Source: Obrimoposthia wandeli (Eukaryota). From it: a stretch of DNA of 64,000 nucleotides. The position numbers were made by a program, and so were the translations under genes. Where the stretch lies: positions 1,984,001 through 2,048,000 of the forward strand of contig CDROCS010000370.1 in the NCBI GenBank assembly GCA_977020255.1. Direction: 5' to 3'. Of this stretch, positions 1 to 64,000 are shown one piece after another. The notes beneath the pieces are model-generated. The model was not told where the DNA came from. It did not search any database and was given only the letters and a program-made list of their open reading frames with translations. Position 1 is the stretch's first letter; the number at the start of each line of letters is the position of its first letter.

Positions 1-45
1 AAATTATGGTAGATTAAATCTTTTAAACTTTTATGTATATTGCAG

Positions 46-288
46 ACACATATAACATGCCGAAAATTGGAATGGATTTGTAATAAATGTACATTTATCA
101 ATAAAGCTATAAATGTTCAGTGTGATATTTGTCTTAGTGTTAATCAAATTGAATCTTCAAAGATTAATGCTAAAAAATTCTTGAAGCCTTTATCTAGAGA
201 TCAAAGCATTGACGAATCCATAGTTCCAGATGATTTGAGTAAAGATTTAATTAAAGCAAAAAGGATTCGTGATAAAATCGTCTCCAAA
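46..288 (+). CDS. CAPN15: CAPN15 exon with RanBP2-type zinc finger
   Basis: Acceptor TTGCAG at 40-45; WICNKCTFINKAINVQCDIC fits W-x-C-x2-C-x3-N-x6-C-x2-C; donor GT at 289. Confidence 0.85.
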
Positions 289-3200
289 GTATTTTCTATA
301 TTCTCAGGAAGTGTTTAACAGTTTTCAGATAGAGAAGGGCAATAAATTTGTGGATGTAGAGTTTCCAGCTTGTAGCTCATCGATAGGTACCTGTGAATCG
401 CCTGAAAGAAGCGGTAAATTGGGTCTGGGTGCCGTTATGAAGTGGCTACGACCGGAGAATCTGCGTGGAGATGAGTACAGTGATACAACCATGAGTTGGA
501 CTGTGCTGCGCAATCCCTCAAGCGAAGACATTGTACAGGGACGACTTGGAAATTGTTGGTAAAAAATTTCGACGTGTTTTGTAGAGAAATATCTATAAAG
601 AAGCAATATTTAAGCACCATAAATCTCAGATTAAAATACACAAACATTTATAGACATTTAGAGTACCATAAAAAACATTCTCAGGAAGATTTAGATTGTT
701 TAATACCGATTTTATGTGTTTTGTAAAAACATTATTAATTTGTGACATAATTATTTGGATTATGTTCTTTGTATTCTCAATTTTGCTGTTCTCTTAACGT
801 GTAGAGAACAAATTGTTAATTTAAAATGACCTAGTTGGTCAGATCTTAAGACAGCGTACATTGGAAAGTCTTGAATGAGCGAGTTCGCAGTTGAAATGGA
901 TACTGTCGATTGCAAACTGTTTTTTGTCGGTGACTCATTGTAAATTTGTCTTACTTTCTCTAGTTTCAGGAATAAATCGGTATTATTAACAGAGGGAATA
1001 AAGGGTGAGATGTTTTTTTAATTGCCAAAAATGATTTTGTTGCGTGATATGGCGATATTGGTGACGAAATTCTGGATCCGGATTGTAGCTTGGTCACCCT
1101 CTTGGTCATGCGTCTTAAATAGTTTTAAATATCGAAAACACCAACTCTGCTATGTTTCTCCCTGCATGGCAACGTCCCCCCACACTTACACCAGAGTTGC
1201 GGTCAATCCTATAATTGTTTTCTTAAATAATAGAATACCTAAAATGATCTATCCAAATCTTCAGAAACATCTAATAGTTCACAAACTATCTTTCTTTACT
1301 CGGGGTATTATCTCCATTTTCTCCATATATTTTAAGTAAATATGTGACACTATTTTACGACACTATTCAATTTTAATACAAAGACTATAGGAGAACAGTA
1401 CCCAGTACCTTTTTCTTTGTACGTGTGTGTATGACTGTATATAGTAGGTAATTAAGCAATTTCCATGGCTTCATTGATTTATATTAGATGCTGATTCCAT
1501 TGGTAAGTTTCAATAAGTATTATTATTTGTATGTTTCTTATATTATAGAGTTTCTACCTTGATTTTTTACAACGACACTGTACAATTGGAGTAGGTGTAT
1601 ATGCGTAACAATACATGTTTTGTAATTGTACGGAACTTTTATAACCAATTTTGTAGTAGATTTATTTTTCAATTAATATTAAAAAAACTATTTATAAACT
1701 ATAAATTTATTTTTCAATTAATATTAAAAAAACTATTTATAAACTATAAATTCATTTTAAGACCCATAACTGTTTTTAAATGACTTCAAAATTATTTAAC
1801 AACCAAAACTTACTTTTATCTGGATGCTTTGGAGTTTTCCAGTATTCTCTTATCCACAAGAATTGTCGTCTTTCTGGTAGTTAACCAAGCACTCTTTAAT
1901 GTTATAAGATGAGATGCATTTATAAAGCATCAGAATCTAATGGTAGCAGTTGTAGCAAATGTTGTAGCAGTATTTCTTAAATAGGAAAGTATTCGGCATT
2001 GTTTAAGATTTTTCTATATTCTGACAATTATTATAGTCAAATATTCAGTCTTGTTTTTGGGTTGAGACTTTTACAATTAGTTTTTGCGACACTTCACTTC
2101 TCTCGATAACCATTGCAGATTTAAAAGATTTTGTGTTATGCAGTTTTTTACTAATTTTGTAGCTTTGTTATGCAATTGTTTATTAGGCAAGTTGTGGAGC
2201 AGTGATTTCTGAAGTCTAATCTTGAACTAATAACTGAGCGAGTAACCATAATAGTCGCTTCTCTCAATAGATACCGAGGGATCCTAGATATATTCCTGAT
2301 TGATAATTACAAGTCTTGATCTTATTGTTTATCTACTAAGTTATGGTCATTTGCATCTAATAAACAACATTTACTCTCGTATGTAATCTTTGACATCAAT
2401 TTTAGTGTTCATGGGCTTCTCAAGCATGGATTTGAAAAAATCCCGCGGTCTGTATTTGTATTATGGGAGAACTTTTGTCATGTGCTCTTAGTATGTGGAT
2501 GTGTCCGGTCTAATCCACCTCCCTCCCTCCATGGGGGGCTACTACTGTCCTTCAAAACCGTGCATGTGTGTAGTGACATTTAAAAAAAAATAAAAAGCAA
2601 CGAATGGGGGTCGGGTAAAAAATATTTTCCAAATTTGATATTGAATACTTTAAATATTTCACGTGATCATCTATTAAAAATTCCACGAAATATTTACTGT
2701 CCATATCATGATCATAGTGACCATTGCAAAGATGAAATGGGAACAAGGGTGCCTATGTGGAAAATTGATCGTGCTCATATTCCTATGTTTTAACTTTTTT
2801 TCATTTTGCATGTAATAAATTGTAATCGGCTTTATTCAATTTTACTATGTTTCTTTCATTTGGCAATTAATAATCAGTTTTATTTTTTCATAATATTTGT
2901 ATCTTATATGTATTTTTTTTATAAACATTGTTTTTTAATCAGTTTTCTTATTTTAAAATGGATCCTCTTCTGAGATATGTAGGAAATTTTTATTATCCAG
3001 AAAGAATTTCAAAAGGAAATCTATGTAATATATTAAAGAGGCATCAAATTATACTAGTTATAAATCCTGTGAAAATATCAAAAGTGGAGAATAAATATCT
3101 CATCGAAATTTTAACAACATCTGATATTGATCATTTAAAAAATATTTTGGGATTTTACATTCCTGATTATGTATATGAAGGAAATTCTTTCCAGCTTGAA

Positions 3201-6200
3201 ACTGATTCCAGTCTGGCTTTTAGAGATTATCTAGGATATTTGATAGCTCCAATTTTAGATGGAATATCTCAATACGTCTAATGGATATTTTACTGATGAC
3301 GGGAAAATGCAGCCTCTTTGTACTTTGAGTGAAGCCAATATGGTGTTTTATGTTTAATAAATGTTTGAAAATAATTTTGACTAGTATTTTGTTTTTCTCC
3401 TCTAAATTATATAGATCTGACCTAATTTTTTCTCTTATATATTTGACCTAGATATTTAACAAAAACATGTAGTAATTTATTAATCTTTCTAGTAGTAGTA
3501 ATAGATTCACATGAACATATTATTTAAAATCTCGGAAACAATGTTTGAATGCATTTGAAAAATGTGTGTTCTTTGATACTGGCGCTATCAATATGTCTTT
3601 TCTTTTATATTTATTATTGAGCTATTAAATTTTTTTTTAATTTAACATTTATCTAAATCTTAAAATTGTCAAATTTTTTTCTCTATGTGTTTAAACCTGC
3701 TTTTCTATAAAAGCCCATCTCATTCATTATGATTAATTCAGGCTGTTGACGGGTTTGGCGCTAATTGCTGACAAATGGGCGCTGTTAGACCGCATCGTTA
3801 TCACAAAGCAGATTGACCCCCACGGAATCTATCAGGTGCGACTGTGTAAGGATGGGTTTTGGCAGGTCGTCACTATCGACGACTTATTTCCGGCCAACCA
3901 CTTCGACAAGATGATCTATTCGCGGGTGAGCAACCAGCATCAGTGTCTCAAAGTTGATAATTTGCAGCTGGAATTTCTTAGCATGGCAACATCCAGAATA
4001 TTGAGTTTGCAAAAATGATAAATTAGTTCTATGATCCACGGCCAACATTAAAACCTCGGAAGGCGTCCCAAAACAATCTTTATATCTCCATTTTACATTA
4101 AATGTTTCAGAAGTTTACTTCAATAGCTTGGAATTTAAATATATTAAAATCTATGTTTTTATATTTTGTAAAAACAAATTGCGAAGTTTTATTTAAATCT
4201 ATTAATTTTGAGTATAGTAATGAGCTCTATCTCTACTATCCCATAGACAAAAAGCACATGTATTTAGTATATTCTGATTGCACCCTAGTGAGCATAGCTA
4301 TTACTTTAAAATCACCACAATAAGCCAATTATGATGGTCACAATTAAGTAGCTCTGGATTTTTATTCAAAATGCCATATTTTTCTTTAGCTTTTATGGAA
4401 ATGGATGAATATTCTTTATCACTATGCAGTAGAGAAACTTTTAGACTAATTATAGTAGCATCAATAAACAGCCACCAATCAATATTGGTTGAAAAATCGA
4501 TTGTTACTTATGTTAGAATTGATGTAACATCATTTAACTGGTTCCCTGGACATACTGTTTGATTGATCTGTCCATGGCATGGGTGTACTAAATGTCAACT
4601 TCAATTTTCTGAATGACTACATAGATAATGATTATGAACATTTTTAAAATTTATTTTTATTTTTACATTGTAAGAGGCCAAAATAAATACAGTAATTAAA
4701 AACCCATACTGGAATATAAGCCCAGGTCTTAGTTATTTTTAAATACGTTTTAATTTACATATAATCCCCACCAGTATATAATCCCACGTGGAAATTTGTT
4801 TAAAACTATTTTTAAAAAGAAAACAAGTTGTGTAAAATAATTTTTAAAAAGTGTAAATTATGGTGTGATGCGAGCAAAATAGCTTGTGGTTGTGTTGTCG
4901 AATTTGATGGGAAAATTATAGAAGATGGTAGTTGGCTGAGGCCGGAAAATGATGATGCTCACGTAGCTGTAATAAAAGGTTTAAATATGGAACTAAAATG
5001 GAGTCCGAAAACGATTGAGATAATTACAGATTCTAGAGTGGTACATGGATAGATGACAGTTTTTTTAAATAGAGATAAAAAATTAAAGGGACTGGATTTA
5101 GCGAAATTTTAGTGAGAAAAAGCTACATACAATAGAAAACACCTTAAAAGAATAGGATATAGCTTGGTGTGTTAAATGGGTAAGTTCTGAAAATAACATT
5201 GCTGACAAAACGACAAGAGTCAAACAGTCCTGGGTACAGTCCAATGTATGTTGTTTGGCTGTACATGCAGTGGTGTTAGACGCAGAAAAAATAAAAAGCA
5301 TCGTGGAGGAGTAAAAACAACTCAGAATCTTATACAGAGAAGCGGAAAAAGAGCGACAAATGATGATACGAAGAGAGTCGTGTCTAATTGCGAAGAATGT
5401 AAGAGTATAGATCCAGCGCCGAAGAATGGGGTGTAAACATTTGTTTTAGGTGTGCATACAGACCAGCTACCAATGGAATAATTGAAAAGTGTCACCGAAC
5501 TGTAAAATGAATTGCAGCACGGTCAAGGATTCCAACTTGAAGGCAAATTTCTGGTGTAATGTTTCAATTCGTGGGGAAGGTGTTGGAAAAGGTATACAGT
5601 AAAATTACCTGATGAGGAAATCTAGGATTTGGATGCTATCAACCGTACAAGTTATGAAATATCTAGGGAGTATTTGGGGAACAAAAAATAATAAAACATA
5701 TATTAAGTTTGTATATTATAAAAAGAATGTATAAATCATTAGTTGTATTTATATTTCTTTTCTTACTGTACAGTCAGTACCATGAGCTTATTGAGACGTT
5801 GTGCCATTTTGTTAGGTAAAATATTATGTTGACTAAACGACTGCTCAAATTAGCAAACGAGACAAGTAATAATAGGTCTAATTTATATGCCTTTGAATAT
5901 TGGAAAACATTTCGTTAATCTCAGAATGCATCATGATGCATACACAACTTGTTAATTGAGCTGGCGCAGTTTTCAGTGTCTAGCAAGTAATATAAATTCT
6001 GGACATTTTTTCTGGATAATCACAACACATAAAATCCAACATCATCACTGTTCTGACTACATTATCTCTGGCAATTATATAGCCAAAATTCCACACACAC
6101 ATACGCACGCATGTGTGTGCAAACAAAGCATTTTAAAATGCATTTTACAACATCAGCCTCATATTGCCCATTTGAAAATTCTTTCATACTAATGCCGATT

Positions 6201-6474
6201 AAGCAACACATGTAACACATGCCACATCAGCATTAAGTCAAAAACAGTATCAAAATCTGATCTCATGTTGATTCTATCATTTGAATGGCATGCTGTCAAT
6301 CTACCTCACTGACTATGCTTACAAGAGAAGCCTTTCAACTTTGACGCTCATAATTGAATGAAATTTTGCATATAGTTAGATAGTTAGAAAAATATTATAC
6401 TTCCCCAAGATGTTTCCGTACGATCTCAAAATATTTCTCTATTTACACCAAGAAAACGCTATATATGTTATATG

Positions 6475-6524
<50 letters not shown>

Positions 6525-9500
6525 TTTGAAAATATTGGAAATTAAGGATGATTTCAAGAAAAGATAATTCCTATATATACATGAATTATTTTACTCGAAA
6601 TAATTTTCATTTATAATATTTTTGATAAAACAAATATCTTCTTTTTCTCGTGTTTTTTTCAGCTAAATGCATATTTATTTTGAGCTCAAACGGAAAAGTC
6701 TTGAAGAATAAAATATTTTACCATTGTCTATCTATTTGCAAAAATCCATTAAATTGTGAGCGCCTAGGTGGGATTCTTTCCTTTGTTAAAGATGAATCAT
6801 CCCACGAATTTAACTCTGAATGTTTAACTTCTGTATGGAAATGTGTCAGCAAGTTTTGATCTATTGTTTTTATCTAAGATATGAATTTTGATTGTCTTTT
6901 CAGTGTTTTGAAATGGCCAGAAGTCTCTAAATCTTACTGAGGCGAAAGAGTGCCACTGAAGGTAGTGTAATGTGCAGGCCAATCGCAAGCAGTTGTGGGT
7001 GTCCCTTATCGAGAAGGCCGCTGCCAAGCTGGCAGGATCCTACTCAGCACTGAGTCTAGGCCATTGCGCAGATGGGATGTCCGCTTTGACTGGAAGCCCA
7101 TGTGAGACGTTACGTCTGGTGGACTTGCCTGGCCTCGGTGATTCTGCAGAGGCAGCAACGGATCGGAGTCGAGAGGAGATTTACGGCCCTGTCCAGGATG
7201 TATGTGTAGAATGGAGTGCTGCTAACAGGCACCCTGGCGAGCTGGACACTGCTGATTCTACATGGGCTAAGATTCTCTCCGCCAAACAGGTTAAAACTGA
7301 CAAAAAATAATAGTGTATCTTATACTACTTATGATTAACAGCTGCTCTTTTTTTTAATATTATTTCGATATGGGTTTCAAAGTATTATCAAAACCTTTGT
7401 CTAAAGTGTTTCAACTAGAATTTTCTAATGTTGAATCCTATAAGGGTCTTTTACACTGCGTTTTTTGATATTTTGTGATATTTGAAGCACTTTGATTTTC
7501 AATCAATTTTTATCATCAGATAATTTAACTCTTTTCTTTTCTTAGCAGCAATTATATTTGTATAACAATTAAATTAAATGTTATTAATTTCTTCAGATCG
7601 GCAGCCATGAGTAGTAGATTTGTCCATCGACGTTGGGATTGATGAAGTGAGGATTCTACCCCGGAACTACATCGTCTCGAGAGATTCACCATATCCAACT
7701 GCTAGCTGATGTTTACTACAAACAAATACACATATTCCCTGCTCGCTATCAAATATAAAACAATTGTCAAAGTATGTAGAGAACACACGCAGTTGAGAAT
7801 AAGTTATATAAGAATTTATGTATTTGCAGCTTCAAACTTTTACGTTATTTTATGTGAGTCACCGTCTACAGTCTATTACTGCCTGATATTATTCTCACTA
7901 AACTCCGATCTCAGATAATATTAATTTCTTACTTATCTTGCTCTTGCTCTGCCTAAGTTGTATGTAAGTCATGTAAGTATTCTCTGTTGTATCTGTATAT
8001 TTCTCTCGACTCGTGATAGTAATTTCACAACTAATCCCGACTCAACTAATATTACCGTGATGTATGACGGCTTGGATTTTTGTTTTTGTTTAATTGAAAT
8101 TCTGATTTCAGGGGAAAATACTGTCCACGTGCCTGCAGTGCAGTGTATAAATATATTAAAAATGTATTTTTAATATATTTTAAGATAAGATTCATTTTTA
8201 AATTTAAAATTTAATTAGTAATTAACATTCTAAAATAGATTTATTATATTATAAAGTTTCTTTAAATTGATATACTTGTTTTAGTATGTGCATAATGGCG
8301 ATTTTAACGAATTTAGAGAAAGTATTTATTTATTTTATCATCAATAAACTGATAGGCAATGCAGAAATAGCAACAAAAAACTATACAGAATTAGACAGAT
8401 TATAAAAATGTAGAAACAATGTCACAGGTTTACCCCAGAATGGCACTCACAATTGAAATTAAACATAAGATGTATCTACAATAGAAAATTATTTTTACTG
8501 CTTGTCTATTAAAACAAACTCTCTTAAATAGAAGTGTTTTGACACAAACATAGCTATAATGCTTTCTCACATGGCACAATACGTTTGGCATTTAATTTAA
8601 ATATAATGGGAAATTTATTGGTTCAATAAAAAAGTACTGTTGTATTATCTCACCATAAAGTTCTGATGGGTCTCTTTCACATGAAGGCCAACTATGTGAT
8701 GTGCGCATCATGTGGAAGCAGCGAACACGAAGAAGTGGAAGAAAATACAGACTCGAGCGATTTCTTGGTTCAGCTTCGTCACCTGGGACTCAGCAATCTT
8801 CACGCCTACGCAGTCCTCGATGCCTGTGACCTTGACGCCGGCAAGATCAGGCTGCTAAGGCTCAAGAATCCTTGGGCGCGTCTCACTTGGCGAGGACAAT
8901 GGAGCGATGGGTGAGTGGTCCTCATCTTCACAAGATACGGCCACTACAGTTGAAGCCCTCACATATCCGGCTTCCTTTGGTGTCGCCAGATATAGCTATA
9001 TTCAAGTCATAGGACATACATCTCCAGTCAACTTGTCATATGTAGTAGAAACATTTGGCAGTTCTGGTTATATCTTCACCAGAAGTTTGTAACCAGGTTT
9101 AAGTTCTTTCTGATAAGAGTCAGGCTACAAGATCTTCTGTTACACCAATACTAACACAGAAGTTCTATTCGGAGTTGTGTGTGGGTTTATGCTTACGTTA
9201 TCTTTTTATTTCCTTTTTGGCGCCCTTGGTTAACTTTAGTGATATAATAGGGCTCTTCACAGGCAACTCAATGTACATGCTCACTTTCTGCATGATATTT
9301 TAGAACAACGACTAGGAGACGATATGTATGACAGCTATCAACGTTCCCTAAGGATTCTGTGATAATTAGTGCATCGGCTGATCTGTATTGTGCAGACATC
9401 CAAGCTGGCAGCGACTGCCAAAGAGCACCATGCAGTCTCTACAACCTCCTGGAGTCAGTGGAGCGTCGACAGGAGTCTTCTGGATCGACTGGGAAGACCT

Positions 9501-12500
9501 GTGCACCTTCTTCTTTGCCTTGGACATATGCGAATGTCATCCTGGCAATGACTGTGCTTCTGGTTTGGGCTGGCATGAAGTACGCACGAGGACCCACCTG
9601 CCTTGGCCTGTTTGGGTGGATTGGATCAATCCTCACGAGGCTCCTTTGCTGCAGCGTCCACGATTGGATAATCGAGAACACAGTGAGTGGACCAATACAA
9701 GTTTATCATACAGTGAGTGAACCAATAGTAGTCGACTACACATTTAATAAACCAATAAGACTCGAATATATTTTGATGTAATATATATTTATATGTATAT
9801 TTTGGAATTATAGTTTCAAACAAATGTGCTCTTTTACTGTTTTCTTTCAGATTTCTGTTAAATTTAGCTTTTTGTTTATTTTGTTAACATTAACATATAT
9901 TCTAGAAAGGAATTTTTATAAATCCAATTTGATTTTACACCAATAGTGGCCGAACGTTTTTGTCAAATGTTAATTGTTTCTTTAACTTTGTTTAATTCAC
10001 CATGTACCCTATATTCTTCAAATAACTTATTTCTCGCTTTACAAACTCTTCTTTGCCCTTTTAAACTATATCACTAAGATTATTTGCTTTATGCTGAGTC
10101 AAATCCAAATCTTCTGCTATTTGGGAATATGATTTACCTTTGCTTCTCAATTTTTCAACTACTTTTTATGAGATCTTCTGACATTATATTTTAAGATTCA
10201 AAAACTAAAATTTGTAGAGTTTCCAGTCGTGTTTCATCTCAGTAACTTTCTTACTCTTACTCTTACTCAGTCCTCTGTTAAGTGCACTGGTGCTGTCAAT
10301 TATCTGCAAATTCACCACTGGCATTTTATGTGTTAGGCGTTTATAAGTCATTAGAGGCACCCGGTACCGTTCTAGTAAAATTGCAGTCGAATAATGTGTA
10401 ATTACTTATGCCCAGAACTCCATATGTTGGGAATGCAGCTAATTAATACAGCTGGTGATTGTTTGCTGAATTCGTTTCCCTTACATGTAGTAGTGGTCTT
10501 CTATTCTGGGGAACAACCAAACTCCCAGAACTCAACAATTTACAATGCGTGTTTCTATTGCGCTCTTAATATAGAGGAGGATGATTCCGGATATTTGGCA
10601 CAATCTTGAGGGGTATGTAAAGATACTGGCAGAAAAGAGCAGAAGACAAATACCATTTCAAATGAAGCATGATCTTGTTAGTCACCAAAAAAAATCAAAG
10701 AGCACAAGCTTGTCAGAAAAATCATAAATAAGCAAGATTCACGTTTTATAAAACAGGGTATGGGGTCAAATTTATAGATACATTATGAAATTTAAAGAAT
10801 TTTGTGAAAAGTGTGCTACTGTTTCCTTTGTATGAAATAACCGATAAGCTTTCGAATTTAGGCACCTGGTAAATTATCATATTTCCCAATTACCTGTAAT
10901 GTATCCTACGTTATGTGAGTAGGGCGAAGGGGTTCTTTTGGCTCAACCCCGTATGCAAGTGAACGAGAATACCCTAGCGATTTGTGTGTTACCACGAAAA
11001 CCTCGGTACAAACCGTCACCACGGCAATCAATACATGCTTCTTTACCATGCCAAGCCAAGTGTGTATTGTTGCTTTGACAACCGCGACACGTTCCGTAAC
11101 CATGGCTTTGTTTTATTATTCTATTTTTTCGTGAGATTTTTAATTTTTTTTAAATTTTCAAAAAAAAATTTATTAAGACATATTTTAATTTTAATGAACA
11201 CTTTTTTGAGCTAATTAATTCATTAATACAGTAAAACAAACATAATAACAGTTAACTACAATCTTCTATAGATTATTTGTTTTAAATAATTTAAAGATTA
11301 ACTAGAATGTTCTAGAAACACATCATTTGACTCATTGGTAAATCTGTCCATCGATTTTATGTATAAACGATGAAATATTTTATTAATTTTGAAAAATATG
11401 CAGGCAATTATCGATTTGTATCAGCATGTTCCTACTTATCATGGTAACGAGATGCATTTTCTCCAGAACCCCATCCATTACAATTTCATATATCCAGTAT
11501 CAGTGGAAAAACATAAATTCAGTTACATAATTTCAAATATTATTAAAGCTGATGTTGAGAGAATAAATAAAATACTTACAAAAATTAATTGTGAGTATCG
11601 TTTACAAGAACCCAAATTCATTGTCAAAGGAGATGAAGCAATTTTAGAAATGTAAATGGATCAATATTAATTGAATGGCCAACTGGATTACGATGGAATA
11701 TCAAGATACAAGGATACAATATCGGACCTAGTGGATTGGTTACTTCTGTTTGGAAAATAATCAATGGAATAAAAAAGTATTATTGTTTTTGGTATCTTTA
11801 TTTTTTCTTTTATAAGCAATAGTAATTTAATAATATTTAATAAGAAAATGAGTAAAAAGGCTGGTACTAAAAAATCAACAAATATTAAAAAGCTTAAATG
11901 ATGAAGGGGGAATGTTATTTTTTGGTAGGGAATGTTTTAAGTACATGGCTTGGTGGAGTTGATACGAAAGCTTTAAAATTGAAAAATAATATGTATTATA
12001 TTCAAGGTATACAAAAAAATTGGTTTACGTGATATTTTTGAAGAACTACATAAAGTATTAACTGCAAATGGTAGAGACCTCATGCATATATTGGTACAAA
12101 CTTTATTGGGAAACGATCCAAAAATCCACTTTTAAAATATAAAACTAATAAAAAAACTACTAACATCGATTTTTTTTCTCGTATAGGTTTACCTTACGAC
12201 GTAACCTAGAGTAAAATATATTTTGATCCTAACAACAGCGTACATTCCATACAGTATGACATCATTTGATTTTCTAAGGCATGTACACAATAGTTTTTTC
12301 AGGGTTACATTTGCATCAAATCTGTATTCAATTTATCTATTATCTAAGACCAAATCTTATAAGCAATATCATAATGAATAATAATAACCAAGATAGACCA
12401 AGTAGATATATTGGTTCAGGAAGTCATATATATATGCTAATATGAACTAAAACAGAAAACATTAGCCCTAATACACAAACAATTACATCTGCTAGTAGCA

Positions 12501-15500
12501 TGTCTACTGAAAGAGAACCATTTAAAGATCTTATGAATACTCGCTTTTCTTCAAATTATTAAATATTTGAATCATTTGATTATTTATATCTTTCTTACAT
12601 CCTTCACCACCGCCAGTTAGAAACCATTCTAAATAATATGTACAAAGTATATTGAGGATAATTCCGTGAAAAGTGCCAGGACTGCAAATGATTTTGAGTG
12701 GAATATTATAAATTGAAGGTTAATTCTCTGTTTGGTAATTTAATAGAGAATTTAATGAAGAGAATTAACATTCATATTTGTAATACGTCACAGAAGCTTA
12801 AGGCATAAGTAAGGCATAACTCTGTAGGGCGATAGAAATCGACACTAACGTAATAGCTGTTTTGCTAAATATGAGAAATGTCGTTTTAGATTGTCATAGT
12901 TATATAGGTCAGGCAGTTCTAAATTTGAGTAAGTTAAGGATGTATGAGCTTCAATATGTTAAATTATTGAGAAATATATATGTCATTTTAAGTGTGACAT
13001 TCGAATAATTGCTGGTGATAGTTTTTTCTAAAGTGGGATAGTGTAGATGTGCAAGCTTCACTGTTTCCAGCAATGATTTCATATGGATTATTAGACATAT
13101 CGAAATTCTCTATAAATCATCCATTATTTACTGTAGTCAATACTGCGATAGGCAAATATAAGAATGAGAGTAAGAGTGTCTGTAGATATAAGCACTGGGT
13201 AATTTTACGCCCCAACTAATATAGCTTAGAAACTATAGACAGAGGGCTCCAGTTGAGAGCAAAGGAATTAGCCTTACGCAGACTGCGCTACGTCATGTGA
13301 ATTATTTAGCTACTTATAAGTGTTGGGCTAGTGAATTAATGCAACAACAATGCATTAGTTCAATTAATCACCAGCTCTATACCGTAAATGTGAGTAGATC
13401 GCATTGAGTAGCAATGACGATAAGAGAAAATGAGTAGAAAAAAACCGACAACATCGATATCCACATGTTTTTTCACTTGAATGATTGTTTTTGTATGTTT
13501 GAATTTATGTCACAAATTTATTGTACCTTCTTTTTTCTCTTTGGTTTAGTATAATAAATATTTATATCCAATTTGTCAATGCCTTTTTGATGTATTTTTT
13601 GTAAAATTTCTAAAATATTTCGAAGTATAATATTTATTAAAAACTTTTCTTGAGTAAAAATTTATTTCTAAAATATAAAAATTTTAATAATAGTTTTTAG
13701 AAAATTTCAAAATAATTTAGAAAATTTCAAAAATCTAAAAATCACGCGAAAAATAGATAATAAAACCTAACCAAGTCAACGGTAAGTGTTACGGTTACCA
13801 GGGTAACACATATCAATTGTTGCTAGGGTCTTCATGTTCATTTACAAACGGGAGTAAAGACACAAAACCCACTTCGCCCTACTTATGTGTGCACTTGAAT
13901 TAGTCATTAAAGTATTCATCATTGTTTCCTATGTATAAAAATATATATATTTGAATAAAACATTGTTAACTTTCTCTTGATCTATTTAATAGTTAACAGA
14001 CAACAGAGATATATATTTGGAATTGATTATTTATTTGAAAACTTTAACATTTCTGAAATATCTCAAGGTCATTTACGTCTTTTATATGCAGAGACACCTG
14101 CCAATCGATCGTATTCTCCAGTGCCAGGGATAGAGTTGGACTCTAATACTTGTGCTTTTCTGACTCTAACCAAGTCATGTCAAGTGCAAGTGGTATTATG
14201 GCAACCGGTCTCGTCGAATAGCAGATGTCAAGGTTCCGAATTCACTACAAAGTTAGTTGAAGTCACAATAGTTATTTCTTTTAAAAATATTTTATAATAT
14301 GCTACTTACAATTATCAATAATATACCTAACAGGAAGGTATTTAAATTCCTTTAATCTTTTGGATTCTGAATCCTTCGCTTCTTGCTTTTGAAGGCCATC
14401 ATTTCTAAAATTTATTTTATTAACAAAATTCAAATCAATTTAAGTCAATTAGAATTTGCTATAACTTATATAAATATAATATTATGTAATTTACGTGTAT
14501 TTAATTTTGAATTTTAAGGGTTGTGGGTCGAAATAAATACAAAATTTAAATAGCATGAGGTCCAAAATTAGACAATGTGAGCCAGGTTTTACTCGCATGT
14601 TGTAGGTTGGTACCCCTGTTCAAAAGCAATCTAATCATATTTTTAACGCGTTTGTGTGTTTATTCGTATTGAAAACCATATTGTATATCAAAATAAATGA
14701 CTGTCTATTAAGTCTTTATAGAGTTACCATCCTCAAAGAAGTAAATAGCTGCGCGAAGAGAAATGGGAGCTATTTTGATTTAATTCATTACAACAATAAA
14801 AAATAATTATCATATCTTAATTTAATAATTTTTGTTAGACATACATGCAATAAAATTCGCGTATTTTTGTTAGGTTTATTTTAAAATATAAAGTTAAATA
14901 AAAAAATAGAACAACTTAATCTACTTTTAGTAGAGCGGATTCTTAAGAATAGTAAAAGAAATTGTTTTAATTTTAAAAATGTTGAAAGAAAAGTTTGTGG
15001 TGCTAATATTTTTTTTGTTTTTTAAATTTTGATTCAAATAGAAACGTTGATTGAACAGGTGTAAAAACGTAAAATTTCCGTATTTTAAAATTGGTAAAAA
15101 TAATTTTTAACTAAGTGTTTATTTGGCTGTTTAATTAGATTTGGTGAGTTTTAGGAAACCTGTGTATGCTACTGAATGGAAACTGTTCTAGGTCGTCACC
15201 TCTGGACCTGCTGCTAGTGGTCTGCCGCGGCTATCAGGAACATCCTGTTGGTCCTGTTGTTGCAGCGTCCAATCGACAGACGAGCAACTACGTTGTGTGT
15301 GATGTGCTGTTAGACCCCGGCAGTTACAGCCTCTTCTATATCAGTCTTTATCACTACCAGGTACGTTTCCGGGTTAAATGGCTGCCCAAGAACACACTCG
15401 TTCTTCAATCTGAAACTTTGGTAAAACGTGCTCTTCTTTCCAAACCGGTCTAGACAATTGGGATGCTCATTAGCTTACCACGGCGATTGTAATAACCGTG

Positions 15501-18500
15501 GATAGTTAATGTCAGCTTCATATACGTTACTAGTTGAAAAGAAAGACTTTATTATTTCATTGCGTTCTCTCAAATTAAATTGTGCAGCCACTATACAGAA
15601 ATTTAACTTGCAATGTTTAAATCATCATCGATTATTTATACACAATATTCACTCATGAATCAATAAAGGAGACATTTGTACTATAGAGTTAGAACTTGTA
15701 ATAATTAAAGTCTATATTCATAGATATCTTCTGTGATGTTAATTTTGTATTCATTTACGAACTACCCTGTATATTAAATATATCAGATATTTGGGGTAAA
15801 CTTCTACGTAGTTTGTATACAAGGAAATGGTTTACTAATGTCTGTGTCAGCACTTTGCTAATTTTTCAAGACCATAATAATTTTGGCATAAACTTAACCA
15901 TAAAATAAATAAATTCCCTAAGTCAGTGCTCTATCTGGCGGCTCGCCGATAATGAAAAAATATGTTGATGATTATCTGACGGAACTCAGTAATTAAAATC
16001 ATAAAATTTGTCCATGAATGAGTGCTAAATCATCGGGAAATTTTTGAACTGTTTAAAGCAGTTGAAAGTGAGAACGAAGAATATTTTGTTGTGAAAATGT
16101 TATATCACTAGAAAATGTGATAAATTTCCGACTAATTGGAATATTAGCAAATAACAAAATAAATATATCAACTTGTAAAACTTCTTCTATATGATTCATT
16201 TTTAGAAAAAAAATATCAACATTTGACCTTGAATCCTTGTGTCTATATATTGATTTCCAATAAGTTCAAAAGGTTTTCTGAAATATTTGAATTTGGTGCC
16301 AAAAACAATTTTTGAAAATAAATTTTAAAAATTTGACTTCTGTAAAATAAAAAACTTCATTGGCCGATAGTCTTTGTTCCGAAAGACAAGTGGTAACGGT
16401 TGCTGTGGAGGGCGGATAGCAGGCCTTTGTTCTGAAAGACACGGCTTTTGCAAATACATGAAAATCGATAAAATTTAACCAAAATTTACCAATTTTTTTT
16501 CCATTTATTTTTGAAATTTGTCTATAAAATCACATTTTAAAAAAGGGGAAAAAATCTCAGCAAAAAGTTTCAGGTGCTAGTTCTAGGAGGGTGTCAAAAT
16601 TTCTTTGTTCCGAAAGACACACATCTCCTTACTTACTGATTTACTATAAACGTTGTGTCACTGATTTCCTTCAAGTTGTATATATATATGCTTTCCAAAG
16701 AGTAAAGTTTACTAATGTTTCTGGATTGCGTCCAATTTGGCACTATTTATTCAAATGGATGAAATAAGTAGATAGATTTGTCAATTATGGCACAGTACTC
16801 CCTGCTATCCCTCAATGACTCATCAATACAAAGGGCAATACGTAAACGCTATAAATCGCTATACAAAAACGGAATGAAATAGTTGTAAATAGACAAAGAG
16901 TTTCACAATATACTCAATATTTAGGTAATTTCAAATATAAAGCTTCTTAAATGCCTATAAAGCTTATAGATATTCCAGCATTTGAGCAGCAAAATAATCT
17001 TTCTATAAATGTATTTATATATCTGAATTTGATGCAGAATTTAAAAATGATAATCAAGATGTATTTTAACATCCTTTTATTGATGTTATATATATGACGC
17101 GTAATCCAGATGAAGAAGAAATAAATTTATTATTACTAGAATTAACAAATGATAATTTCCATTATATAGCAGTAACAGATTTAAATATGCTTTTAAATAA
17201 TCTTAATAGTGGAATTCATAGTAAGTAGTGTCATAAATGTTTAGATTGTTTTAGGTTTCAACCTGCTTATGAAAACCATTTACAATTATGTGCACTTAGT
17301 AAACATGGTGAAACGCTTTACAAAATGCCAGAAAAAAGAATTTTGCGGAGTTTGAGGATTTATCAAAATCCATACCAGAAAAATTTGTTGTATATGCAGA
17401 TTTGAACCCATGTTGGTATCTCATAATATACACGAGCAGATTTATCTACCTGCAGCATCAGGGATGTTGTTTACAACACGAAAGGGTAACATGTATCATC
17501 AATATGTAGGTATAAAATGTGTTGAGGAATTTCTGCAAAATTTGACAGATTTGTTGCAATATACTGTAAAACCATGGTATGATGAAAATGCATATAAAGC
17601 TCTAAGAAAGACTCCTTTTGATTGGATAGAATTTAAAGCTGCCATAATTTGCTATCTCTGTAATAATTCAAATGATAAGCTTGTTCGTGATCATGACCAT
17701 ATGAGTGGTAAATATTTAGGAGTAGCTTGTTTTAAATGTAATATATCTCGTTGACTAAGTAGAATACCGACTTTACCTGTATTATTTCATAATTTGAAAG
17801 GATATGATTTACATCATATTATGAAATATGCTATTTCCAAAGTTAGATATTAGATGTGTACCGTTATAAACTGAAACGTTTATGGCACTTATAGTAAAAA
17901 CAGAGTTTAGTATTTTACGATTTATCAATTCGTATCAATTTATGCGTGATAGCTTGGCACGTTTAGTTGGTTATATGACTATCCTACCTTTAACAAGTCA
18001 TGGAGATGATAAGCGAAAGTGGGTAGGTATGAACAACTGAAGGGCATATGGTTTTATGATTTATAACACTTTTTTAATCTTGTGATGAATGTAATAAATC
18101 TTAGAGTTTTAATTGTCTTTAGATATTTTCCTATTGTATATAATAAGTTTTTTAAAAAGTAGAGGTGTTTTCAATTAAATTTCAAATTTTTTAAAGAAAA
18201 AGAACAATTTATTTTAGATAATTTGTATATAATGAGTTTTTTTAAAGAATAGAGGTTTTATTAAATAATTTTCAAATTTTTTTAAATATAAAAATTTATA
18301 AAAGCAATTTATAAGTTATAACAAAACATATTTTTATGAGTTGTATTAAAATTACAACTTTTAAAAAACTTTTTAAATAAAGATTTCACGTTATCAGAAA
18401 GATTTTATTAAGATAGAAAAATATATTTGATGTATTTCGATTATTAGACATAATACTATCGAGATCATTCTCTTTGAGATTATCCAGTTGGTCGCTGTCT

Positions 18501-21500
18501 GGACGTCGTAGTAGTCTCTGATCAACCATGGAATGTAATACTCGGAATTTCTCTATAAAACATAAATAAAGTTAAAATATTAAAATAATTTACCAGTTCA
18601 AATTTTACAAATTCGTTTGCAAAGTTTTCATATGTCAATTTTTGCTGCTCTCCATGAAGGTCTTTTGTTGCGATGATAACGGCCCATATTCACCATCTAG
18701 CTTGAGTAGTAAGTTGTTGTATAATATGGGATATCCATTGCTTTCTTAACTGGATAGAAGAAATTTAAATATTTTAGAATACTCTTGTATTCATTCATAT
18801 CATGTTCCTGACATCTTGATAAAATATTTAATTTATTGATTATTTCCTCTTCGAGTGGTCCCTCCCTTTGTTCATATGTCCAGAGTTCATAGTTTTCATT
18901 TTCATTAGAATATGGTTTTCCGAGGCTTTGAACTCATTGGATAATTGGTTAAAAATGGTTCTTCTTAGTTGATTTGTCAGTCAAGTTATATATATATATA
19001 TCTTCTTCTTCATTGTCCGAGATGACGATTGTTGCCATGTTAGGTATTTGAGTTCTGTATATTATCTCATGGGCTTCTTCATCTTTGCAAACTGTCTCAT
19101 ACATTTGTATTATTTCTTGGTCAGGTGGTTCTTCTTTAAATTCTTCGTCATCTGAAATGATAATTGTTTCCATGGTGAAATGTGTTTCTTGATGTACGTT
19201 ATCCCGTGTTAGTTTAGTTGAACCTTCAAAAAGTTTAAAGTTTGTCTTATCTAATAGTTGTTGAGCCATTAAAATGTTTTGTATGAAAAGTATTTGGGTT
19301 TATATAGTTGAAGCGTAGAATATGATGTAATATTCATTTTTGATTCATTAAGTGGTTGAAAATGATGAACTCTGATACTTAACAACCAGGTCAACCATGG
19401 TCGCTACATATTGGACTTTCACCGATGAGTCATTGAGGGGTAGGGGGTATTGTGCCGAAATCGACACATCTACCTAATGAAATAGCCAAAGTGTGAAAAC
19501 AACTACAAAACGTCGATATACATATTATCCAGAAGAAATTGATGAAGAGCGTTAAGACAAAGGAAAGACGAGTGTCTGACCATGATATTAACAGCATATT
19601 GAAATTACATTTTAGTAAACCTTATTAGTTGTATTATTCTAATATTTTTGTTGGAATTACAAGTCAACTTGAAATTGTGTTTATTTACTTATGGATTTTG
19701 TCGCATTTTTTTAGTGATATAACTTTGATGTCAGATGGTTAATTCGAGGAGCTATTGGATAGAATCAAAATGTACATAAACCAAAAAATCTGCTGCACAT
19801 GGGATTGGACCTTGACATCATCGACCTAGGTTGATAATATATAAATTTATAACTGATTTTACACCGTTGTTCCATTCAAGGCTACTGTTTCTCTGGACCA
19901 AATTGCCCTTCTTCGGGAAGACAGCTTCTCTCAGTCTCCCTCACTCCAGTGCCTCGACTTCCCCGCTCATCCCAAATTTAATTACTCGGCCTTAGAGTGA
20001 GTTGTCACTGTTGTATTGTGAAAGACTATTCTAAACTTTTGTCTGAATCTCTCAATATTTTGCATGAATTTACATTAATATCATTATACTATAAGAGTTT
20101 GTGTTTTAAGATAGAATAACTAATATTTATATAGCGCTGGAATCCACTGATAATGCTTTATTCAGGATGGAGTTTAATCATCTTTTGCAGCAGTCATGTG
20201 CAACCCAGGGGTAACATAGTTGTTTGGGGAGCCGGCAAAAGTATTGGACATGTTTAATAGCAATACTTTTATATTACATTATATTAATTTATTTATATAA
20301 TATTTCTAAATTCTTGAGCATTTTTACGGGTATGCTTGTTCCCTTTTCAAATTCCCAAAGGAGTATACAAAACTTCAAATTTAAAAAAAGGCAATTTCTT
20401 AGTTTTTATAATAAGATACACAAGTGTTTATTGAATAATTTTTATTTAAACTAATAAAAAAGCATATCTGAAATGTGGGCGTATGGCATACATTACAATT
20501 TTCTGCCCATAAAAGGCGTATTTTGTACAAAGCGTTAAGATAAATGTACTTTATTGACTGATAAGAATTAAGAAATTCATGTAAGATATGCAGCATTCAA
20601 AAATATTTTAAAACGGGTGGGTCAGAATTCTCTACGATGACTTAGATTACTGGTTTGAAATACTTTACTCTTTAAATAAAAAGACAGGCTTATTTGTTAA
20701 CATCGGCTTGTAGACATTTGCAGAACTAATCATATGCGAGGGTGCATTATTTGATAGAAAAATATAGTTGAATTCCCAATTTAATCAAGCAAATAAATAA
20801 TCAGATAAAGTTATTTCAATCCCAGATAAATTAAGAAAAGCATACAAAGAATCTCATTCAAAACATTTATGTAATATGTAAACTTCATTTTCAAAACAAC
20901 CTAAACAACCGCAAGCCTTTCTTCTTTACAGTGAAGAGCTCGAATTCCAGAACATCTTCGAGATACGGTCGGTATGCTGGATAATAATCACAGCACCTTG
21001 TGACAGCGTATTCTTTCTGGTCAGTTTCGTCTGGGGATAGCTGATCGTCTTTGTAGTAATTGAAGCATTTCAATATAGTTTTTCCGAAAGAAAATACCTG
21101 GGAACTTTTAACCGAATAGTAGTTTAGTCCATCGTTAAACTGTACTTCTGGGGCCATGTAAAAGTCGGTGCCAACGCGATAATTGCAGCGAGGGTCTTTC
21201 TTTTCTTTCGTATTCTCGTGTTTGGTGTTGTACATGAACTCTAGATCGATAAGCTTCACTTCGTGGGTTTTACTGTTGACCATGACATTTGACGGCTTTA
21301 TGTCCATGTGAAAGAGGCCCTGCTTGTTCAACTTCAGTATCAGCTTCAGCACGTCTCTCAGGATCTTCTTCAGAACTGTGACATCTGGCAGTTTGACACG
21401 GCACAATTTCTGCAAATTCATCCATGGTTCGTCAAGATACTCAAAGATGACAATGAAAAACTCTTCTCGACAGGTGTAATCGAGCACTCGCGGACACAAT

Positions 21501-24500
21501 CTTTCCCACGGATCTTCGATATCAAGATAGTTCCTCAGCTCGATTGGCATCATGATCTCGTATTTTTTGTCGAAACACATTTGACTCTTTGATTCGGTTT
21601 TGAAGATCTTCTGCAACGTTTGATGTCCAGTTTTAGGGTTGGTAACGAGGGTGACCATCGTATTTCCTTTGTTACTCAAAATAGTGAATTGAGAGAATTT
21701 AGTAATAAACATATCTTAAATAACTTAAGCCATTAAAGCAATTCTACTCAAAATACCTTTTAATTAAAAAATGTTTGGAAAAAAATTATTCGAAATTGTA
21801 TTGGTTAGTATTTATATTTTTTATTACTTATTTATGGTGGTGAAAATCATTTTACATTTATTTTCAGACAAAACACTTAACTTTTGTATCTGAACGCATT
21901 CATTCAATTACCATTTTGAACATAAAAAATATTTATCGATTACTAAAGTGGTTCATTTAAGGTGGTTCTTTTAAGGTAGTTCTTTGAAATGGTTCTTTGA
22001 ATATGATTCTATGAATGTGGTTCTTTCAAAGTTAACCTTCAAAACATTTATTTTCCTACTTTATGAAGTTGTTGGAGTTTCTATTTGAAAATAGATCCTC
22101 GTATGGAGGGCCCCAACGTTAGTTCTTTAGCAATAGGGCTTAGATGTATGTGGCATATCTTTTTTGGTTTATTTCACTTAGTCTCAGTCCCGAAGGATTT
22201 CTTTTAGATACTTGTATTTCAGTTGTGTAGAGAGCGATACTCGTAGTACACCAAATGGTTTTCCGTTAATTTAGGGTCGTGTATAGTGAAATTCGTACCT
22301 CTCTCGTCTTATGTGGGTTGATCAAATTGACTCTACTTGATGTGTAGGAAATAATATATTGATTCACACTTAGTCAAAAAGGTGCTACAAACGACAATAA
22401 TTTGTCCAACTACGCTCTTTTCCACACGTGATAAACAAAGTTGATCTTAACCTAACGTATTGATTTTAATTTAACCTAGTAATTCTAAAGGTTCCTCTTT
22501 TTATCGTCTCTTAGCTTCTATTCTCCGAGTTGACCTTACTCAGTAAAGTAAAAATTTGTAAAGATCAAGTACAAGTTTTCAAGTTCCCTAATTCACTGGT
22601 GTGAAACTAACAATTTATAAAATTCAGTCACAATTCGCAATTCAGTTATAATTCACAATTTATGAAATTCAGTTATAATTTTTTATTTCCCTCACGACTT
22701 CTCACCTCTCTCGAATAGGTTGATTGGTCCTCCGGTAGGTCCACAGAATCCTGATTCGAATCTTTTGCCTCGGTTCCTCCTCATTTTTGCCGATACGATT
22801 TGGTTCTGTCGTCTGCCTGGCCTTTTGTACAGATGTTTCTTAAATTTCTGTTTTGGTTTTATGATCTCAACCTTTGATCATTTGTCCATTGATCAGAATT
22901 TTCGAGCTGCTTGAATCAAGATTTTTCTGTTATTGTTTAACTCGATCTCTCAATTTCTGGTTCCTGAACAAAACAATTAGTGGTTTTTCACTTAACTAAC
23001 TAAGTGCCACTTACCTCGGGGATTGTCTGGCTCGCAGATGTCGGAATCCTACGGTTGGAAAACAGGTGATGTTTTCCCAATGATAATTAATCAATTAATT
23101 TCTTCTATCGATTAAATTTCTTCTTAATTTGCTTTCCTTTTTCTTCTTAATTTGCTTTCCTTTTTCTTCTTAATTTGTTTTCCTTTTAGGCAATCAATAT
23201 CAGTTTTGAGATTATCTTCTATTGGCTCTTCTTATTAAAATTATCCCTACATATAATGCTACTCACTCAACCTCTTCAAGGTCCTAAATTACTTTAGTTT
23301 TATTGAATTTTATTTTAAATTAAAAAATATATTAATTTTATTTAACCTAGCTTTCAAGGTTCTATTTTTTATATATATATAATTATTTTTTTTTAAAATC
23401 CTAATCCTAACAAAGTTATATATGATAGGCTTGGTCTGACCTTGCTCAGACCTTAGAGAGTCAAAATATTTCCAAAAAGTCAACAACAAAAAAATTCTAA
23501 AAGCTTTTGTTTATTTTTAACATAATTATCCCAAAATGTTTTCTTCTTCAAAATTGTTTACCTCTAACAACTTTTTGATCTTTAAAGTTTTTACCTTTAA
23601 CATTTTCTCTATTAAATTTATATTTTAAAATTTTGTTTTGTTTTATTGCATCAATTTCAATGCGCGCAAAATCAAAATTTATATTTTAAATGTATGTTTC
23701 TTCCGGTCACGACTATCACAACTTTCTTACTAACAACTTTTAGATGAGTATAAAATAAATAAATAATAATCATTTTTCAAAAAATGAATTCTATAAATAA
23801 TTGATAAATTAAATAATCTTTCTAGTTCAATACGTTGTTTGAAGACATATTAAATATAGAAAATATATATTAGAAAATATAACAATTATCTTCGAAGTTA
23901 CATTTACATGTTCATATTTAGAAACTTTTATTCCATGACTATAAGTCTTAACATTCATATCAAACTTTATAATAATATTCTACAATATCTCTTGCTGTAT
24001 TTATTTCTTCTGGAAAACTATCTTGATTTTGAAATATATTAATTATAAGTCTTTTAGTTAGTCGAATTTCAAATCCTTCCTTTACAATTTGTAACTCTTT
24101 ATAATTTATAGTAGTTGAGTTAAATATAAGATTATCATAATCAAAAAAATCTGGTTCAAGTAACATTTTTAAAAGTAATACATTTTTACCGCTACCTGAG
24201 GAACCAATTATCAAAAGTCTAAAATTCGATTGAAATATTTTATTGTTGAAAATTGTTGTCTTTATTCTAAATTGGAGAAAATTACATTTTTTATTTTTTG
24301 TAATTTAACGGAGTTTTTAAAAATTGAAATTTGAAAACTCAAGAAGAAGATCTGGTGAAGTTATGACAAATATTACAGAAGAAAAATTGAGAGAATTTGT
24401 AAATTCTCCTAAGCCAAAATCTGTATCAATTAACAATAAAAAGTATTGGATTGGAAAAAGTATTAAAAATAGTGAGATGAAGGTGGATTTCTGCCTCTAT

Positions 24501-27500
24501 TAGCTTTAATTCCTGCAATAGCTGCAGCACTTGGAACCGCAGGAGGTTTAGCTGGTGGAGTTGTAATAGCTGTTCAAAAACTAAAAAAACGGCAAATATG
24601 ATGAGAGAAATAAAATAAATATAGAAGCACAGGAAGTAAAATAAGAATTAGATAATATGCGCAAGCGAAACCAAGAATCGGGCGTGACTTTGTCACTAGT
24701 CACCAAAGGCGATGGTGTGATTTCACTAGGCTCCAAGAGCAGCAGGCTTTATTTGAATCATCATCAAGGTAGAACTGTTAATGATTTTATGAAAAATTTA
24801 ATTGATCAAGATGAAGATTTAACATCAGAGAAAAAGTCCCGAATGAAACAAACCTGTAAAAGTTTAAAGAAAAGATGTATATGTAAAGTTAAAGAAGGTA
24901 AACATGGACTGGGAATCTATTTGAAGCCCGCGACATTTAATCACTAAAAATAACTTTTATTCTTAAAAATGGTTCTCGAAGATAGATTAGCTTTATTGAA
25001 AAAAAATTGTTCAAACAGAAGATAAATATAATGTTGGAGAAATTTTTAAAAATATGAGCTCTATTATTTAAATGAACAATTTTTAAAACAACAAGAACCT
25101 GTTGTAAAAGCTATGGAGAAAAATAAAGTGCTAGCTGGAGAAGTAAGAAGGATAATACAAAATCAATTCAAAATGCTATTCCATAAAATTTTGAGCCGTT
25201 TATAACATACACAGAAATAAAAGATAAAACTTTACCTAAAACTGCAAAACCAAAATTTTCTACTATAGAAGCTCATAACGAAGAATTTCAAATCATAGAA
25301 ATTAATAAAAAACGTTTCATATTGTTTGATGAAAATAATCAAAAATATATCAAAGTTAGAGATCCAGAGGTAAAACACATGAATATACAGATGATTTAAA
25401 GTTAATTAAAGAATACGGCAAAATAAAAATTAAATTTCGAAATATTTTTAAATTTCACTGGGAAATATGCTAGACAATTACAATCCTTTTTGGATTCATA
25501 TGAAACAGAACAATGAGCTATAGTATAAGAAGCTGGAAATAATTATAAAGAATAAAATGTAATTAGTACTTTTAAAGAATTGAGAAAATTATTGTCAGCT
25601 AAAAAGCGGAACATAATAGTAGTCCTTCGTTCTGAAGCTGATACTGAAGTTGAACAAGCAGGGCCTCTTTCACATGGACATAAAGCCGTCAAATGTCATG
25701 GTCAACAGTAAAACCCACGAAGTGAAGCTTATCGATCTAGAGTTCATGTACAACACCAAACACGAGAATACGAAAGAAAAGAAAGACCCTCGCTGCAATT
25801 ATCGCGTTGGCACCGACTTTTACATGGCCCCAGAAGTACAGTTTAACGATGGACTAAACTACTATTCGGTTAAAAGTTCCCAGGTATTTTCTTTCGGAAA
25901 AACTATATTGAAATGCTTCAATTACTACAAAGACGATCAGCTATCCCCAGACGAAACTGACCAGAAAGAATACGCTGTCACAAGGTGCTGTGATTATTAT
26001 CCAGCATACCCGACCGTATCTCGAAGATGTTCTGGAATTCGAGCTCTTCACTGTAAAGAAGAAAGGCTTGCGGTTGTTTAGGTTGTTTTGAAAATGAAGT
26101 TTACATATTACATAAATGTTTTGAATGAGATTCTTTGTATGCTTTTTTTAATTTATCTGGGATTGAAACAACTTTCTCTGATTATTTATTTGCTTGATTA
26201 AATTGGGAATTCAACTATATTTTTCTATCAAATAATGCACCCTCGCATATGATTAGTTCTGCAAATGTCTACAAGCCGATGTTAACAAATAAGCCTGTCT
26301 TTTTATTTAAAGAGTAAAGTATTTCAAACCAGTAATCTAAGTTATCGTAGAGGATTCTGACCCACCATTTAAAAAATATTTCAAACCAGTAATCTAAGTC
26401 ATCGTAGAGGATTCTGACCCACCCATTTAAAAAATATTTTTGATGCTGCACATTTTACCTAAATTTTTAGTTCTTATCAGTCAATAAAGCACATTTATCT
26501 TAACGCTTTGTACAAAATATCTTAAGTTGCATTATTTTTCAGTAGTGAAGCAAGTGTTAAAAATGCATCAACATCAAAGAGAAATAAATTTTGTCAGCAG
26601 CATATTTTAAAATATTTTTAGGTTGAGAGATAACGAAATGGTTTAAGACAGAAAATGTATGTGTTTTATTTCTAAGCTCACATTCAAATAACTTTTAGAA
26701 ATGCTTTTGTACTATTACAAATATCAATCACCGAATTATCTCGCCATTTGTCTGACAACAGATCGCTGTCGTGTTATTTAGGAACTGGCACTTTTGGCAC
26801 TTCTAAAGACACCAATATCTTCTCCTGAGAAATCGGACAAAAGCAACAAAGCGTTCGAATGAAAATCTGTAGTAGATTTTAAACATATCCGATACAGAAT
26901 AATACACAGACTAAGCTAGTCAATTTAAGCTGCCTTGTCTTTTAGAAATTATTATTGAATATTCCAACCCTAGCTCTTTACAAAATATACAACATGTTTC
27001 ATTACAGTTGGACACACTAACTTATACTTATTCACTACAAGACACAAATAATTTCTAGTCACTGCTAAAAACAAAATTTATCAAACCAAATTAGTTACTA
27101 GTTCGGGTGAGTTTTGTAGTATTTAGAAACCATTGTATACCCTATCAACCTTTCAAATCGCACAATGCACGAAAATTTTAAGCGGTAACGCAGGAGTGTA
27201 TCACACTTAAATCTAATTTAGATAGTTATTATAAAATCAGTTTCTGAAGCATTTCTAATTTTACAATTACTTTAACCAATCAAATGAACTGTCTGGACCC
27301 CGGCTTGAAACTGGTATTTAACTGGGCAAATTCATACCAGAAAAATGCAAGCCGAGCTAATGTCGGGGTCCAGCTGGCTATTTACTGGGTTTGTCCCATC
27401 GTGGTATTTCTGCATTACCACAGTAATAATAGCCGTCTGAGAGCCAGTACTCGGCCGATTCACACCCTGCCAAAGCCTAATATTAAACCTCTAAACGTTT

Positions 27501-30500
27501 GATACTATTTAGTTCCCGTCAACCCTGTATAAACCGTCAAAATATAGTTGTCAATCTGCGTCTAACATGAGTATATAGCCGAGGTCAAACAGTGGTTCTG
27601 TATCAAATCTGGAGTGGGCCAGGATTTTCACTGAGATTATCCTTGCATTAATTTTCCCACTGCTATGATTGGCTCTAATCTGACTCACTGCGAAGGAGAC
27701 TCCCAATTACTCTATCGATTTCAGCTGCGACACAACATCTAAACACACACTCTACTGCTAATTACAAAGTAAACTTTCAATCTTATTTGTTCACCGTCTT
27801 TGTCTCCTTCATCAAAAGCCATTTTGTCCAACTCATCAATTCAATTTTTTCTTTTCTTCACAATTTCCGACAGAAATCTGCCAACTCCGTTTTTGCTTTT
27901 TTCTATTCCTGATTAACGGCTTTCACTATTAACCATGTTCCATTTTATTCTGGTTTAGTTTTGGCTTAATTAAATGTTACTATCAGAAGTAGTACATAAA
28001 CAAAATAAAACGAAACACAAATGTTCGATTGGACTTTTTATTAAATTTAATTAAAAACAGATGAAATTTTATCTTCATAATATAACCCCTTATCTTAAAG
28101 AAATGTATTCGTTGTCGATTAAAGTCAAGATTGCATTCAAAGTTCTTCTCATTCAGAAAATCTAGGTACATCGGAAAAAAAGTTCTTTTAATTATTCATT
28201 AATAGGGAAATGAAAACCACCAATAAATATCCGTAAAAAATCAGTAAGATCGAAGCATTATGAAAAGTTTTGAAATATTTTAATATAAAACAATATTTGG
28301 ACGCACCTCTGAAAAATATGTGATCAATAGATTTTAGCGCTATATAAGAATACCATTTTTTAAATGAAGGGCAATAGCTAATATTTTATTTTATAATTGA
28401 CTTTTTAGTCAAATCCATTAATTATTTCTAAATGTTTTAGCGATGAAATTATTTTATAGTTAAGTTAAATTTGCTCCAACTTATCAACTTTGACAGACTT
28501 CACTAACATTGACAACAAATTAGAATACAGGTCGTTGCATTTTGAAATTTATCACAAACAACGTTATGTTGATTTTGATGCTTATGATTATGAAATAGTA
28601 TTTTCTGAAATGAAAAATCTTTATAATCAAATATCTATATGGGTGAAATCAAGAAAATTGAAGTTAAACGAAAATAACATTGAGGCTAGATTATTTGGAT
28701 TTAAGAATAATATTAACCATATTAAGAAATAAAAGCTTCGTGCATGTTGATGAAAATATTATGAAATCATGAAGTAAAATAAAGAATATTGATTCAGTCC
28801 CCAATGAAAACATTACGATGAACTGTCAAATTAATAGTGATGGACATGCAACAATCATATATAATAAAAACAAACAAAACCAAACTATTTCAGCTTATCA
28901 ATTAACATTCAAATTAAAGGAAAGTTTAAGTACAAGCGAAAATTTAATGAAGCTTTGTTAGCTGCCGATCAATGCCAAAATTGAATTCAAGATCCTAAAT
29001 ATTATCAACAAAAATATTCTCTCACAAAAGCCCGCATATTTATGATATTCTAGAATATGTTGCAGTGAACACGTATATGCACCCTTGGTTAAGAAATATT
29101 CAAAATAAATAGTGATGAAATATTTTAAATTTATGTCCTGAATCTTTACAACAATTTATCGATGGATAAACGAAACTGTAACAATGTTGAAAAATGCAAA
29201 AAGAAGTCCAGCATTATTTTTCAAAAATTTATACGAAGAATAATGAAAAACAGGAAGTGCCTTTGAGTAATAATTCATAGAATTACCATATACTAGAGCT
29301 ATATTATGTATGTTATGTTTTTTATCTGTAAATTCATTTTATATATGAGATGACAGTTGAGATGACCGGAAGTGTCACATCTGGAATACCGACAACCAAC
29401 TTTTCCAGGCTTACAAATATTAAGCGGCAGAAAGGAAGGAGATTAAAATACGAATCACATGTAAAGTCATAAGACATACTTGTACCCAGTGGAATTGCTT
29501 TAGACTACGTGGAGTTTCAGAAACTATGGATACGATACCGGATCGAGTAGATGCCCCGGCTACCAACAAGTTGGAGAGGATTGAAATGGGGGTGTACTTA
29601 TTATAAAAATAAAATTACCGGATTAAAATTTCTGGGAAACCACAATCAATCTCCCCTGGTGATTCATCGGTCCTACATGAAGTAGAAGATACCGTACGGT
29701 GTATTACTATAGGGAATAAAAAGTACCTGCATTTGTTTACTATGAATATAGTTTTCATGTCTTATCATATCATCCTTAATGACTGTGCAGCTGCGTGCTA
29801 AGTGTGCACTCGTCAGGACCCGTGCGTTTAAATCGAGCCGTGTTGACGCCCACCATGGTGCCGGAGCTGTTGATTGAACTAGCGATACAACATGGTCGCA
29901 TGCAACTGGTGAGACACAAATGAGGCCCTACAATGTCGGTGACAAATTACAATTTAACAACCTGGTATTTCCAAAAATATTATTGCATTTTATTGATTGA
30001 GGTAGTAATGTGAAGCCAAAGGCAGTATTCAAAAATATTTTTGACAATGTGTATTTTAATTTCCTTTTCTATATTTATATTTAAGAATCTTCCCTAAAAG
30101 AACCCGCTAGTTGGGAGATTTTGCATGCAAGTCATAAATATTTAGTAGTTTCATGAAAGGTCTTAGAGTTAATGAAGCGCAAAATAAGTACAAGTTTATT
30201 TGAAATGTACCATAATGTATTTAGAGCCATGTGCTGGAATAGCGGTTAACCCGAGTTCATTAAACTATCTTTGAGTTGATTTTACTGCCCTAATTTTGGT
30301 GGAAGTTAATAATCATACATGTTTAAGAAGTTAAAATAGCAAATATGGTTAAAATTCGGAGTGTTTGAATACAAAAATATGTTATAATATTCTCAGCTTC
30401 CTCATTCTGAGCCATTTCTCCTCTGCATACCCATTTGAAGATATTATCCACTTAAACTGCCTTGAGTGGAAACCCTGTTCTAAGATTGCTGAGATGGAAT

Positions 30501-33500
30501 GGCGATTTATCTGTGCATAAACAACTTCATGAGGACCTTTAAAACGTGGTTCATCCTTTTCCTCTACATCAATTCTGATTCTAGGTCACCAAATTAATTT
30601 AAAAATTGGTTAGTGTCGCCAGTTATAATTCTTCGTTTGCTGAGACCGTGCAGCTTTGATATTGTCACTTGCATTATCCAACATATCATCTCGAATTTTA
30701 GTCATGGAATTGACCCGATCATCATATGATATGTCCTCATCAGAGTCTGTGCGTATTTAAAATAGGGTGTAAAACATCCGGCCAACGTTTGATATTGTTA
30801 TCCCGAGGTTATTATTCCACTAACCTTTATCCGATTGATCGGTTGCTCCTCCCCGTCAGTCTGTTTGCCTACAATGATATGCTGGTGTGACTCGCCGTAT
30901 GACTCCAATTGGAGCGTGAGCACAAATTCTTGTCCCCGATCATTGAACTGAACATATACAGTGCATGAATATCTGTAGACAGTATCCTCGAATATAAATT
31001 TTGCAATCATATCCGCAGTCTCTAACTCCAATGATCTTGACTCAACAAAATTAGTTAAATTGTATACAGCAAGAACAAAGTCTTTATAACCAAACAGACG
31101 ATTTGGAAATTATATGGTTGTGTTTTCCGAGCAGATTTCGAATATACTCTCATACATAGACGTTTCCAAATATATTTATTTGAAATGAATTCCAAAGTAG
31201 TAATACGAGCTCGATGATCTGCCATTTCTTTTGAAGTTATGCTTTCACCACCCTCGTGGAACAGCTTAACTGATTTTCTTGCTCATTCATTGATACAACG
31301 ATCCTACACCACTTACAGTTTCAAAAATTTTCGGAAGTAGCATTCTGTAGTCTTTACCTTTTTATTGATTTTCTTATATTTGATTTTTCACAGAAATCAT
31401 TTTTTCAGTTTTTTGAATATGTTCCAATTAAGACAAAATATTCAATATATGCGTTTATAATTATTTTAAATATTTTTTATAAAATTTTAAGTGACGTATA
31501 ATAATCCCAAGGCTAGTATGTAACTAAGGTTGACTATACTTTAGAGTACAAGTAATCCATAGTACAGCCAGTATCAGTCAGTAAAGTTATAAAAAATATA
31601 TATTTTAAATATGTATTATGTATACAGTAATTATTCACCTATAAGGGGTCCCACCTATAAGGGTGTCCGGTCACCGAAAATTTCACGCTTCACCTATAAT
31701 AGTACCTTTCCAAGCTTTTAAATAATGCATCTATAAGTGATTCGGTGTCGGTCTCTCTCAAAAACATGTTTTAATGAATACCCTTACAGGTGAATAATTA
31801 CTGTAATTCACTACTTTTATTTATAAGTAATATATTACATTATCTGGTAGTTACTCACATCTGAACGAGGTCATATTTACTGGGATTATATATGTTATAT
31901 TGCTGCCTGGTTGTCAAAATTAGCTAAAGCTGTCAATCTTCTTACTAAACGATTGACGAATCTTGTGCAGTTTGGCAATGTCCAGGTGCATACACTCATG
32001 AATTCCTTCTCTGGGATGATGTGTGTGGTCGTGAATCCTCTCGCCAATAGGCAGGCCGTCAAATGCGTATCTGACACCACTGGGTATGTCTTAGTCCCGA
32101 CTGCGACTCATTTGTCCCCATTTTCAATGCTTATTTCCATAAATTTTCAGTGGTTACAACTATTTGACAGGCTCTTGTTCTAAAACTACACGCGTTAAAG
32201 CTCAATTAAAATCATAAGCTATGTTGAATAGCAAACTCAGGGTCACTAAACCATTCAAATTTATATTATTTAATATAGAAATGCAATCTAGCTGATAATA
32301 TATATTCAAAGGTGCTTTACTTGGTTAACTTATTTAAATATTCTTTTTCAAAAAAAATTGAACAAGAACGTTTTCAAATTCCATTTTATAATTGATTATA
32401 ATTAAAACGTGACTTGAAATTAATTCAGCAATTAAGATAAGTTTTCCGTGTTGATTAACAGAGCAAGTAAACATATATAACTCGAAATTTCCATTCTATT
32501 TCATATCCGTACATCAAAATTAATTTTATTTTTTATTTTGGTACAGCTTTTATCTGCCCATCTGTATTAAGTTAAAAATTATTGATGTACAAATTTAAAT
32601 AAAATTTTTTATTAATTCAATACTAAAATTTTTAACTATTTTAATTATATTGTTGTAAAACTAAAACTGTTTTATAAATTATCGTTTATTTATTTAACAA
32701 ATTAGAAGATTAATTTTAAATACTTTTTATTTAATAATATATTTCAGATGAATTATAAATTCACCATAGAAAAAATATCATAATTAATTTTTCAAATATA
32801 TTTTATATTGATTCATTTGTGAAATATATTTTATATTTATGCACAAAATTAATTTAATTTTCTACAAACTTTTGTGCAGCTTTTATCTGTCCATCTTTTT
32901 TATGTACAAATTTAAACATTTTTTATAAATTAAAGAATAAAATTGCTAAAATATTCTTTGAAAATATTTGGAAGGAGAGAAAAGATCGTTAGAAAGGTAA
33001 AAATGTAATTTAGAGAGGATATCAAAACAGAGAAAATTTGAATTGAGAAAATGTTTTACATAAGAAGGCAACATACAATCAAAACAAAGGGGATTAAAGA
33101 TATTATGGAACTTACTCAGAAGAATTGAGTGGGTGAAAGAAAGTAGATTTTGATTCTGCAAAACTAAAAAAGAGAGAAAAGTATGTTCTAAATCTTGTTC
33201 AATACGTTTTTGTTATCATCAAAATTTCAGTGACAGCGTAAAATTTTAATCTTTTAAAAAAATCGAAATGGATTCTACTGGTTTTCACTACAAAACTAAT
33301 TAATCGATTCTCGCTGCATCATATGTGGTGGCATTAAAAGTGGATTAGAGTTTTAAAAAATCATTCTATAGCCGAAAATGTAATAGAATTATGCGGGGTA
33401 GAATGTGCCAGACTTACCTATGCGAGAACTTTTTCAACTATCTTTTTGTTCCATTAATGTATTATTCGTCTTTTAAATCCCAATTGATTTTGATTTCACT

Positions 33501-33984
33501 GTTGTCATTAAATAATTGTCTTAAACGTTATACCCAAACAATTTCAATGGAATTTATGTCTTCAAATCTACTTAGACATTCCAGTAAATTAATTCTTCAA
33601 CTATGTATCGAAGGACTAGTCGATTATTATGTTTATAGTGATGAATTGTGTTAAGTCTCTGTTCAACATGTAGATCACTTGTGCAGAAGTCTCAACGTGC
33701 GCGAGAGCCGTGGACGCCAATTCCCGGTTGTAAAAGACGTCCTGAGGCCAGGCGAGGTGCAAATTACAACTCTTCTCACACAAGACGACTCACACACACC
33801 ATTCTCTTTGCACCACCGCCTCACTGCCTCTATTTGTCACTCTGACACAGACGCCTCCCTGTTGCGTGACCACCCGGCGTTGGTAGGGGTCTCCGATCCC
33901 ACTCATTGGCCGCCCATACAGCTGCTTCTGCACCAACCAATCAGCATTCGCAGCACAAGCATCGGCCAAGGTCGGTTGACTTAG
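46..33984 (+). CDS. CAPN15: Calpain-15 / small optic lobes (SOL) protease, 5'-partial spliced gene: join(46-288,329-558,3742-3925,6978-7289,8687-8910,9396-9682,14092-14251,15192-15360,19881-19996,29791-29908,31971-32083,33687-33984)
   Basis: All 11 introns are GT-AG with matching phases; the exons sum to 2454 nt (817 aa + stop). RanBP2 finger, catalytic QGRLGNCW / LHAYAV / KNPW and SOL C-terminal-type motifs (SPLDLLLVV, LSVHSS, HHRLT) occur in the expected order. Confidence 0.92.
329..558 (+). CDS. CAPN15: CAPN15 exon, start of protease core with catalytic Cys
   Basis: Follows a 40-nt intron (289-328); FVDVEFP, WLRPE, DIVQGRLGNCW; phase-2 donor at 559. Confidence 0.92.
1661..1752. repeat. 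45-bp tandem duplication
   Basis: tttatttttcaattaatattaaaaaaactatttataaactataaa occurs twice head-to-tail. Confidence 0.9.
1790..2420 (-). mobile_element. Degraded L2/CR1-group non-LTR retrotransposon, 3' part of ORF2
   Basis: Frameshifted IPRYLLREATIMVTRSVISSRLDF / SLLHNLPNKQL / LLNLQWL resembles the post-RT motif LVHAFISSRLDYCNSLL...LHWL. Confidence 0.6.
2958..3281 (+). CDS. Orphan intronless ORF (107 aa) nested in a calpain intron; homologous to the relic at 11370-11760
   Basis: Clean ATG-to-stop frame; shares YVGNF, IxPVxxxKxxxxYxI...D...IL and DGISxY motifs with the 11370 relic. Confidence 0.5.
   Translation: MDPLLRYVGNFYYPERISKGNLCNILKRHQIILVINPVKISKVENKYLIEILTTSDIDHLKNILGFYIPDYVYEGNSFQLETDSSLAFRDYLGYLIAPILDGISQYV
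3742..3925 (+). CDS. CAPN15: CAPN15 exon
   Basis: GIYQVRLCKDGFWQVVTIDDLFP; acceptor TTCAG, donor GTGAG. Confidence 0.92.
4215..4620 (-). mobile_element. Degraded DNA transposase fragment (tentatively Chapaev-3/CMC-like)
   Basis: DWWLFIDATIISLKVSLLH...HNWLIV...IAML...QSEYTKYMCFL matches the widespread WRLFIDSS..SLKAVLLH...GYTKYPCFLC transposase; superfamily name is from memory. Confidence 0.6.
4828..5690 (+). mobile_element. Degraded Gypsy-type pol fragment (RNase H plus integrase)
   Basis: LWCDASKIACG...IIEDGSWLRP...AVIKGLN...TDS; integrase zinc-finger end VVSNCEECKSIDPAP; PATNGIIEK. Confidence 0.7.
6477..6522. repeat. (AT)n microsatellite
   Basis: Uninterrupted alternating AT run. Confidence 0.95.
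6978..7289 (+). CDS. CAPN15: CAPN15 exon
   Basis: RKQLWVSLIEKAAAKLAGSYSAL and LTGSPCE; acceptor TGTGCAG. Confidence 0.92.
8687..8910 (+). CDS. CAPN15: CAPN15 exon with catalytic His and Asn
   Basis: MCASCG, HAYAVLD, RLLRLKNPW, WRGQWSD; donor GTGAGT. Confidence 0.92.
9396..9682 (+). CDS. CAPN15: CAPN15 exon, end of protease core
   Basis: GVFWIDWEDLCTFFFALDIC; acceptor TGTGCAG, donor GTGAGT; phases 2/1. Confidence 0.88.
10918..11002 (+). repeat. Diverged repeat, inverted partner of 13793-13883
   Basis: agtagggcgaag, cccgt, accctagc and gtgttacc are colinear with the reverse complement of 13793-13883. Confidence 0.7.
11370..11760 (+). pseudogene. Frameshifted and stop-interrupted homolog of the 2958 orphan ORF
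   Basis: KYAGNY (frame shifted), IYPVSVEKHKFSYIISNIIKADVERINKIL, and DGISRY after in-frame stops. Confidence 0.5.
11848..12570 (+). pseudogene. Degraded coding-like sequence of unknown family adjacent to a pPolB relic
   Basis: Protein-like frame segments (GGMLFFGRECF, IGLRDIFEELHKVL) broken by frameshifts; no family recognised. Confidence 0.25.
12660..13430 (+). mobile_element. Polinton/Maverick (adintovirus-like) protein-primed DNA polymerase B relic, C-terminal part
   Basis: ANDFE / KLKVNSLFG / YIGQAVLNLSKLRMY / LDISKFSINHPLF / GKYKNE / HQLYT / SSNDDKR in correct pPolB order, with frameshifts. Confidence 0.8.
13793..13883 (-). repeat. Diverged repeat, inverted partner of 10918-11002; contains the palindrome GTTACCAGGGTAAC
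   Basis: Alignment by eye; palindrome at 13794-13807. Confidence 0.7.
14092..14251 (+). CDS. CAPN15: CAPN15 exon (domain III-like)
   Basis: CAFLTLTKSCQVQVVLWQ; acceptor ATGCAG, donor GTTAGT; an alternative donor at 14233 paired with acceptor 15154 is also in frame. Confidence 0.75.
15192..15360 (+). CDS. CAPN15: CAPN15 exon
   Basis: SPLDLLLVVCR...SNRQ...LLDPGSY...YHY; donor GTACGT. Confidence 0.85.
16370..16618. repeat. Three copies of an 18-bp hairpin motif GTCTTT-GTTCCG-AAAGAC
   Basis: Copies at 16370-16387, 16423-16440 and 16601-16618; likely transposon subterminal repeats. Confidence 0.75.
16960..17960 (+). mobile_element. Polinton/Maverick pPolB relic, N-terminal part with endonuclease-VII-like finger and start of exonuclease
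   Basis: NLSINVF, HYIAV, CHKCLDCF, FVVYADL, VRDHDHMSGKYLGVACFKCN, LPVLFHNLKGYDLHHI; multiple stops and frameshifts. Confidence 0.82.
18630..19269 (-). pseudogene. Orphan acidic ORF (106 aa) with a frameshifted continuation, inside a Polinton-containing intron
   Basis: ORF 18949-19269; open segment YELWTYEQREGPLEEEIINKL...YLNFFYP continues in another frame. Confidence 0.35.
19881..19996 (+). CDS. CAPN15: CAPN15 small exon (below the ORF-track length threshold)
   Basis: GC-rich open frame ATVSLDQIALLREDSFSQSPSLQCLDFPAHPKFNYSAL; CAAG acceptor, GTGAGT donor; supplies the phase 0-to-2 change needed to join the flanking exons. Confidence 0.7.
20519..21349. repeat. Left arm of an ~830-bp inverted duplication
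   Basis: Reverse complement matches 25632-26519 with few substitutions. Confidence 0.95.
20891..21712 (-). CDS. Intronless divergent Ser/Thr protein kinase (Pim/CAMK-like fold), nested antisense in a calpain intron
   Basis: 273-aa intact ORF; FIVIFEY hinge, HMDIKPSNVMV catalytic loop, KLIDLE (for DFG), VGTDFYMAPE, QVFSFG (for DVWSLG). Confidence 0.85.
   Translation of the reverse strand: MFITKFSQFTILSNKGNTMVTLVTNPKTGHQTLQKIFKTESKSQMCFDKKYEIMMPIELRNYLDIEDPWERLCPRVLDYTCREEFFIVIFEYLDEPWMNLQKLCRVKLPDVTVLKKILRDVLKLILKLNKQGLFHMDIKPSNVMVNSKTHEVKLIDLEFMYNTKHENTKEKKDPRCNYRVGTDFYMAPEVQFNDGLNYYSVKSSQVFSFGKTILKCFNYYKDDQLSPDETDQKEYAVTRCCDYYPAYRPYLEDVLEFELFTVKKKGLRLFRLF
21947..22030. repeat. Decaying 14-bp tandem repeat, 6 copies
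   Basis: agtggttcatttaa / ggtggttcttttaa / ggtagttctttgaa and three further copies. Confidence 0.8.
22070..23412 (-). mobile_element. Solo LTR (1343 bp) related to the LTR at 44630-46430
   Basis: Minus strand begins TGTTAGG and ends TCCAACA; 4-bp TSD AAGT at 22066-22069 and 23413-23416; shares ccttgaaagc-aggttaaa near its start and gttggggccctcc...gaggatctat...tagaaac-ccaaca at its end with the 44630 LTR. Confidence 0.88.
23960..24214 (-). pseudogene. Polinton/adintovirus packaging ATPase fragment
   Basis: Walker A IIGSSGSGKN followed by LLLKMLLEPDFFDYDNL, typical of Polinton ATPases; truncated. Confidence 0.75.
24363..24601 (+). pseudogene. Polinton/adintovirus pX-like protein, frameshifted
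   Basis: GGFLPLLALIPAIAAALGTAGGLAGGV; one-base shift near 24480. Confidence 0.7.
24657..24947 (+). pseudogene. Polinton pX-region protein, C-terminal segment
   Basis: RLYLN and GLGIYLKP motifs (GxGLYLxP type). Confidence 0.55.
24970..25631 (+). pseudogene. Degraded Polinton-like accessory gene
   Basis: FLKQQEPVVKA and EAGNNYK segments in broken frames. Confidence 0.35.
25632..26091 (+). pseudogene. 5'-truncated, frameshifted copy of the kinase
   Basis: Starts mid-domain (LKLILKLNKQGLFHMD); extra C near 26010 shifts the frame. Confidence 0.9.
25632..26519. repeat. Right arm of the inverted duplication, with an internal ~57-bp tandem duplication (26320-26435)
   Basis: Direct comparison with 20519-21349. 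Confidence 0.95.
26600..27000 (-). mobile_element. Degraded piggyBac-like transposase fragment
   Basis: KWRDNSVIDICNST resembles the PGBD motif RWxDNSVVTxxS; only this one motif supports the call. Confidence 0.35.
27293..27434. other. Two adjacent multi-stem hairpins
   Basis: ctggacccc/ggggtccag, ggcttg/caagcc, ctggtat/ataccag; then ggctatt/aatagcc, tact/agta, gtggta/taccac. Confidence 0.7.
28490..29110 (+). pseudogene. Orphan AT-rich ORF with degraded downstream coding-like sequence
   Basis: 80-aa frame plus broken protein-like frames; family not recognised. Confidence 0.25.
29400..29600 (+). mobile_element. RTE-like LINE 3' fragment
   Basis: RRLKYESHV...PRLPTSW resembles RRLKYFGHV...GRPRxxW. 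Confidence 0.3.
29791..29908 (+). CDS. CAPN15: CAPN15 exon (SOL-homology region)
   Basis: CVLSVHSSGPVRL...PELLIELAIQHGR; acceptor TGTGCAG, donor GTGAGA. Confidence 0.85.
30440..31330 (-). mobile_element. Degraded Gypsy/Ginger-type integrase
   Basis: FVESRSLELETADMIAKFIFEDTVYRYSC...NDRGQEF, NIKAARSQQTKNYN, KGPHEV. Confidence 0.65.
31625..31803. mobile_element. Tc1/mariner-pogo-type MITE (179 bp)
   Basis: TIRs CAGTAATTATTCACCT(A/G)TAAGG with one mismatch; TA target duplication on both sides. Confidence 0.88.
31971..32083 (+). CDS. CAPN15: CAPN15 exon
   Basis: FGNVQVHTLMNSFSGMMCVVVNP...VKCVSD; acceptor TGTGCAG, donor GTATGT. Confidence 0.82.
33687..33984 (+). CDS. CAPN15: CAPN15 terminal coding exon
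   Basis: SLNVRESRG...VQITTLLTQ...FSLHHRLT...HWPP; acceptor TGTGCAG; stop TAG. Confidence 0.85.
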
Positions 33985-36531
33985 AAACGAAACTATTTCA
34001 GAATTTTAATCTTTATCTTAATAACACTTATCACAAATTATCTTTCTGCTTCAAAAAATATTCGAAGTTAACTTAGGTCCTTTGAATCTCCTAATTCCAG
34101 GTTTACTCTATTTTTCTTAAGTCTAGTTTTTAGTTATGAATGTTATGGGAAATTTCTAATATTGTACATATTATCAAAATTTTATACAAAGTTTATCTTC
34201 CCAATGAAATTATTTTATTCATGTAAAAATTTCATGAATGCAGATGCATAACCACGTTGAGGTAGAGGAAGGCACATGCCCCTTCCCTCGTTAATCATGA
34301 CAGTGGCCAATTTGTTCATTGTAAAAATAATTATTAAACCAAATTTGCTAAAAATATTTTTGTGTAAGTAGATATTTAAAAAAAGAAAAAGCTGCTACGG
34401 TATCAGTGCTTTGATAAGTCGCACATTATATATTTGTTACTTATATTAAAGCAAAAAACAGCATAAATAAAAATCAATAAACGAAATTGTGATTTGATTA
34501 GTTCAATAATTAAAAAAAAAAGAAGAGAACATTCAATTGTATCATTTAGATTAGTTATGTTTTCTATCGTAGACATAATTCAAATGAGTTGGAATGCACA
34601 AACACAATATATATTTAAATGTGATACAGGGGATTATATGAACAAGTATTGCCGGTAGGATATTTCCGGTTTCTTATTACATAATTATATTTATCATCGT
34701 CGAATTGTGAGTAAGCTTTTCTTAAATCGAAGATAATTAAGATTCGACAGTTCACTTTCATGGTTTATGAAAGACTCGGGGGAAACATGTTATCAAGTAT
34801 TGAACGAGATATTTCGCCTTCTTTAATATAGAACAGATCACTGAGAGATTTAAAAGAAGTAAAATCATAAAAAAAATGATTTATAAAAATCTATTTGGGA
34901 TTTGTGTATGTTTTCCGTATCTGACTTTCGTGACTAAACTTCCTGACTACGCCACTACATGAATATTATAGCTTTATAATTAATACATTGGATTTGTGGG
35001 TCGTTGAGTACATCATTTTTGAATACCTATGTTGCACTTATTGAAAAACAACCTGATTTTAGGGAGACCAGACGATTTTAGCCGAATTCAATAAGGGTAC
35101 ATGTAGAATAATTTTAGTAACAAGTGTTAACTGTTCTCTCTTTTGTCATATTTTATCGGTGAAGTGACTGAGTTCATCTCTGATATGACTTTTGTGCACC
35201 CCATTTGACACTGAGTAGTTTTTCCATGCCAAAATTAACAAACATTGTTTTGGCTTCATTTCCAATTAAAATTATTCACCAACACTTTGAGTCCAACTCA
35301 GAGTTTGAAATGGCCGATGAATTAAAAATATGATTAAATACTTTTTCAATAATAGTATTTATTTAGTCAACCTTATTTTTCAATTTTGTGTAAATGATTT
35401 TATAAATTCTGCAAAGAATCGAAACGTTAAATTTAAGTTATATATAATCATATTACTTATAAATTAAAGTAGTAAAGTTAAATGAAAGATAGATATTTCA
35501 AATATACAAGGCGGTTTCAAATCTTGTCCAAATCTGAACTGAAATATTCTTGTAAATTTATTTTAAAGAATCTAAGCATCTTTATGAAACAGCATAATAT
35601 GAATTAAATAAATTGTCATTTTCACCTTTAGATGAAAGCTGATTATTGAAATCCATATCATTTCCAGAAGAAACACTTCTCGATTGTAAAGGATTTTTTC
35701 AGGTTTTAAAGCTATTCAAAGTTTACACTTTAAGGAAAAACTATGTTTACATTCTAACATTATGAGACCAGTATTATGATGAATTGTGTCTGTTTTTATA
35801 CATTTAAAATTGTAAGTCTCTATCTTTCATTTTATTTTCACTTATTATATTTTTGTATTTTAGGTTATAATTGATAATATTTAGGTTATATTTGAACTAC
35901 TTACAACTAAAATTATTATATATTTTAATTTGCAAACATTTTTCTGATAAATATCCAAGACAAACTTTCAAAAACTTTTATTAAATTTTTAGTTGGAAAT
36001 TTTTTGGACAAACATTTTCTAATTTTAAAAAAAAATTCAAATGTTAAAAAGTTTTATGTAATTTTTTTTTGCAATGGTGTTGTACCAGTAATTTAAAAAC
36101 TTTTATAATTTTGGTGCAGAATATGTTTGTATTTTGAAAATACAAACAACATTTATTTAATCGTTTTTTAATTTGATAAAATAAAAAATTTATGATCTAA
36201 GACCCTGTAAAGGTATGACCTAGCATAGATCAAGTGCAATATGATTTTCTTTGAAAAGTAGAAAAATATTTGTTTGAAGGTATAAGAAGCCCTTAAGAAC
36301 CTTCGAAGTGTTGGGACCAAAGTTGAAGTACTTCTTAGAGAAGCCTCTGATGCGTGAATTCTTTTGAGTGATAGGCCTTGTATGGACGGCCTATTTATTA
36401 GTCTCAATAATTATCTGAAGGCATGTCTTTTTATGCCTTAAATCTAATTTCAAATATTTGCTTAATCAGTGAGTCGATAACTTCTAAATTTGTATGTTTC
36501 TCGGTTAAAAGCGTAGAGCTTTTCTCTAGAT

Positions 36532-37176
36532 CAGTGCTTCTCAACCTTTTTGCTGAAGCGGATCCCCATGGAAACATTCCCTGTGCAATAATTTAATTGT
36601 CTTATGCAAAAAACAGCATTTAATTAATAAAATGAAAGTACTCATGTTCAGAGTATTTATTTACAATAAAAACACAAACTGTTAAAAAAATTGTACATGT
36701 TTGAATAGATTACATTTATTCTCATCAAAAACTCAATGAGAAACTTGAGCCTGGTGTTTCTTGCACAACTCTTTAAGATTGGGTCGTGTTTTTGACAGAC
36801 ACACACGAAGTTTATCTTCCACATACAGCAATTGTGCTCGCTTCTTGTGCTTGATGGTTGTCAGAGCTGAAAATTCAAATTCTCACAAGTAGGAGGTTGA
36901 AAATTGCACAAGAATTGTTAGCGCTTTCTATGCAATTGCAGGATATTCCTTTTCAACCAAGAACCAAAATGCATTCCGGTTAACCTCAGAATGCTTCAAC
37001 TTTAATGTCCTGTCATTTAGAACACTGGCAAGTTCTTCTTCTTCTGTTAATGTGAACTGTTCTTCCGATGGCTCAAATTCCACTTAACTAAAATGTCGTT
37101 TATTTGTTCGTTGTTCTCATTTAGAAATTGCGGAACCCCTGGACTGTATTGACGGAACCCTGATTGAAAACCACTG
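36532..37176 (-). mobile_element. hAT (Charlie-type) internally deleted element, 645 bp
   Basis: TIRs CAGTGCTTCTCAACC / CAGTGGTTTTCAATC; perfect 8-bp TSD CTCTAGAT; transposase C-terminus FSTSY-CE...SALTTIK...QAQVSH*. Confidence 0.93.
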
Positions 37177-37639
37177 CTCTAGATCCTAAATAGTCTAGGT
37201 TTCTCTTCAAAATAATCCTTAATCGAATAATATTGTATTACGAAAACAAAAATAGAAACGGTATTCAAATTATAATAAAACACGTTATCTCAAAATACAA
37301 TACACAACGAGAAACGTTAAACAACGGTGGTTGAAGTATGTCAAAAATAATTCCAGATCAGTCTGGTGCAAATTAGTTTAATGCCGTTACGAGATGATTT
37401 TATTTTCGATAAAAAAAAGTTTATGAAAGGCTTGGGTCTGGTTCAGGCTTGTTATGATTTTACCCTGAGATTATTGAATGTAACAATAACTGTCCGTTTA
37501 CAGAATAGCTAAAAAATTTCCTATTAAACTAATTATATCAAATAATTAAGGCAAAATATATATAAATTTTACAACAATCATTTATTTCTGCACAATTGTT
37601 GAGAATAGTTAATAATTTTCTTTTTTCGGAAAAATTAAC

Positions 37640-38130
37640 TAATTAATGCTCTTTGGCATGTGTTATAATGTCTATCTCCGAATGGTTCAAAAACTTGTTT
37701 TGGCCTGCTATGACTTCTCTTGACTTTGTAGTGGGCTAACGTCGAAGCCAGATATAACATAGATAAGCAAATATCAAGTCTCCAATAAAAGAAGGCTTGA
37801 TCGCTCGATCTATAATCAAAGTGAGATATTAAAGACGAATAATACATTCCGTTTAGAGCCGTACATGTGAAGCAGGACCAAACTGGTATTCTCGCTGCAC
37901 CACAGAACCAAATATATTACACAATTGTTATAAACATTGATGAGGTATAGCATTGTATTGTCTAAACACTGGATTTTTCGTTACATCATAATGAAAGTTG
38001 CAATATATAAGTTACAAAGCTGCAAAATCATTTGAAGGTATTGATAAATGTCCAGATGTAAAATCCATATAAACTTATTATAACTATATTTTATTTATCC
38101 ACATACATATCAAATTATTCTATCAAGTAG
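37640..38130 (-). mobile_element. Possible piggyBac-like transposase relic
   Basis: VYMDFTS and FFYWRLDICL segments; weak. Confidence 0.25.
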
Positions 38131-38771
38131 TTATAAAGATTGAATAGATCACTTTTTAATCATGAATATGATCGTCATATGAAACGTAAATGAAGATAGC
38201 ATCCTCAAATTCAAGAAAAGTTACTTTATCTTCACAAAAGCGTTTCTGAACATATTTGAAACTGTTCAATCGTTAATCAATAACAATATAGGAAACTTTT
38301 CAAAATCTGAAAAGAGAACCCTATTGATTATGTACAATTAATTAAATTAGCATATATTTTATATTACAACTACTTTTACAAATATTTATTTCTTTGTCAT
38401 AAAAAGTAGTATTCTAGTAAATGGTTCGTTATTAAATTTTAATTTACACCATATTTAAAGCCTATAAGATTTAATTTTTAAAGAAATTTTCTGTTAGAAT
38501 TTTTGATTCTTAAATTTATTAAAAAATCTTCATAAATGCAATGTTGTTAAAAGGTAAAAAAATATGATAGCGTAATAAAATCCAATATTCCATTAAATTT
38601 GAAAGTTCAAATAAAATACATATAATTAGGCTTTCATCGTCCTATAATTTTATGCTTTTATATTTTTGAAATATGTATTTAATTTTGTTTGTTTAAATAA
38701 TACATATTTTGACAAGAATTGAAAGTAAGATTTTGTTTCTATTTTTTTCAAATTGAAATAGTTTAATTATT

Positions 38772-39233
38772 ATGTCGGAGAAAGAGCAACAGGATGCAGA
38801 ATATACCAAAGAAGAAGAACAGAGATATGATGTCTTGACATATGAAGAAAAGGCTGCATACTCGTCTGTTATTGCTAAGCCTATGGCTCCATGCAAATTG
38901 GGGAAAAAAATTTACAAGCTCGCATCTTCAGCTATTAAAGAAAAACAAGTTATTCTTGGTGTTAAAGCAGTTATGAAGGCGATTAAGAAAAATAAGCGTG
39001 GTTTTGTCTTGATTGCAGGAGATATATCCCCAATTGATCTGGTTATCCATGTGCCTAAAGTATGTGAAGATAAAAATATTCCTTATGTTTATCTGCCATC
39101 AAAACGCGACTTGGGACTATGCTGTGTTTCTCAAAGATCCGTAGCTATTGTCATGGTTTTAGAACATGAAAAATATGCCAAGAAATTTTCAAAGATTCAC
39201 AGCAAGTTAATGAAACTTCCTGTTCCCATTTGA
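38772..39233 (+). CDS. NHP2: H/ACA ribonucleoprotein subunit 2 (L7Ae family), intronless
   Basis: LGVKAVMKAI...VLIAGDISPID...HVPKVCEDKNIPYVYLPSKRDLG; 153 aa, intact. Confidence 0.9.
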   Translation: MSEKEQQDAEYTKEEEQRYDVLTYEEKAAYSSVIAKPMAPCKLGKKIYKLASSAIKEKQVILGVKAVMKAIKKNKRGFVLIAGDISPIDLVIHVPKVCEDKNIPYVYLPSKRDLGLCCVSQRSVAIVMVLEHEKYAKKFSKIHSKLMKLPVPI

Positions 39234-40232
39234 TTAATATATGTTAATATGAATAGATTTGTTCTTTTTAATATTTTAATAACTTCTTAGTATTATTATT
39301 ATGATAATTGCTTTATCAGTTATATCCCAAAATGAGTGCCAGTAACTATTGAAATGGTGCATATCATTCTGTTAAATAGTAAATTATAATCGTCATTTGG
39401 CTCTAATATATTTAGTTAAAATGATTTGCTACGTAATATTGCTTTCAATCGGTATTTTGACAATTACGACCAATATGACCCTCATAGATCATATGGATAT
39501 CTAATTTATCCTTCAAAATTCATTGTTTATAGATATTACTATTATCTTGCTGTCCGTACAAGACTTTCAAAATGATCTTTTAATGTAGGAATAGTCTGAT
39601 CAGCTCCTATATTTATTCACTTGTTCATACTAGGATTAATATATATTTTTAATTTTATATCATATTTTGTTTTGTCTAAAAATTTTGACGCTATTATTAC
39701 ATAATATGTCCTGCAATCTCTAATCTTTTATGAACTCTTTCCCAACAACACCAGCTATAATTTAAAAATTAGCAATATTAAATGCTGTATATAAGTTTCA
39801 TTTTTTATTTCCCATATAACTACGAATAAGACGTTAACATTATTAGTAAAAATTGGCTGAGGAAACTGATACACTTCATCGTCCAAGAAATTAACATCTA
39901 TATATTTAACACTTTGATCTTCGAACTTTAATTCCAACATAATAAACATATACCTTTCTTATTTTCTGGTTGTACTAGTTTGGTACATCCTATGTTGGAA
40001 ATGAAATCTATGGACCCAAAGTCTGGAATACCATGAAATAAGGACAAATATTTTCAAGCGATTGAATAAGTGCCATGTTGAAATTTGTGTGGCTTAGTTG
40101 GAGTCGATCATTATCTTGTGAAAACTGGAACAAAAACGAAGTTTACGGGTACTGATTATCTCAGTGAGGAAATTCAGTGCTGAAGCTACTTCAGTGATAT
40201 TAAACGGAGTTGAGGCGTACAAAGTGACCAGG

Positions 40233-40337
40233 GGGTCTATATAAATGAATCCTGAAGAGTATGGATGATGGATTATTTCTCAGCCTTGACCAAAAGCTGC
40301 AGAGTAGCCACTGCCTGAAAATGGGTTGACCTAAACT
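40233..40337 (+). repeat. ~105-bp dispersed repeat, copy 1, containing TATATAAA
   Basis: Near-identical to 43317-43423. Confidence 0.9.
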
Positions 40338-41665
40338 ATTTTATTCATCTTTACATTCTTTTCAGTTTTCACGTTATAATTGTTCGATTTTTGGCTTCTA
40401 TTTCTATATTCTATTTATAAACCGTAAAGACTTAGTCTACATCGAAGGCAAGTAGTAACAGTATTCGTATGTAAACACATACCAATCGGTTTCTAAAGAA
40501 ACAACTACCTCTATAAGCATTCCCGTACTTTGATCATATTTTCTACACTCTTAGGCACTTGGGGTGCACCACTAAGAGGTTAAACCATTCACCCTGTAGT
40601 CTTTAACCCTTTTATGTTAAATTCAATGGTTGAAACTCTGAATCAGTTTCACAGGCCGACAAAATCATAATCTCAACGGTAAATTATCAGTCGAAATTTG
40701 TTTAAAAGTTTTTATAAAGAAATTTCATAACATTCGAAAACGGACACTATTTTTTGTTATGTTAAGTCCTCTATTAAGGTAAAGAAGTCCTATATTTTAC
40801 TAATCAAATGAAAATATTTTTAAATATATAATTATATAAACTCTTTTTAAATTTCTCGTTTGATTCATATCATTGAACATTTTCTGTCATAATTTTTTTA
40901 AATATAATTTTTAGAAATATTTTATCTTTCAGTATATAAATAAATAATTTTTAATATTTCATAATTTTTTTAATACTTTTCATAGGCTTTTTTGTAATCT
41001 AAACTTCACTTTTGTTGTCCAGAATTTATATAAGAATCTAAATAAGGTTATTTTTATTTTCAGAACAGTTGATCCGTTCTCGGGATAGGGAAAGAGCCGG
41101 CACAAATAGATTAGGAAGATGAGGTTCTTTGAATTTCTCACCGAATAAATGACAAAACTCTTGATTTTAAACCGTCCCATAATATCTATGGATAACAATC
41201 AAAATATATTCCATAAATGTAGACGTTCATCTATATAAGTTTGCTGTACAAAAGTACCTTCAGTTTACAAATTAAAGGAGCTTACATTTTCAACGTTACA
41301 CTTTAAAAATACTATTACTCAATACTAACAATGACGTGAATAAAGAAGATTATATTTTACATAGTTTAGTTCAAAAATACATTTAAAAAAGAATTAAATT
41401 GTCTGAAAAAATTTGCAAGATTTGCTAAAAATATTTTACTATATAATTAGTTTTATCGATTTTATTTTGGTTAATGAATTATCTTCATTTAACTTTTTTT
41501 GTCTTGAATTTATCATTTTAACATATATTTACATATAATTAAAGTCGTTATGCAATGGGATACTTGGAATGTGGTGACAAATTATAACACGAATAATGAT
41601 GATTTATTGTCAAATTGTCCATAAATTTGAGCTAACATAATATAAAGTGATGTAAAGGACCGGAT

Positions 41666-41892
41666 TCAGATTTGGGCGATATATTCAGGTTCTAGAAAGA
41701 TAAGTTAGTTTTTATTACTTCCATCGAACAGTGATGCAGTCATGTTTGTATTTGTTTTGACGACCGAATTCGTTTCAATCCGGATATACCCTGGTGCTAG
41801 ATAACACGAAGGTCTCGATGCTCTATCAAACACACAGAATCTATCGGGCTGGATAATACGAATTTTACAATGCAGTTTCCGAGATGGAAGTC
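41666..41892 (-). CDS. Possible last two exons (41892-41719, 41691-41666) of an unknown minus-strand gene with 30-nt and 27-nt introns
   Basis: GTAAGT...TTTTTCAG (41922-41893) and GTAAT...CTAAC...TTTCTAG (41718-41692); symmetric 174-nt open exon; upstream exon not resolved. Confidence 0.35.
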
Positions 41893-43316
41893 CTGAAAAA
41901 TAAACCAACAAACTAAACTTACCTTGGCATAAATTGTAAATTTACAGCTCTTTTTCTCTAAACAATGTTCATAGTTGTATTAAATGAGAATTTTATAACA
42001 ATAAGTCTTGAAAGTATCCCATATATTTCCATTGAAATATCTTTTTTCACTGACAACACCCAGTAATTCTGTCCCCCTAACTCTCATTGTCATTGTTATT
42101 AATAGAGGAATCTGCTGAGTAGTGTGGCATTAGACGTTCATCCCCTGTGTATGTGGGATAGTGTGTATTTGTTTTCCTATGTAGTACTCGCGAACTGACT
42201 GTAGTCCCAGCATCTCAAATTCTGTGCTGTCTTACTTATTCACACACAAGCATACTTGACGTCCAATAAAAATACACTTTGAAAAATTCTCATCGAACTG
42301 ATTATAGGTAAGGAATATATCGATATTTTGACGTTAAAATAATATTTCTGTATGTATTATTCCACACTTACAATAAGATACTGCATCGCAAGGAAAAATG
42401 CAAGCGATAAATATTATTACAATACAATACTTATTTCATTAGCTTATATAATACTGCAGATTGTTATGTATGCTGTATTGTTTGTTTGTGTAACGTTATT
42501 GGCTACTCAAGAGAGAAAAGTTAGGTTGTGTTTAAGTTTACTTTTACAGAATCTATGCTTGTTAAGAATAGTTAGTTTTGATGCTAGAAAATAGAGTTGT
42601 TTATCTCCCTTAGCAACGATGAAACCGTCTAAAATATGACGACCAGTGATAATATAAATAATAATAATTTGTACTTATCTGGCAAACGTTCTCAAAGCAG
42701 GCGTACCTTGAAGCTTTAGGTTAATATTCATTTTGAAATTTGAAATTAGTCTAGGTGTGTAAAGTTTTGTTATCTTTGACTTTATAATTTAGCAGGTAAG
42801 ATTCTCAGTTCGTTTAATTCAGAAAATTAAATTATAAATTTAAATAGTTTGTTAAATATAAATTTTATCGTTGCTTTTTCTATTTTAAATACAAAGAAAG
42901 ATTTGATGATTTTTAATCTTTTGAAGCATGTTGGTGTACAGATCGGGGAATATATAATTTCAATTGACATATCTTATCACATTGTACATATTTTGTATCT
43001 TATTAAATTATTTTTATAAAGAGTTGGATGTTCCGTTTGAGTCGAATTAATCATTTGTACTGTAATGTACAAACAATTATGTAAAAATGTGATTCAGCAA
43101 ATTTTCTGAATCACGTAATTATGTCAATTCAAATGGGTCAAGTAGTGGGAAATGATGTTTATTGCACGTTAAAGTGTTTGTATGTCTGACTATATATAAT
43201 ATATAATAGCCAGACATTGTGTGATTTTAGTTTGTAACTAGTTGTGATTTATGTGAATAAAGTTTCGAAATTCTATGTCATTATAAGGTGTGCTTGTTGG
43301 TTTGGTACATCTTAGA

Positions 43317-43423
43317 GGGTCTATATAAATGAATCCAGAAGAGTATGGATGATGGATTATTGCTCAGCCTTTACCAAAAGCTGCAGGGTAGCCCCTTTGC
43401 CTGAAAAGGAGTTGACCTAAACT
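43317..43423 (+). repeat. ~105-bp dispersed repeat, copy 2
   Basis: Near-identical to 40233-40337. Confidence 0.9.
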
Positions 43424-43439
43424 GTGGATGTACTGTAGT

Positions 43440-44620
43440 CAACGTTGAAAAATATGATGAAATTGGGGTCGGTAGTACAAATTATGTCGCTACACACTGC
43501 AGAATGTCATCGTTAATGGATAGTCAATGATCACGGATTGGCTAGCGGCTGGCGCAGTGAGGTTTGGCGTGACATTGGAGTATGCACGGTCTTCGAGTTT
43601 GTCGGCAAATACAAGACAAAGATTGAACAATGTGACCTTAGTCTCTCTTGCAGCAAAGGAAACTACTAATGTGGATGTATTAAGCGGTCTGGGAATGAGG
43701 GCAGGTAAACATCTGATAAATTCAAGACCAATTAGTTATAAAGGAACAGGTGAAGATGATCCCGGGCGTTAACTTCCAACAATTTCCTCTTATTAGCAAG
43801 CTTCACCAATAGCTCATTTGAAAGCTATATAAGACCCAGGTGCTGTTACAGATTAATTCAAGAGATTAACCAACATTTGTTGTTTTAATTTTAAACAATT
43901 AAAATGAAAGAGGAACTCGGCCGTTAGGAAGGGTAATCGAATTGATGCCAGTTAGTGATGTAATGTTAGGGTTGCGAGAATAAGAAGTCAAAGTAAATAG
44001 ATAGCCAGGCGATTCAAATTATGTTTGATAACTGCAGTTTGAGGTTTTTGTATGTATACTTTCGGTGGGTGGTTTTGTGTAGTCAGAAGCAGGGCAGAGT
44101 TGAGATTAGTTTGTTTGATGATCGGGTTCGATCATGGAGAGGGGTATGTTCCGTTTGAATTGAATAAACTTAACATAAATGAGACTGGAAATTGCTATAT
44201 TATACCAGCTCATTATATACAAACCTCCCAACAATCACATCACGCCTGGAATATGTGTTGGCAAGCAGAGAGTGATGTGACTGATGAGAGACTAAACAAG
44301 GCTAAAAACAGAGGCAAAGCCATTAAAAACTGTTCCAAGTGGAACCCATCAGAGACTTATACACATGAATACATTAAAGTCTGCAGGTGTGCTGTCCATT
44401 CTCCCATCACAATCTTGAGTCCCTGATCGTTCCGAGAAGGTTCGTACACTGTATTCTGTTATGTGAGATGAATTGCATCGTGTTTTTTTGACGTGGTCAT
44501 CAGTTGTAGAGATTAAACTCCACAAGTCAGTGATTTGTGCAGGGATGCGTTTGAAAAGTGTTGTCCAGACAAGATCTTTGTTATCACTTAGAATAGTTGA
44601 ACTAGGCGCCGCCAACAATA
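43440..44620 (-). mobile_element. Possible heavily degraded Gypsy gag-protease region
   Basis: Only weak motif echoes (DSTPADF, FLMALP, NLTAPAA); could instead be non-coding LTR sequence. Confidence 0.25.
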
Positions 44621-44629
44621 TGGCCAAAG

Positions 44630-46430
44630 TGTTAGATTTAAGAATTGAAAAATTAAAAGAATTAGTTGAATTTATACTAAAATAAAAATCCTTGAAAGCA
44701 AGGTTAAAAATTAAATAAAATATTAAATTTAAAATCGAGTTAAAATATTAGGACTAAAATTAGGAATAAATATTGAGAGGACCACGAAGGTCGTGTGTAA
44801 TGTGTTGTATATATAAGTTAATTAGAAAATATTAAAGTGCAAAAAAATTAAGCAAGGCAAAATAGCATTTTCAGCAAAAACAAAAAATCTGAATTAATCG
44901 AAGAAAAAAGAAGATTGACAGGTTAAGAAAAGGGAAACTTAATCCAGAAAAAAGAAGATTGACAGGAAACCTACTTCAATCGATCCATTGCCAAGTGATC
45001 GACAGTAGAGGTAAGACTATATAAGTCTATTTTCAAATTGACTAATCGCACAGAAAACCTGTCGAAAAATCAGTAATTCCCGCACAGAAAAACCCGCAGA
45101 GAAAGCAGATCGGAAGTCTACTAAATCGTTCCCGGTTGGTAAATTTGCTTAGTGGAACTGAGCTAATATTGATTTCTATAGAATTCATACAGTGCGAGCC
45201 CAAATAAATCAACTGTGCTTCTGAAAAAGACAGACAAATCGATACTACTAGCCGTTTCCCAATTAGCTAGAGACCGCGACATTCACGACTCTCAGCGAGA
45301 CCACAAGTCAACTGCCGAGAGGACTTCTAATCAACCAAATCGGTTCAACTCATCACTCCTCGGACTTTCGGATTAAATAGGTGAGAATAGGTACGAAGTA
45401 AAAGTATTTGGAAAATATTGTGCAGTCTATTTTGTGTAATTGAAAGTTGACAATTCGGAACAACTTTTGTAAATCATATACATTGTCCAAAGTTGACAAT
45501 TCGGAACAACTTTTGTAAAATCATATACATTGTCCAAAGTTGACAATTCGGAACAACTTTTGTAAATCATATACATTGTCCAAAGTTGACAATTCGGAAC
45601 AACTTTTGTAAAATCATATACATTGTCCAAAGTTGACAATTCGGAACAACTTTTGTATATCATATACATTGTCCAAAGTTGACAATTCGGAACAACTTTT
45701 GTAAATCATATACATTGTCCAAAGTTGACAATTCGGAACAACTTTTGTAAATCATATACATTGTCCAAAGTTGACAATTCGGAACAACTTTTGTAAAATC
45801 ATATACATTGTCCAAAGTTGACAATTCGGAACAACTTTTGTAAAATCATATACATTGTCCAAAGTTGACAATTCGGAACAACTTTTGTAAAATCATATAC
45901 ATTGTCCAAAGTTGACAATTCGGAACAACTTTTGTAAAATCATATACATTGTCCAAAGTTGACAATTCGGAACAACTTTTGTAAATCATATACATTGTCC
46001 AAAGTTGACAATTCGGAACAACTTTTGTAAATCATATACATTGTCCAAAGTTGACAATTCGAAACAACTCTAAAATCTCGATCACCCCGAAAGTAAAATC
46101 GATACGTGGTTCATCCCCACTTGTTGTAGAGACTTACAGAAGTCCTAGGAATTTTTACTATACTTTTTAGAAAATACGTACGTAAACGTATTGTTGTGTG
46201 TTAGTTTAGTGTGTTACCAATAAACGATTTCCTACAATTAGAAAACGTTGTTTTAAAACCCTTCAGATTAAGAGACGTCAAACCAAACACCTTCAGATAA
46301 GCAATATAGATAGGCAACCATCACACTAAGTAGGCCACGACCAACTTTAAGACCTGCTTCTATTCGAACTCACGTTGGGGCCCTCCGCACACAAGAGGAT
46401 CTATACAAGTCTCGTATAGAAACCCCAACA
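44630..46430 (+). mobile_element. LTR, 1801 bp, flanked by AAAG on both sides (probable nested solo LTR)
   Basis: TGTTAG...CCAACA termini; AAAG at 44626-44629 and 46431-46434; both ends homologous to the ends of the 22070-23412 solo LTR. Confidence 0.8.
45444..46069. repeat. 46/47-bp tandem array, about 13.5 copies, inside the LTR
   Basis: Unit aagttgacaattcggaacaacttttgtaaa(a)tcatatacattgtcca. Confidence 0.95.
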
Positions 46431-46492
46431 AAAGCAATGCTTTAGCCTCTTGTACATATATGCCTTCTTATAGAAACCCCAACATATTAAAG

Positions 46493-46502
46493 TGGTGGCC
46501 CG
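46493..46502 (+). promoter_or_regulatory. Primer-binding site, tRNA-Ile(AAU)-like
   Basis: TGGTGGCCCG is complementary to the 3' end of eukaryotic tRNA-Ile(AAU); lies 8 nt after an LTR-type end CCCCAACA (46484). Confidence 0.7.
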
Positions 46503-46539
46503 AGTGAGGATAGCTCGTCGGACACAGCGAATTCACGTA

Positions 46540-46850
46540 GAATAAGTTTCAGATAATTGAGAATAAGTTTCAGGTAAATAGAATAAGTTTCAGATAATTG
46601 AGAATAAGTTTCAGGTAAATAGAATAAGTTCAGATAATTGAGAATAAGTTTCAGGTAAATAGAACAAGTTCAGATATTGAGAATAAGTTTCAGGTAAATA
46701 GAATAAGTTCAGATATTGAGAATAAGTTTCAGATAAATTGAGAATAAGTTTCAGCAGAAGAATATAGACAATTGAGAATAAGTTTCAGAAGAAGATATAA
46801 GCAAATTTAGAATAAGTTTCAGAAGAAGATATAAGTAAATTGAGATAAGT
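46540..46850. repeat. ~20-21-bp tandem array in the retroelement leader
   Basis: Alternating gaataagtttcagataattga / gaataagtttcaggtaaata units. Confidence 0.9.
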
Positions 46851-47290
46851 TTTTGAGAAATCGAGTAGATTTGTTCCTCGAAGTTAAGAATTTGATAAGT
46901 TTTGAGAAATCGAGTAGATTTGTTCCTCGAAGTTAAGAATTTGATAAGTTTTGAGAAATCGAGTAGATTTGTTCCTCGAAGTTAAGAATTTGATAAGTTT
47001 TTGAGAAATCGAGTAGATTTGTTCCTCGAAGTTAAGAATTTGATAAGTTTTGAGAAATCGAGTAGATTTGTTCCTCGAAGTTAAGAATTTGATAGGTTTT
47101 GAGAAATCGAGTAGATTTGTTCCTCGAAGTTAAGAATTTGATAAGTTTTGAGAAATCGGGTAGATTTGTTCCTCGAAGTTGAAAATTTGATAAGTTTTTG
47201 AGAAATCGGGTAGATTTGTTCCTCGAAGTTAAGAATTCGATAAGTTTTGAGAAGTCGAGTGGATTTGTTCCTCGAGTTCAGTAAATTTGA
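46845..47290. repeat. 49/50-bp tandem array, 9 copies, in the leader
   Basis: Unit gataagttttgagaaatcgagtagatttgttcctcgaagttaagaattt. Confidence 0.93.
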
Positions 47291-47503
47291 TAAAGTGAGA
47301 ATCGAGTGGATTGATACTCGAAGTAATTAATTGAATAGGTTAAGTCGGGAGACTGTGTCCTCGAACTAATTAAAGAGATAAAAAATCGTAAATAAATTTG
47401 ATAAAGTGAGAATCGAGTGGATTGATACTCGAAGTAATTAATTGAATAGGTTAAGTCGGGAGACGTGTCCTCGAACTAATTAAAGAGATAAAAAATCGTA
47501 AAA
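47284..47503. repeat. ~110-bp tandem duplication directly upstream of gag
   Basis: aaatttgataaagtgagaatcgagtgg...aaaatcgtaaataa occurs twice. Confidence 0.9.
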
Positions 47504-47537
47504 TAAGAATTGTGAAATAAGATAAAATAATAAGTAA

Positions 47538-48485
47538 ATTGATATCGTAAACGAATACATAATTGATAAGACAACGGATAATAGAAAAGGACCCGCGTAT
47601 AATACTAGAAGACAAAGTCAGATTCCCAAGGAAGAGATAAATAATAATAAAGTTAACCGAATTGAACAGGTTCCCCAAACAGATAACAAAGTAACAGAAG
47701 AGACTAGAATCGAAGAAAACGTATCAGAAAGAGACGTTGATCAATCAGCGGTTTCAACCGACAGTTTTAATTTGACTGAATTATTTGGTGACATAAACCC
47801 AGAAGAAATTGAAATTACCAATCCAGTAGCGGTTGAGGAAGTTCAAGTGAATAATATTGAAGAAATAGTTGAAGATATAGCTGAAAATATGGCTCACCCA
47901 GGAGCTCAAGTAGATAATAATGCAGGAAATAATGTAGGTGACATGAATGCCGAGCAGTTGGCACAAGCCTTAAATGCGACGTTGAGACCCAACTTTTCAG
48001 GATCATTGCAGATTACAAAGTTTAAAGGAGATGAGGAAAGTATTTGTGACTTCCTCGCAGAATATTCGAGTTGTGCAGATGTTCAAGGATGGAACGATAA
48101 AGAAAAATGTGTCCGAGTACAGGCACACTTAACCGGATTAGCACTTGAAGTGTATAAACATTTGACAGAAGCAGAACGTTTAGACTGGCCAACGTTGGAA
48201 AATGCTTTTATTGGAAAATTGGTATTAGGAGACTTAGCCAAAGTAAATAAGCGACTCATGAGAGAACGGAAACAGAAACATGACGAAGGCGTGAATGAAT
48301 ACGCGTATGTTTTGAGAACCTTGGCCGCAAGAGCGTACCCAAGAAGAATAATGAGAACTCCAGAAGGTATTCCTGTAGCTCAAGAAGCACAAGTAGTGGA
48401 AAATGACCGGAACCAAAATGAAATGGCAGAGGTTTTGTTAGATATATTTAGAGGAGGATTGAAAAAAATATTAAAGTGTTATTAG
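47538..48485 (+). CDS. Gag N-terminal/capsid segment (open from 47538; no ATG before 47889, ACG at 47574)
   Basis: YNTRRQ, ITKFKGDEE, FLAEYSSCADVQGWND, LTGLALEVY, RKQKHDEGVNEYAYVLR; shifts -1 into the next ORF at an A7 run (48462-48468). Confidence 0.88.
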   Translation: MDIVNEYIIDKTTDNRKGPAYNTRRQSQIPKEEINNNKVNRIEQVPQTDNKVTEETRIEENVSERDVDQSAVSTDSFNLTELFGDINPEEIEITNPVAVEEVQVNNIEEIVEDIAENMAHPGAQVDNNAGNNVGDMNAEQLAQALNATLRPNFSGSLQITKFKGDEESICDFLAEYSSCADVQGWNDKEKCVRVQAHLTGLALEVYKHLTEAERLDWPTLENAFIGKLVLGDLAKVNKRLMRERKQKHDEGVNEYAYVLRTLAARAYPRRIMRTPEGIPVAQEAQVVENDRNQNEMAEVLLDIFRGGLKKILKCY

Positions 48486-51400
48486 CAGTATCGGATACAA
48501 ATGATTTTGATAACGCCGTGCGAAAGGCGAGAGAGATTGAGAAAAATATAAAAAATAACGCAGCATTGGCAATTTACGCAATGACTGCAGGTGACGACGA
48601 TAAGACAAAGGTCTTCGTGAATAAAACAGAACCGAGTAATTTTCAGAATCGAAATTATGGACAAAATAAGTTTGAAAAAGTAGATGAATCCAGTAACGGA
48701 AATAGAGATAATTTCCGAAGTAGGAATCGAGATGATTCCATAGGTAGAAATAATAGTGAGTCTTGGAACAGGAATCGAGATGATTCAAGAGGTAGAAATG
48801 GTAATGATTCGTGGAATAGAAATAGAGATGATTCCAGGAATAGATTTAATATAGATAATTCAGGAAATCGCCAACCTTGGAGAGGAGACGATAGGAATTA
48901 CAACGCAAATAGAGGAGAGCGAAGTGACTCTCGATTTGGAAATAATACAGGAAGTAGTGACGGAAGATTCAATAATCGAGGAAGCGGTTTTGAATCGAAT
49001 TTCCGAAGAAATGATTTTAGAGGACGATATGATAATAGACAGAATAGTCGTCGAGTACAGTTCGAAGATGAACAAAATAAGATAGATATTCGAGGGAGAA
49101 TAATGTGTTACACGTGTAAACAAATGGGTCACTATTCGAGAGATTGTACGAGAAGTAAAGAGTTCGGAACTAACAGATTTGGAAATAATAATTTCGGTAA
49201 TAATAATTTTGGAAACAATTATAGAGGATATAATTCACCTCCGCCATGGAATAGAGGTGGTGGATATACTCCACAGTCATGGAGACCGAATAATCAGTAT
49301 ACAGATAGACAACAGTCACCAGGTAGATACAATAATTATGCAGACAGACAGCAAGGAGCTGAGAGATACAATAATTACGTAGGACAGCAAGGAGCTGAGA
49401 GATATAATAATTATGGTAGATATAATAATAATAATGTTGACAAGACAAATAGTCGCGAGAGTTCGCCGAAACCGAAAGGAAATTTTAGTTATGTAAACGA
49501 TGACAGTGATAGGAATCGCGAAACCGAGCTTCGACGCGAAATAGATTTTGAGGATAGTGATAGTAAATTTGAACGAATGTTGGGAATAATTAAAGATTCA
49601 CCACATACAAAGATGGCGAATTCATCTACGTTGTCGAAACAAGAAAAAAGTCTACACTCGAGAGAAGAGATGAATGATTTAATGAATAAAATACTAGAAG
49701 CGTATGAGACACCAATAGAGAAAACGTGTAACGCACAACCTATGACTGAGCATGTAGAAGCAGCGAGAAATGCTACGAGTATGGAAAATGTAAAAAAGAT
49801 AATTAGTGAAGCTAAAGAAACGTTGAATCAACCGTTAGATGAAACGAGTGAAGCTCCAGAAGTTTTGGCCAAATTGCAAACAATTAAAGTACACCGATTG
49901 GAAGAAGTGCGTGCAGAATTGGTTAAACATAGTCATGATAACTTGGGTTACAAAGAAGTACCACGAGGATTATTGAAAGGTTATGGTCGTTACGTACAGA
50001 GATCAAACCAAAAAGGAACGATGAAAATTTCGCTTCGATTAATTTCCGGACAGATTATACATGAAAAACTTAACGTGTATCAGACAATGAAAACTATTCG
50101 GAAAAAGTTGGCCGAGAAACTTGAAATTGATGGAATGAATATGTTGTTCCATTATAAAGGGAGATCACTAGATGATGAGGACGTACCAGTCGAGTGTGGA
50201 TATCCGATAGGAAACGAATTAGAGGAAAAAATTGATGTCATCACTGTAGGACGTCAAGAGTTAGTAGATAATGAAGGATTAACGGAGATATTAAACTCTG
50301 CGTTAGAAATGATAAAAACGCCTATAGAAATTTTAGATAGTTCAAGCGAAAGCGGAGATAATGATGTAGCTGAAGCTTGGAACAAGACATCCACACCAGA
50401 ACCGTACGTAGCTGAATTACAAGAGATGAATTTAGAAAATGAGTTGACAACTCCAGTGGTCGAAGTACCACCAGAACCAGATATAATTCAAATCAGACAA
50501 GATGAAGTCACGGATACAGCTAATCAAGCGAGACAAAACGAAAACGTAACCCAACTAGTAGGAGAAGACGAAATCTCCGAAATTGTAGATTTAGATTCAC
50601 CAATTTGGCATGCTGCATACAAAGATAGACAAGCAGTGCAGATGATGCGACAAAATGAAGAGATTGGCCATGAAGAAGGACCAAGTCAAGAGATACAGTA
50701 TAATGGTGAACCATATGATCCAGGAGAAAATCAAACTGAGTATCAGTATTTTCGAAGAGGACCTGGAAGACCTAGAAAGGACGGAAGTATATTACGAAAT
50801 GTTCTAACTGCACCACAAACTGATGAAGAGAGACATCTAAGCATTGGACAGTTAGCAGCGTCATTAGAGCAGTATAGTACGGAGCGGAATGAAGATATCA
50901 GAGGTGATATGAATTCGGAAACTCCAAGTAGTAAAGATATACTTACGGGAATTCTCAGGCAAGTGAAGCCGAAGTTGTTCAAAATGTACAGAGATGAAAC
51001 AACCGATATAACAGACAATTTGACTAAAGCAGTTAGATCACAGATGTCTGCAGTAAAGAGAATGACTGCGAATCATGTATACCATGCATCGATAGATAGA
51101 TTTTACGACGGTGAAGTTTTAGCGAGATTATGTGGAAGCCAGACTACAAATAAAAAGTTAATTACAGCGATCACATATCTATGTTTCCAATTGACGGAAC
51201 GAACGAGCCAACCTCACGAAGTCAAACAAGGAATAAATGAAGCGATGTATTTGATCGAGAATGTATTGCAGAGACGAATCGACGAAAACGGAGGTTGGGC
51301 AAAATTAAGTGACTACGCTAAAACCATTGTGGAAATGAACGAAGACGACGACGAACAATGTCATGAGAATCGTCAAAGAGAAAATAAACAATACCGTCCG

Positions 51401-52612
51401 AAAGAGAGAAACAATCAACCAAATATGTCCACAACAATGATGATGATGATGTTAGTAATGTTCATGGGAATGCAACAGGCATCAGGATTGATAGCATACG
51501 ACTGTAGCATACCAAAGATGGGACAAAAGTATTCACTGCTTGACAGCGAAGACTGTCCAGAATCACAGCCGTCAAAATTAGAGGTTAAAGGTGTTGAAAA
51601 CTACTTTGTGTATCAGGATGTTGATAAAGTACAAGTAGAAGTGAAAGAATGTTCAGTCCATTCAAGTTATCACGAATTCTATTGTGGCCATATAAGTTTT
51701 ATGTCGGAAATCACACCTACTACACCGTACAAAGCACATAAGGTTTTTCCGAGAGATTGCGAAGACGCATTTCGTACAGGAACAATAGAAATAGACAAGA
51801 ATTACAAACCTAATGTAAAAATTGGAGTGAGACGATACGAAACAGTCACGAGAGTCGGACAACGATGGGCTGATGGATCTTGTGACGGAGGAACAAAACA
51901 CGTGCGTGGAACCAAAGTAACCGAGTTAGTAATGGACGTAACGTACAAAATTGAATTAAAATCATGGACCGCCAATTTTGATAAAAAGACACAACGAATG
52001 ATGAAGTATCCAGAATGTAAAATGACGGATGCATCTTGTTTTACAGGAGAATCCACAATTGTGTATCACGTGAATCCGAAACAATGCTCTTTAGTATTTT
52101 TGAAAGAGATTAGCTTTAACAAAATAAAAGGATTCCTGTATAATAAAGATGGAGAAGGGTTCCTGTATAATAAAGTTGGAAAAGGATTGCTCAATGAAAC
52201 AAGACCAATCCCAATGACAAAGACACCTACACTGTTAATGGCAACATCAATAGAAGAAGGATTGATATTTATTAAAAAGAGAAACAAAGCGCGATGCGGA
52301 ATGACTGTTAGTACTACAAACTATCCTGGAATAGTTTTGTCCAAAGAAGCAATAGCATTGGCAGAAACCGAGCTAAAACCTAGAGATATGCAGCTACACA
52401 CGTATTTTAATAATAAAATTGATTTCTATTATCATAAAGGATTGATGCAAATGGAACAGTTATATCGGATGATGATCGAAAGAGATTGCCAGCTAAACAA
52501 AGAGATCGTAAGAACAAAGCTAGCATTAGCTATTACGAATCCAGACATGGTAGCACCATTATTACCCTTGGACGAAGGAGTGTTTGCTAAAACCATGGGA
52601 GAAGTATTGTAA
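48476..52612 (+). CDS. Gag C-terminus with CCHC knuckle, ubiquitin-like domain, AT-hook, Bcl-2-like domain and N-terminal part of the envelope glycoprotein
   Basis: CYTCKQMGHYSRDC (49106-49147); MKISLRLISG...YKGRSLDD (50021-50257); RRGPGRPRK (50753-50779); RIDENGGW (51287-51298); signal peptide plus LIAYDC (51425-51505). Confidence 0.88.
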   Translation: MLLAVSDTNDFDNAVRKAREIEKNIKNNAALAIYAMTAGDDDKTKVFVNKTEPSNFQNRNYGQNKFEKVDESSNGNRDNFRSRNRDDSIGRNNSESWNRNRDDSRGRNGNDSWNRNRDDSRNRFNIDNSGNRQPWRGDDRNYNANRGERSDSRFGNNTGSSDGRFNNRGSGFESNFRRNDFRGRYDNRQNSRRVQFEDEQNKIDIRGRIMCYTCKQMGHYSRDCTRSKEFGTNRFGNNNFGNNNFGNNYRGYNSPPPWNRGGGYTPQSWRPNNQYTDRQQSPGRYNNYADRQQGAERYNNYVGQQGAERYNNYGRYNNNNVDKTNSRESSPKPKGNFSYVNDDSDRNRETELRREIDFEDSDSKFERMLGIIKDSPHTKMANSSTLSKQEKSLHSREEMNDLMNKILEAYETPIEKTCNAQPMTEHVEAARNATSMENVKKIISEAKETLNQPLDETSEAPEVLAKLQTIKVHRLEEVRAELVKHSHDNLGYKEVPRGLLKGYGRYVQRSNQKGTMKISLRLISGQIIHEKLNVYQTMKTIRKKLAEKLEIDGMNMLFHYKGRSLDDEDVPVECGYPIGNELEEKIDVITVGRQELVDNEGLTEILNSALEMIKTPIEILDSSSESGDNDVAEAWNKTSTPEPYVAELQEMNLENELTTPVVEVPPEPDIIQIRQDEVTDTANQARQNENVTQLVGEDEISEIVDLDSPIWHAAYKDRQAVQMMRQNEEIGHEEGPSQEIQYNGEPYDPGENQTEYQYFRRGPGRPRKDGSILRNVLTAPQTDEERHLSIGQLAASLEQYSTERNEDIRGDMNSETPSSKDILTGILRQVKPKLFKMYRDETTDITDNLTKAVRSQMSAVKRMTANHVYHASIDRFYDGEVLARLCGSQTTNKKLITAITYLCFQLTERTSQPHEVKQGINEAMYLIENVLQRRIDENGGWAKLSDYAKTIVEMNEDDDEQCHENRQRENKQYRPKERNNQPNMSTTMMMMMLVMFMGMQQASGLIAYDCSIPKMGQKYSLLDSEDCPESQPSKLEVKGVENYFVYQDVDKVQVEVKECSVHSSYHEFYCGHISFMSEITPTTPYKAHKVFPRDCEDAFRTGTIEIDKNYKPNVKIGVRRYETVTRVGQRWADGSCDGGTKHVRGTKVTELVMDVTYKIELKSWTANFDKKTQRMMKYPECKMTDASCFTGESTIVYHVNPKQCSLVFLKEISFNKIKGFLYNKDGEGFLYNKVGKGLLNETRPIPMTKTPTLLMATSIEEGLIFIKKRNKARCGMTVSTTNYPGIVLSKEAIALAETELKPRDMQLHTYFNNKIDFYYHKGLMQMEQLYRMMIERDCQLNKEIVRTKLALAITNPDMVAPLLPLDEGVFAKTMGEVL

Positions 52613-52642
52613 ACTTACAAGTGTAATAAAGTAGAAGTACAG

Positions 52643-55600
52643 TTGAGAACAACAAACCGATGTACGAGTGAATTGGCAGTAACGCATAATTTAAAAGAAC
52701 TTTTTGTTGAACCAATCACGAGAATGATACTTCCAAAAGACACTCCAACTAAAGAAATCAGCTGCTCTAATATAATGGCACCTGAATATCAGATGACGAA
52801 TGATCTATGTATAACGTTACCTGATCGAAAGCCAACGAAAACCCCAGCAATGATAAAAATGACGAATCTTAAAGGTAAAATGAAATTCGAAGCGGTAGAA
52901 AATATGGAGAACGCAGGATTGTACAATGAAAAAGACTTAAAAGCGGCATGGAACGAAATAATGTTTCCAGTAAAAAGAGCCAGAGTACTTACGGAGATGG
53001 TACATCGAGCATTACCGCCAGGAGCTAGATATGCGAATTTCGATATGTTGTTATCGCCAAGTCATTTCAAGGAAGCAGCACATCAGACGCTTAGAAAGAT
53101 GTGGGGGAAATTCCTTGTTTTAGGACAATTATTTTCGGGTATCATAGGTATTTATGTTATAATTAAATTTGTGCAGGTAATTATAGCCCAGGTGTTGTCT
53201 ACGTATAGTTTATACAGGATAACCGGAATCACCTGGCAACTTATAATTGGATGTTTTCCATTTTTAGCAAAATATCTAATGCACCATCATCACGAGAACG
53301 AGTTGCGAGCCCTCAAGAAGGAGCAACATCAAACGAGAACCATGATGCGAGAACCAAGAAACTATCAAGACGACAACGACGACGATAATGATAGCCCAGG
53401 AGTATATGCAAAGATACCAGGAAAACCAAAGATTCCGTTACCAGACAAGGAAGAAGTGGCGTTAAACCTATATCCAATGAAGGAACTAAAGGAAGAGAAG
53501 GAAAAGTTCAAGAGAGGCATCTTAATGATAAGATGGCCTAAAATGAGCTACAGTGAGATTCCACAAGCAGAGGAAAAAGACAAAAAAGATAATTCCAGAA
53601 TAATTCTGAAGTCTAGGATATCAAATGAGAATCCAAATGCTCCACCACAAGTAGCAGTAACATTGAACGGAAGAGAATATCTTGCCGAAGTTGATACCGG
53701 ATCTGCAGTATCAGTACTGAGTAAAGAAATTTTGTCATCAAAAGAATTAAGAGAAGTATGTCCTAGAAAACAGACATTTGTTAACGTAAATGGTACAGAT
53801 GTAGTGTCGGAAGGAACACTGAAATGTTCATTGAATATCGATGGAAGAGCATTACAGTTAAATGCTAGAATATTCACAGATTGCGGTAGTCCAGTCATGA
53901 TTGGGATGGACGTAATAAGAATGTTTGAAGGAATAATCATATTACCAAACAACAAGAGTTATAAGAATGACAGTTCAGTGAGAGAGATAAAAATGTTGAG
54001 AAGACCTATAGTCGAAAAGGAAAAATACACTACGTTCCGTATGGGAAATTCGTACCAAGACAAAAAACAGGAAGCGCTAGTAAAGTCGATACTTCACTAC
54101 AAAAACGTAAACCTCGGACCACAAGAGATGACGAGGAGGAAAATAACATATGTGAATCTGTCAGAAAAGGATCCCATGAGATTCGAGAAAAAGAGACGAA
54201 ATATATTAGAACAGTACTATTCAAAAGAAATGGCACGTAAAATGGCAAGATCAGGTTTAGAAATGTTAAACGCGACAAGTAGTTATGGTCATGAGGAAGT
54301 CGTACGATGCGTATGGTGTAGAGTAAAGTTTAGAGAGTGGGAAAAGAATGAAAACCCAATGAGACGCCATAAAAAAGACGCACCAAATTGTCCATTTCTT
54401 TTGAAACTGAAAACGTCAAACGTACCAGAAATCCAAAAGGGAAAAGCACCCGATTTCGATTACAGTGACGAGATTCCAAAAGGAAAATCAGCTCTAATAA
54501 CAGGTAGAGTAATAACAAATAGCCGAATTGAAGACATATTCGAAGTTATGCGAGAAGTGAACGAATGTGACGAACAGTATCGAGAAGTAACTTTCGAAGA
54601 TCCAAGACTTAAAAAATTGGCAAAAAAGGGACTTTTTGCTATAAAAAAGGATGGTAAAGACGTAATTAAATGCCACAAGTGTAAAAAAGAACGAATTATC
54701 GACAGATATACTCTTGAGCTACCTAAGAAAATTTTACATCATGAATTTTGCGAGTTTTGTATGTTAAAAAACAAAATAAAGCAAAAAGAACAGAAAACCG
54801 AATGTATAATCGAATACCAAATCACACGGAAAGAGATTTTGGCTCAACAAGACACACCGGTAGTGTCATTCGTGAGAAGGTTATATCCAAAAGAAGCAGA
54901 AAGAATCAGAGATTTGGTAGAATTAAAAATAAAAACTACGCGAAATGGATACGGATCAATTTTTGAATTACTGAAAGATAAAGATGACAGTACAATTGAA
55001 ACAAAAGAGAAAGAGTACATAAATGAACTAGAATACGTACTAGAAGATCCGGAATGCGCAGTTTGCATGGTCAACAAAATAGAAGTTGCCTTTCTACCAT
55101 GCGGACATGTAAGAACATGTCGGAGATGTGCGAATGAAATGGTATCATGTCCGATTTGTCGAAGAATAATAGATCGACAAGAGAGAAACATTAGATTTCA
55201 CTATCCAAACCTAGGAAGTGGACCGACAGAGTGTAATAATTCGATAAATACAATATACCATATGGAAAATATAAATGGAGCACAGCGACCAGCAGCTATC
55301 ATTAGAGTAAATAATTTAAGAGTAAAAGCCTTAATTGATACAGGTGCTGTAGCTTCGATAGTAAGTGAAGACTGTTTTACAGAGGAACAGAAACGAACAA
55401 TGGCAGAACCAGATGAATTCTTGGTATCGGTCAATGGAGACCCTGTTAAAGTGACGGGAATATTACCATGTACATTTATAATTGGACGTAATACGATCAC
55501 TATACCAGTTAGAATCATGAAAGAATGTCCTGAACCTACAATTTTAGGAATGGATGTACTATCACAACTTAAAGGGATAAGTATTGATTTACAAGATCCA

Positions 55601-58600
55601 AGATTGAAGGATAGCACATCAAACAGACAAATAAACCAAATTGATGTAATTATAGAGAATCCTATAAAAATCGGTAAAAGATCACAATTTCTCATTCAAG
55701 GTCACACATTATCAGAAGATAAAGGACCAGTTGTGTTCGAACCATCACGAGATTTCATAGAGAAATACGAATTGCCAGTTGTGAGTACAGTATGTCTGAT
55801 CGAAAACCACAAAATACCAGTTAGACTGATGAATACAACCAACAATGACATTCTATTATACAGAGGAATGAGGTTGGGAAAGATAGCACAGATGGAGAAT
55901 CCCACCGTGTGTGCTATGAAACTCGATAAAGATACGAATGATTACGAAGAAATAGTAATCCAATCAGAAAGACTGACAACTAGAGAAAAGAAACAATTAC
56001 TTGATCTAATACATAAATTTCCGAAAGTAATTGCAAAAAATCCATATGACATAGGAGAAACACCTGTCATAAAACATACAATACCACTGACAGAAGATAA
56101 AGTAGTCAGAAGAAGACCATATCGAGTACCATTACAGTTACAAGATGAAGTAAAAAGTCAGATCGAAGATATGTCTAAAACAGGAGTAATTAGACCGAGT
56201 TTTTCGCCATTCTCAGCACCTGTGGTGTTGGTAAAAAAGAAGGATGGGAAAATGAGATTCTGTATAGATTTCAGAGAACTGAACAAGATCACAAGAAAAG
56301 ATGTGTATCCATTACCTAGAATCGAAGAAATGCTCGATAAATTGGGTAATTCAGATTATTTTACAACATTAGATTTGCAGAGTGGATACTGGCAAATCGA
56401 GATAGAGGAAGAGGATAAACACAAAACAGCCTTTTCCTGCGGAGATGGATTATACGAATGCGAAAAGATGCCATTCGGACTGACAGGAGCTCCAGCAACA
56501 TTTCAGCGTTGCATGAATTTTGTACTCGCATCGTGTGCAAACACGATGGTTTATATCGATGACATAATAATATTTTCGAAAACGTTCGAAGAACATTTAA
56601 AAAATCTTGAAGTTGTATTTAAAAGACTGGAAAACGCTAAATTAAAAGTTAAACCTACAAAATGCGAATGGGCTAAAGAGCGAGTAACATTTTTAGGACA
56701 TATAGTATCGAAAGAAGGCATTCGACCTGATCCGGCAAAGATCGAGAAAGTAAAAGCGCATTTAGCGCCAAAGACTGTTAAGGAGATACAGAGTTTTTTA
56801 GGTCTTGCGAATTATTATAGACGATTTGTTGAACATTTTTCAGATATAGCAACACCATTGAGAAAGTTGACGAGGAAAGATGAGAAGTTCATATGGGGAG
56901 AAGAAGCACAACAAGCGTTCGAGCATTTAAAAGAAAGACTAATCAAAGCACCAATATTAGCGTTTCCAGATATAAACCGACAATTCATACTCATGACAGA
57001 TGCAAGTAACTATGCTGTAGGAGCAGTATTGGGACAAGAGGATGACGAAGGAAGAGAACACGTCATCGCGTATGCGAGTAGAGGATTAAACAGAGCCGAA
57101 AGAGGATACTCTGTTATCGAAAAGGAATGTCTAGCCATAGTGTATTCCTGTAGACAATACAGACACTACTTGCTAGGACAAAAAGTATTCCTGTATACAG
57201 ATCACAAACCACTACAGTTCTTATATAAACATAGAGATGAGATGAGTAGATTAAACAGATGGTTTCTAAAATTGGCCGAATTCGATCTAGAAATCCGTTA
57301 TAGAACCGGAAAGTCGAATGGCAACGCAGATTGTTTGTCGAGATTGACAAATGTAGACGAGAAAGGAAACATAATTCCAGAAGAAGATGAAACCAATGAC
57401 CAAAAAGGAGAAGCAAATCTACTGACGATTTTGCTGAAGACGGGTAAAATAGACAAAGAGATCATCAAGGAACAGAAAGAAGATGAAGAATTGAGTCTAA
57501 TCAAAGAATTGTTGGTGAAAGGAGATCTAAACGATGAAATGACGAAAAAATACTCGATAAAAGAAGGAATCTTGTATATTGTCAATAATGTCGGAAAGAT
57601 AATAGTAGTAATTCCGAAGTCATTGAAAACAGCAGTAATGATCCAGTACCACGATGGAACCTTAGGAGGACATCTGTCAGGGCGAAAGACAATAGCCAGA
57701 ATCAAAGAGAAATACCATTGGGATGGTATGGAAGACGACATAAAACAATGGTGTAAACAATGTAAAGTATGTTTAACCAGAAAAGACACTGGAACTCGTA
57801 CTAAAGTTCCACTGAAACCAATGCCAGTCCCCTTGGCACCAATGGAATTCACAGCGATGGATATATTGGGACCATTGAGAGAATCAAGTAAAGGAAACAA
57901 GTACGTCATAGTATTTACAGACTATATGACGAGATGGGTAGAAGCATATCCCATGCAGAACCAGAAAGCTGAAACAATAGCGCAAATCTTAGTGGAAGAG
58001 ATAATATTTCGATACGGAGTGCCTAGAAAGTTGTTAACGGATCAAGGTAAGAACTTCACTGGAGAAGTAATAAAAGCAGTATCGAAGATATTCGGAATTA
58101 TGAAGTTACAAACTTCACCATATCACCCACAAACATATGGTCTAGTAGAAAGGTTTAATAAAACTTTATGTATGATGGTACAATCCTATTGCTCAGACAA
58201 GCAAGAGGATTGGGATAAATATTTACCTTCATGTTTATATGCTTACAGGAATTCAGTTCGAGAGGCGACGGGTCACACACCATTCTATCTGATGTATCTC
58301 AGACAGAACAATATGCCAATGGATCTGGAGTGGACCGAGCCAACATCTCAGTATCTAGAAACTGAACAATACATTGTCGTCATGAAGGAAAGATTGCAAG
58401 ATGCTTGGACCAAAGCCGGAGTGAAGTTGAAATTCAATCAAGAAGGTTACAAGAAACAATACGACAAAAAAGCAAAACCACATGAATTTAGAGTCGGAGA
58501 TCAAGTGATGATATTTTATCCAGTCATCGAACCAGGTCTATCGTTTAAACTCCATAGACCATACAAAGGACCGTACAAGGTGATCCAGACAACCTCAACA

Positions 58601-61168
58601 AATTTGAAAGTAATCAACGAGGAGAATCGGAACAAGGAACCGATGATTGTACATGCAAATCGATGTAAATTGGTACCAAATAAAGATAACGCGTCACGAT
58701 ATGAGTTAAGATCACAGAAATTGAAGCCGAATACCAATACCATTAAACTTACACGAATGGTAAGTGATCGGAACTACATAAAAATGATGACGAATGGTAG
58801 CGAGAAAAAACCAGCGAGAATTGGTATGCTCAGAATGAAGCACCAAGAGGAAAAGGAAGTAATCCGACACATCGCACCACAAGAGATATTAGAAGAAGAT
58901 GAAGAGATAATAGTTGTTTTCGAAAAAACACAATCAACAGATGTGGCTAAAGAAGTCATTGTGAAAGATGCACTGACAAACGAATTTCTGTGCGAACTTA
59001 GAGTGTCATACTATGACGGAAATACACTAGTCGCAGCACTTTATCAAAACTCCAATGTGTTTACGACTGAGAAAGTGATAATCGAAATCACATTGACACC
59101 AAACATAGTTGCATGGCAGAACTATGACAGTACTGAAGCAGGACTAGCCAGTCAGGAAGAAAAGGAACCGGCCGGTGGTCACATACTGTATGGTACACCA
59201 AAAAGACTCAAACAAGAATACCACGATGTAATAATGGTATTACGTAATTCACATGGGAAAAGAGATATTATGAGAGTTCATTTAATCGACGCAGACACCG
59301 AAAAGATAATTTGTCAGATGGACGCCAAATACTTTGATGGAAAGACAATTGTATGTTGTATACCAGAATCTCACCGGTTAGACACAGATCAAACGGAAGT
59401 ATCTGTAAGGTTGAGCGTAATAGAAGGATTTCATTCGCCAAACCAACCGGAAGTGACCAACAATAAAATCATCAAAGCAACGGCAGAGTTACGCATTGAC
59501 AGCGGATACCGGAAGTGGGAAGCTAAAAATAAAAAACCACAAAGAATCAATATGATCCGAGAACAAGTAACCAACTCAATCCAGCCAAAATATCATGCTG
59601 AAATAGTATCATCCGCGCCAAGTGTGATTACATCGATAAACGACGAAATTTTAATTTTACTAAAAAGTCGATGGCCGTCATCAACCGAGATACGAGTCAA
59701 TTTAATTAATTATGCGAAAACACCGATATCTAAGCTGAATGTTACCTATTTCGATGGATTATCCATCATGGGTAAATTAGAAACAATTGTCATGTACTAT
59801 GGAGCGCAGTTCCAAGTTGAGATACTTAAAGATAGCGTAATACCGTATCCGATTCACAAATACGAAGGGGAAATCAATCCAATTATTCTAACCCCTTCAT
59901 TAATTTCAGTTCAGACAGACATACCAGAATACCCTTCGAGCGAGTCTAGTCAAGACAGCGAACCGGAAAGTAACGATACAGAATCAACAGAATCCGAAGA
60001 TAACATGATAGAGCGATTCGGAAAAACCATGGAGGTTGAATTCGCTAAAGAGAGCAGAAAAAGACAAAACATAGAATTCGTGAAACAGAATATACAAGAA
60101 AGACGAATTAAATCTGCAGAAGAGACCGAGTCGGAAGAAGACTCAACAAAGGAACAGACATCAGAGACAAAGATGAATATCTCTCCAGCAATACGAATGC
60201 TGAGAGGAAAGAAACTGGCGAAACTATCCAACATCGACGAACAGATAGAGAAGAGATTAGAAAGACTAAAACTCGAAGAGTCAGAATTATTGCCACCAAT
60301 GAGTGAGATCATTCCAGATAAGTTATACCTCGGAAATGTGGAAGATGCAACAGATGAAAAGAAACTGTTGGAACAAGGGATAACATACGTGATCAACGTT
60401 ACAATGAATCACAAATCACAATATCAGACAATCAGAGCTATGACATTACGAGTAAAAGACTCAATGGACGCTAATCTTCTCGAATGGTTCGTAGAAACAA
60501 ACGAAATACTTCACAGAGAACTCCGAAACCAAGGAAAAGTGTTGGTACATTGTCAAAAAGGAATCTCTCGATCAGCAACCCTAGTATTAGCATATCTAAT
60601 AAAGACTAGACGAATGCAGGTACTAGAAGCACTGAAATACCTACAGGAGAGAAGAAGTATTGCAAACCCAAATCTTAATTTTTTGGGACAGTTGTCAAAT
60701 TACCAACTTCTGTTGCAAGAACAAAGACGGATGGATGACATCCCTGAGGATCCAAAGGAAAAGAATTTCCTCCAAGCATTATCATTGACCGGGTTATTCT
60801 TAGCCGGAGTCGACAAAATTACACAAATAATGCCAAAAGTATTTTTATGTTATCCAGGATATATAGATACTGCTGGATTAAAGTTCCACAGTATCAACCG
60901 AGTAATCAACATTGTTGAAGTCGGAAACGAGATAATTAGTCTGTGTCAAAATACTGAAGACGACACCACTCGATACATACATGCTTCCAATCGAGAGATA
61001 AACGATGCACAACAACATCTGACGAAATTGACTCAAACCATCCAAGCCGAAGTCACAGAAGGAAACGGCGTGCTGATATATCAGAAAAAAGGTACGATGT
61101 TAGCGCCTACCATAGGTGTATCCTTGTCACACACCAGAAGAAGCGATGGTCTACATCAAACAGAATAG
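52643..61168 (+). CDS. Envelope C-terminus/TM, protease, BIR, BIR-like, RING, protease, RT, RNase H, integrase, three TIG-like repeats, DUSP and pseudo-DUSP
   Basis: DTG at 53693 and 55337; CVWC...H...CPF; CAVC...CGH...CPIC; YIDD 56552; TDAS 56996; HHCC and D-D-E; HCQKGISRS 60548; in frame with the previous ORF across a single TAA (52610-52612). Confidence 0.93.
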   Translation: MRTTNRCTSELAVTHNLKELFVEPITRMILPKDTPTKEISCSNIMAPEYQMTNDLCITLPDRKPTKTPAMIKMTNLKGKMKFEAVENMENAGLYNEKDLKAAWNEIMFPVKRARVLTEMVHRALPPGARYANFDMLLSPSHFKEAAHQTLRKMWGKFLVLGQLFSGIIGIYVIIKFVQVIIAQVLSTYSLYRITGITWQLIIGCFPFLAKYLMHHHHENELRALKKEQHQTRTMMREPRNYQDDNDDDNDSPGVYAKIPGKPKIPLPDKEEVALNLYPMKELKEEKEKFKRGILMIRWPKMSYSEIPQAEEKDKKDNSRIILKSRISNENPNAPPQVAVTLNGREYLAEVDTGSAVSVLSKEILSSKELREVCPRKQTFVNVNGTDVVSEGTLKCSLNIDGRALQLNARIFTDCGSPVMIGMDVIRMFEGIIILPNNKSYKNDSSVREIKMLRRPIVEKEKYTTFRMGNSYQDKKQEALVKSILHYKNVNLGPQEMTRRKITYVNLSEKDPMRFEKKRRNILEQYYSKEMARKMARSGLEMLNATSSYGHEEVVRCVWCRVKFREWEKNENPMRRHKKDAPNCPFLLKLKTSNVPEIQKGKAPDFDYSDEIPKGKSALITGRVITNSRIEDIFEVMREVNECDEQYREVTFEDPRLKKLAKKGLFAIKKDGKDVIKCHKCKKERIIDRYTLELPKKILHHEFCEFCMLKNKIKQKEQKTECIIEYQITRKEILAQQDTPVVSFVRRLYPKEAERIRDLVELKIKTTRNGYGSIFELLKDKDDSTIETKEKEYINELEYVLEDPECAVCMVNKIEVAFLPCGHVRTCRRCANEMVSCPICRRIIDRQERNIRFHYPNLGSGPTECNNSINTIYHMENINGAQRPAAIIRVNNLRVKALIDTGAVASIVSEDCFTEEQKRTMAEPDEFLVSVNGDPVKVTGILPCTFIIGRNTITIPVRIMKECPEPTILGMDVLSQLKGISIDLQDPRLKDSTSNRQINQIDVIIENPIKIGKRSQFLIQGHTLSEDKGPVVFEPSRDFIEKYELPVVSTVCLIENHKIPVRLMNTTNNDILLYRGMRLGKIAQMENPTVCAMKLDKDTNDYEEIVIQSERLTTREKKQLLDLIHKFPKVIAKNPYDIGETPVIKHTIPLTEDKVVRRRPYRVPLQLQDEVKSQIEDMSKTGVIRPSFSPFSAPVVLVKKKDGKMRFCIDFRELNKITRKDVYPLPRIEEMLDKLGNSDYFTTLDLQSGYWQIEIEEEDKHKTAFSCGDGLYECEKMPFGLTGAPATFQRCMNFVLASCANTMVYIDDIIIFSKTFEEHLKNLEVVFKRLENAKLKVKPTKCEWAKERVTFLGHIVSKEGIRPDPAKIEKVKAHLAPKTVKEIQSFLGLANYYRRFVEHFSDIATPLRKLTRKDEKFIWGEEAQQAFEHLKERLIKAPILAFPDINRQFILMTDASNYAVGAVLGQEDDEGREHVIAYASRGLNRAERGYSVIEKECLAIVYSCRQYRHYLLGQKVFLYTDHKPLQFLYKHRDEMSRLNRWFLKLAEFDLEIRYRTGKSNGNADCLSRLTNVDEKGNIIPEEDETNDQKGEANLLTILLKTGKIDKEIIKEQKEDEELSLIKELLVKGDLNDEMTKKYSIKEGILYIVNNVGKIIVVIPKSLKTAVMIQYHDGTLGGHLSGRKTIARIKEKYHWDGMEDDIKQWCKQCKVCLTRKDTGTRTKVPLKPMPVPLAPMEFTAMDILGPLRESSKGNKYVIVFTDYMTRWVEAYPMQNQKAETIAQILVEEIIFRYGVPRKLLTDQGKNFTGEVIKAVSKIFGIMKLQTSPYHPQTYGLVERFNKTLCMMVQSYCSDKQEDWDKYLPSCLYAYRNSVREATGHTPFYLMYLRQNNMPMDLEWTEPTSQYLETEQYIVVMKERLQDAWTKAGVKLKFNQEGYKKQYDKKAKPHEFRVGDQVMIFYPVIEPGLSFKLHRPYKGPYKVIQTTSTNLKVINEENRNKEPMIVHANRCKLVPNKDNASRYELRSQKLKPNTNTIKLTRMVSDRNYIKMMTNGSEKKPARIGMLRMKHQEEKEVIRHIAPQEILEEDEEIIVVFEKTQSTDVAKEVIVKDALTNEFLCELRVSYYDGNTLVAALYQNSNVFTTEKVIIEITLTPNIVAWQNYDSTEAGLASQEEKEPAGGHILYGTPKRLKQEYHDVIMVLRNSHGKRDIMRVHLIDADTEKIICQMDAKYFDGKTIVCCIPESHRLDTDQTEVSVRLSVIEGFHSPNQPEVTNNKIIKATAELRIDSGYRKWEAKNKKPQRINMIREQVTNSIQPKYHAEIVSSAPSVITSINDEILILLKSRWPSSTEIRVNLINYAKTPISKLNVTYFDGLSIMGKLETIVMYYGAQFQVEILKDSVIPYPIHKYEGEINPIILTPSLISVQTDIPEYPSSESSQDSEPESNDTESTESEDNMIERFGKTMEVEFAKESRKRQNIEFVKQNIQERRIKSAEETESEEDSTKEQTSETKMNISPAIRMLRGKKLAKLSNIDEQIEKRLERLKLEESELLPPMSEIIPDKLYLGNVEDATDEKKLLEQGITYVINVTMNHKSQYQTIRAMTLRVKDSMDANLLEWFVETNEILHRELRNQGKVLVHCQKGISRSATLVLAYLIKTRRMQVLEALKYLQERRSIANPNLNFLGQLSNYQLLLQEQRRMDDIPEDPKEKNFLQALSLTGLFLAGVDKITQIMPKVFLCYPGYIDTAGLKFHSINRVINIVEVGNEIISLCQNTEDDTTRYIHASNREINDAQQHLTKLTQTIQAEVTEGNGVLIYQKKGTMLAPTIGVSLSHTRRSDGLHQTE

Positions 61169-62627
61169 ACCAGATACGGAATTCAAACCGTTACTCGTTC
61201 GAGAAATAGAGAAGTACGCCGAAAAGAGGAAGCAACAACGAGAAACAAATGAAGCTACAACAACAGTGCCCAGCTTTCAATACCAAAGATTGCTAGCGAT
61301 AGGCTTGTTAAGTTGTCTAATGCCGATAACGGGAGCACAAGAGATAGACTCCAACCACGGAAATAGTTCCTGGTTCAAAGAAATCCACAACTACATCATA
61401 CAGTACCATACACCGGCACTGATGATGCTATTAGTGTTGTTAGGATTAATTGATGTGTGGATCATCCGAAAATGTCTCCGATCTATGAGAACCGACAGTA
61501 AACGATTTCAGTTTGTAAAGATGAAAAGACCAAATGGACCGACGAACAAAGTACTTGTGTATCTAGACGAAAGGATCGAGAACAACATAGTAAATGAAGC
61601 GATATTTTACCCACAAAACAGAATACTGAATCAATTCCGAATGGATTACGAAGCTGACCGACAGCGCACACTTGACCGAATATCAACAACATTCGCCGGA
61701 TGCAAGCGGAGAAAACGAATTGTAAAGGAAATACAAAAAGATGCTGATACAAAAGGACCGACGTATATATTCGACGGCGATGTCATCAAAACACGTGAGT
61801 ATGGAAGTAAGAGAGTGATAATTGAAACGATGGAAGGACATAAAACATGCTTGTCCGCCAAAAATGGATTCGGAAAGTTGATGATACAAGGTAAACAGGT
61901 ACAGTTGATTATCGGAAAAACTGGAATCGAAGAAATGTCAAAACAACGACAGACAACAAAACGATCCAACCAGAAACAGATATCACTCAAACGAATGATA
62001 ATTAAAACCCTTTGCAAAAGGTCAGTCAAGGCCCTGTGCACCGTTGCACAAGGATTGATCTACGGAGTAGTAATTGGATTGGTACTACAAGCCATGCCGA
62101 CCAGTAAAGCTGAACTGATGACATTATCTGAATATAATCTACATTTGAGAAATCTGGACAACACCCTAGAAATAATCAAGACGTCCCACAGTAAAGCCGT
62201 GATGATCATGTGTGTAAAAGGATGTCCAGGACGAATGTGTATAGTTCCAGCGACCGAAATGAAAACACTTAATGGACATTATGGAATTAGTGTTGTCACA
62301 TGTGAAGACTACACATTTGGACAAACTAAAATAGTACTTCTCAGTGACATGTCCAACCAAAGTGCACATAAATTTAAAATATTAACCATCAAGAGTAAAG
62401 GGATACCAGCAATACGTTATGGTATTCTAGAATTGGTTAATCCAATACTGGCACTGATCATTGGATTTATAATATTAATATTACTCATCTTGTTTTGTTG
62501 TACAAAGATAGAGTTGAGATCAAAAAAGAAACGTCATGATCTCGCAAGACGAACAGGTCAAATGAATTTACAAAAATTCAACACAAGTATACCAAGACCA
62601 CCCTTCCTAGATGAACCAGCACCATAG
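61116..62627 (+). CDS. Pseudo-DUSP C-terminus followed by two signal-peptide/TM cassettes
   Basis: EEAMVYIKQNRP completes the second DUSP fold across a +1 shift; hydrophobic segments at ~61287, 61416, 62052 and 62445. Confidence 0.75.
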   Translation: MYPCHTPEEAMVYIKQNRPDTEFKPLLVREIEKYAEKRKQQRETNEATTTVPSFQYQRLLAIGLLSCLMPITGAQEIDSNHGNSSWFKEIHNYIIQYHTPALMMLLVLLGLIDVWIIRKCLRSMRTDSKRFQFVKMKRPNGPTNKVLVYLDERIENNIVNEAIFYPQNRILNQFRMDYEADRQRTLDRISTTFAGCKRRKRIVKEIQKDADTKGPTYIFDGDVIKTREYGSKRVIIETMEGHKTCLSAKNGFGKLMIQGKQVQLIIGKTGIEEMSKQRQTTKRSNQKQISLKRMIIKTLCKRSVKALCTVAQGLIYGVVIGLVLQAMPTSKAELMTLSEYNLHLRNLDNTLEIIKTSHSKAVMIMCVKGCPGRMCIVPATEMKTLNGHYGISVVTCEDYTFGQTKIVLLSDMSNQSAHKFKILTIKSKGIPAIRYGILELVNPILALIIGFIILILLILFCCTKIELRSKKKRHDLARRTGQMNLQKFNTSIPRPPFLDEPAP

Positions 62628-63953
62628 TACCAGCCAACGATATATGAACATATCGAGGAAAGACCGTACTATATGAGTAATTTGAGCTGTTTCATTGAAA
62701 TTCCTGAGTTTAGGAATCGAACGATCATAGGAATCATGCTGATCATACAAATTACCACTACCAAGGCTAGTTATGAGATCATGATCAGTAAATGGAGACA
62801 AGACGTAATACGGGCGTTATACATAGAAATCCCTCTATTAAAAACAAATCACGTAGTAGACATTCATCTACAGACGTCAGCAACCGACAATATCGATCAG
62901 AAATTGTATGTCATCCGACAGGTCAGAATCAAGATCGACCAAAGTACACCCGACTACAAACTAATATTATTCCATCATGAAAGAGTGTTATACCTACGGA
63001 TAACGATATCAAAGAGGAAGCGGATTATCCAAAGTATCCGAACAAAGTCATTAATATTGCCTAGAGATGAGCGCATCTGGAAAATTGTCGACAGGATTAT
63101 GATCACAGGTAGACGACGTAAAGCCGTATGGAATTCCGTTAGAATATTTTTCAGATTGCTAGAAACTGACAAAGTAACAGTATCGTGTCCCAATCCAGAT
63201 GGCGGAATCAGATTCGAAATCCAAAACCAAATGTTAGTACCACATTTTGATACAGAATGTCTATGTAACCGAATTCCCAGCAATGCTACAGAGACCTCGA
63301 CCATAATCATGGTAATAACAGGTGAAATATTCTACATAACTCTAAGATACCAGAACCGTCGATTTCGTAGATCCGGTATAAGTATCAAACCCAGGAAAAT
63401 CATTCCCAAAAAACCAATCCTAGTCAAAAAGAAGGCAAAGGTAAACGAAAGTAAACACCATTCCAAAAAGCCGAAAGTGATCAGAACAAAGACAGAAGCG
63501 AAAGAAAAAGAGCTCAATTCCAGAAACCAAAGTACAGTGATTAAGAGGACAAGAGTGAGGGGAACGATCCCACTAGATCCCAAACATAATTTCCAATCCA
63601 AAATAATAATACCTGTTCCATCAGAAACAAAACACCCAAATCCACGAATTTTTAGAAAATCGGACATAATACATGGAAACCGATCAAAACCCATGGAAAT
63701 GTCATTCGAACCGACAAACAACAAAATGAAGTATGATTATCAATCATCAGATAGCAGAGTAACAGCGGTCAATGCTCTAATTGGAATGGCCGTAGTGTCA
63801 ACAGCAGTGGTTCTATTGACAGTTGTGTGCGTAAAAGGCAGTCAAGTATGCCCAAGAATACGACGAAAATGCGAAGGACTGCGATGCTGTGACACACCCA
63901 CCATGGAGGAAGTGGAACTGCGACCCTTACCTCCGCCTCCCATCAAGATATGA
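62628..63953 (+). CDS. Terminal polyprotein segment: signal-peptide/ectodomain/TM cassette with Pro-rich tail (first ATG 62673)
   Basis: In frame with the previous ORF across a single TAG (62625-62627); hydrophobic segments at ~62718 and 63776; ends PLPPPPIKI*. Confidence 0.7.
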   Translation, partial: YQPTIYEHIEERPYYMSNLSCFIEIPEFRNRTIIGIMLIIQITTTKASYEIMISKWRQDVIRALYIEIPLLKTNHVVDIHLQTSATDNIDQKLYVIRQVRIKIDQSTPDYKLILFHHERVLYLRITISKRKRIIQSIRTKSLILPRDERIWKIVDRIMITGRRRKAVWNSVRIFFRLLETDKVTVSCPNPDGGIRFEIQNQMLVPHFDTECLCNRIPSNATETSTIIMVITGEIFYITLRYQNRRFRRSGISIKPRKIIPKKPILVKKKAKVNESKHHSKKPKVIRTKTEAKEKELNSRNQSTVIKRTRVRGTIPLDPKHNFQSKIIIPVPSETKHPNPRIFRKSDIIHGNRSKPMEMSFEPTNNKMKYDYQSSDSRVTAVNALIGMAVVSTAVVLLTVVCVKGSQVCPRIRRKCEGLRCCDTPTMEEVELRPLPPPPIKI

Positions 63954-64000
63954 TAAGTCAGAGGAGGTTGTAGATAAATTAGTGTGTGAAATATGTAGAA

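What the first reader, a model, noticed from the sequence alone, without database searches (positions are those of the whole stretch)
46435..64000. Giant enveloped Gypsy element encoding one ~5,460-codon polyprotein with a host-manipulation toolkit
Seen: from 47574 to 63953 (16,380 nt) the frame is broken only four times, and each break falls inside a continuous domain or is a single in-frame stop. Order: Gag, UBL, AT-hook, Bcl-2-like, envelope, PR, BIR, BIR-like, RING, PR, RT, RH, IN, 3xTIG-like, DUSP, pseudo-DUSP, three membrane cassettes. Established: typical Gypsy elements are 5-10 kb, and carrying IAP, Bcl-2 and phosphatase genes is a large-DNA-virus strategy. From memory, giant Gypsy elements with accessory domains (Burro) were reported in the planarian Schmidtea; overlap with those must be checked before claiming novelty. 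Inference: a retrovirus-like agent that blocks both arms of apoptosis and modulates signalling in cells it infects.
Basis: partly seen in the sequence, partly recalled or inferred. Interest (0 to 1): 0.93.

Follow-up and report, generated by a model that had tools for sequence, protein, structure and literature searches.

The report
Giant Burro-type enveloped retroelement copy
The region is a real, slightly damaged copy of a giant retrovirus-like element of the already described planarian "Burro" type, whose single huge protein carries an envelope gene, cell-death inhibitors and, apparently not reported before, a MAP-kinase-phosphatase-like domain.

Summary
On the + strand, 47,574-63,953 consists of five open stretches (5,496 codons counted stop to stop), separated by two frame changes and two single in-frame stops. 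Pfam and PDB searches confirm Gag/CCHC, a Mononegavirales-type fusion glycoprotein in frame between gag and pol, two aspartic proteases, BIR + BIR-like + IAP-type RING, RT-RNaseH-IN, and an MKP-type dual-specificity phosphatase with an intact catalytic motif. The ubiquitin-like domain and the pseudo-phosphatase are supported by profile tests. The Bcl-2-like call is only weakly supported. "TIG-like" is not supported, although three all-beta repeats are real. The three membrane cassettes rest on hydropathy alone.

The architecture (one giant ORF; Gag-UBL-Bcl2-Env-PR-BIR-RING-RT-RH-IN) matches what Arkhipova & Yushenova 2019 (PMC6431247) describe for Burro/GYPSM1 elements of dugesiid planarians, including the idea that they interfere with apoptosis. 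It is therefore a new member of a known kind, not a new kind. The phosphatase/pseudo-phosphatase pair, the beta repeats and the C-terminal membrane proteins are not mentioned in the literature I could read. No Burro sequence could be fetched for direct comparison. The 3' LTR lies outside the window.

The parts
43314..46492 (+). Candidate 5' LTR / upstream region of the element (bounds unverified)
   Evidence: GC rises to 0.36-0.42 against about 0.30 in the flanking genome. It contains a 46-nt x 13.5 tandem array at 45,443-46,069. No second LTR in the window allows the ends to be fixed.
46493..46517 (+). PBS-like motif (TGG...)
   Evidence: Read directly. No tRNA gene in the window to match it. 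Tentative.
46538..47502 (+). Leader made of several tandem-repeat arrays (20/39, 34, 49 and 111 nt units)
   Evidence: Tandem repeats are also drawn in the Burro figure legend of PMC6431247.
47889..50008 (+). gag: capsid-like domain, one CCHC zinc knuckle (49,106-49,150), and an R/N/G-rich low-complexity tail. Broken by one frameshift.
   Evidence: Retrotrans_gag E 0.0077 (below Pfam cut-off) and zf-CCHC E 7e-6. 33% identity over 107 aa to the Gag part of the relative P0001, E 6e-18. First in-frame ATG read.
50009..50260 (+). Ubiquitin-like domain (no C-terminal Gly-Gly)
   Evidence: Pfam ubiquitin E 0.02. PDB ubiquitin variants E 0.006. Conserved in relative L001, E 9e-6. A two-sequence profile hits ubiquitin/NEDD8/ISG15/SUMO, with single-domain hits at 6e-5 to 1e-2.
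50753..50785 (+). AT-hook-like motif (G-R-P core in a basic context)
   Evidence: Read from the translation. Too short for any statistical test.
50828..51400 (+). All-helical region, possibly Bcl-2-like
   Evidence: Pfam Bcl-2 E 0.11 over profile positions 36-100 (the BH1-BH2 part), far below cut-off. An NGGW motif lies at the BH2 position. Single-sequence AlphaFold gives seven helices but pLDDT 39. No PDB sequence hit. The position matches the BCL2-like motif of Burro.
51425..53380 (+). env: signal-like hydrophobic segment, fusion-glycoprotein ectodomain, membrane anchor (53,111-53,197) and tail. Broken by one in-frame stop.
   Evidence: PF24664 Monjiviricetes_fusion: N part E 1.5e-40, C part E 3.6e-40. 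43% identity to env of P0001. TM segment.
53651..53914 (+). Aspartic protease 1 (D-T-G present)
   Evidence: Asp_protease_2 E 4e-11. Motif read.
54194..55171 (+). IAP-like module: BIR (54,194-54,403), BIR-like (54,599-54,760), C3HC4 RING (55,055-55,171)
   Evidence: BIR E 1.6e-14 with two stretches. zf-C3HC4_3 E 3e-11. PDB: cIAP1/XIAP RING at 3e-14 to 1e-9, NAIP/DIAP1/cIAP BIR at 2e-11 to 1e-4. Zinc ligands read; the second BIR has non-canonical spacing.
55283..55576 (+). Aspartic protease 2 (D-T-G-A present)
   Evidence: gag-asp_proteas E 4e-15, RVP E 1e-7. Aligned with the PR of P0001.
56231..58882 (+). pol core: RT (56,231-56,707), RNase H (56,894-57,283), integrase (57,611-58,882)
   Evidence: RVT_1 2e-38, RT_RNaseH 1e-38, Integrase_H2C2 7e-18, rve 7e-12. 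48% identity over 1,263 aa to P0001. YIDD read.
58877..59890 (+). Three repeats of an all-beta domain of about 70-90 aa, family unknown
   Evidence: The repeats align at 19-24% identity with 8 invariant columns. AlphaFold on that alignment gives five strands, pLDDT 59. Foldseek best E 0.03, generic beta domains. No Pfam hit. PDB profile hits only at E 0.07 or worse.
60293..60739 (+). Dual-specificity phosphatase, MKP type, catalytic motif H-C-x-x-G-x-x-R intact
   Evidence: DSPc E 8e-35. PDB DUSP10/4/1/2/16 at 2e-23 to 2e-20. Nearest named relatives are animal DUSP10-like proteins at 42-46% identity. Motif read.
60815..61260 (+). Pseudo-phosphatase (second DUSP-fold domain with catalytic Cys and Arg replaced). 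Broken by one frameshift.
   Evidence: I built a DUSP profile from 166 domain instances. The piece before the shift scores 19.8 bits (profile positions 39-134). The piece after it scores 8.4 bits (profile positions 146-187). No shuffle out of 2,000 reached either score. Pairwise BLAST is only E 0.29 and 0.35. No Pfam or PDB hit.
61290..63953 (+). C-terminal membrane-protein region: three cassettes of signal-like segment + ectodomain + membrane anchor + basic tail (61,290-61,475; 62,031-62,507; 62,724-63,839). One in-frame stop in a spacer, possibly a natural ORF boundary. The reading frame ends at 63,953.
   Evidence: Hydropathy scans and translations. No Pfam or PHROGs family. No similarity between the cassettes or to P0001. 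P0001 also has TM segments after its integrase.

Best explanation
This is a young but damaged genomic copy of a Burro-type giant Ty3/Gypsy (Metaviridae-like) endogenous retrovirus-like element. It sits in an AT-rich, intron-bearing animal genome of planarian-like composition.

Shown: one reading frame of about 16.4 kb encodes, in order:
1. Gag/NC
2. a ubiquitin-like domain
3. an AT-hook-like motif
4. a helical, possibly Bcl-2-like region
5. a Mononegavirales-type fusion glycoprotein with its own signal-like segment and membrane anchor
6. protease 1
7. an IAP-like BIR/BIR-like/RING module
8. protease 2
9. RT-RNaseH-integrase
10. three beta repeats
11. an MKP-type phosphatase with an intact active-site motif
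12. a dead phosphatase copy
13. three type-I-like membrane cassettes

Inferred mechanism: the full-length RNA is translated into one polyprotein that is threaded through the ER membrane by its internal signal and anchor segments. This would place the Env and cassette ectodomains in the lumen and Gag, the proteases, the IAP module, pol and the phosphatases in the cytosol, as in flavivirus polyproteins. The polyprotein would be cut by the two element proteases and by host signal peptidase. Gag/NC and pol would form the replication particle, and Env would allow cell-to-cell spread. The accessory modules would keep the expressing cell alive and quiet: the IAP (and perhaps Bcl-2-like) domains against caspase-dependent death, and the phosphatase against stress-MAPK signalling. 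The pseudo-phosphatase may act as a substrate trap or regulator.

This copy carries breaks in gag, env, the pseudo-phosphatase and the C-terminal region, so it is not itself coding-competent as assembled.
For: - Frame continuity and break count.
- Domains.
- Ty3/Gypsy order PR-RT-RH-IN and Gag with a CCHC knuckle.
- Uniform composition of every module (GC 0.36-0.40, AT skew +0.20 to +0.46, GC3 0.27-0.40, codon-usage correlation 0.61-0.95), against host values of GC 0.31, AT skew about 0 and host kinase ORF GC3 0.54. The cargo is therefore old and integral.
- A relative (the P0001 cluster) has 20 members, each with an uninterrupted 4,026-4,029 aa gag-UBL-env-PR-PR-RT-RH-IN-PR ORF, 48% identical in pol. 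This shows that a single giant gag-env-pol ORF is the maintained state of this clade.
- The published Burro description has the same backbone and the same UBL/BCL2/env/BIR/RING placement: PMC6431247.
- Hydrophobic segments are in the places that the topology model needs.
Against: - No Burro sequence could be fetched, so membership rests on architecture, composition and the literature, not on alignment.
- MATH/MDN1, dUTPase-like, ankyrin and Smc motifs reported for Burro-1 were not found here.
- Only one CCHC knuckle was found, against two or three reported.
- The LTRs are unverified, because the 3' LTR lies outside the window and the 5' bounds are not fixed.
- Bcl-2 is not significant.
- The phosphatase lacks the N-terminal rhodanese/kinase-interaction domain of true MKPs, so its substrate cannot be inferred.
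- Polyprotein topology, processing and every host-manipulation role are inference.
- No close copies or cargo-bearing relatives were found in any searchable collection.
Confidence: 0.8

Rival explanations
1. It is a separate, undescribed family of giant gag-env-pol elements that only resembles Burro by sharing an ancestral backbone. It would have its own cargo set (DUSP, pseudo-DUSP, beta repeats, membrane cassettes), possibly in a host other than a dugesiid planarian.
For: Cargo not mentioned for Burro. Burro-1 motifs (MATH, ankyrin, Smc, dUTPase-like) are absent. The only retrievable relative (P0001) shares the backbone and UBL but none of the IAP/DUSP cargo, so cargo turns over fast in this clade.
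Against: The published description already stresses that accessory modules differ between Burro members and species. The placement of UBL, BCL2-like, env, BIR and RING is the same. Host composition (about 30% GC) fits planarian genomes, which are more than 70% A/T (PMC11410931).
Confidence: 0.15
2. The cargo is not part of the element. Host IAP, DUSP and membrane-protein genes, or another element, were brought next to a Gypsy backbone by nested insertion or by assembly error.
For: Giant repeat-rich elements are hard to assemble. No second copy could be examined.
Against: - All modules lie in one frame with only four breaks over 16.4 kb, and none of the breaks coincides with a backbone/cargo junction.
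- Composition and codon usage are uniform and unlike the host ORF.
- No repeats or duplications flank any module.
- The DUSP is only 42-47% identical to any cellular DUSP in 1.8 billion representatives, so it is not a recent host capture.
- The IAP/UBL/env modules sit where Burro has them.
Confidence: 0.04
3. The copy is in fact intact. The frame changes and stops would be assembly or sequencing errors, or programmed recoding, and the last stop would be a true ORF boundary before a separate accessory ORF.
For: One frame change lies in a stretch containing a 7-nt homopolymer. The last in-frame stop is in a spacer and is soon followed by an ATG that opens a 426-codon ORF. The relative L001 also has separate downstream ORFs. 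All catalytic motifs that I read are intact.
Against: The other frame change has no homopolymer. One stop lies inside the env ectodomain and one shift inside the capsid-like domain, where recoding has no precedent, and the relative P0001 is continuous there.
Confidence: 0.15

Closest known systems
Burro-1 to -4 / GYPSM1 of Schmidtea mediterranea and the Burro-like element of Dugesia (Girardia) tigrina (Jurka 2007; Grohme et al. 2018; Arkhipova & Yushenova 2019, PMC6431247)
   Same: Giant Gypsy-type element with one ORF of about 5,000 codons. Gag + CCHC, ubiquitin/SUMO-like domain, BCL2-like motif and a mononegavirus-like env in frame between gag and pol. PR, BIR, RING-type motif, RT-RH-IN. Tandem repeats in the non-coding part. 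AT-rich host. A proposed role in apoptosis/ubiquitin interference.
   Different: No MATH_TRAF_C/MDN1, dUTPase-like, ankyrin or Smc motif was found here, and only one CCHC knuckle. After the integrase this copy carries three beta repeats, an MKP-type DUSP, a pseudo-DUSP and three membrane cassettes, none of which is mentioned in the description I could read. No sequence comparison was possible.
P0001 cluster (ENA assemblies ERZ2271605 and ERZ2271892; Logan ERR3573160), an unnamed relative found here
   Same: Single uninterrupted gag-UBL-env-PR-PR-RT-RH-IN ORF. 48% identity in pol, 43% in env C-half, UBL conserved. TM segments after the integrase. AT-rich (32-33% GC).
   Different: 4,026-4,029 aa. 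No BIR, RING or DUSP. A third protease after the integrase. Two separate downstream ORFs with RNase_T-type exonuclease domains.
GAG-ENV-POL Ty3/Gypsy elements with gB-type (class III) env in Platyhelminthes, Nematoda and Bryozoa (PMC13524379), and the nematode elements with a captured RNA-virus glycoprotein cited there (Sacco et al. 2022)
   Same: The env of a class III / RNA-virus type lies between gag and pol in a Gypsy backbone.
   Different: As far as the paper says, those are ordinary-sized elements with separate ORFs and no IAP, UBL or phosphatase cargo.
Insect errantiviruses (gypsy, ZAM and others)
   Same: Enveloped Ty3/Gypsy elements, structurally analogous to retroviruses.
   Different: Their env is F-type (baculovirus-like), a separate third ORF after pol and expressed from a spliced RNA. 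They are 7-8 kb with no host-derived cargo (own knowledge).
Large DNA viruses carrying IAP, Bcl-2 and DUSP genes (baculovirus IAPs, herpes/pox vBcl-2, poxvirus VH1-type phosphatases)
   Same: The same set of host-derived modules, presumed to serve cell-survival and signalling control (own knowledge).
   Different: In those viruses the modules are separate genes in DNA genomes. Here they are domains of a retroelement polyprotein.

Membership tests
Ty3/Gypsy (Metaviridae-type) LTR retroelement | pol domain order PR-RT-RNaseH-IN with Gypsy-type RT_RNaseH and Integrase_H2C2 domains | tested here: met
   gag-asp_proteas, RVT_1, RT_RNaseH, Integrase_H2C2 and rve in that order.
Ty3/Gypsy (Metaviridae-type) LTR retroelement | Gag with capsid-like domain and CCHC nucleocapsid knuckle upstream of pol | tested here: met
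   zf-CCHC E 7e-6. Retrotrans_gag is weak, but the region is homologous to the Gag of P0001 (E 6e-18).
Ty3/Gypsy (Metaviridae-type) LTR retroelement | Two long terminal repeats with PBS and PPT next to them | tested here: inconclusive
   The window ends 47 nt after the ORF. That tail is not repeated upstream. A PBS-like TGG motif and a GC-richer block of about 3 kb lie upstream, but no LTR pair could be seen.
Burro (giant planarian Gypsy) | One giant ORF (more than 4,800 codons) fusing gag, env and pol | tested here: met
   about 5,400-5,500 codons in one reading frame, apart from four breaks. The env profile lies between gag and pol.
Burro (giant planarian Gypsy) | Ubiquitin/SUMO-like and BCL2-like modules between gag and env | tested here: inconclusive
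   UBL met. Bcl-2 only at Pfam E 0.11 plus an NGGW motif.
Burro (giant planarian Gypsy) | BIR and RING-type motifs between the protease and RT | tested here: met
Burro (giant planarian Gypsy) | MATH_TRAF_C or MDN1, dUTPase-like, ankyrin and Smc motifs, as in Burro-1 and the D. tigrina element | tested here: not met
   No such Pfam hits even at E up to 5. The literature says these modules vary between members.
Burro (giant planarian Gypsy) | Sequence similarity to deposited Burro/GYPSM1 entries; host in Dugesiidae | not testable with these tools
   No Repbase or planarian genome is in any searchable collection. Exact look-ups of window proteins found nothing. Host GC of about 30% is consistent with planarians.
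IAP (inhibitor of apoptosis) proteins | BIR domain with C-C-H-C zinc site plus C-terminal C3HC4 RING | tested here: met
   BIR1 is canonical, BIR2 has non-canonical spacing, and the RING is closest to cIAP1/XIAP.
MAP kinase phosphatases (MKP-type DUSPs) | DSPc fold with H-C-x5-R active site | tested here: met
MAP kinase phosphatases (MKP-type DUSPs) | N-terminal rhodanese-like domain with a kinase-interaction motif | tested here: not met
   The region upstream of the catalytic domain is an acidic low-complexity linker with no Pfam hit.
Bcl-2 family | Helical bundle with BH1/BH2 motifs that passes the family model | tested here: inconclusive
   Pfam 13.5 bits against a cut-off of 31.4. The structure model is unusable. 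No PDB sequence hit.
TIG/IPT immunoglobulin-like domains | Match to TIG models or an Ig-like fold | tested here: not met
   No Pfam hit. No PDB profile hit to TIG. Foldseek best E 0.03, to unrelated small beta domains, on a model of pLDDT 59.
Insect errantiviruses | F-type env as a separate ORF downstream of pol | tested here: not met
   The env is PF24664 (Monjiviricetes type) and lies between gag and pol in the same frame.

The most novel reading that the evidence does not exclude
A lineage of giant enveloped retroelements has made an MKP-type phosphatase, a matching pseudo-phosphatase and three type-I membrane proteins into permanent domains of its gag-env-pol polyprotein. This would be a signalling-control module not described for Burro or, to my knowledge, for any retroelement. 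The whole protein would be organised like a membrane-threaded flavivirus polyprotein.
Probability: 0.35. Interest if true: 0.6.

Novelty: new member of a known kind. Interest (0 to 1): 0.45.

Why it matters
Burro-type elements are the largest LTR retroelements known and make up a sizeable share of planarian genomes. They are active in differentiated tissues when PIWI is lost (PMC8532177).

This copy shows that the family's cargo goes beyond apoptosis and ubiquitin modules. It also includes a catalytically competent-looking MAPK-phosphatase-type domain paired with a dead copy, plus extra membrane proteins. That widens the picture of how far a retroelement can go towards the gene content of a large DNA virus. 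It also gives concrete domains to look for in planarian expression and proteome data.

It does not open a new category. The basic discovery (a giant single-ORF gag-env-pol element with anti-apoptotic cargo) was published in 2007-2019.

Tried and rejected
1. Relatives of the cargo regions. The word-indexed protein searches found nothing for UBL-Bcl2 or PR-BIR-RING. For the post-integrase region they found only P0001 and distant pol hits.
2. The exhaustive HMMER search with the post-integrase cargo returned only cellular DUSPs among the top 150 hits. Weaker hits to the beta repeats, if any, were not visible.
3. DNA/protein scans of IMG/VR and JGI metagenomes, using pol, the cargo and an env alignment, found nothing.
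4. Exact look-up of four window proteins to identify the organism found nothing in the collection.
5. Single-sequence AlphaFold of the Bcl-2-like region gave pLDDT 39 and is unusable. The three-repeat alignment gave pLDDT 59 and only generic Foldseek matches.
6. PDB sequence searches for env, the Bcl-2-like region and the pseudo-DUSP gave no meaningful hits.
7. The LTR could not be defined. There is no internal repeat pair, the window tail is not repeated upstream, and no remnant of the element lies in 1-47.5 kb.
8. Rfam and tRNA scans of the window were empty.
9. Grohme et al. 2018 and the primer/supplement tables that might have given Burro sequences are not held.
10. A weak RRM/UHM resemblance of the repeats (PUF60/FIR, E 0.3-0.4) was rejected, because the model is all-beta.
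11. A programmed gag-pol frameshift was considered for the first frame change. I rejected it because the shift lies inside the capsid-like domain and the relative is continuous there.

Full report

**Observation.**
- The + strand between 47,574 and 63,953 holds five very long open stretches, and nothing comparable lies on the other strand.
- Counted stop to stop they sum to 5,496 codons. They are separated by two frame changes and two single in-frame stops (one TAA, one TAG). The window has no N.
- The region differs in composition from the rest of the window: GC 0.36-0.40 against about 0.31, and a strong A-over-T excess of +0.20 to +0.32 against about 0.
- At this base composition, open stretches of more than 1,300 and more than 2,800 codons cannot be chance.
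- The affected genes are gag (one frameshift), env (one stop), the pseudo-phosphatase (one frameshift) and the C-terminal membrane region (one stop in a spacer).
- One frame change lies in a stretch with a 7-nt homopolymer; the other does not.

**Domains, in order.**

| Domain | Evidence | Verdict |
|---|---|---|
| Gag | Retrotrans_gag only E 0.0077, but 33% identical over 107 aa to the Gag part of relative P0001 (E 6e-18). A CCHC knuckle (E 7e-6) and an R/N/G-rich tail follow. | Supported |
| Ubiquitin-like domain | Weak alone. Conserved in the relative (E 9e-6). The two-sequence profile finds ubiquitin, NEDD8, ISG15 and SUMO. No terminal Gly-Gly. | Supported |
| AT-hook | A G-R-P core in a basic context can be read. 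| Untestable |
| Bcl-2-like region | Pfam E 0.11 over the BH1-BH2 part and an NGGW motif. The AlphaFold model is helical but has pLDDT 39. No PDB hit. | Inconclusive |
| Env | A hydrophobic signal-like segment, then PF24664 (Monjiviricetes fusion glycoprotein) in two halves (E 1.5e-40 and 3.6e-40), then a membrane anchor. | Confirmed |
| Protease 1 | D-T-G present. | Confirmed |
| IAP-like module | A canonical BIR, a BIR-like domain with unusual zinc-ligand spacing, and an IAP-type RING closest to cIAP1/XIAP. | Confirmed |
| Protease 2, RT, RNase H, integrase | RT has YIDD. 48% identical over 1,263 aa to P0001. | Confirmed |

**After the integrase.**
- Three repeats of 70-90 aa share 19-24% identity and a common pattern.
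  - AlphaFold on that alignment gives a five-stranded all-beta unit at pLDDT 59.
  - Foldseek finds only generic small beta domains (best E 0.03).
  - Pfam and PDB profiles give nothing for TIG. 'TIG-like' is therefore not supported, but the triple repeat is real.
- An acidic linker follows, then a DSPc domain (E 8e-35).
  - Its best solved relatives are DUSP10, DUSP4, DUSP1, DUSP2 and DUSP16.
  - Its H-C-x-x-G-x-x-R motif is intact.
  - Its nearest named relatives are animal DUSP10-like proteins at 42-46% identity. None is close enough to suggest a recent capture.
  - It lacks the rhodanese/kinase-interaction domain of true MKPs.
- The next segment is a degenerate second DUSP domain.
  - Against a profile that I built from 166 DUSP domain instances, the piece before the frame change scores 19.8 bits and the piece after it 8.4 bits.
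  - The two pieces are collinear in the profile, and no shuffle out of 2,000 reached either score.
  - The catalytic Cys and Arg positions are replaced.
- The last 900 or so codons hold three pairs of a signal-like segment and a strong membrane anchor, with ectodomains of increasing length and basic tails. They match no family.
- The in-frame stop in this region lies in a spacer and is soon followed by an ATG. The last cassette may therefore be a separate accessory ORF, as in the relative L001.

**Is the cargo integral?**
- Every module shares the backbone's composition and codon usage (correlation 0.61-0.95). All differ from a host kinase ORF in the same window (GC3 0.54 against 0.27-0.40).
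- No break coincides with a backbone/cargo junction, and no repeats flank any module.
- This argues against nested insertions and mis-assembly. No second copy could be examined, however.

**Surroundings.**
- Upstream lie host-type sequences: kinase exons, a calpain fragment and an L7Ae-family ORF, at about 30% GC.
- From about 43.3 kb the GC rises. A 46-nt x 13.5 array lies at 45,443-46,069, a PBS-like TGG motif at about 46,493, and a 1-kb leader made of tandem arrays follows.
- The ORF ends 47 nt before the window end, and that tail is not repeated upstream. The 3' LTR, and possibly more internal sequence, lies outside the window, and the 5' LTR bounds stay open.

**Relatives.**
- The only retrievable relative is the P0001 cluster. 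It has 20 members at 90% identity or more, each an uninterrupted 4,026-4,029 aa ORF on a 14.6-18.4 kb contig from ENA and Logan assemblies.
- Its order is Gag-UBL-Env-PR-PR-RT-RH-IN-PR, followed by a TM-bearing tail and two exonuclease ORFs. It has no BIR, RING or DUSP.
- It shows that a single giant gag-env-pol ORF is the maintained state in this clade, and that the cargo turns over.
- All other searches for relatives were empty.

**Comparison with what is known.**
- Arkhipova & Yushenova 2019 (PMC6431247) describe Burro/GYPSM1 of Schmidtea mediterranea and a Burro-like element of Dugesia tigrina.
- These have one 4,873-5,140 aa ORF with Gag and CCHC knuckles, MATH or MDN1, a Ubi2/SUMO-like domain, BCL2-like, an env with hits to mononegavirus fusion glycoproteins in frame between gag and pol, PR, BIR, a RING-type motif, a dUTPase-like motif, RT-RH-IN, ankyrin and Smc.
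- They also have tandem repeats and variable accessory ORFs. The authors suggest that the element tinkers with apoptosis and ubiquitination.
- The present element has the same backbone and the same placement of UBL, Bcl2-like, env, BIR and RING, in a genome of planarian-like composition.
- GAG-ENV-POL Gypsy elements with class III env are also reported for Platyhelminthes (PMC13524379).
- The phosphatase pair, the beta repeats and the membrane cassettes are not mentioned in any text I could search. Grohme et al. 2018 and Repbase could not be read.

**How it most likely works** (inference beyond the domain calls).
- One polyprotein is threaded through the ER membrane by its internal signal and anchor segments. 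It is cut by its two proteases and by signal peptidase.
- Gag/NC and pol build the replication complex, and Env mediates spread.
- The IAP module (and perhaps the Bcl-2-like region), the UBL and the phosphatase pair dampen death and stress signalling in the expressing cell.
- This copy is broken in gag and env and is not itself competent as assembled.

**Verdict.** This is a new member of the known Burro kind, with some apparently undescribed cargo. Interest is moderate.

Noticed in passing
L001 1-16509, L002 1-18362, L003 1-14580 (ENA ERZ2271605, ERZ2271892; Logan ERR3573160): A cluster of 20 near-identical, uninterrupted 4,026-4,029 aa gag-UBL-env-PR-PR-RT-RH-IN-PR polyproteins on 14.6-18.4 kb contigs. 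In one assembly this contig is NODE_1. Each is followed by two ORFs with RNase_T/DEDD exonuclease domains. GC is 32-33%. The source organism is unknown. It looks like a currently intact, high-copy relative of the Burro type.
   Followed up: partly
window 17410-17754 (+): A 114-aa ORF with a hit to Recombination endonuclease VII (PF02945, E 1e-5), unusual in an animal genome. It may belong to another mobile element.
   Followed up: no
window 20891-21712 (-) and 25650-26081 (+): Two ORFs with protein-kinase domain fragments on opposite strands about 4 kb apart. They could be host exons or a duplicated or inverted gene fragment.
   Followed up: no
window 6972-7310 (+) and 38772-39233 (+): A calpain (Peptidase_C2) fragment and a complete-looking 153-aa L7Ae/L30e/S12e-family ORF. 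This is the host gene context. The exact sequences are not in the protein collection.
   Followed up: partly
window 40230-40337 and 43314-43423: A 110-nt direct repeat at 91% identity, 3,084 nt apart. The second copy lies where the GC-richer block upstream of the element begins. Its meaning is unknown.
   Followed up: partly
proteins P0006-P0012 and others: Many of the best DUSP matches are cellular proteins with two or three tandem DUSP domains, for example in the rotifer Didymodactylos carnosus and the shrimp Palaemon carinicauda. A tandem phosphatase arrangement therefore exists outside the element too.
   Followed up: partly
window 53651-53914 and 55283-55576; P0001: The element has two separate retropepsin-like domains with intact D-T-G, split by the IAP module. 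The relative has three. Whether they pair within one chain, like a pepsin, is open.
   Followed up: no

Follow-up and report, generated by a model that had tools for sequence, protein, structure and literature searches.

The stretch of DNA analysed here (the window; 64,000 nucleotides) contains on its forward (+) strand an element of ~23 kb, the 3' LTR of which begins ~1.8 kb beyond the window end. The 5' LTR (TG...CA; 44630..46484) has internal tandem repeats and is followed at 46493 by a PBS-like motif; the 5' and 3' LTR segments are 99.1-99.3% identical. Tandem arrays are located at 45440-46070, within the LTR, and at 46540-47500, in the leader before gag. Downstream lie Gag with one CCHC knuckle (47538..49150), a ubiquitin-like (Ubl) domain (50033..50200), a weak Bcl-2-like stretch in which just the last motif is recognisable (51110..51298), and an in-frame fusion glycoprotein (Env) of the Monjiviricetes type (51434..53380). 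These features, up to and including the start of the fusion protein, are upstream of a 2851-codon frame (52613-61168) that encodes the end of Env, aspartic protease 1 (53651..53914; catalytic Asp codon 53693), an IAP module, aspartic protease 2 (55301..55567; catalytic Asp codon 55337), RT, RNase H and integrase in the Ty3/gypsy order (56231..58129; Pfam), and an MKP-like dual-specificity phosphatase (DSP) with an intact catalytic motif (60323..60706; Pfam E 8e-35). The two proteases, both upstream of RT, are mutually 29% identical. The window copy is broken: the gag frame is interrupted near 48452-48485, env has a stop at 52610-52612, and more breaks follow after 61168. Because of the upstream breaks, this copy cannot make the module within a full polyprotein; frames of 4000-5300 codons remain open in other copies.

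Downstream of the intact DSP, another phosphatase-like stretch, degenerate and spanning a frame break (60740-61300), was recognised by eye, without Pfam support. The tail frames at 61116-63953 are long, contain several membrane-like hydrophobic segments and gave no convincing match to a Pfam family. Just past the window end and before the 3' LTR, two tandem RING-H2 frames (L013:2-373 and L013:377-739, beginning at window position 63999; Pfam zf-RING_2 E 1.8e-6 and 1.6e-8) represent more ubiquitin-ligase cargo. Elsewhere in the window, two protein-kinase-like frames with similar Pfam profiles lie in opposite orientations (20894-21715, minus strand; 25623-26078, plus strand) and are possibly an inverted duplicate, and a frame of the Ribosomal L7Ae/L30e/S12e/Gadd45 family is located at 38757-39230.

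According to the available part of PMC6431247, Burro1/GYPSM1 and Burro2-4 of Schmidtea mediterranea carry BIR, BCL2-like and ubiquitin-like domains and an in-frame env. As far as these elements are described there, our element resembles Burro1-4 in being a giant Ty3/gypsy element with a single polyprotein that holds Gag-CCHC, Ubl, BCL2-like, BIR, protease, RT, RNase H and integrase, and in having an in-frame env between gag and pol that is related to mononegavirus fusion proteins. The characteristic Burro cargo is present in the published order, with a strong BIR, a Ubl match (Pfam E 0.0012) and a weak Bcl-2 match (Pfam E 0.081). Unlike Burro1-4 as described in that part of the source, the element is ~23 kb rather than >30 kb, has one CCHC knuckle, lacks a Pfam match to MATH or ankyrin, and has two proteases around the IAP module and an MKP-like phosphatase after integrase (PMC6431247). 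Because of its length, it was filed as Burro-like and not as Burro1. We class it as a Burro-like giant Ty3/gypsy LTR retrotransposon of high copy number; a DNA search of the assembly identified 2704 candidate copies, and all 40 for which a score was obtained had full length at 98-100%. No supported splice-like joint was present in the read contigs listed for the element.

Like the hosts of the Burro elements, this host is a flatworm: at conserved sites of the COX1 copies, AAA stands for Asn and ATA for Ile (table 9), and the COX1 and 18S motifs presumably point to a flatworm and not to an echinoderm. Bacterial COX1 genes are also numerous in the assembly, which in addition holds another animal COX1 that is not flatworm-like; single-copy matches, some of the Bcl-2 or BIR loci among them, may belong to organisms other than the host. 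In one marine-metagenome-labelled run, element contigs covered 28 of 30 bins of window positions 52600-56800 and were mostly at least 95% alike; this run, from one study, hints at a marine host outside the families named for Burro1.

Based on end-to-end alignment with the IAPs of Maverick elements and with three proteins, P0003, P0062 and P0069, the IAP module extends from ~54075 to ~55207 (+), in frame in the polyprotein. An earlier note on this DNA had placed a BIR, a degenerate BIR and a RING at 54170..55162, "inside pol". All of the BIR, second-repeat and RING motifs that it quoted are present at these positions, which form a single open frame with no stop on translation. This core was right, but the homologues place both ends further out; similarly, the module is within the gag-env-pol frame, but between the two proteases and upstream of RT. 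The module begins with a clade-specific N-terminal extension (54077..54157), which is predicted with low confidence (pLDDT 52-66) to form a beta-hairpin. It is followed by BIR1 (54164..54418), with the zinc-ligand pattern C-x2-C-x16-H-x6-C (ligand codons 54308, 54317, 54368, and 54389), a variant BIR2 (54548..54775), with the pattern C-x2-C-x18-H-x3-C (ligand codons 54671, 54680, 54737, and 54749), a UBA-like helical domain (54827..55003), and an IAP-type RING with its tail (55046..55207), which stops at a Tyr-Pro pair that marks the end point of the free-standing homologues.

Assignment to the IAP family is based on at least one BIR with the spacing C-x2-C-x16-H-x6-C, which BIR1 has, and on a C3HC4 IAP-type RING, which is present; the Pfam matches to BIR (E 2.6e-12) and zf-C3HC4_3 (E 9.7e-11) are both above the curated cut-off. 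The second repeat, with its H-x3-C spacing and a Pfam BIR match under the cut-off (E 0.0088), is not a canonical second BIR. The fold of BIR2 is confident in the predicted model (residues 161-210, block pLDDT 85-94), and the spacing C-x2-C-x18/19-H-x3-C is found in five of the six members of the clade to which the module belongs, the sixth having lost it. We therefore regard BIR2 as a conserved variant zinc site and not as a degenerate repeat.

The structure model, made from 69 aligned rows that include generic IAPs (mean pLDDT 78), has BIR1, then another BIR-like domain, a helical domain and the RING. The modelled BIR1 matches BIRC6 (Z 12.8) and DIAP1 BIR1 (Z 11.5). Residues 258-312 of this model, which is informed by generic IAPs, match the XIAP UBA (2kna) with a middling score (Z 6.3, rmsd 1.9 over 54 residues); at the sequence level, this region weakly resembles the UBA region of cIAP1 and has no Pfam match. 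The best Foldseek match of the whole model was cIAP1 (3t6p), and the best relatives of the module among solved structures were cIAP1, NAIP and the cIAP/XIAP RINGs, with DIAP1 also matched. We conclude that the layout is BIR-BIR-UBA-like-RING and is nearer to the C-terminal part of cIAP/XIAP than to the baculovirus type. Thus, the earlier note correctly recognised an IAP and three of its domains, but it missed the UBA-like domain and assigned the layout of baculovirus and insect IAPs. The order BIR-BIR-UBA-like-RING of the module corresponds to that of cIAP1/XIAP (BIRC2/BIRC4), BIR-BIR-UBA-RING; unlike these, it has no CARD and has a variant BIR2 zinc site, an altered groove, an N-terminal hairpin, and a RING inside a polyprotein. 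It shares with the IAPs of baculoviruses, nudiviruses and entomopoxviruses, which were found as fold matches, the virus-borne, intronless BIR-BIR-RING form, whereas identity to these proteins is 13-24% and the viral ones are free-standing genes.

For the analysis of conservation, we used 41 copies, i.e., the window copy and the 40 best env matches, so that copies were not picked by IAP. The module was covered fully in 36 of the 41 copies and partly in 4; in the remaining one, it was missing due to a deletion that also removed protease 2. There was no stop or frameshift in the module in 17 of the 36 fully covered copies. The zinc ligands were kept in 38-39 of 39 copies for BIR1, 38-40 of 40 for BIR2 and 35-38 of 36-38 for the RING, and all 16 ligands were kept among copies and homologues at 27-38% identity, with the BIR2 site lost in one clade member. 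The Tyr and the Pro at the point where the free-standing homologues end were kept in 38/38 and 37/38 copies, respectively, and the catalytic Asp residues in 41/41 copies for protease 1 and in all 37 copies covering protease 2. The earlier note had held that a module restricted to this copy, or zinc ligands not conserved in the family, would speak against its reading; neither was found. The module is a fixed part of the element family.

Among module variants common to at least three copies, 55 were nonsynonymous (N) and 66 synonymous (S) (omega 0.27), compared to 168 and 80 among singletons (omega 0.69; p 6.5e-5). In BIR2, UBA and RING, omega was 0.05-0.11 (small counts). There is purifying selection on BIR2-UBA-RING. 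The first 110 codons (N-terminus and BIR1), with 37 N and 20 S, differed from the rest of the module, with 18 N and 46 S (p 5.8e-5), and are the least constrained part of the frame. Three residues, each in at least three copies, were found at 8 of these 110 codons versus 4 of the 2575 codons of env, core and tail, N/S and multi-allelic counts not being independent on a tree. The N/S of BIR1 is under the neutral expectation of ~3. The N-terminus and BIR1 thus appear to be changing fast, which could reflect decay of function or relaxed constraint. The rest of the module is in turn looser than the protease-to-integrase core (5 N and 156 S; p 2e-7); env and the tail are under constraint similar to that of the module.

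To place the module among its relatives, we searched the assembly with a BIR profile and obtained 12110 first-look candidates. Thirty BIR loci were inspected, of which 10 belong to family A and 18 to a family-B group; the remaining two we take to be survivin-like and BIRC6-like, respectively. All four BIR loci examined in full are in Maverick-type elements (family A: C609 and C777; family B: C3067 and C3621). The family B elements are ~15 kb and have terminal inverted repeats, the IAP, an A32-type ATPase, a chromodomain integrase, a capsid-like frame and a protein-primed polymerase; the polymerase has a Pfam match in one copy and none in a 94% identical piece of another. Both family-B stretches adjoin pieces of LTR element and are therefore in host contigs. 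In the family A elements (~14 kb), inverted repeats of 4 kb each carry the IAP together with a phosphatase devoid of the catalytic motif, with ATPase, integrase and capsid-like frames and no polymerase between them. Family A is a high-copy, non-autonomous Maverick derivative, and many inverted IAP pairs lie ~10.5 kb apart in the assembly. An ATPase or family-A phosphatase was located at most 1.5 kb from 16 of 50 BIR loci, 13 of these 16 being in the B group; no Maverick frames were found at two further BIR loci viewed more widely (C3084 and C1409). The C3084 locus contains a 7.15 kb tandem repeat, of which three units were seen, each with a partial family-B-like IAP.

The Maverick IAPs are 32-38% identical to the module, from just past their start codon to their last residues. 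P0003, P0062 and P0069, which are free-standing as called, were the only end-to-end single-stretch profile matches in the best 150 from 1.84 billion representatives, and the top BLAST match for the module was P0003. A single-sequence search gave one generic IAP, and scans of metagenome (80 of 116 loci kept) and viral (3 loci) data gave generic IAP/RING loci only, with the clade-specific middle unmatched. When polyprotein relatives were sought among longer proteins, a weak test, 0 of 1026 candidates passed, and the fetched relative proteins had no match to protease, RT, env or DSP. The module, the two Maverick families, P0003, P0062 and P0069 split off together at 100/99 in a 30-row LG tree and at 100/100 in a 16-row mixture-model tree, which took in 30 and 16 rows from 85, gave long-branch and composition warnings, and did not include named viral IAPs. 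All six members share the N-terminal extension and the middle region, and generic IAPs have neither. The IAPs from viral contigs, one in the 16-row tree and two in the 30-row tree, fell outside this clade. A nesting of the module among free-standing IAPs, present in the 30-row LG tree, was lost with the mixture model. In topology tests, a Burro+Maverick group, absent from the best tree, was not rejected (p-AU 0.43), and a module outside the other five members had a p-AU of 0.083.

IAP RINGs are normally C-terminal, and because five of the six clade members are free-standing, the form embedded in the polyprotein is likely derived. The closest relatives of the module in the assembly are free-standing Maverick IAPs, and the gene was therefore possibly passed between a Maverick and the retrovirus-like element. 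In third-position base use, the module is like the element (T3 0.22) and unlike the Mavericks (0.39-0.41), which indicates that the capture is old. With regard to origin only, we give a little less than an even chance to the alternative of independent captures by Burro and by the Mavericks from a host IAP belonging to this clade, without exchange between elements. That P0003, P0062 and P0069 are free-standing, that P0003 is the best BLAST match, and that a Burro+Maverick group is absent from the best tree and only not rejected agree with such independent capture; on the other hand, no host gene of the clade was seen, and among the loci inspected, 28 of 30 from the BIR search and all 20 examined in addition are repeat-borne. 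The searches of the assembly for a host IAP, in which repeats crowded out other matches and genes divided among exons would have escaped, gave 0 matches with Pfam UBA_BIRC2-3, no match with the P0003 N-terminus, and 150 matches with a canonical BIR3 query, of which the 20 inspected were all Maverick-A-like. A more far-reaching scenario, which we offer tentatively and hold to be rather unlikely, is that a Maverick gave the whole anti-death gene to the retro-element, in which it is now a cleavage-activated ligase between duplicated proteases with BIR1 in an arms race against a host target; two unrelated selfish lineages would then carry, within one flatworm genome, thousands of IAP copies of one clade and a common type of phosphatase cargo. 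The DSP of the element and the Maverick A phosphatase are 32% identical, and in a search for a host DSP, 30 of 30 loci were element copies.

In our preferred reading, which we consider probable, the module is an IAP gene that likely came from a free-standing gene, was fixed between the proteases, is predicted to be cut out, and likely functions as a survival-promoting ubiquitin ligase. IAP RINGs need a free C-terminal tail to dimerise, and Tyr-Pro is a known type of retroviral protease site. The RING is internal in the polyprotein, and the conserved Tyr-Pro pair could free it. An element protease is predicted to cut the polyprotein and release the IAP (~43 kDa); a cut at the Tyr-Pro pair, a candidate site proposed from its motif, would free the C-terminal tail of the RING, and ligase activity may be switched on only after processing. 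No N-terminal cleavage site of the module was found. BIR1 would pick a caspase or an IAP antagonist as the target for ubiquitination by the RING, with the outcome that element-expressing host cells would be kept from dying. Where BIR3 of cIAP1 has Trp and Glu, BIR1 has Asp and Arg, respectively, at positions that presumably form the peptide-binding groove; BIR1 therefore does not have the intact groove of a caspase-binding (type II) BIR. This alteration makes XIAP-style direct blocking of caspases doubtful and ubiquitination the likelier route; direct binding of caspases has no support from the sequence.

The survival benefit is suggested by analogy with Burro1. Within B-IAP of Burro1 (Lee et al., Dev Cell 2026, as cited in the available part of PMC13465017), a BIR+RING region shields stem cells from caspase-driven death, and our module is likened to it, by description only, as a BIR plus RING within a Burro element. 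An anti-apoptotic role, as proposed earlier, is thus reported for the matching Burro1 region (PMC13465017, in part), but the proposed action at two levels, together with a Bcl-2-like domain, is not borne out: the Bcl-2-like stretch, in addition to its Pfam E of 0.081, had a probability of 6% against host Bcl-2 segments (hhalign) and no match in PDB and Atlas searches. A Bcl-2 profile gave 51 first-look candidates in the whole assembly and so did not pick up the element copies. By contrast, the DSP, for which the best solved match is DUSP10 (E 5e-25), is constrained among copies and may be a better second anti-death arm than the Bcl-2-like stretch, via JNK/p38.

We weighed two other readings of the function. 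The module might be a ubiquitin ligase directed not at caspases but at antiviral or silencing factors, such as innate signalling, piRNA or chromatin proteins, with the fast-changing BIR1 tracking a host restriction target. The altered groove of BIR1, the concentration of multi-allelic codons in the N-terminus and BIR1 (8/110 versus 4/2575), and the presence of the Ubl domain, the MKP-like phosphatase and the two RING-H2 frames in the same element would all fit a target of this kind; yet the N/S of BIR1 falls short of positive selection, and the Burro1 region acts on caspase-mediated death (PMC13465017, in part), and we consider this reading improbable. That the module is a passenger, retained only since the frame between env and RT must stay open, would agree with its being looser than the protease-to-integrase core. 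The 16 zinc ligands kept in copies and in homologues at 27-38% identity, the synonymous excess in BIR2, UBA and RING, and the similar constraint on env and the tail are difficult to reconcile with mere passage, which we regard as very unlikely.

IAP and BCL2 cargo in Burro elements and an anti-death role for Burro1 are already largely published, as the accessible portions of these sources make clear; the Maverick kinship, the flanking by proteases, the UBA-like domain and the fast BIR1 are additions that those portions do not contain. In the accessible portions of the respective papers, adintoviruses carry IAP and Bcl2 homologues (PMC8502044), Mavericks are vehicles for cargo (PMC10680173), and planarian piRNAs target BURRO1 and polintons (PMC8532177). 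Polinton-type elements of the adintovirus/Maverick kind thus likewise bear IAP cargo, without a link to LTR elements in those portions of PMC8502044 and PMC10680173. In the literature searched, we found no published tie between the Burro IAP and Maverick IAPs; Lee et al. could hold one.

As far as the accessible sources go, the Burro1 IAP is a published case of a transposon aiding the survival of host stem cells. Finding an IAP under selection in another element of different construction would mark a lasting strategy of the lineage. If the donor was a DNA-virus-like element and not the host, the view of such genes as host-derived cargo would change, and cargo would move between retro-elements and DNA elements. 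The internal RING would also provide a simple test system for protease-gated activation of a ligase.
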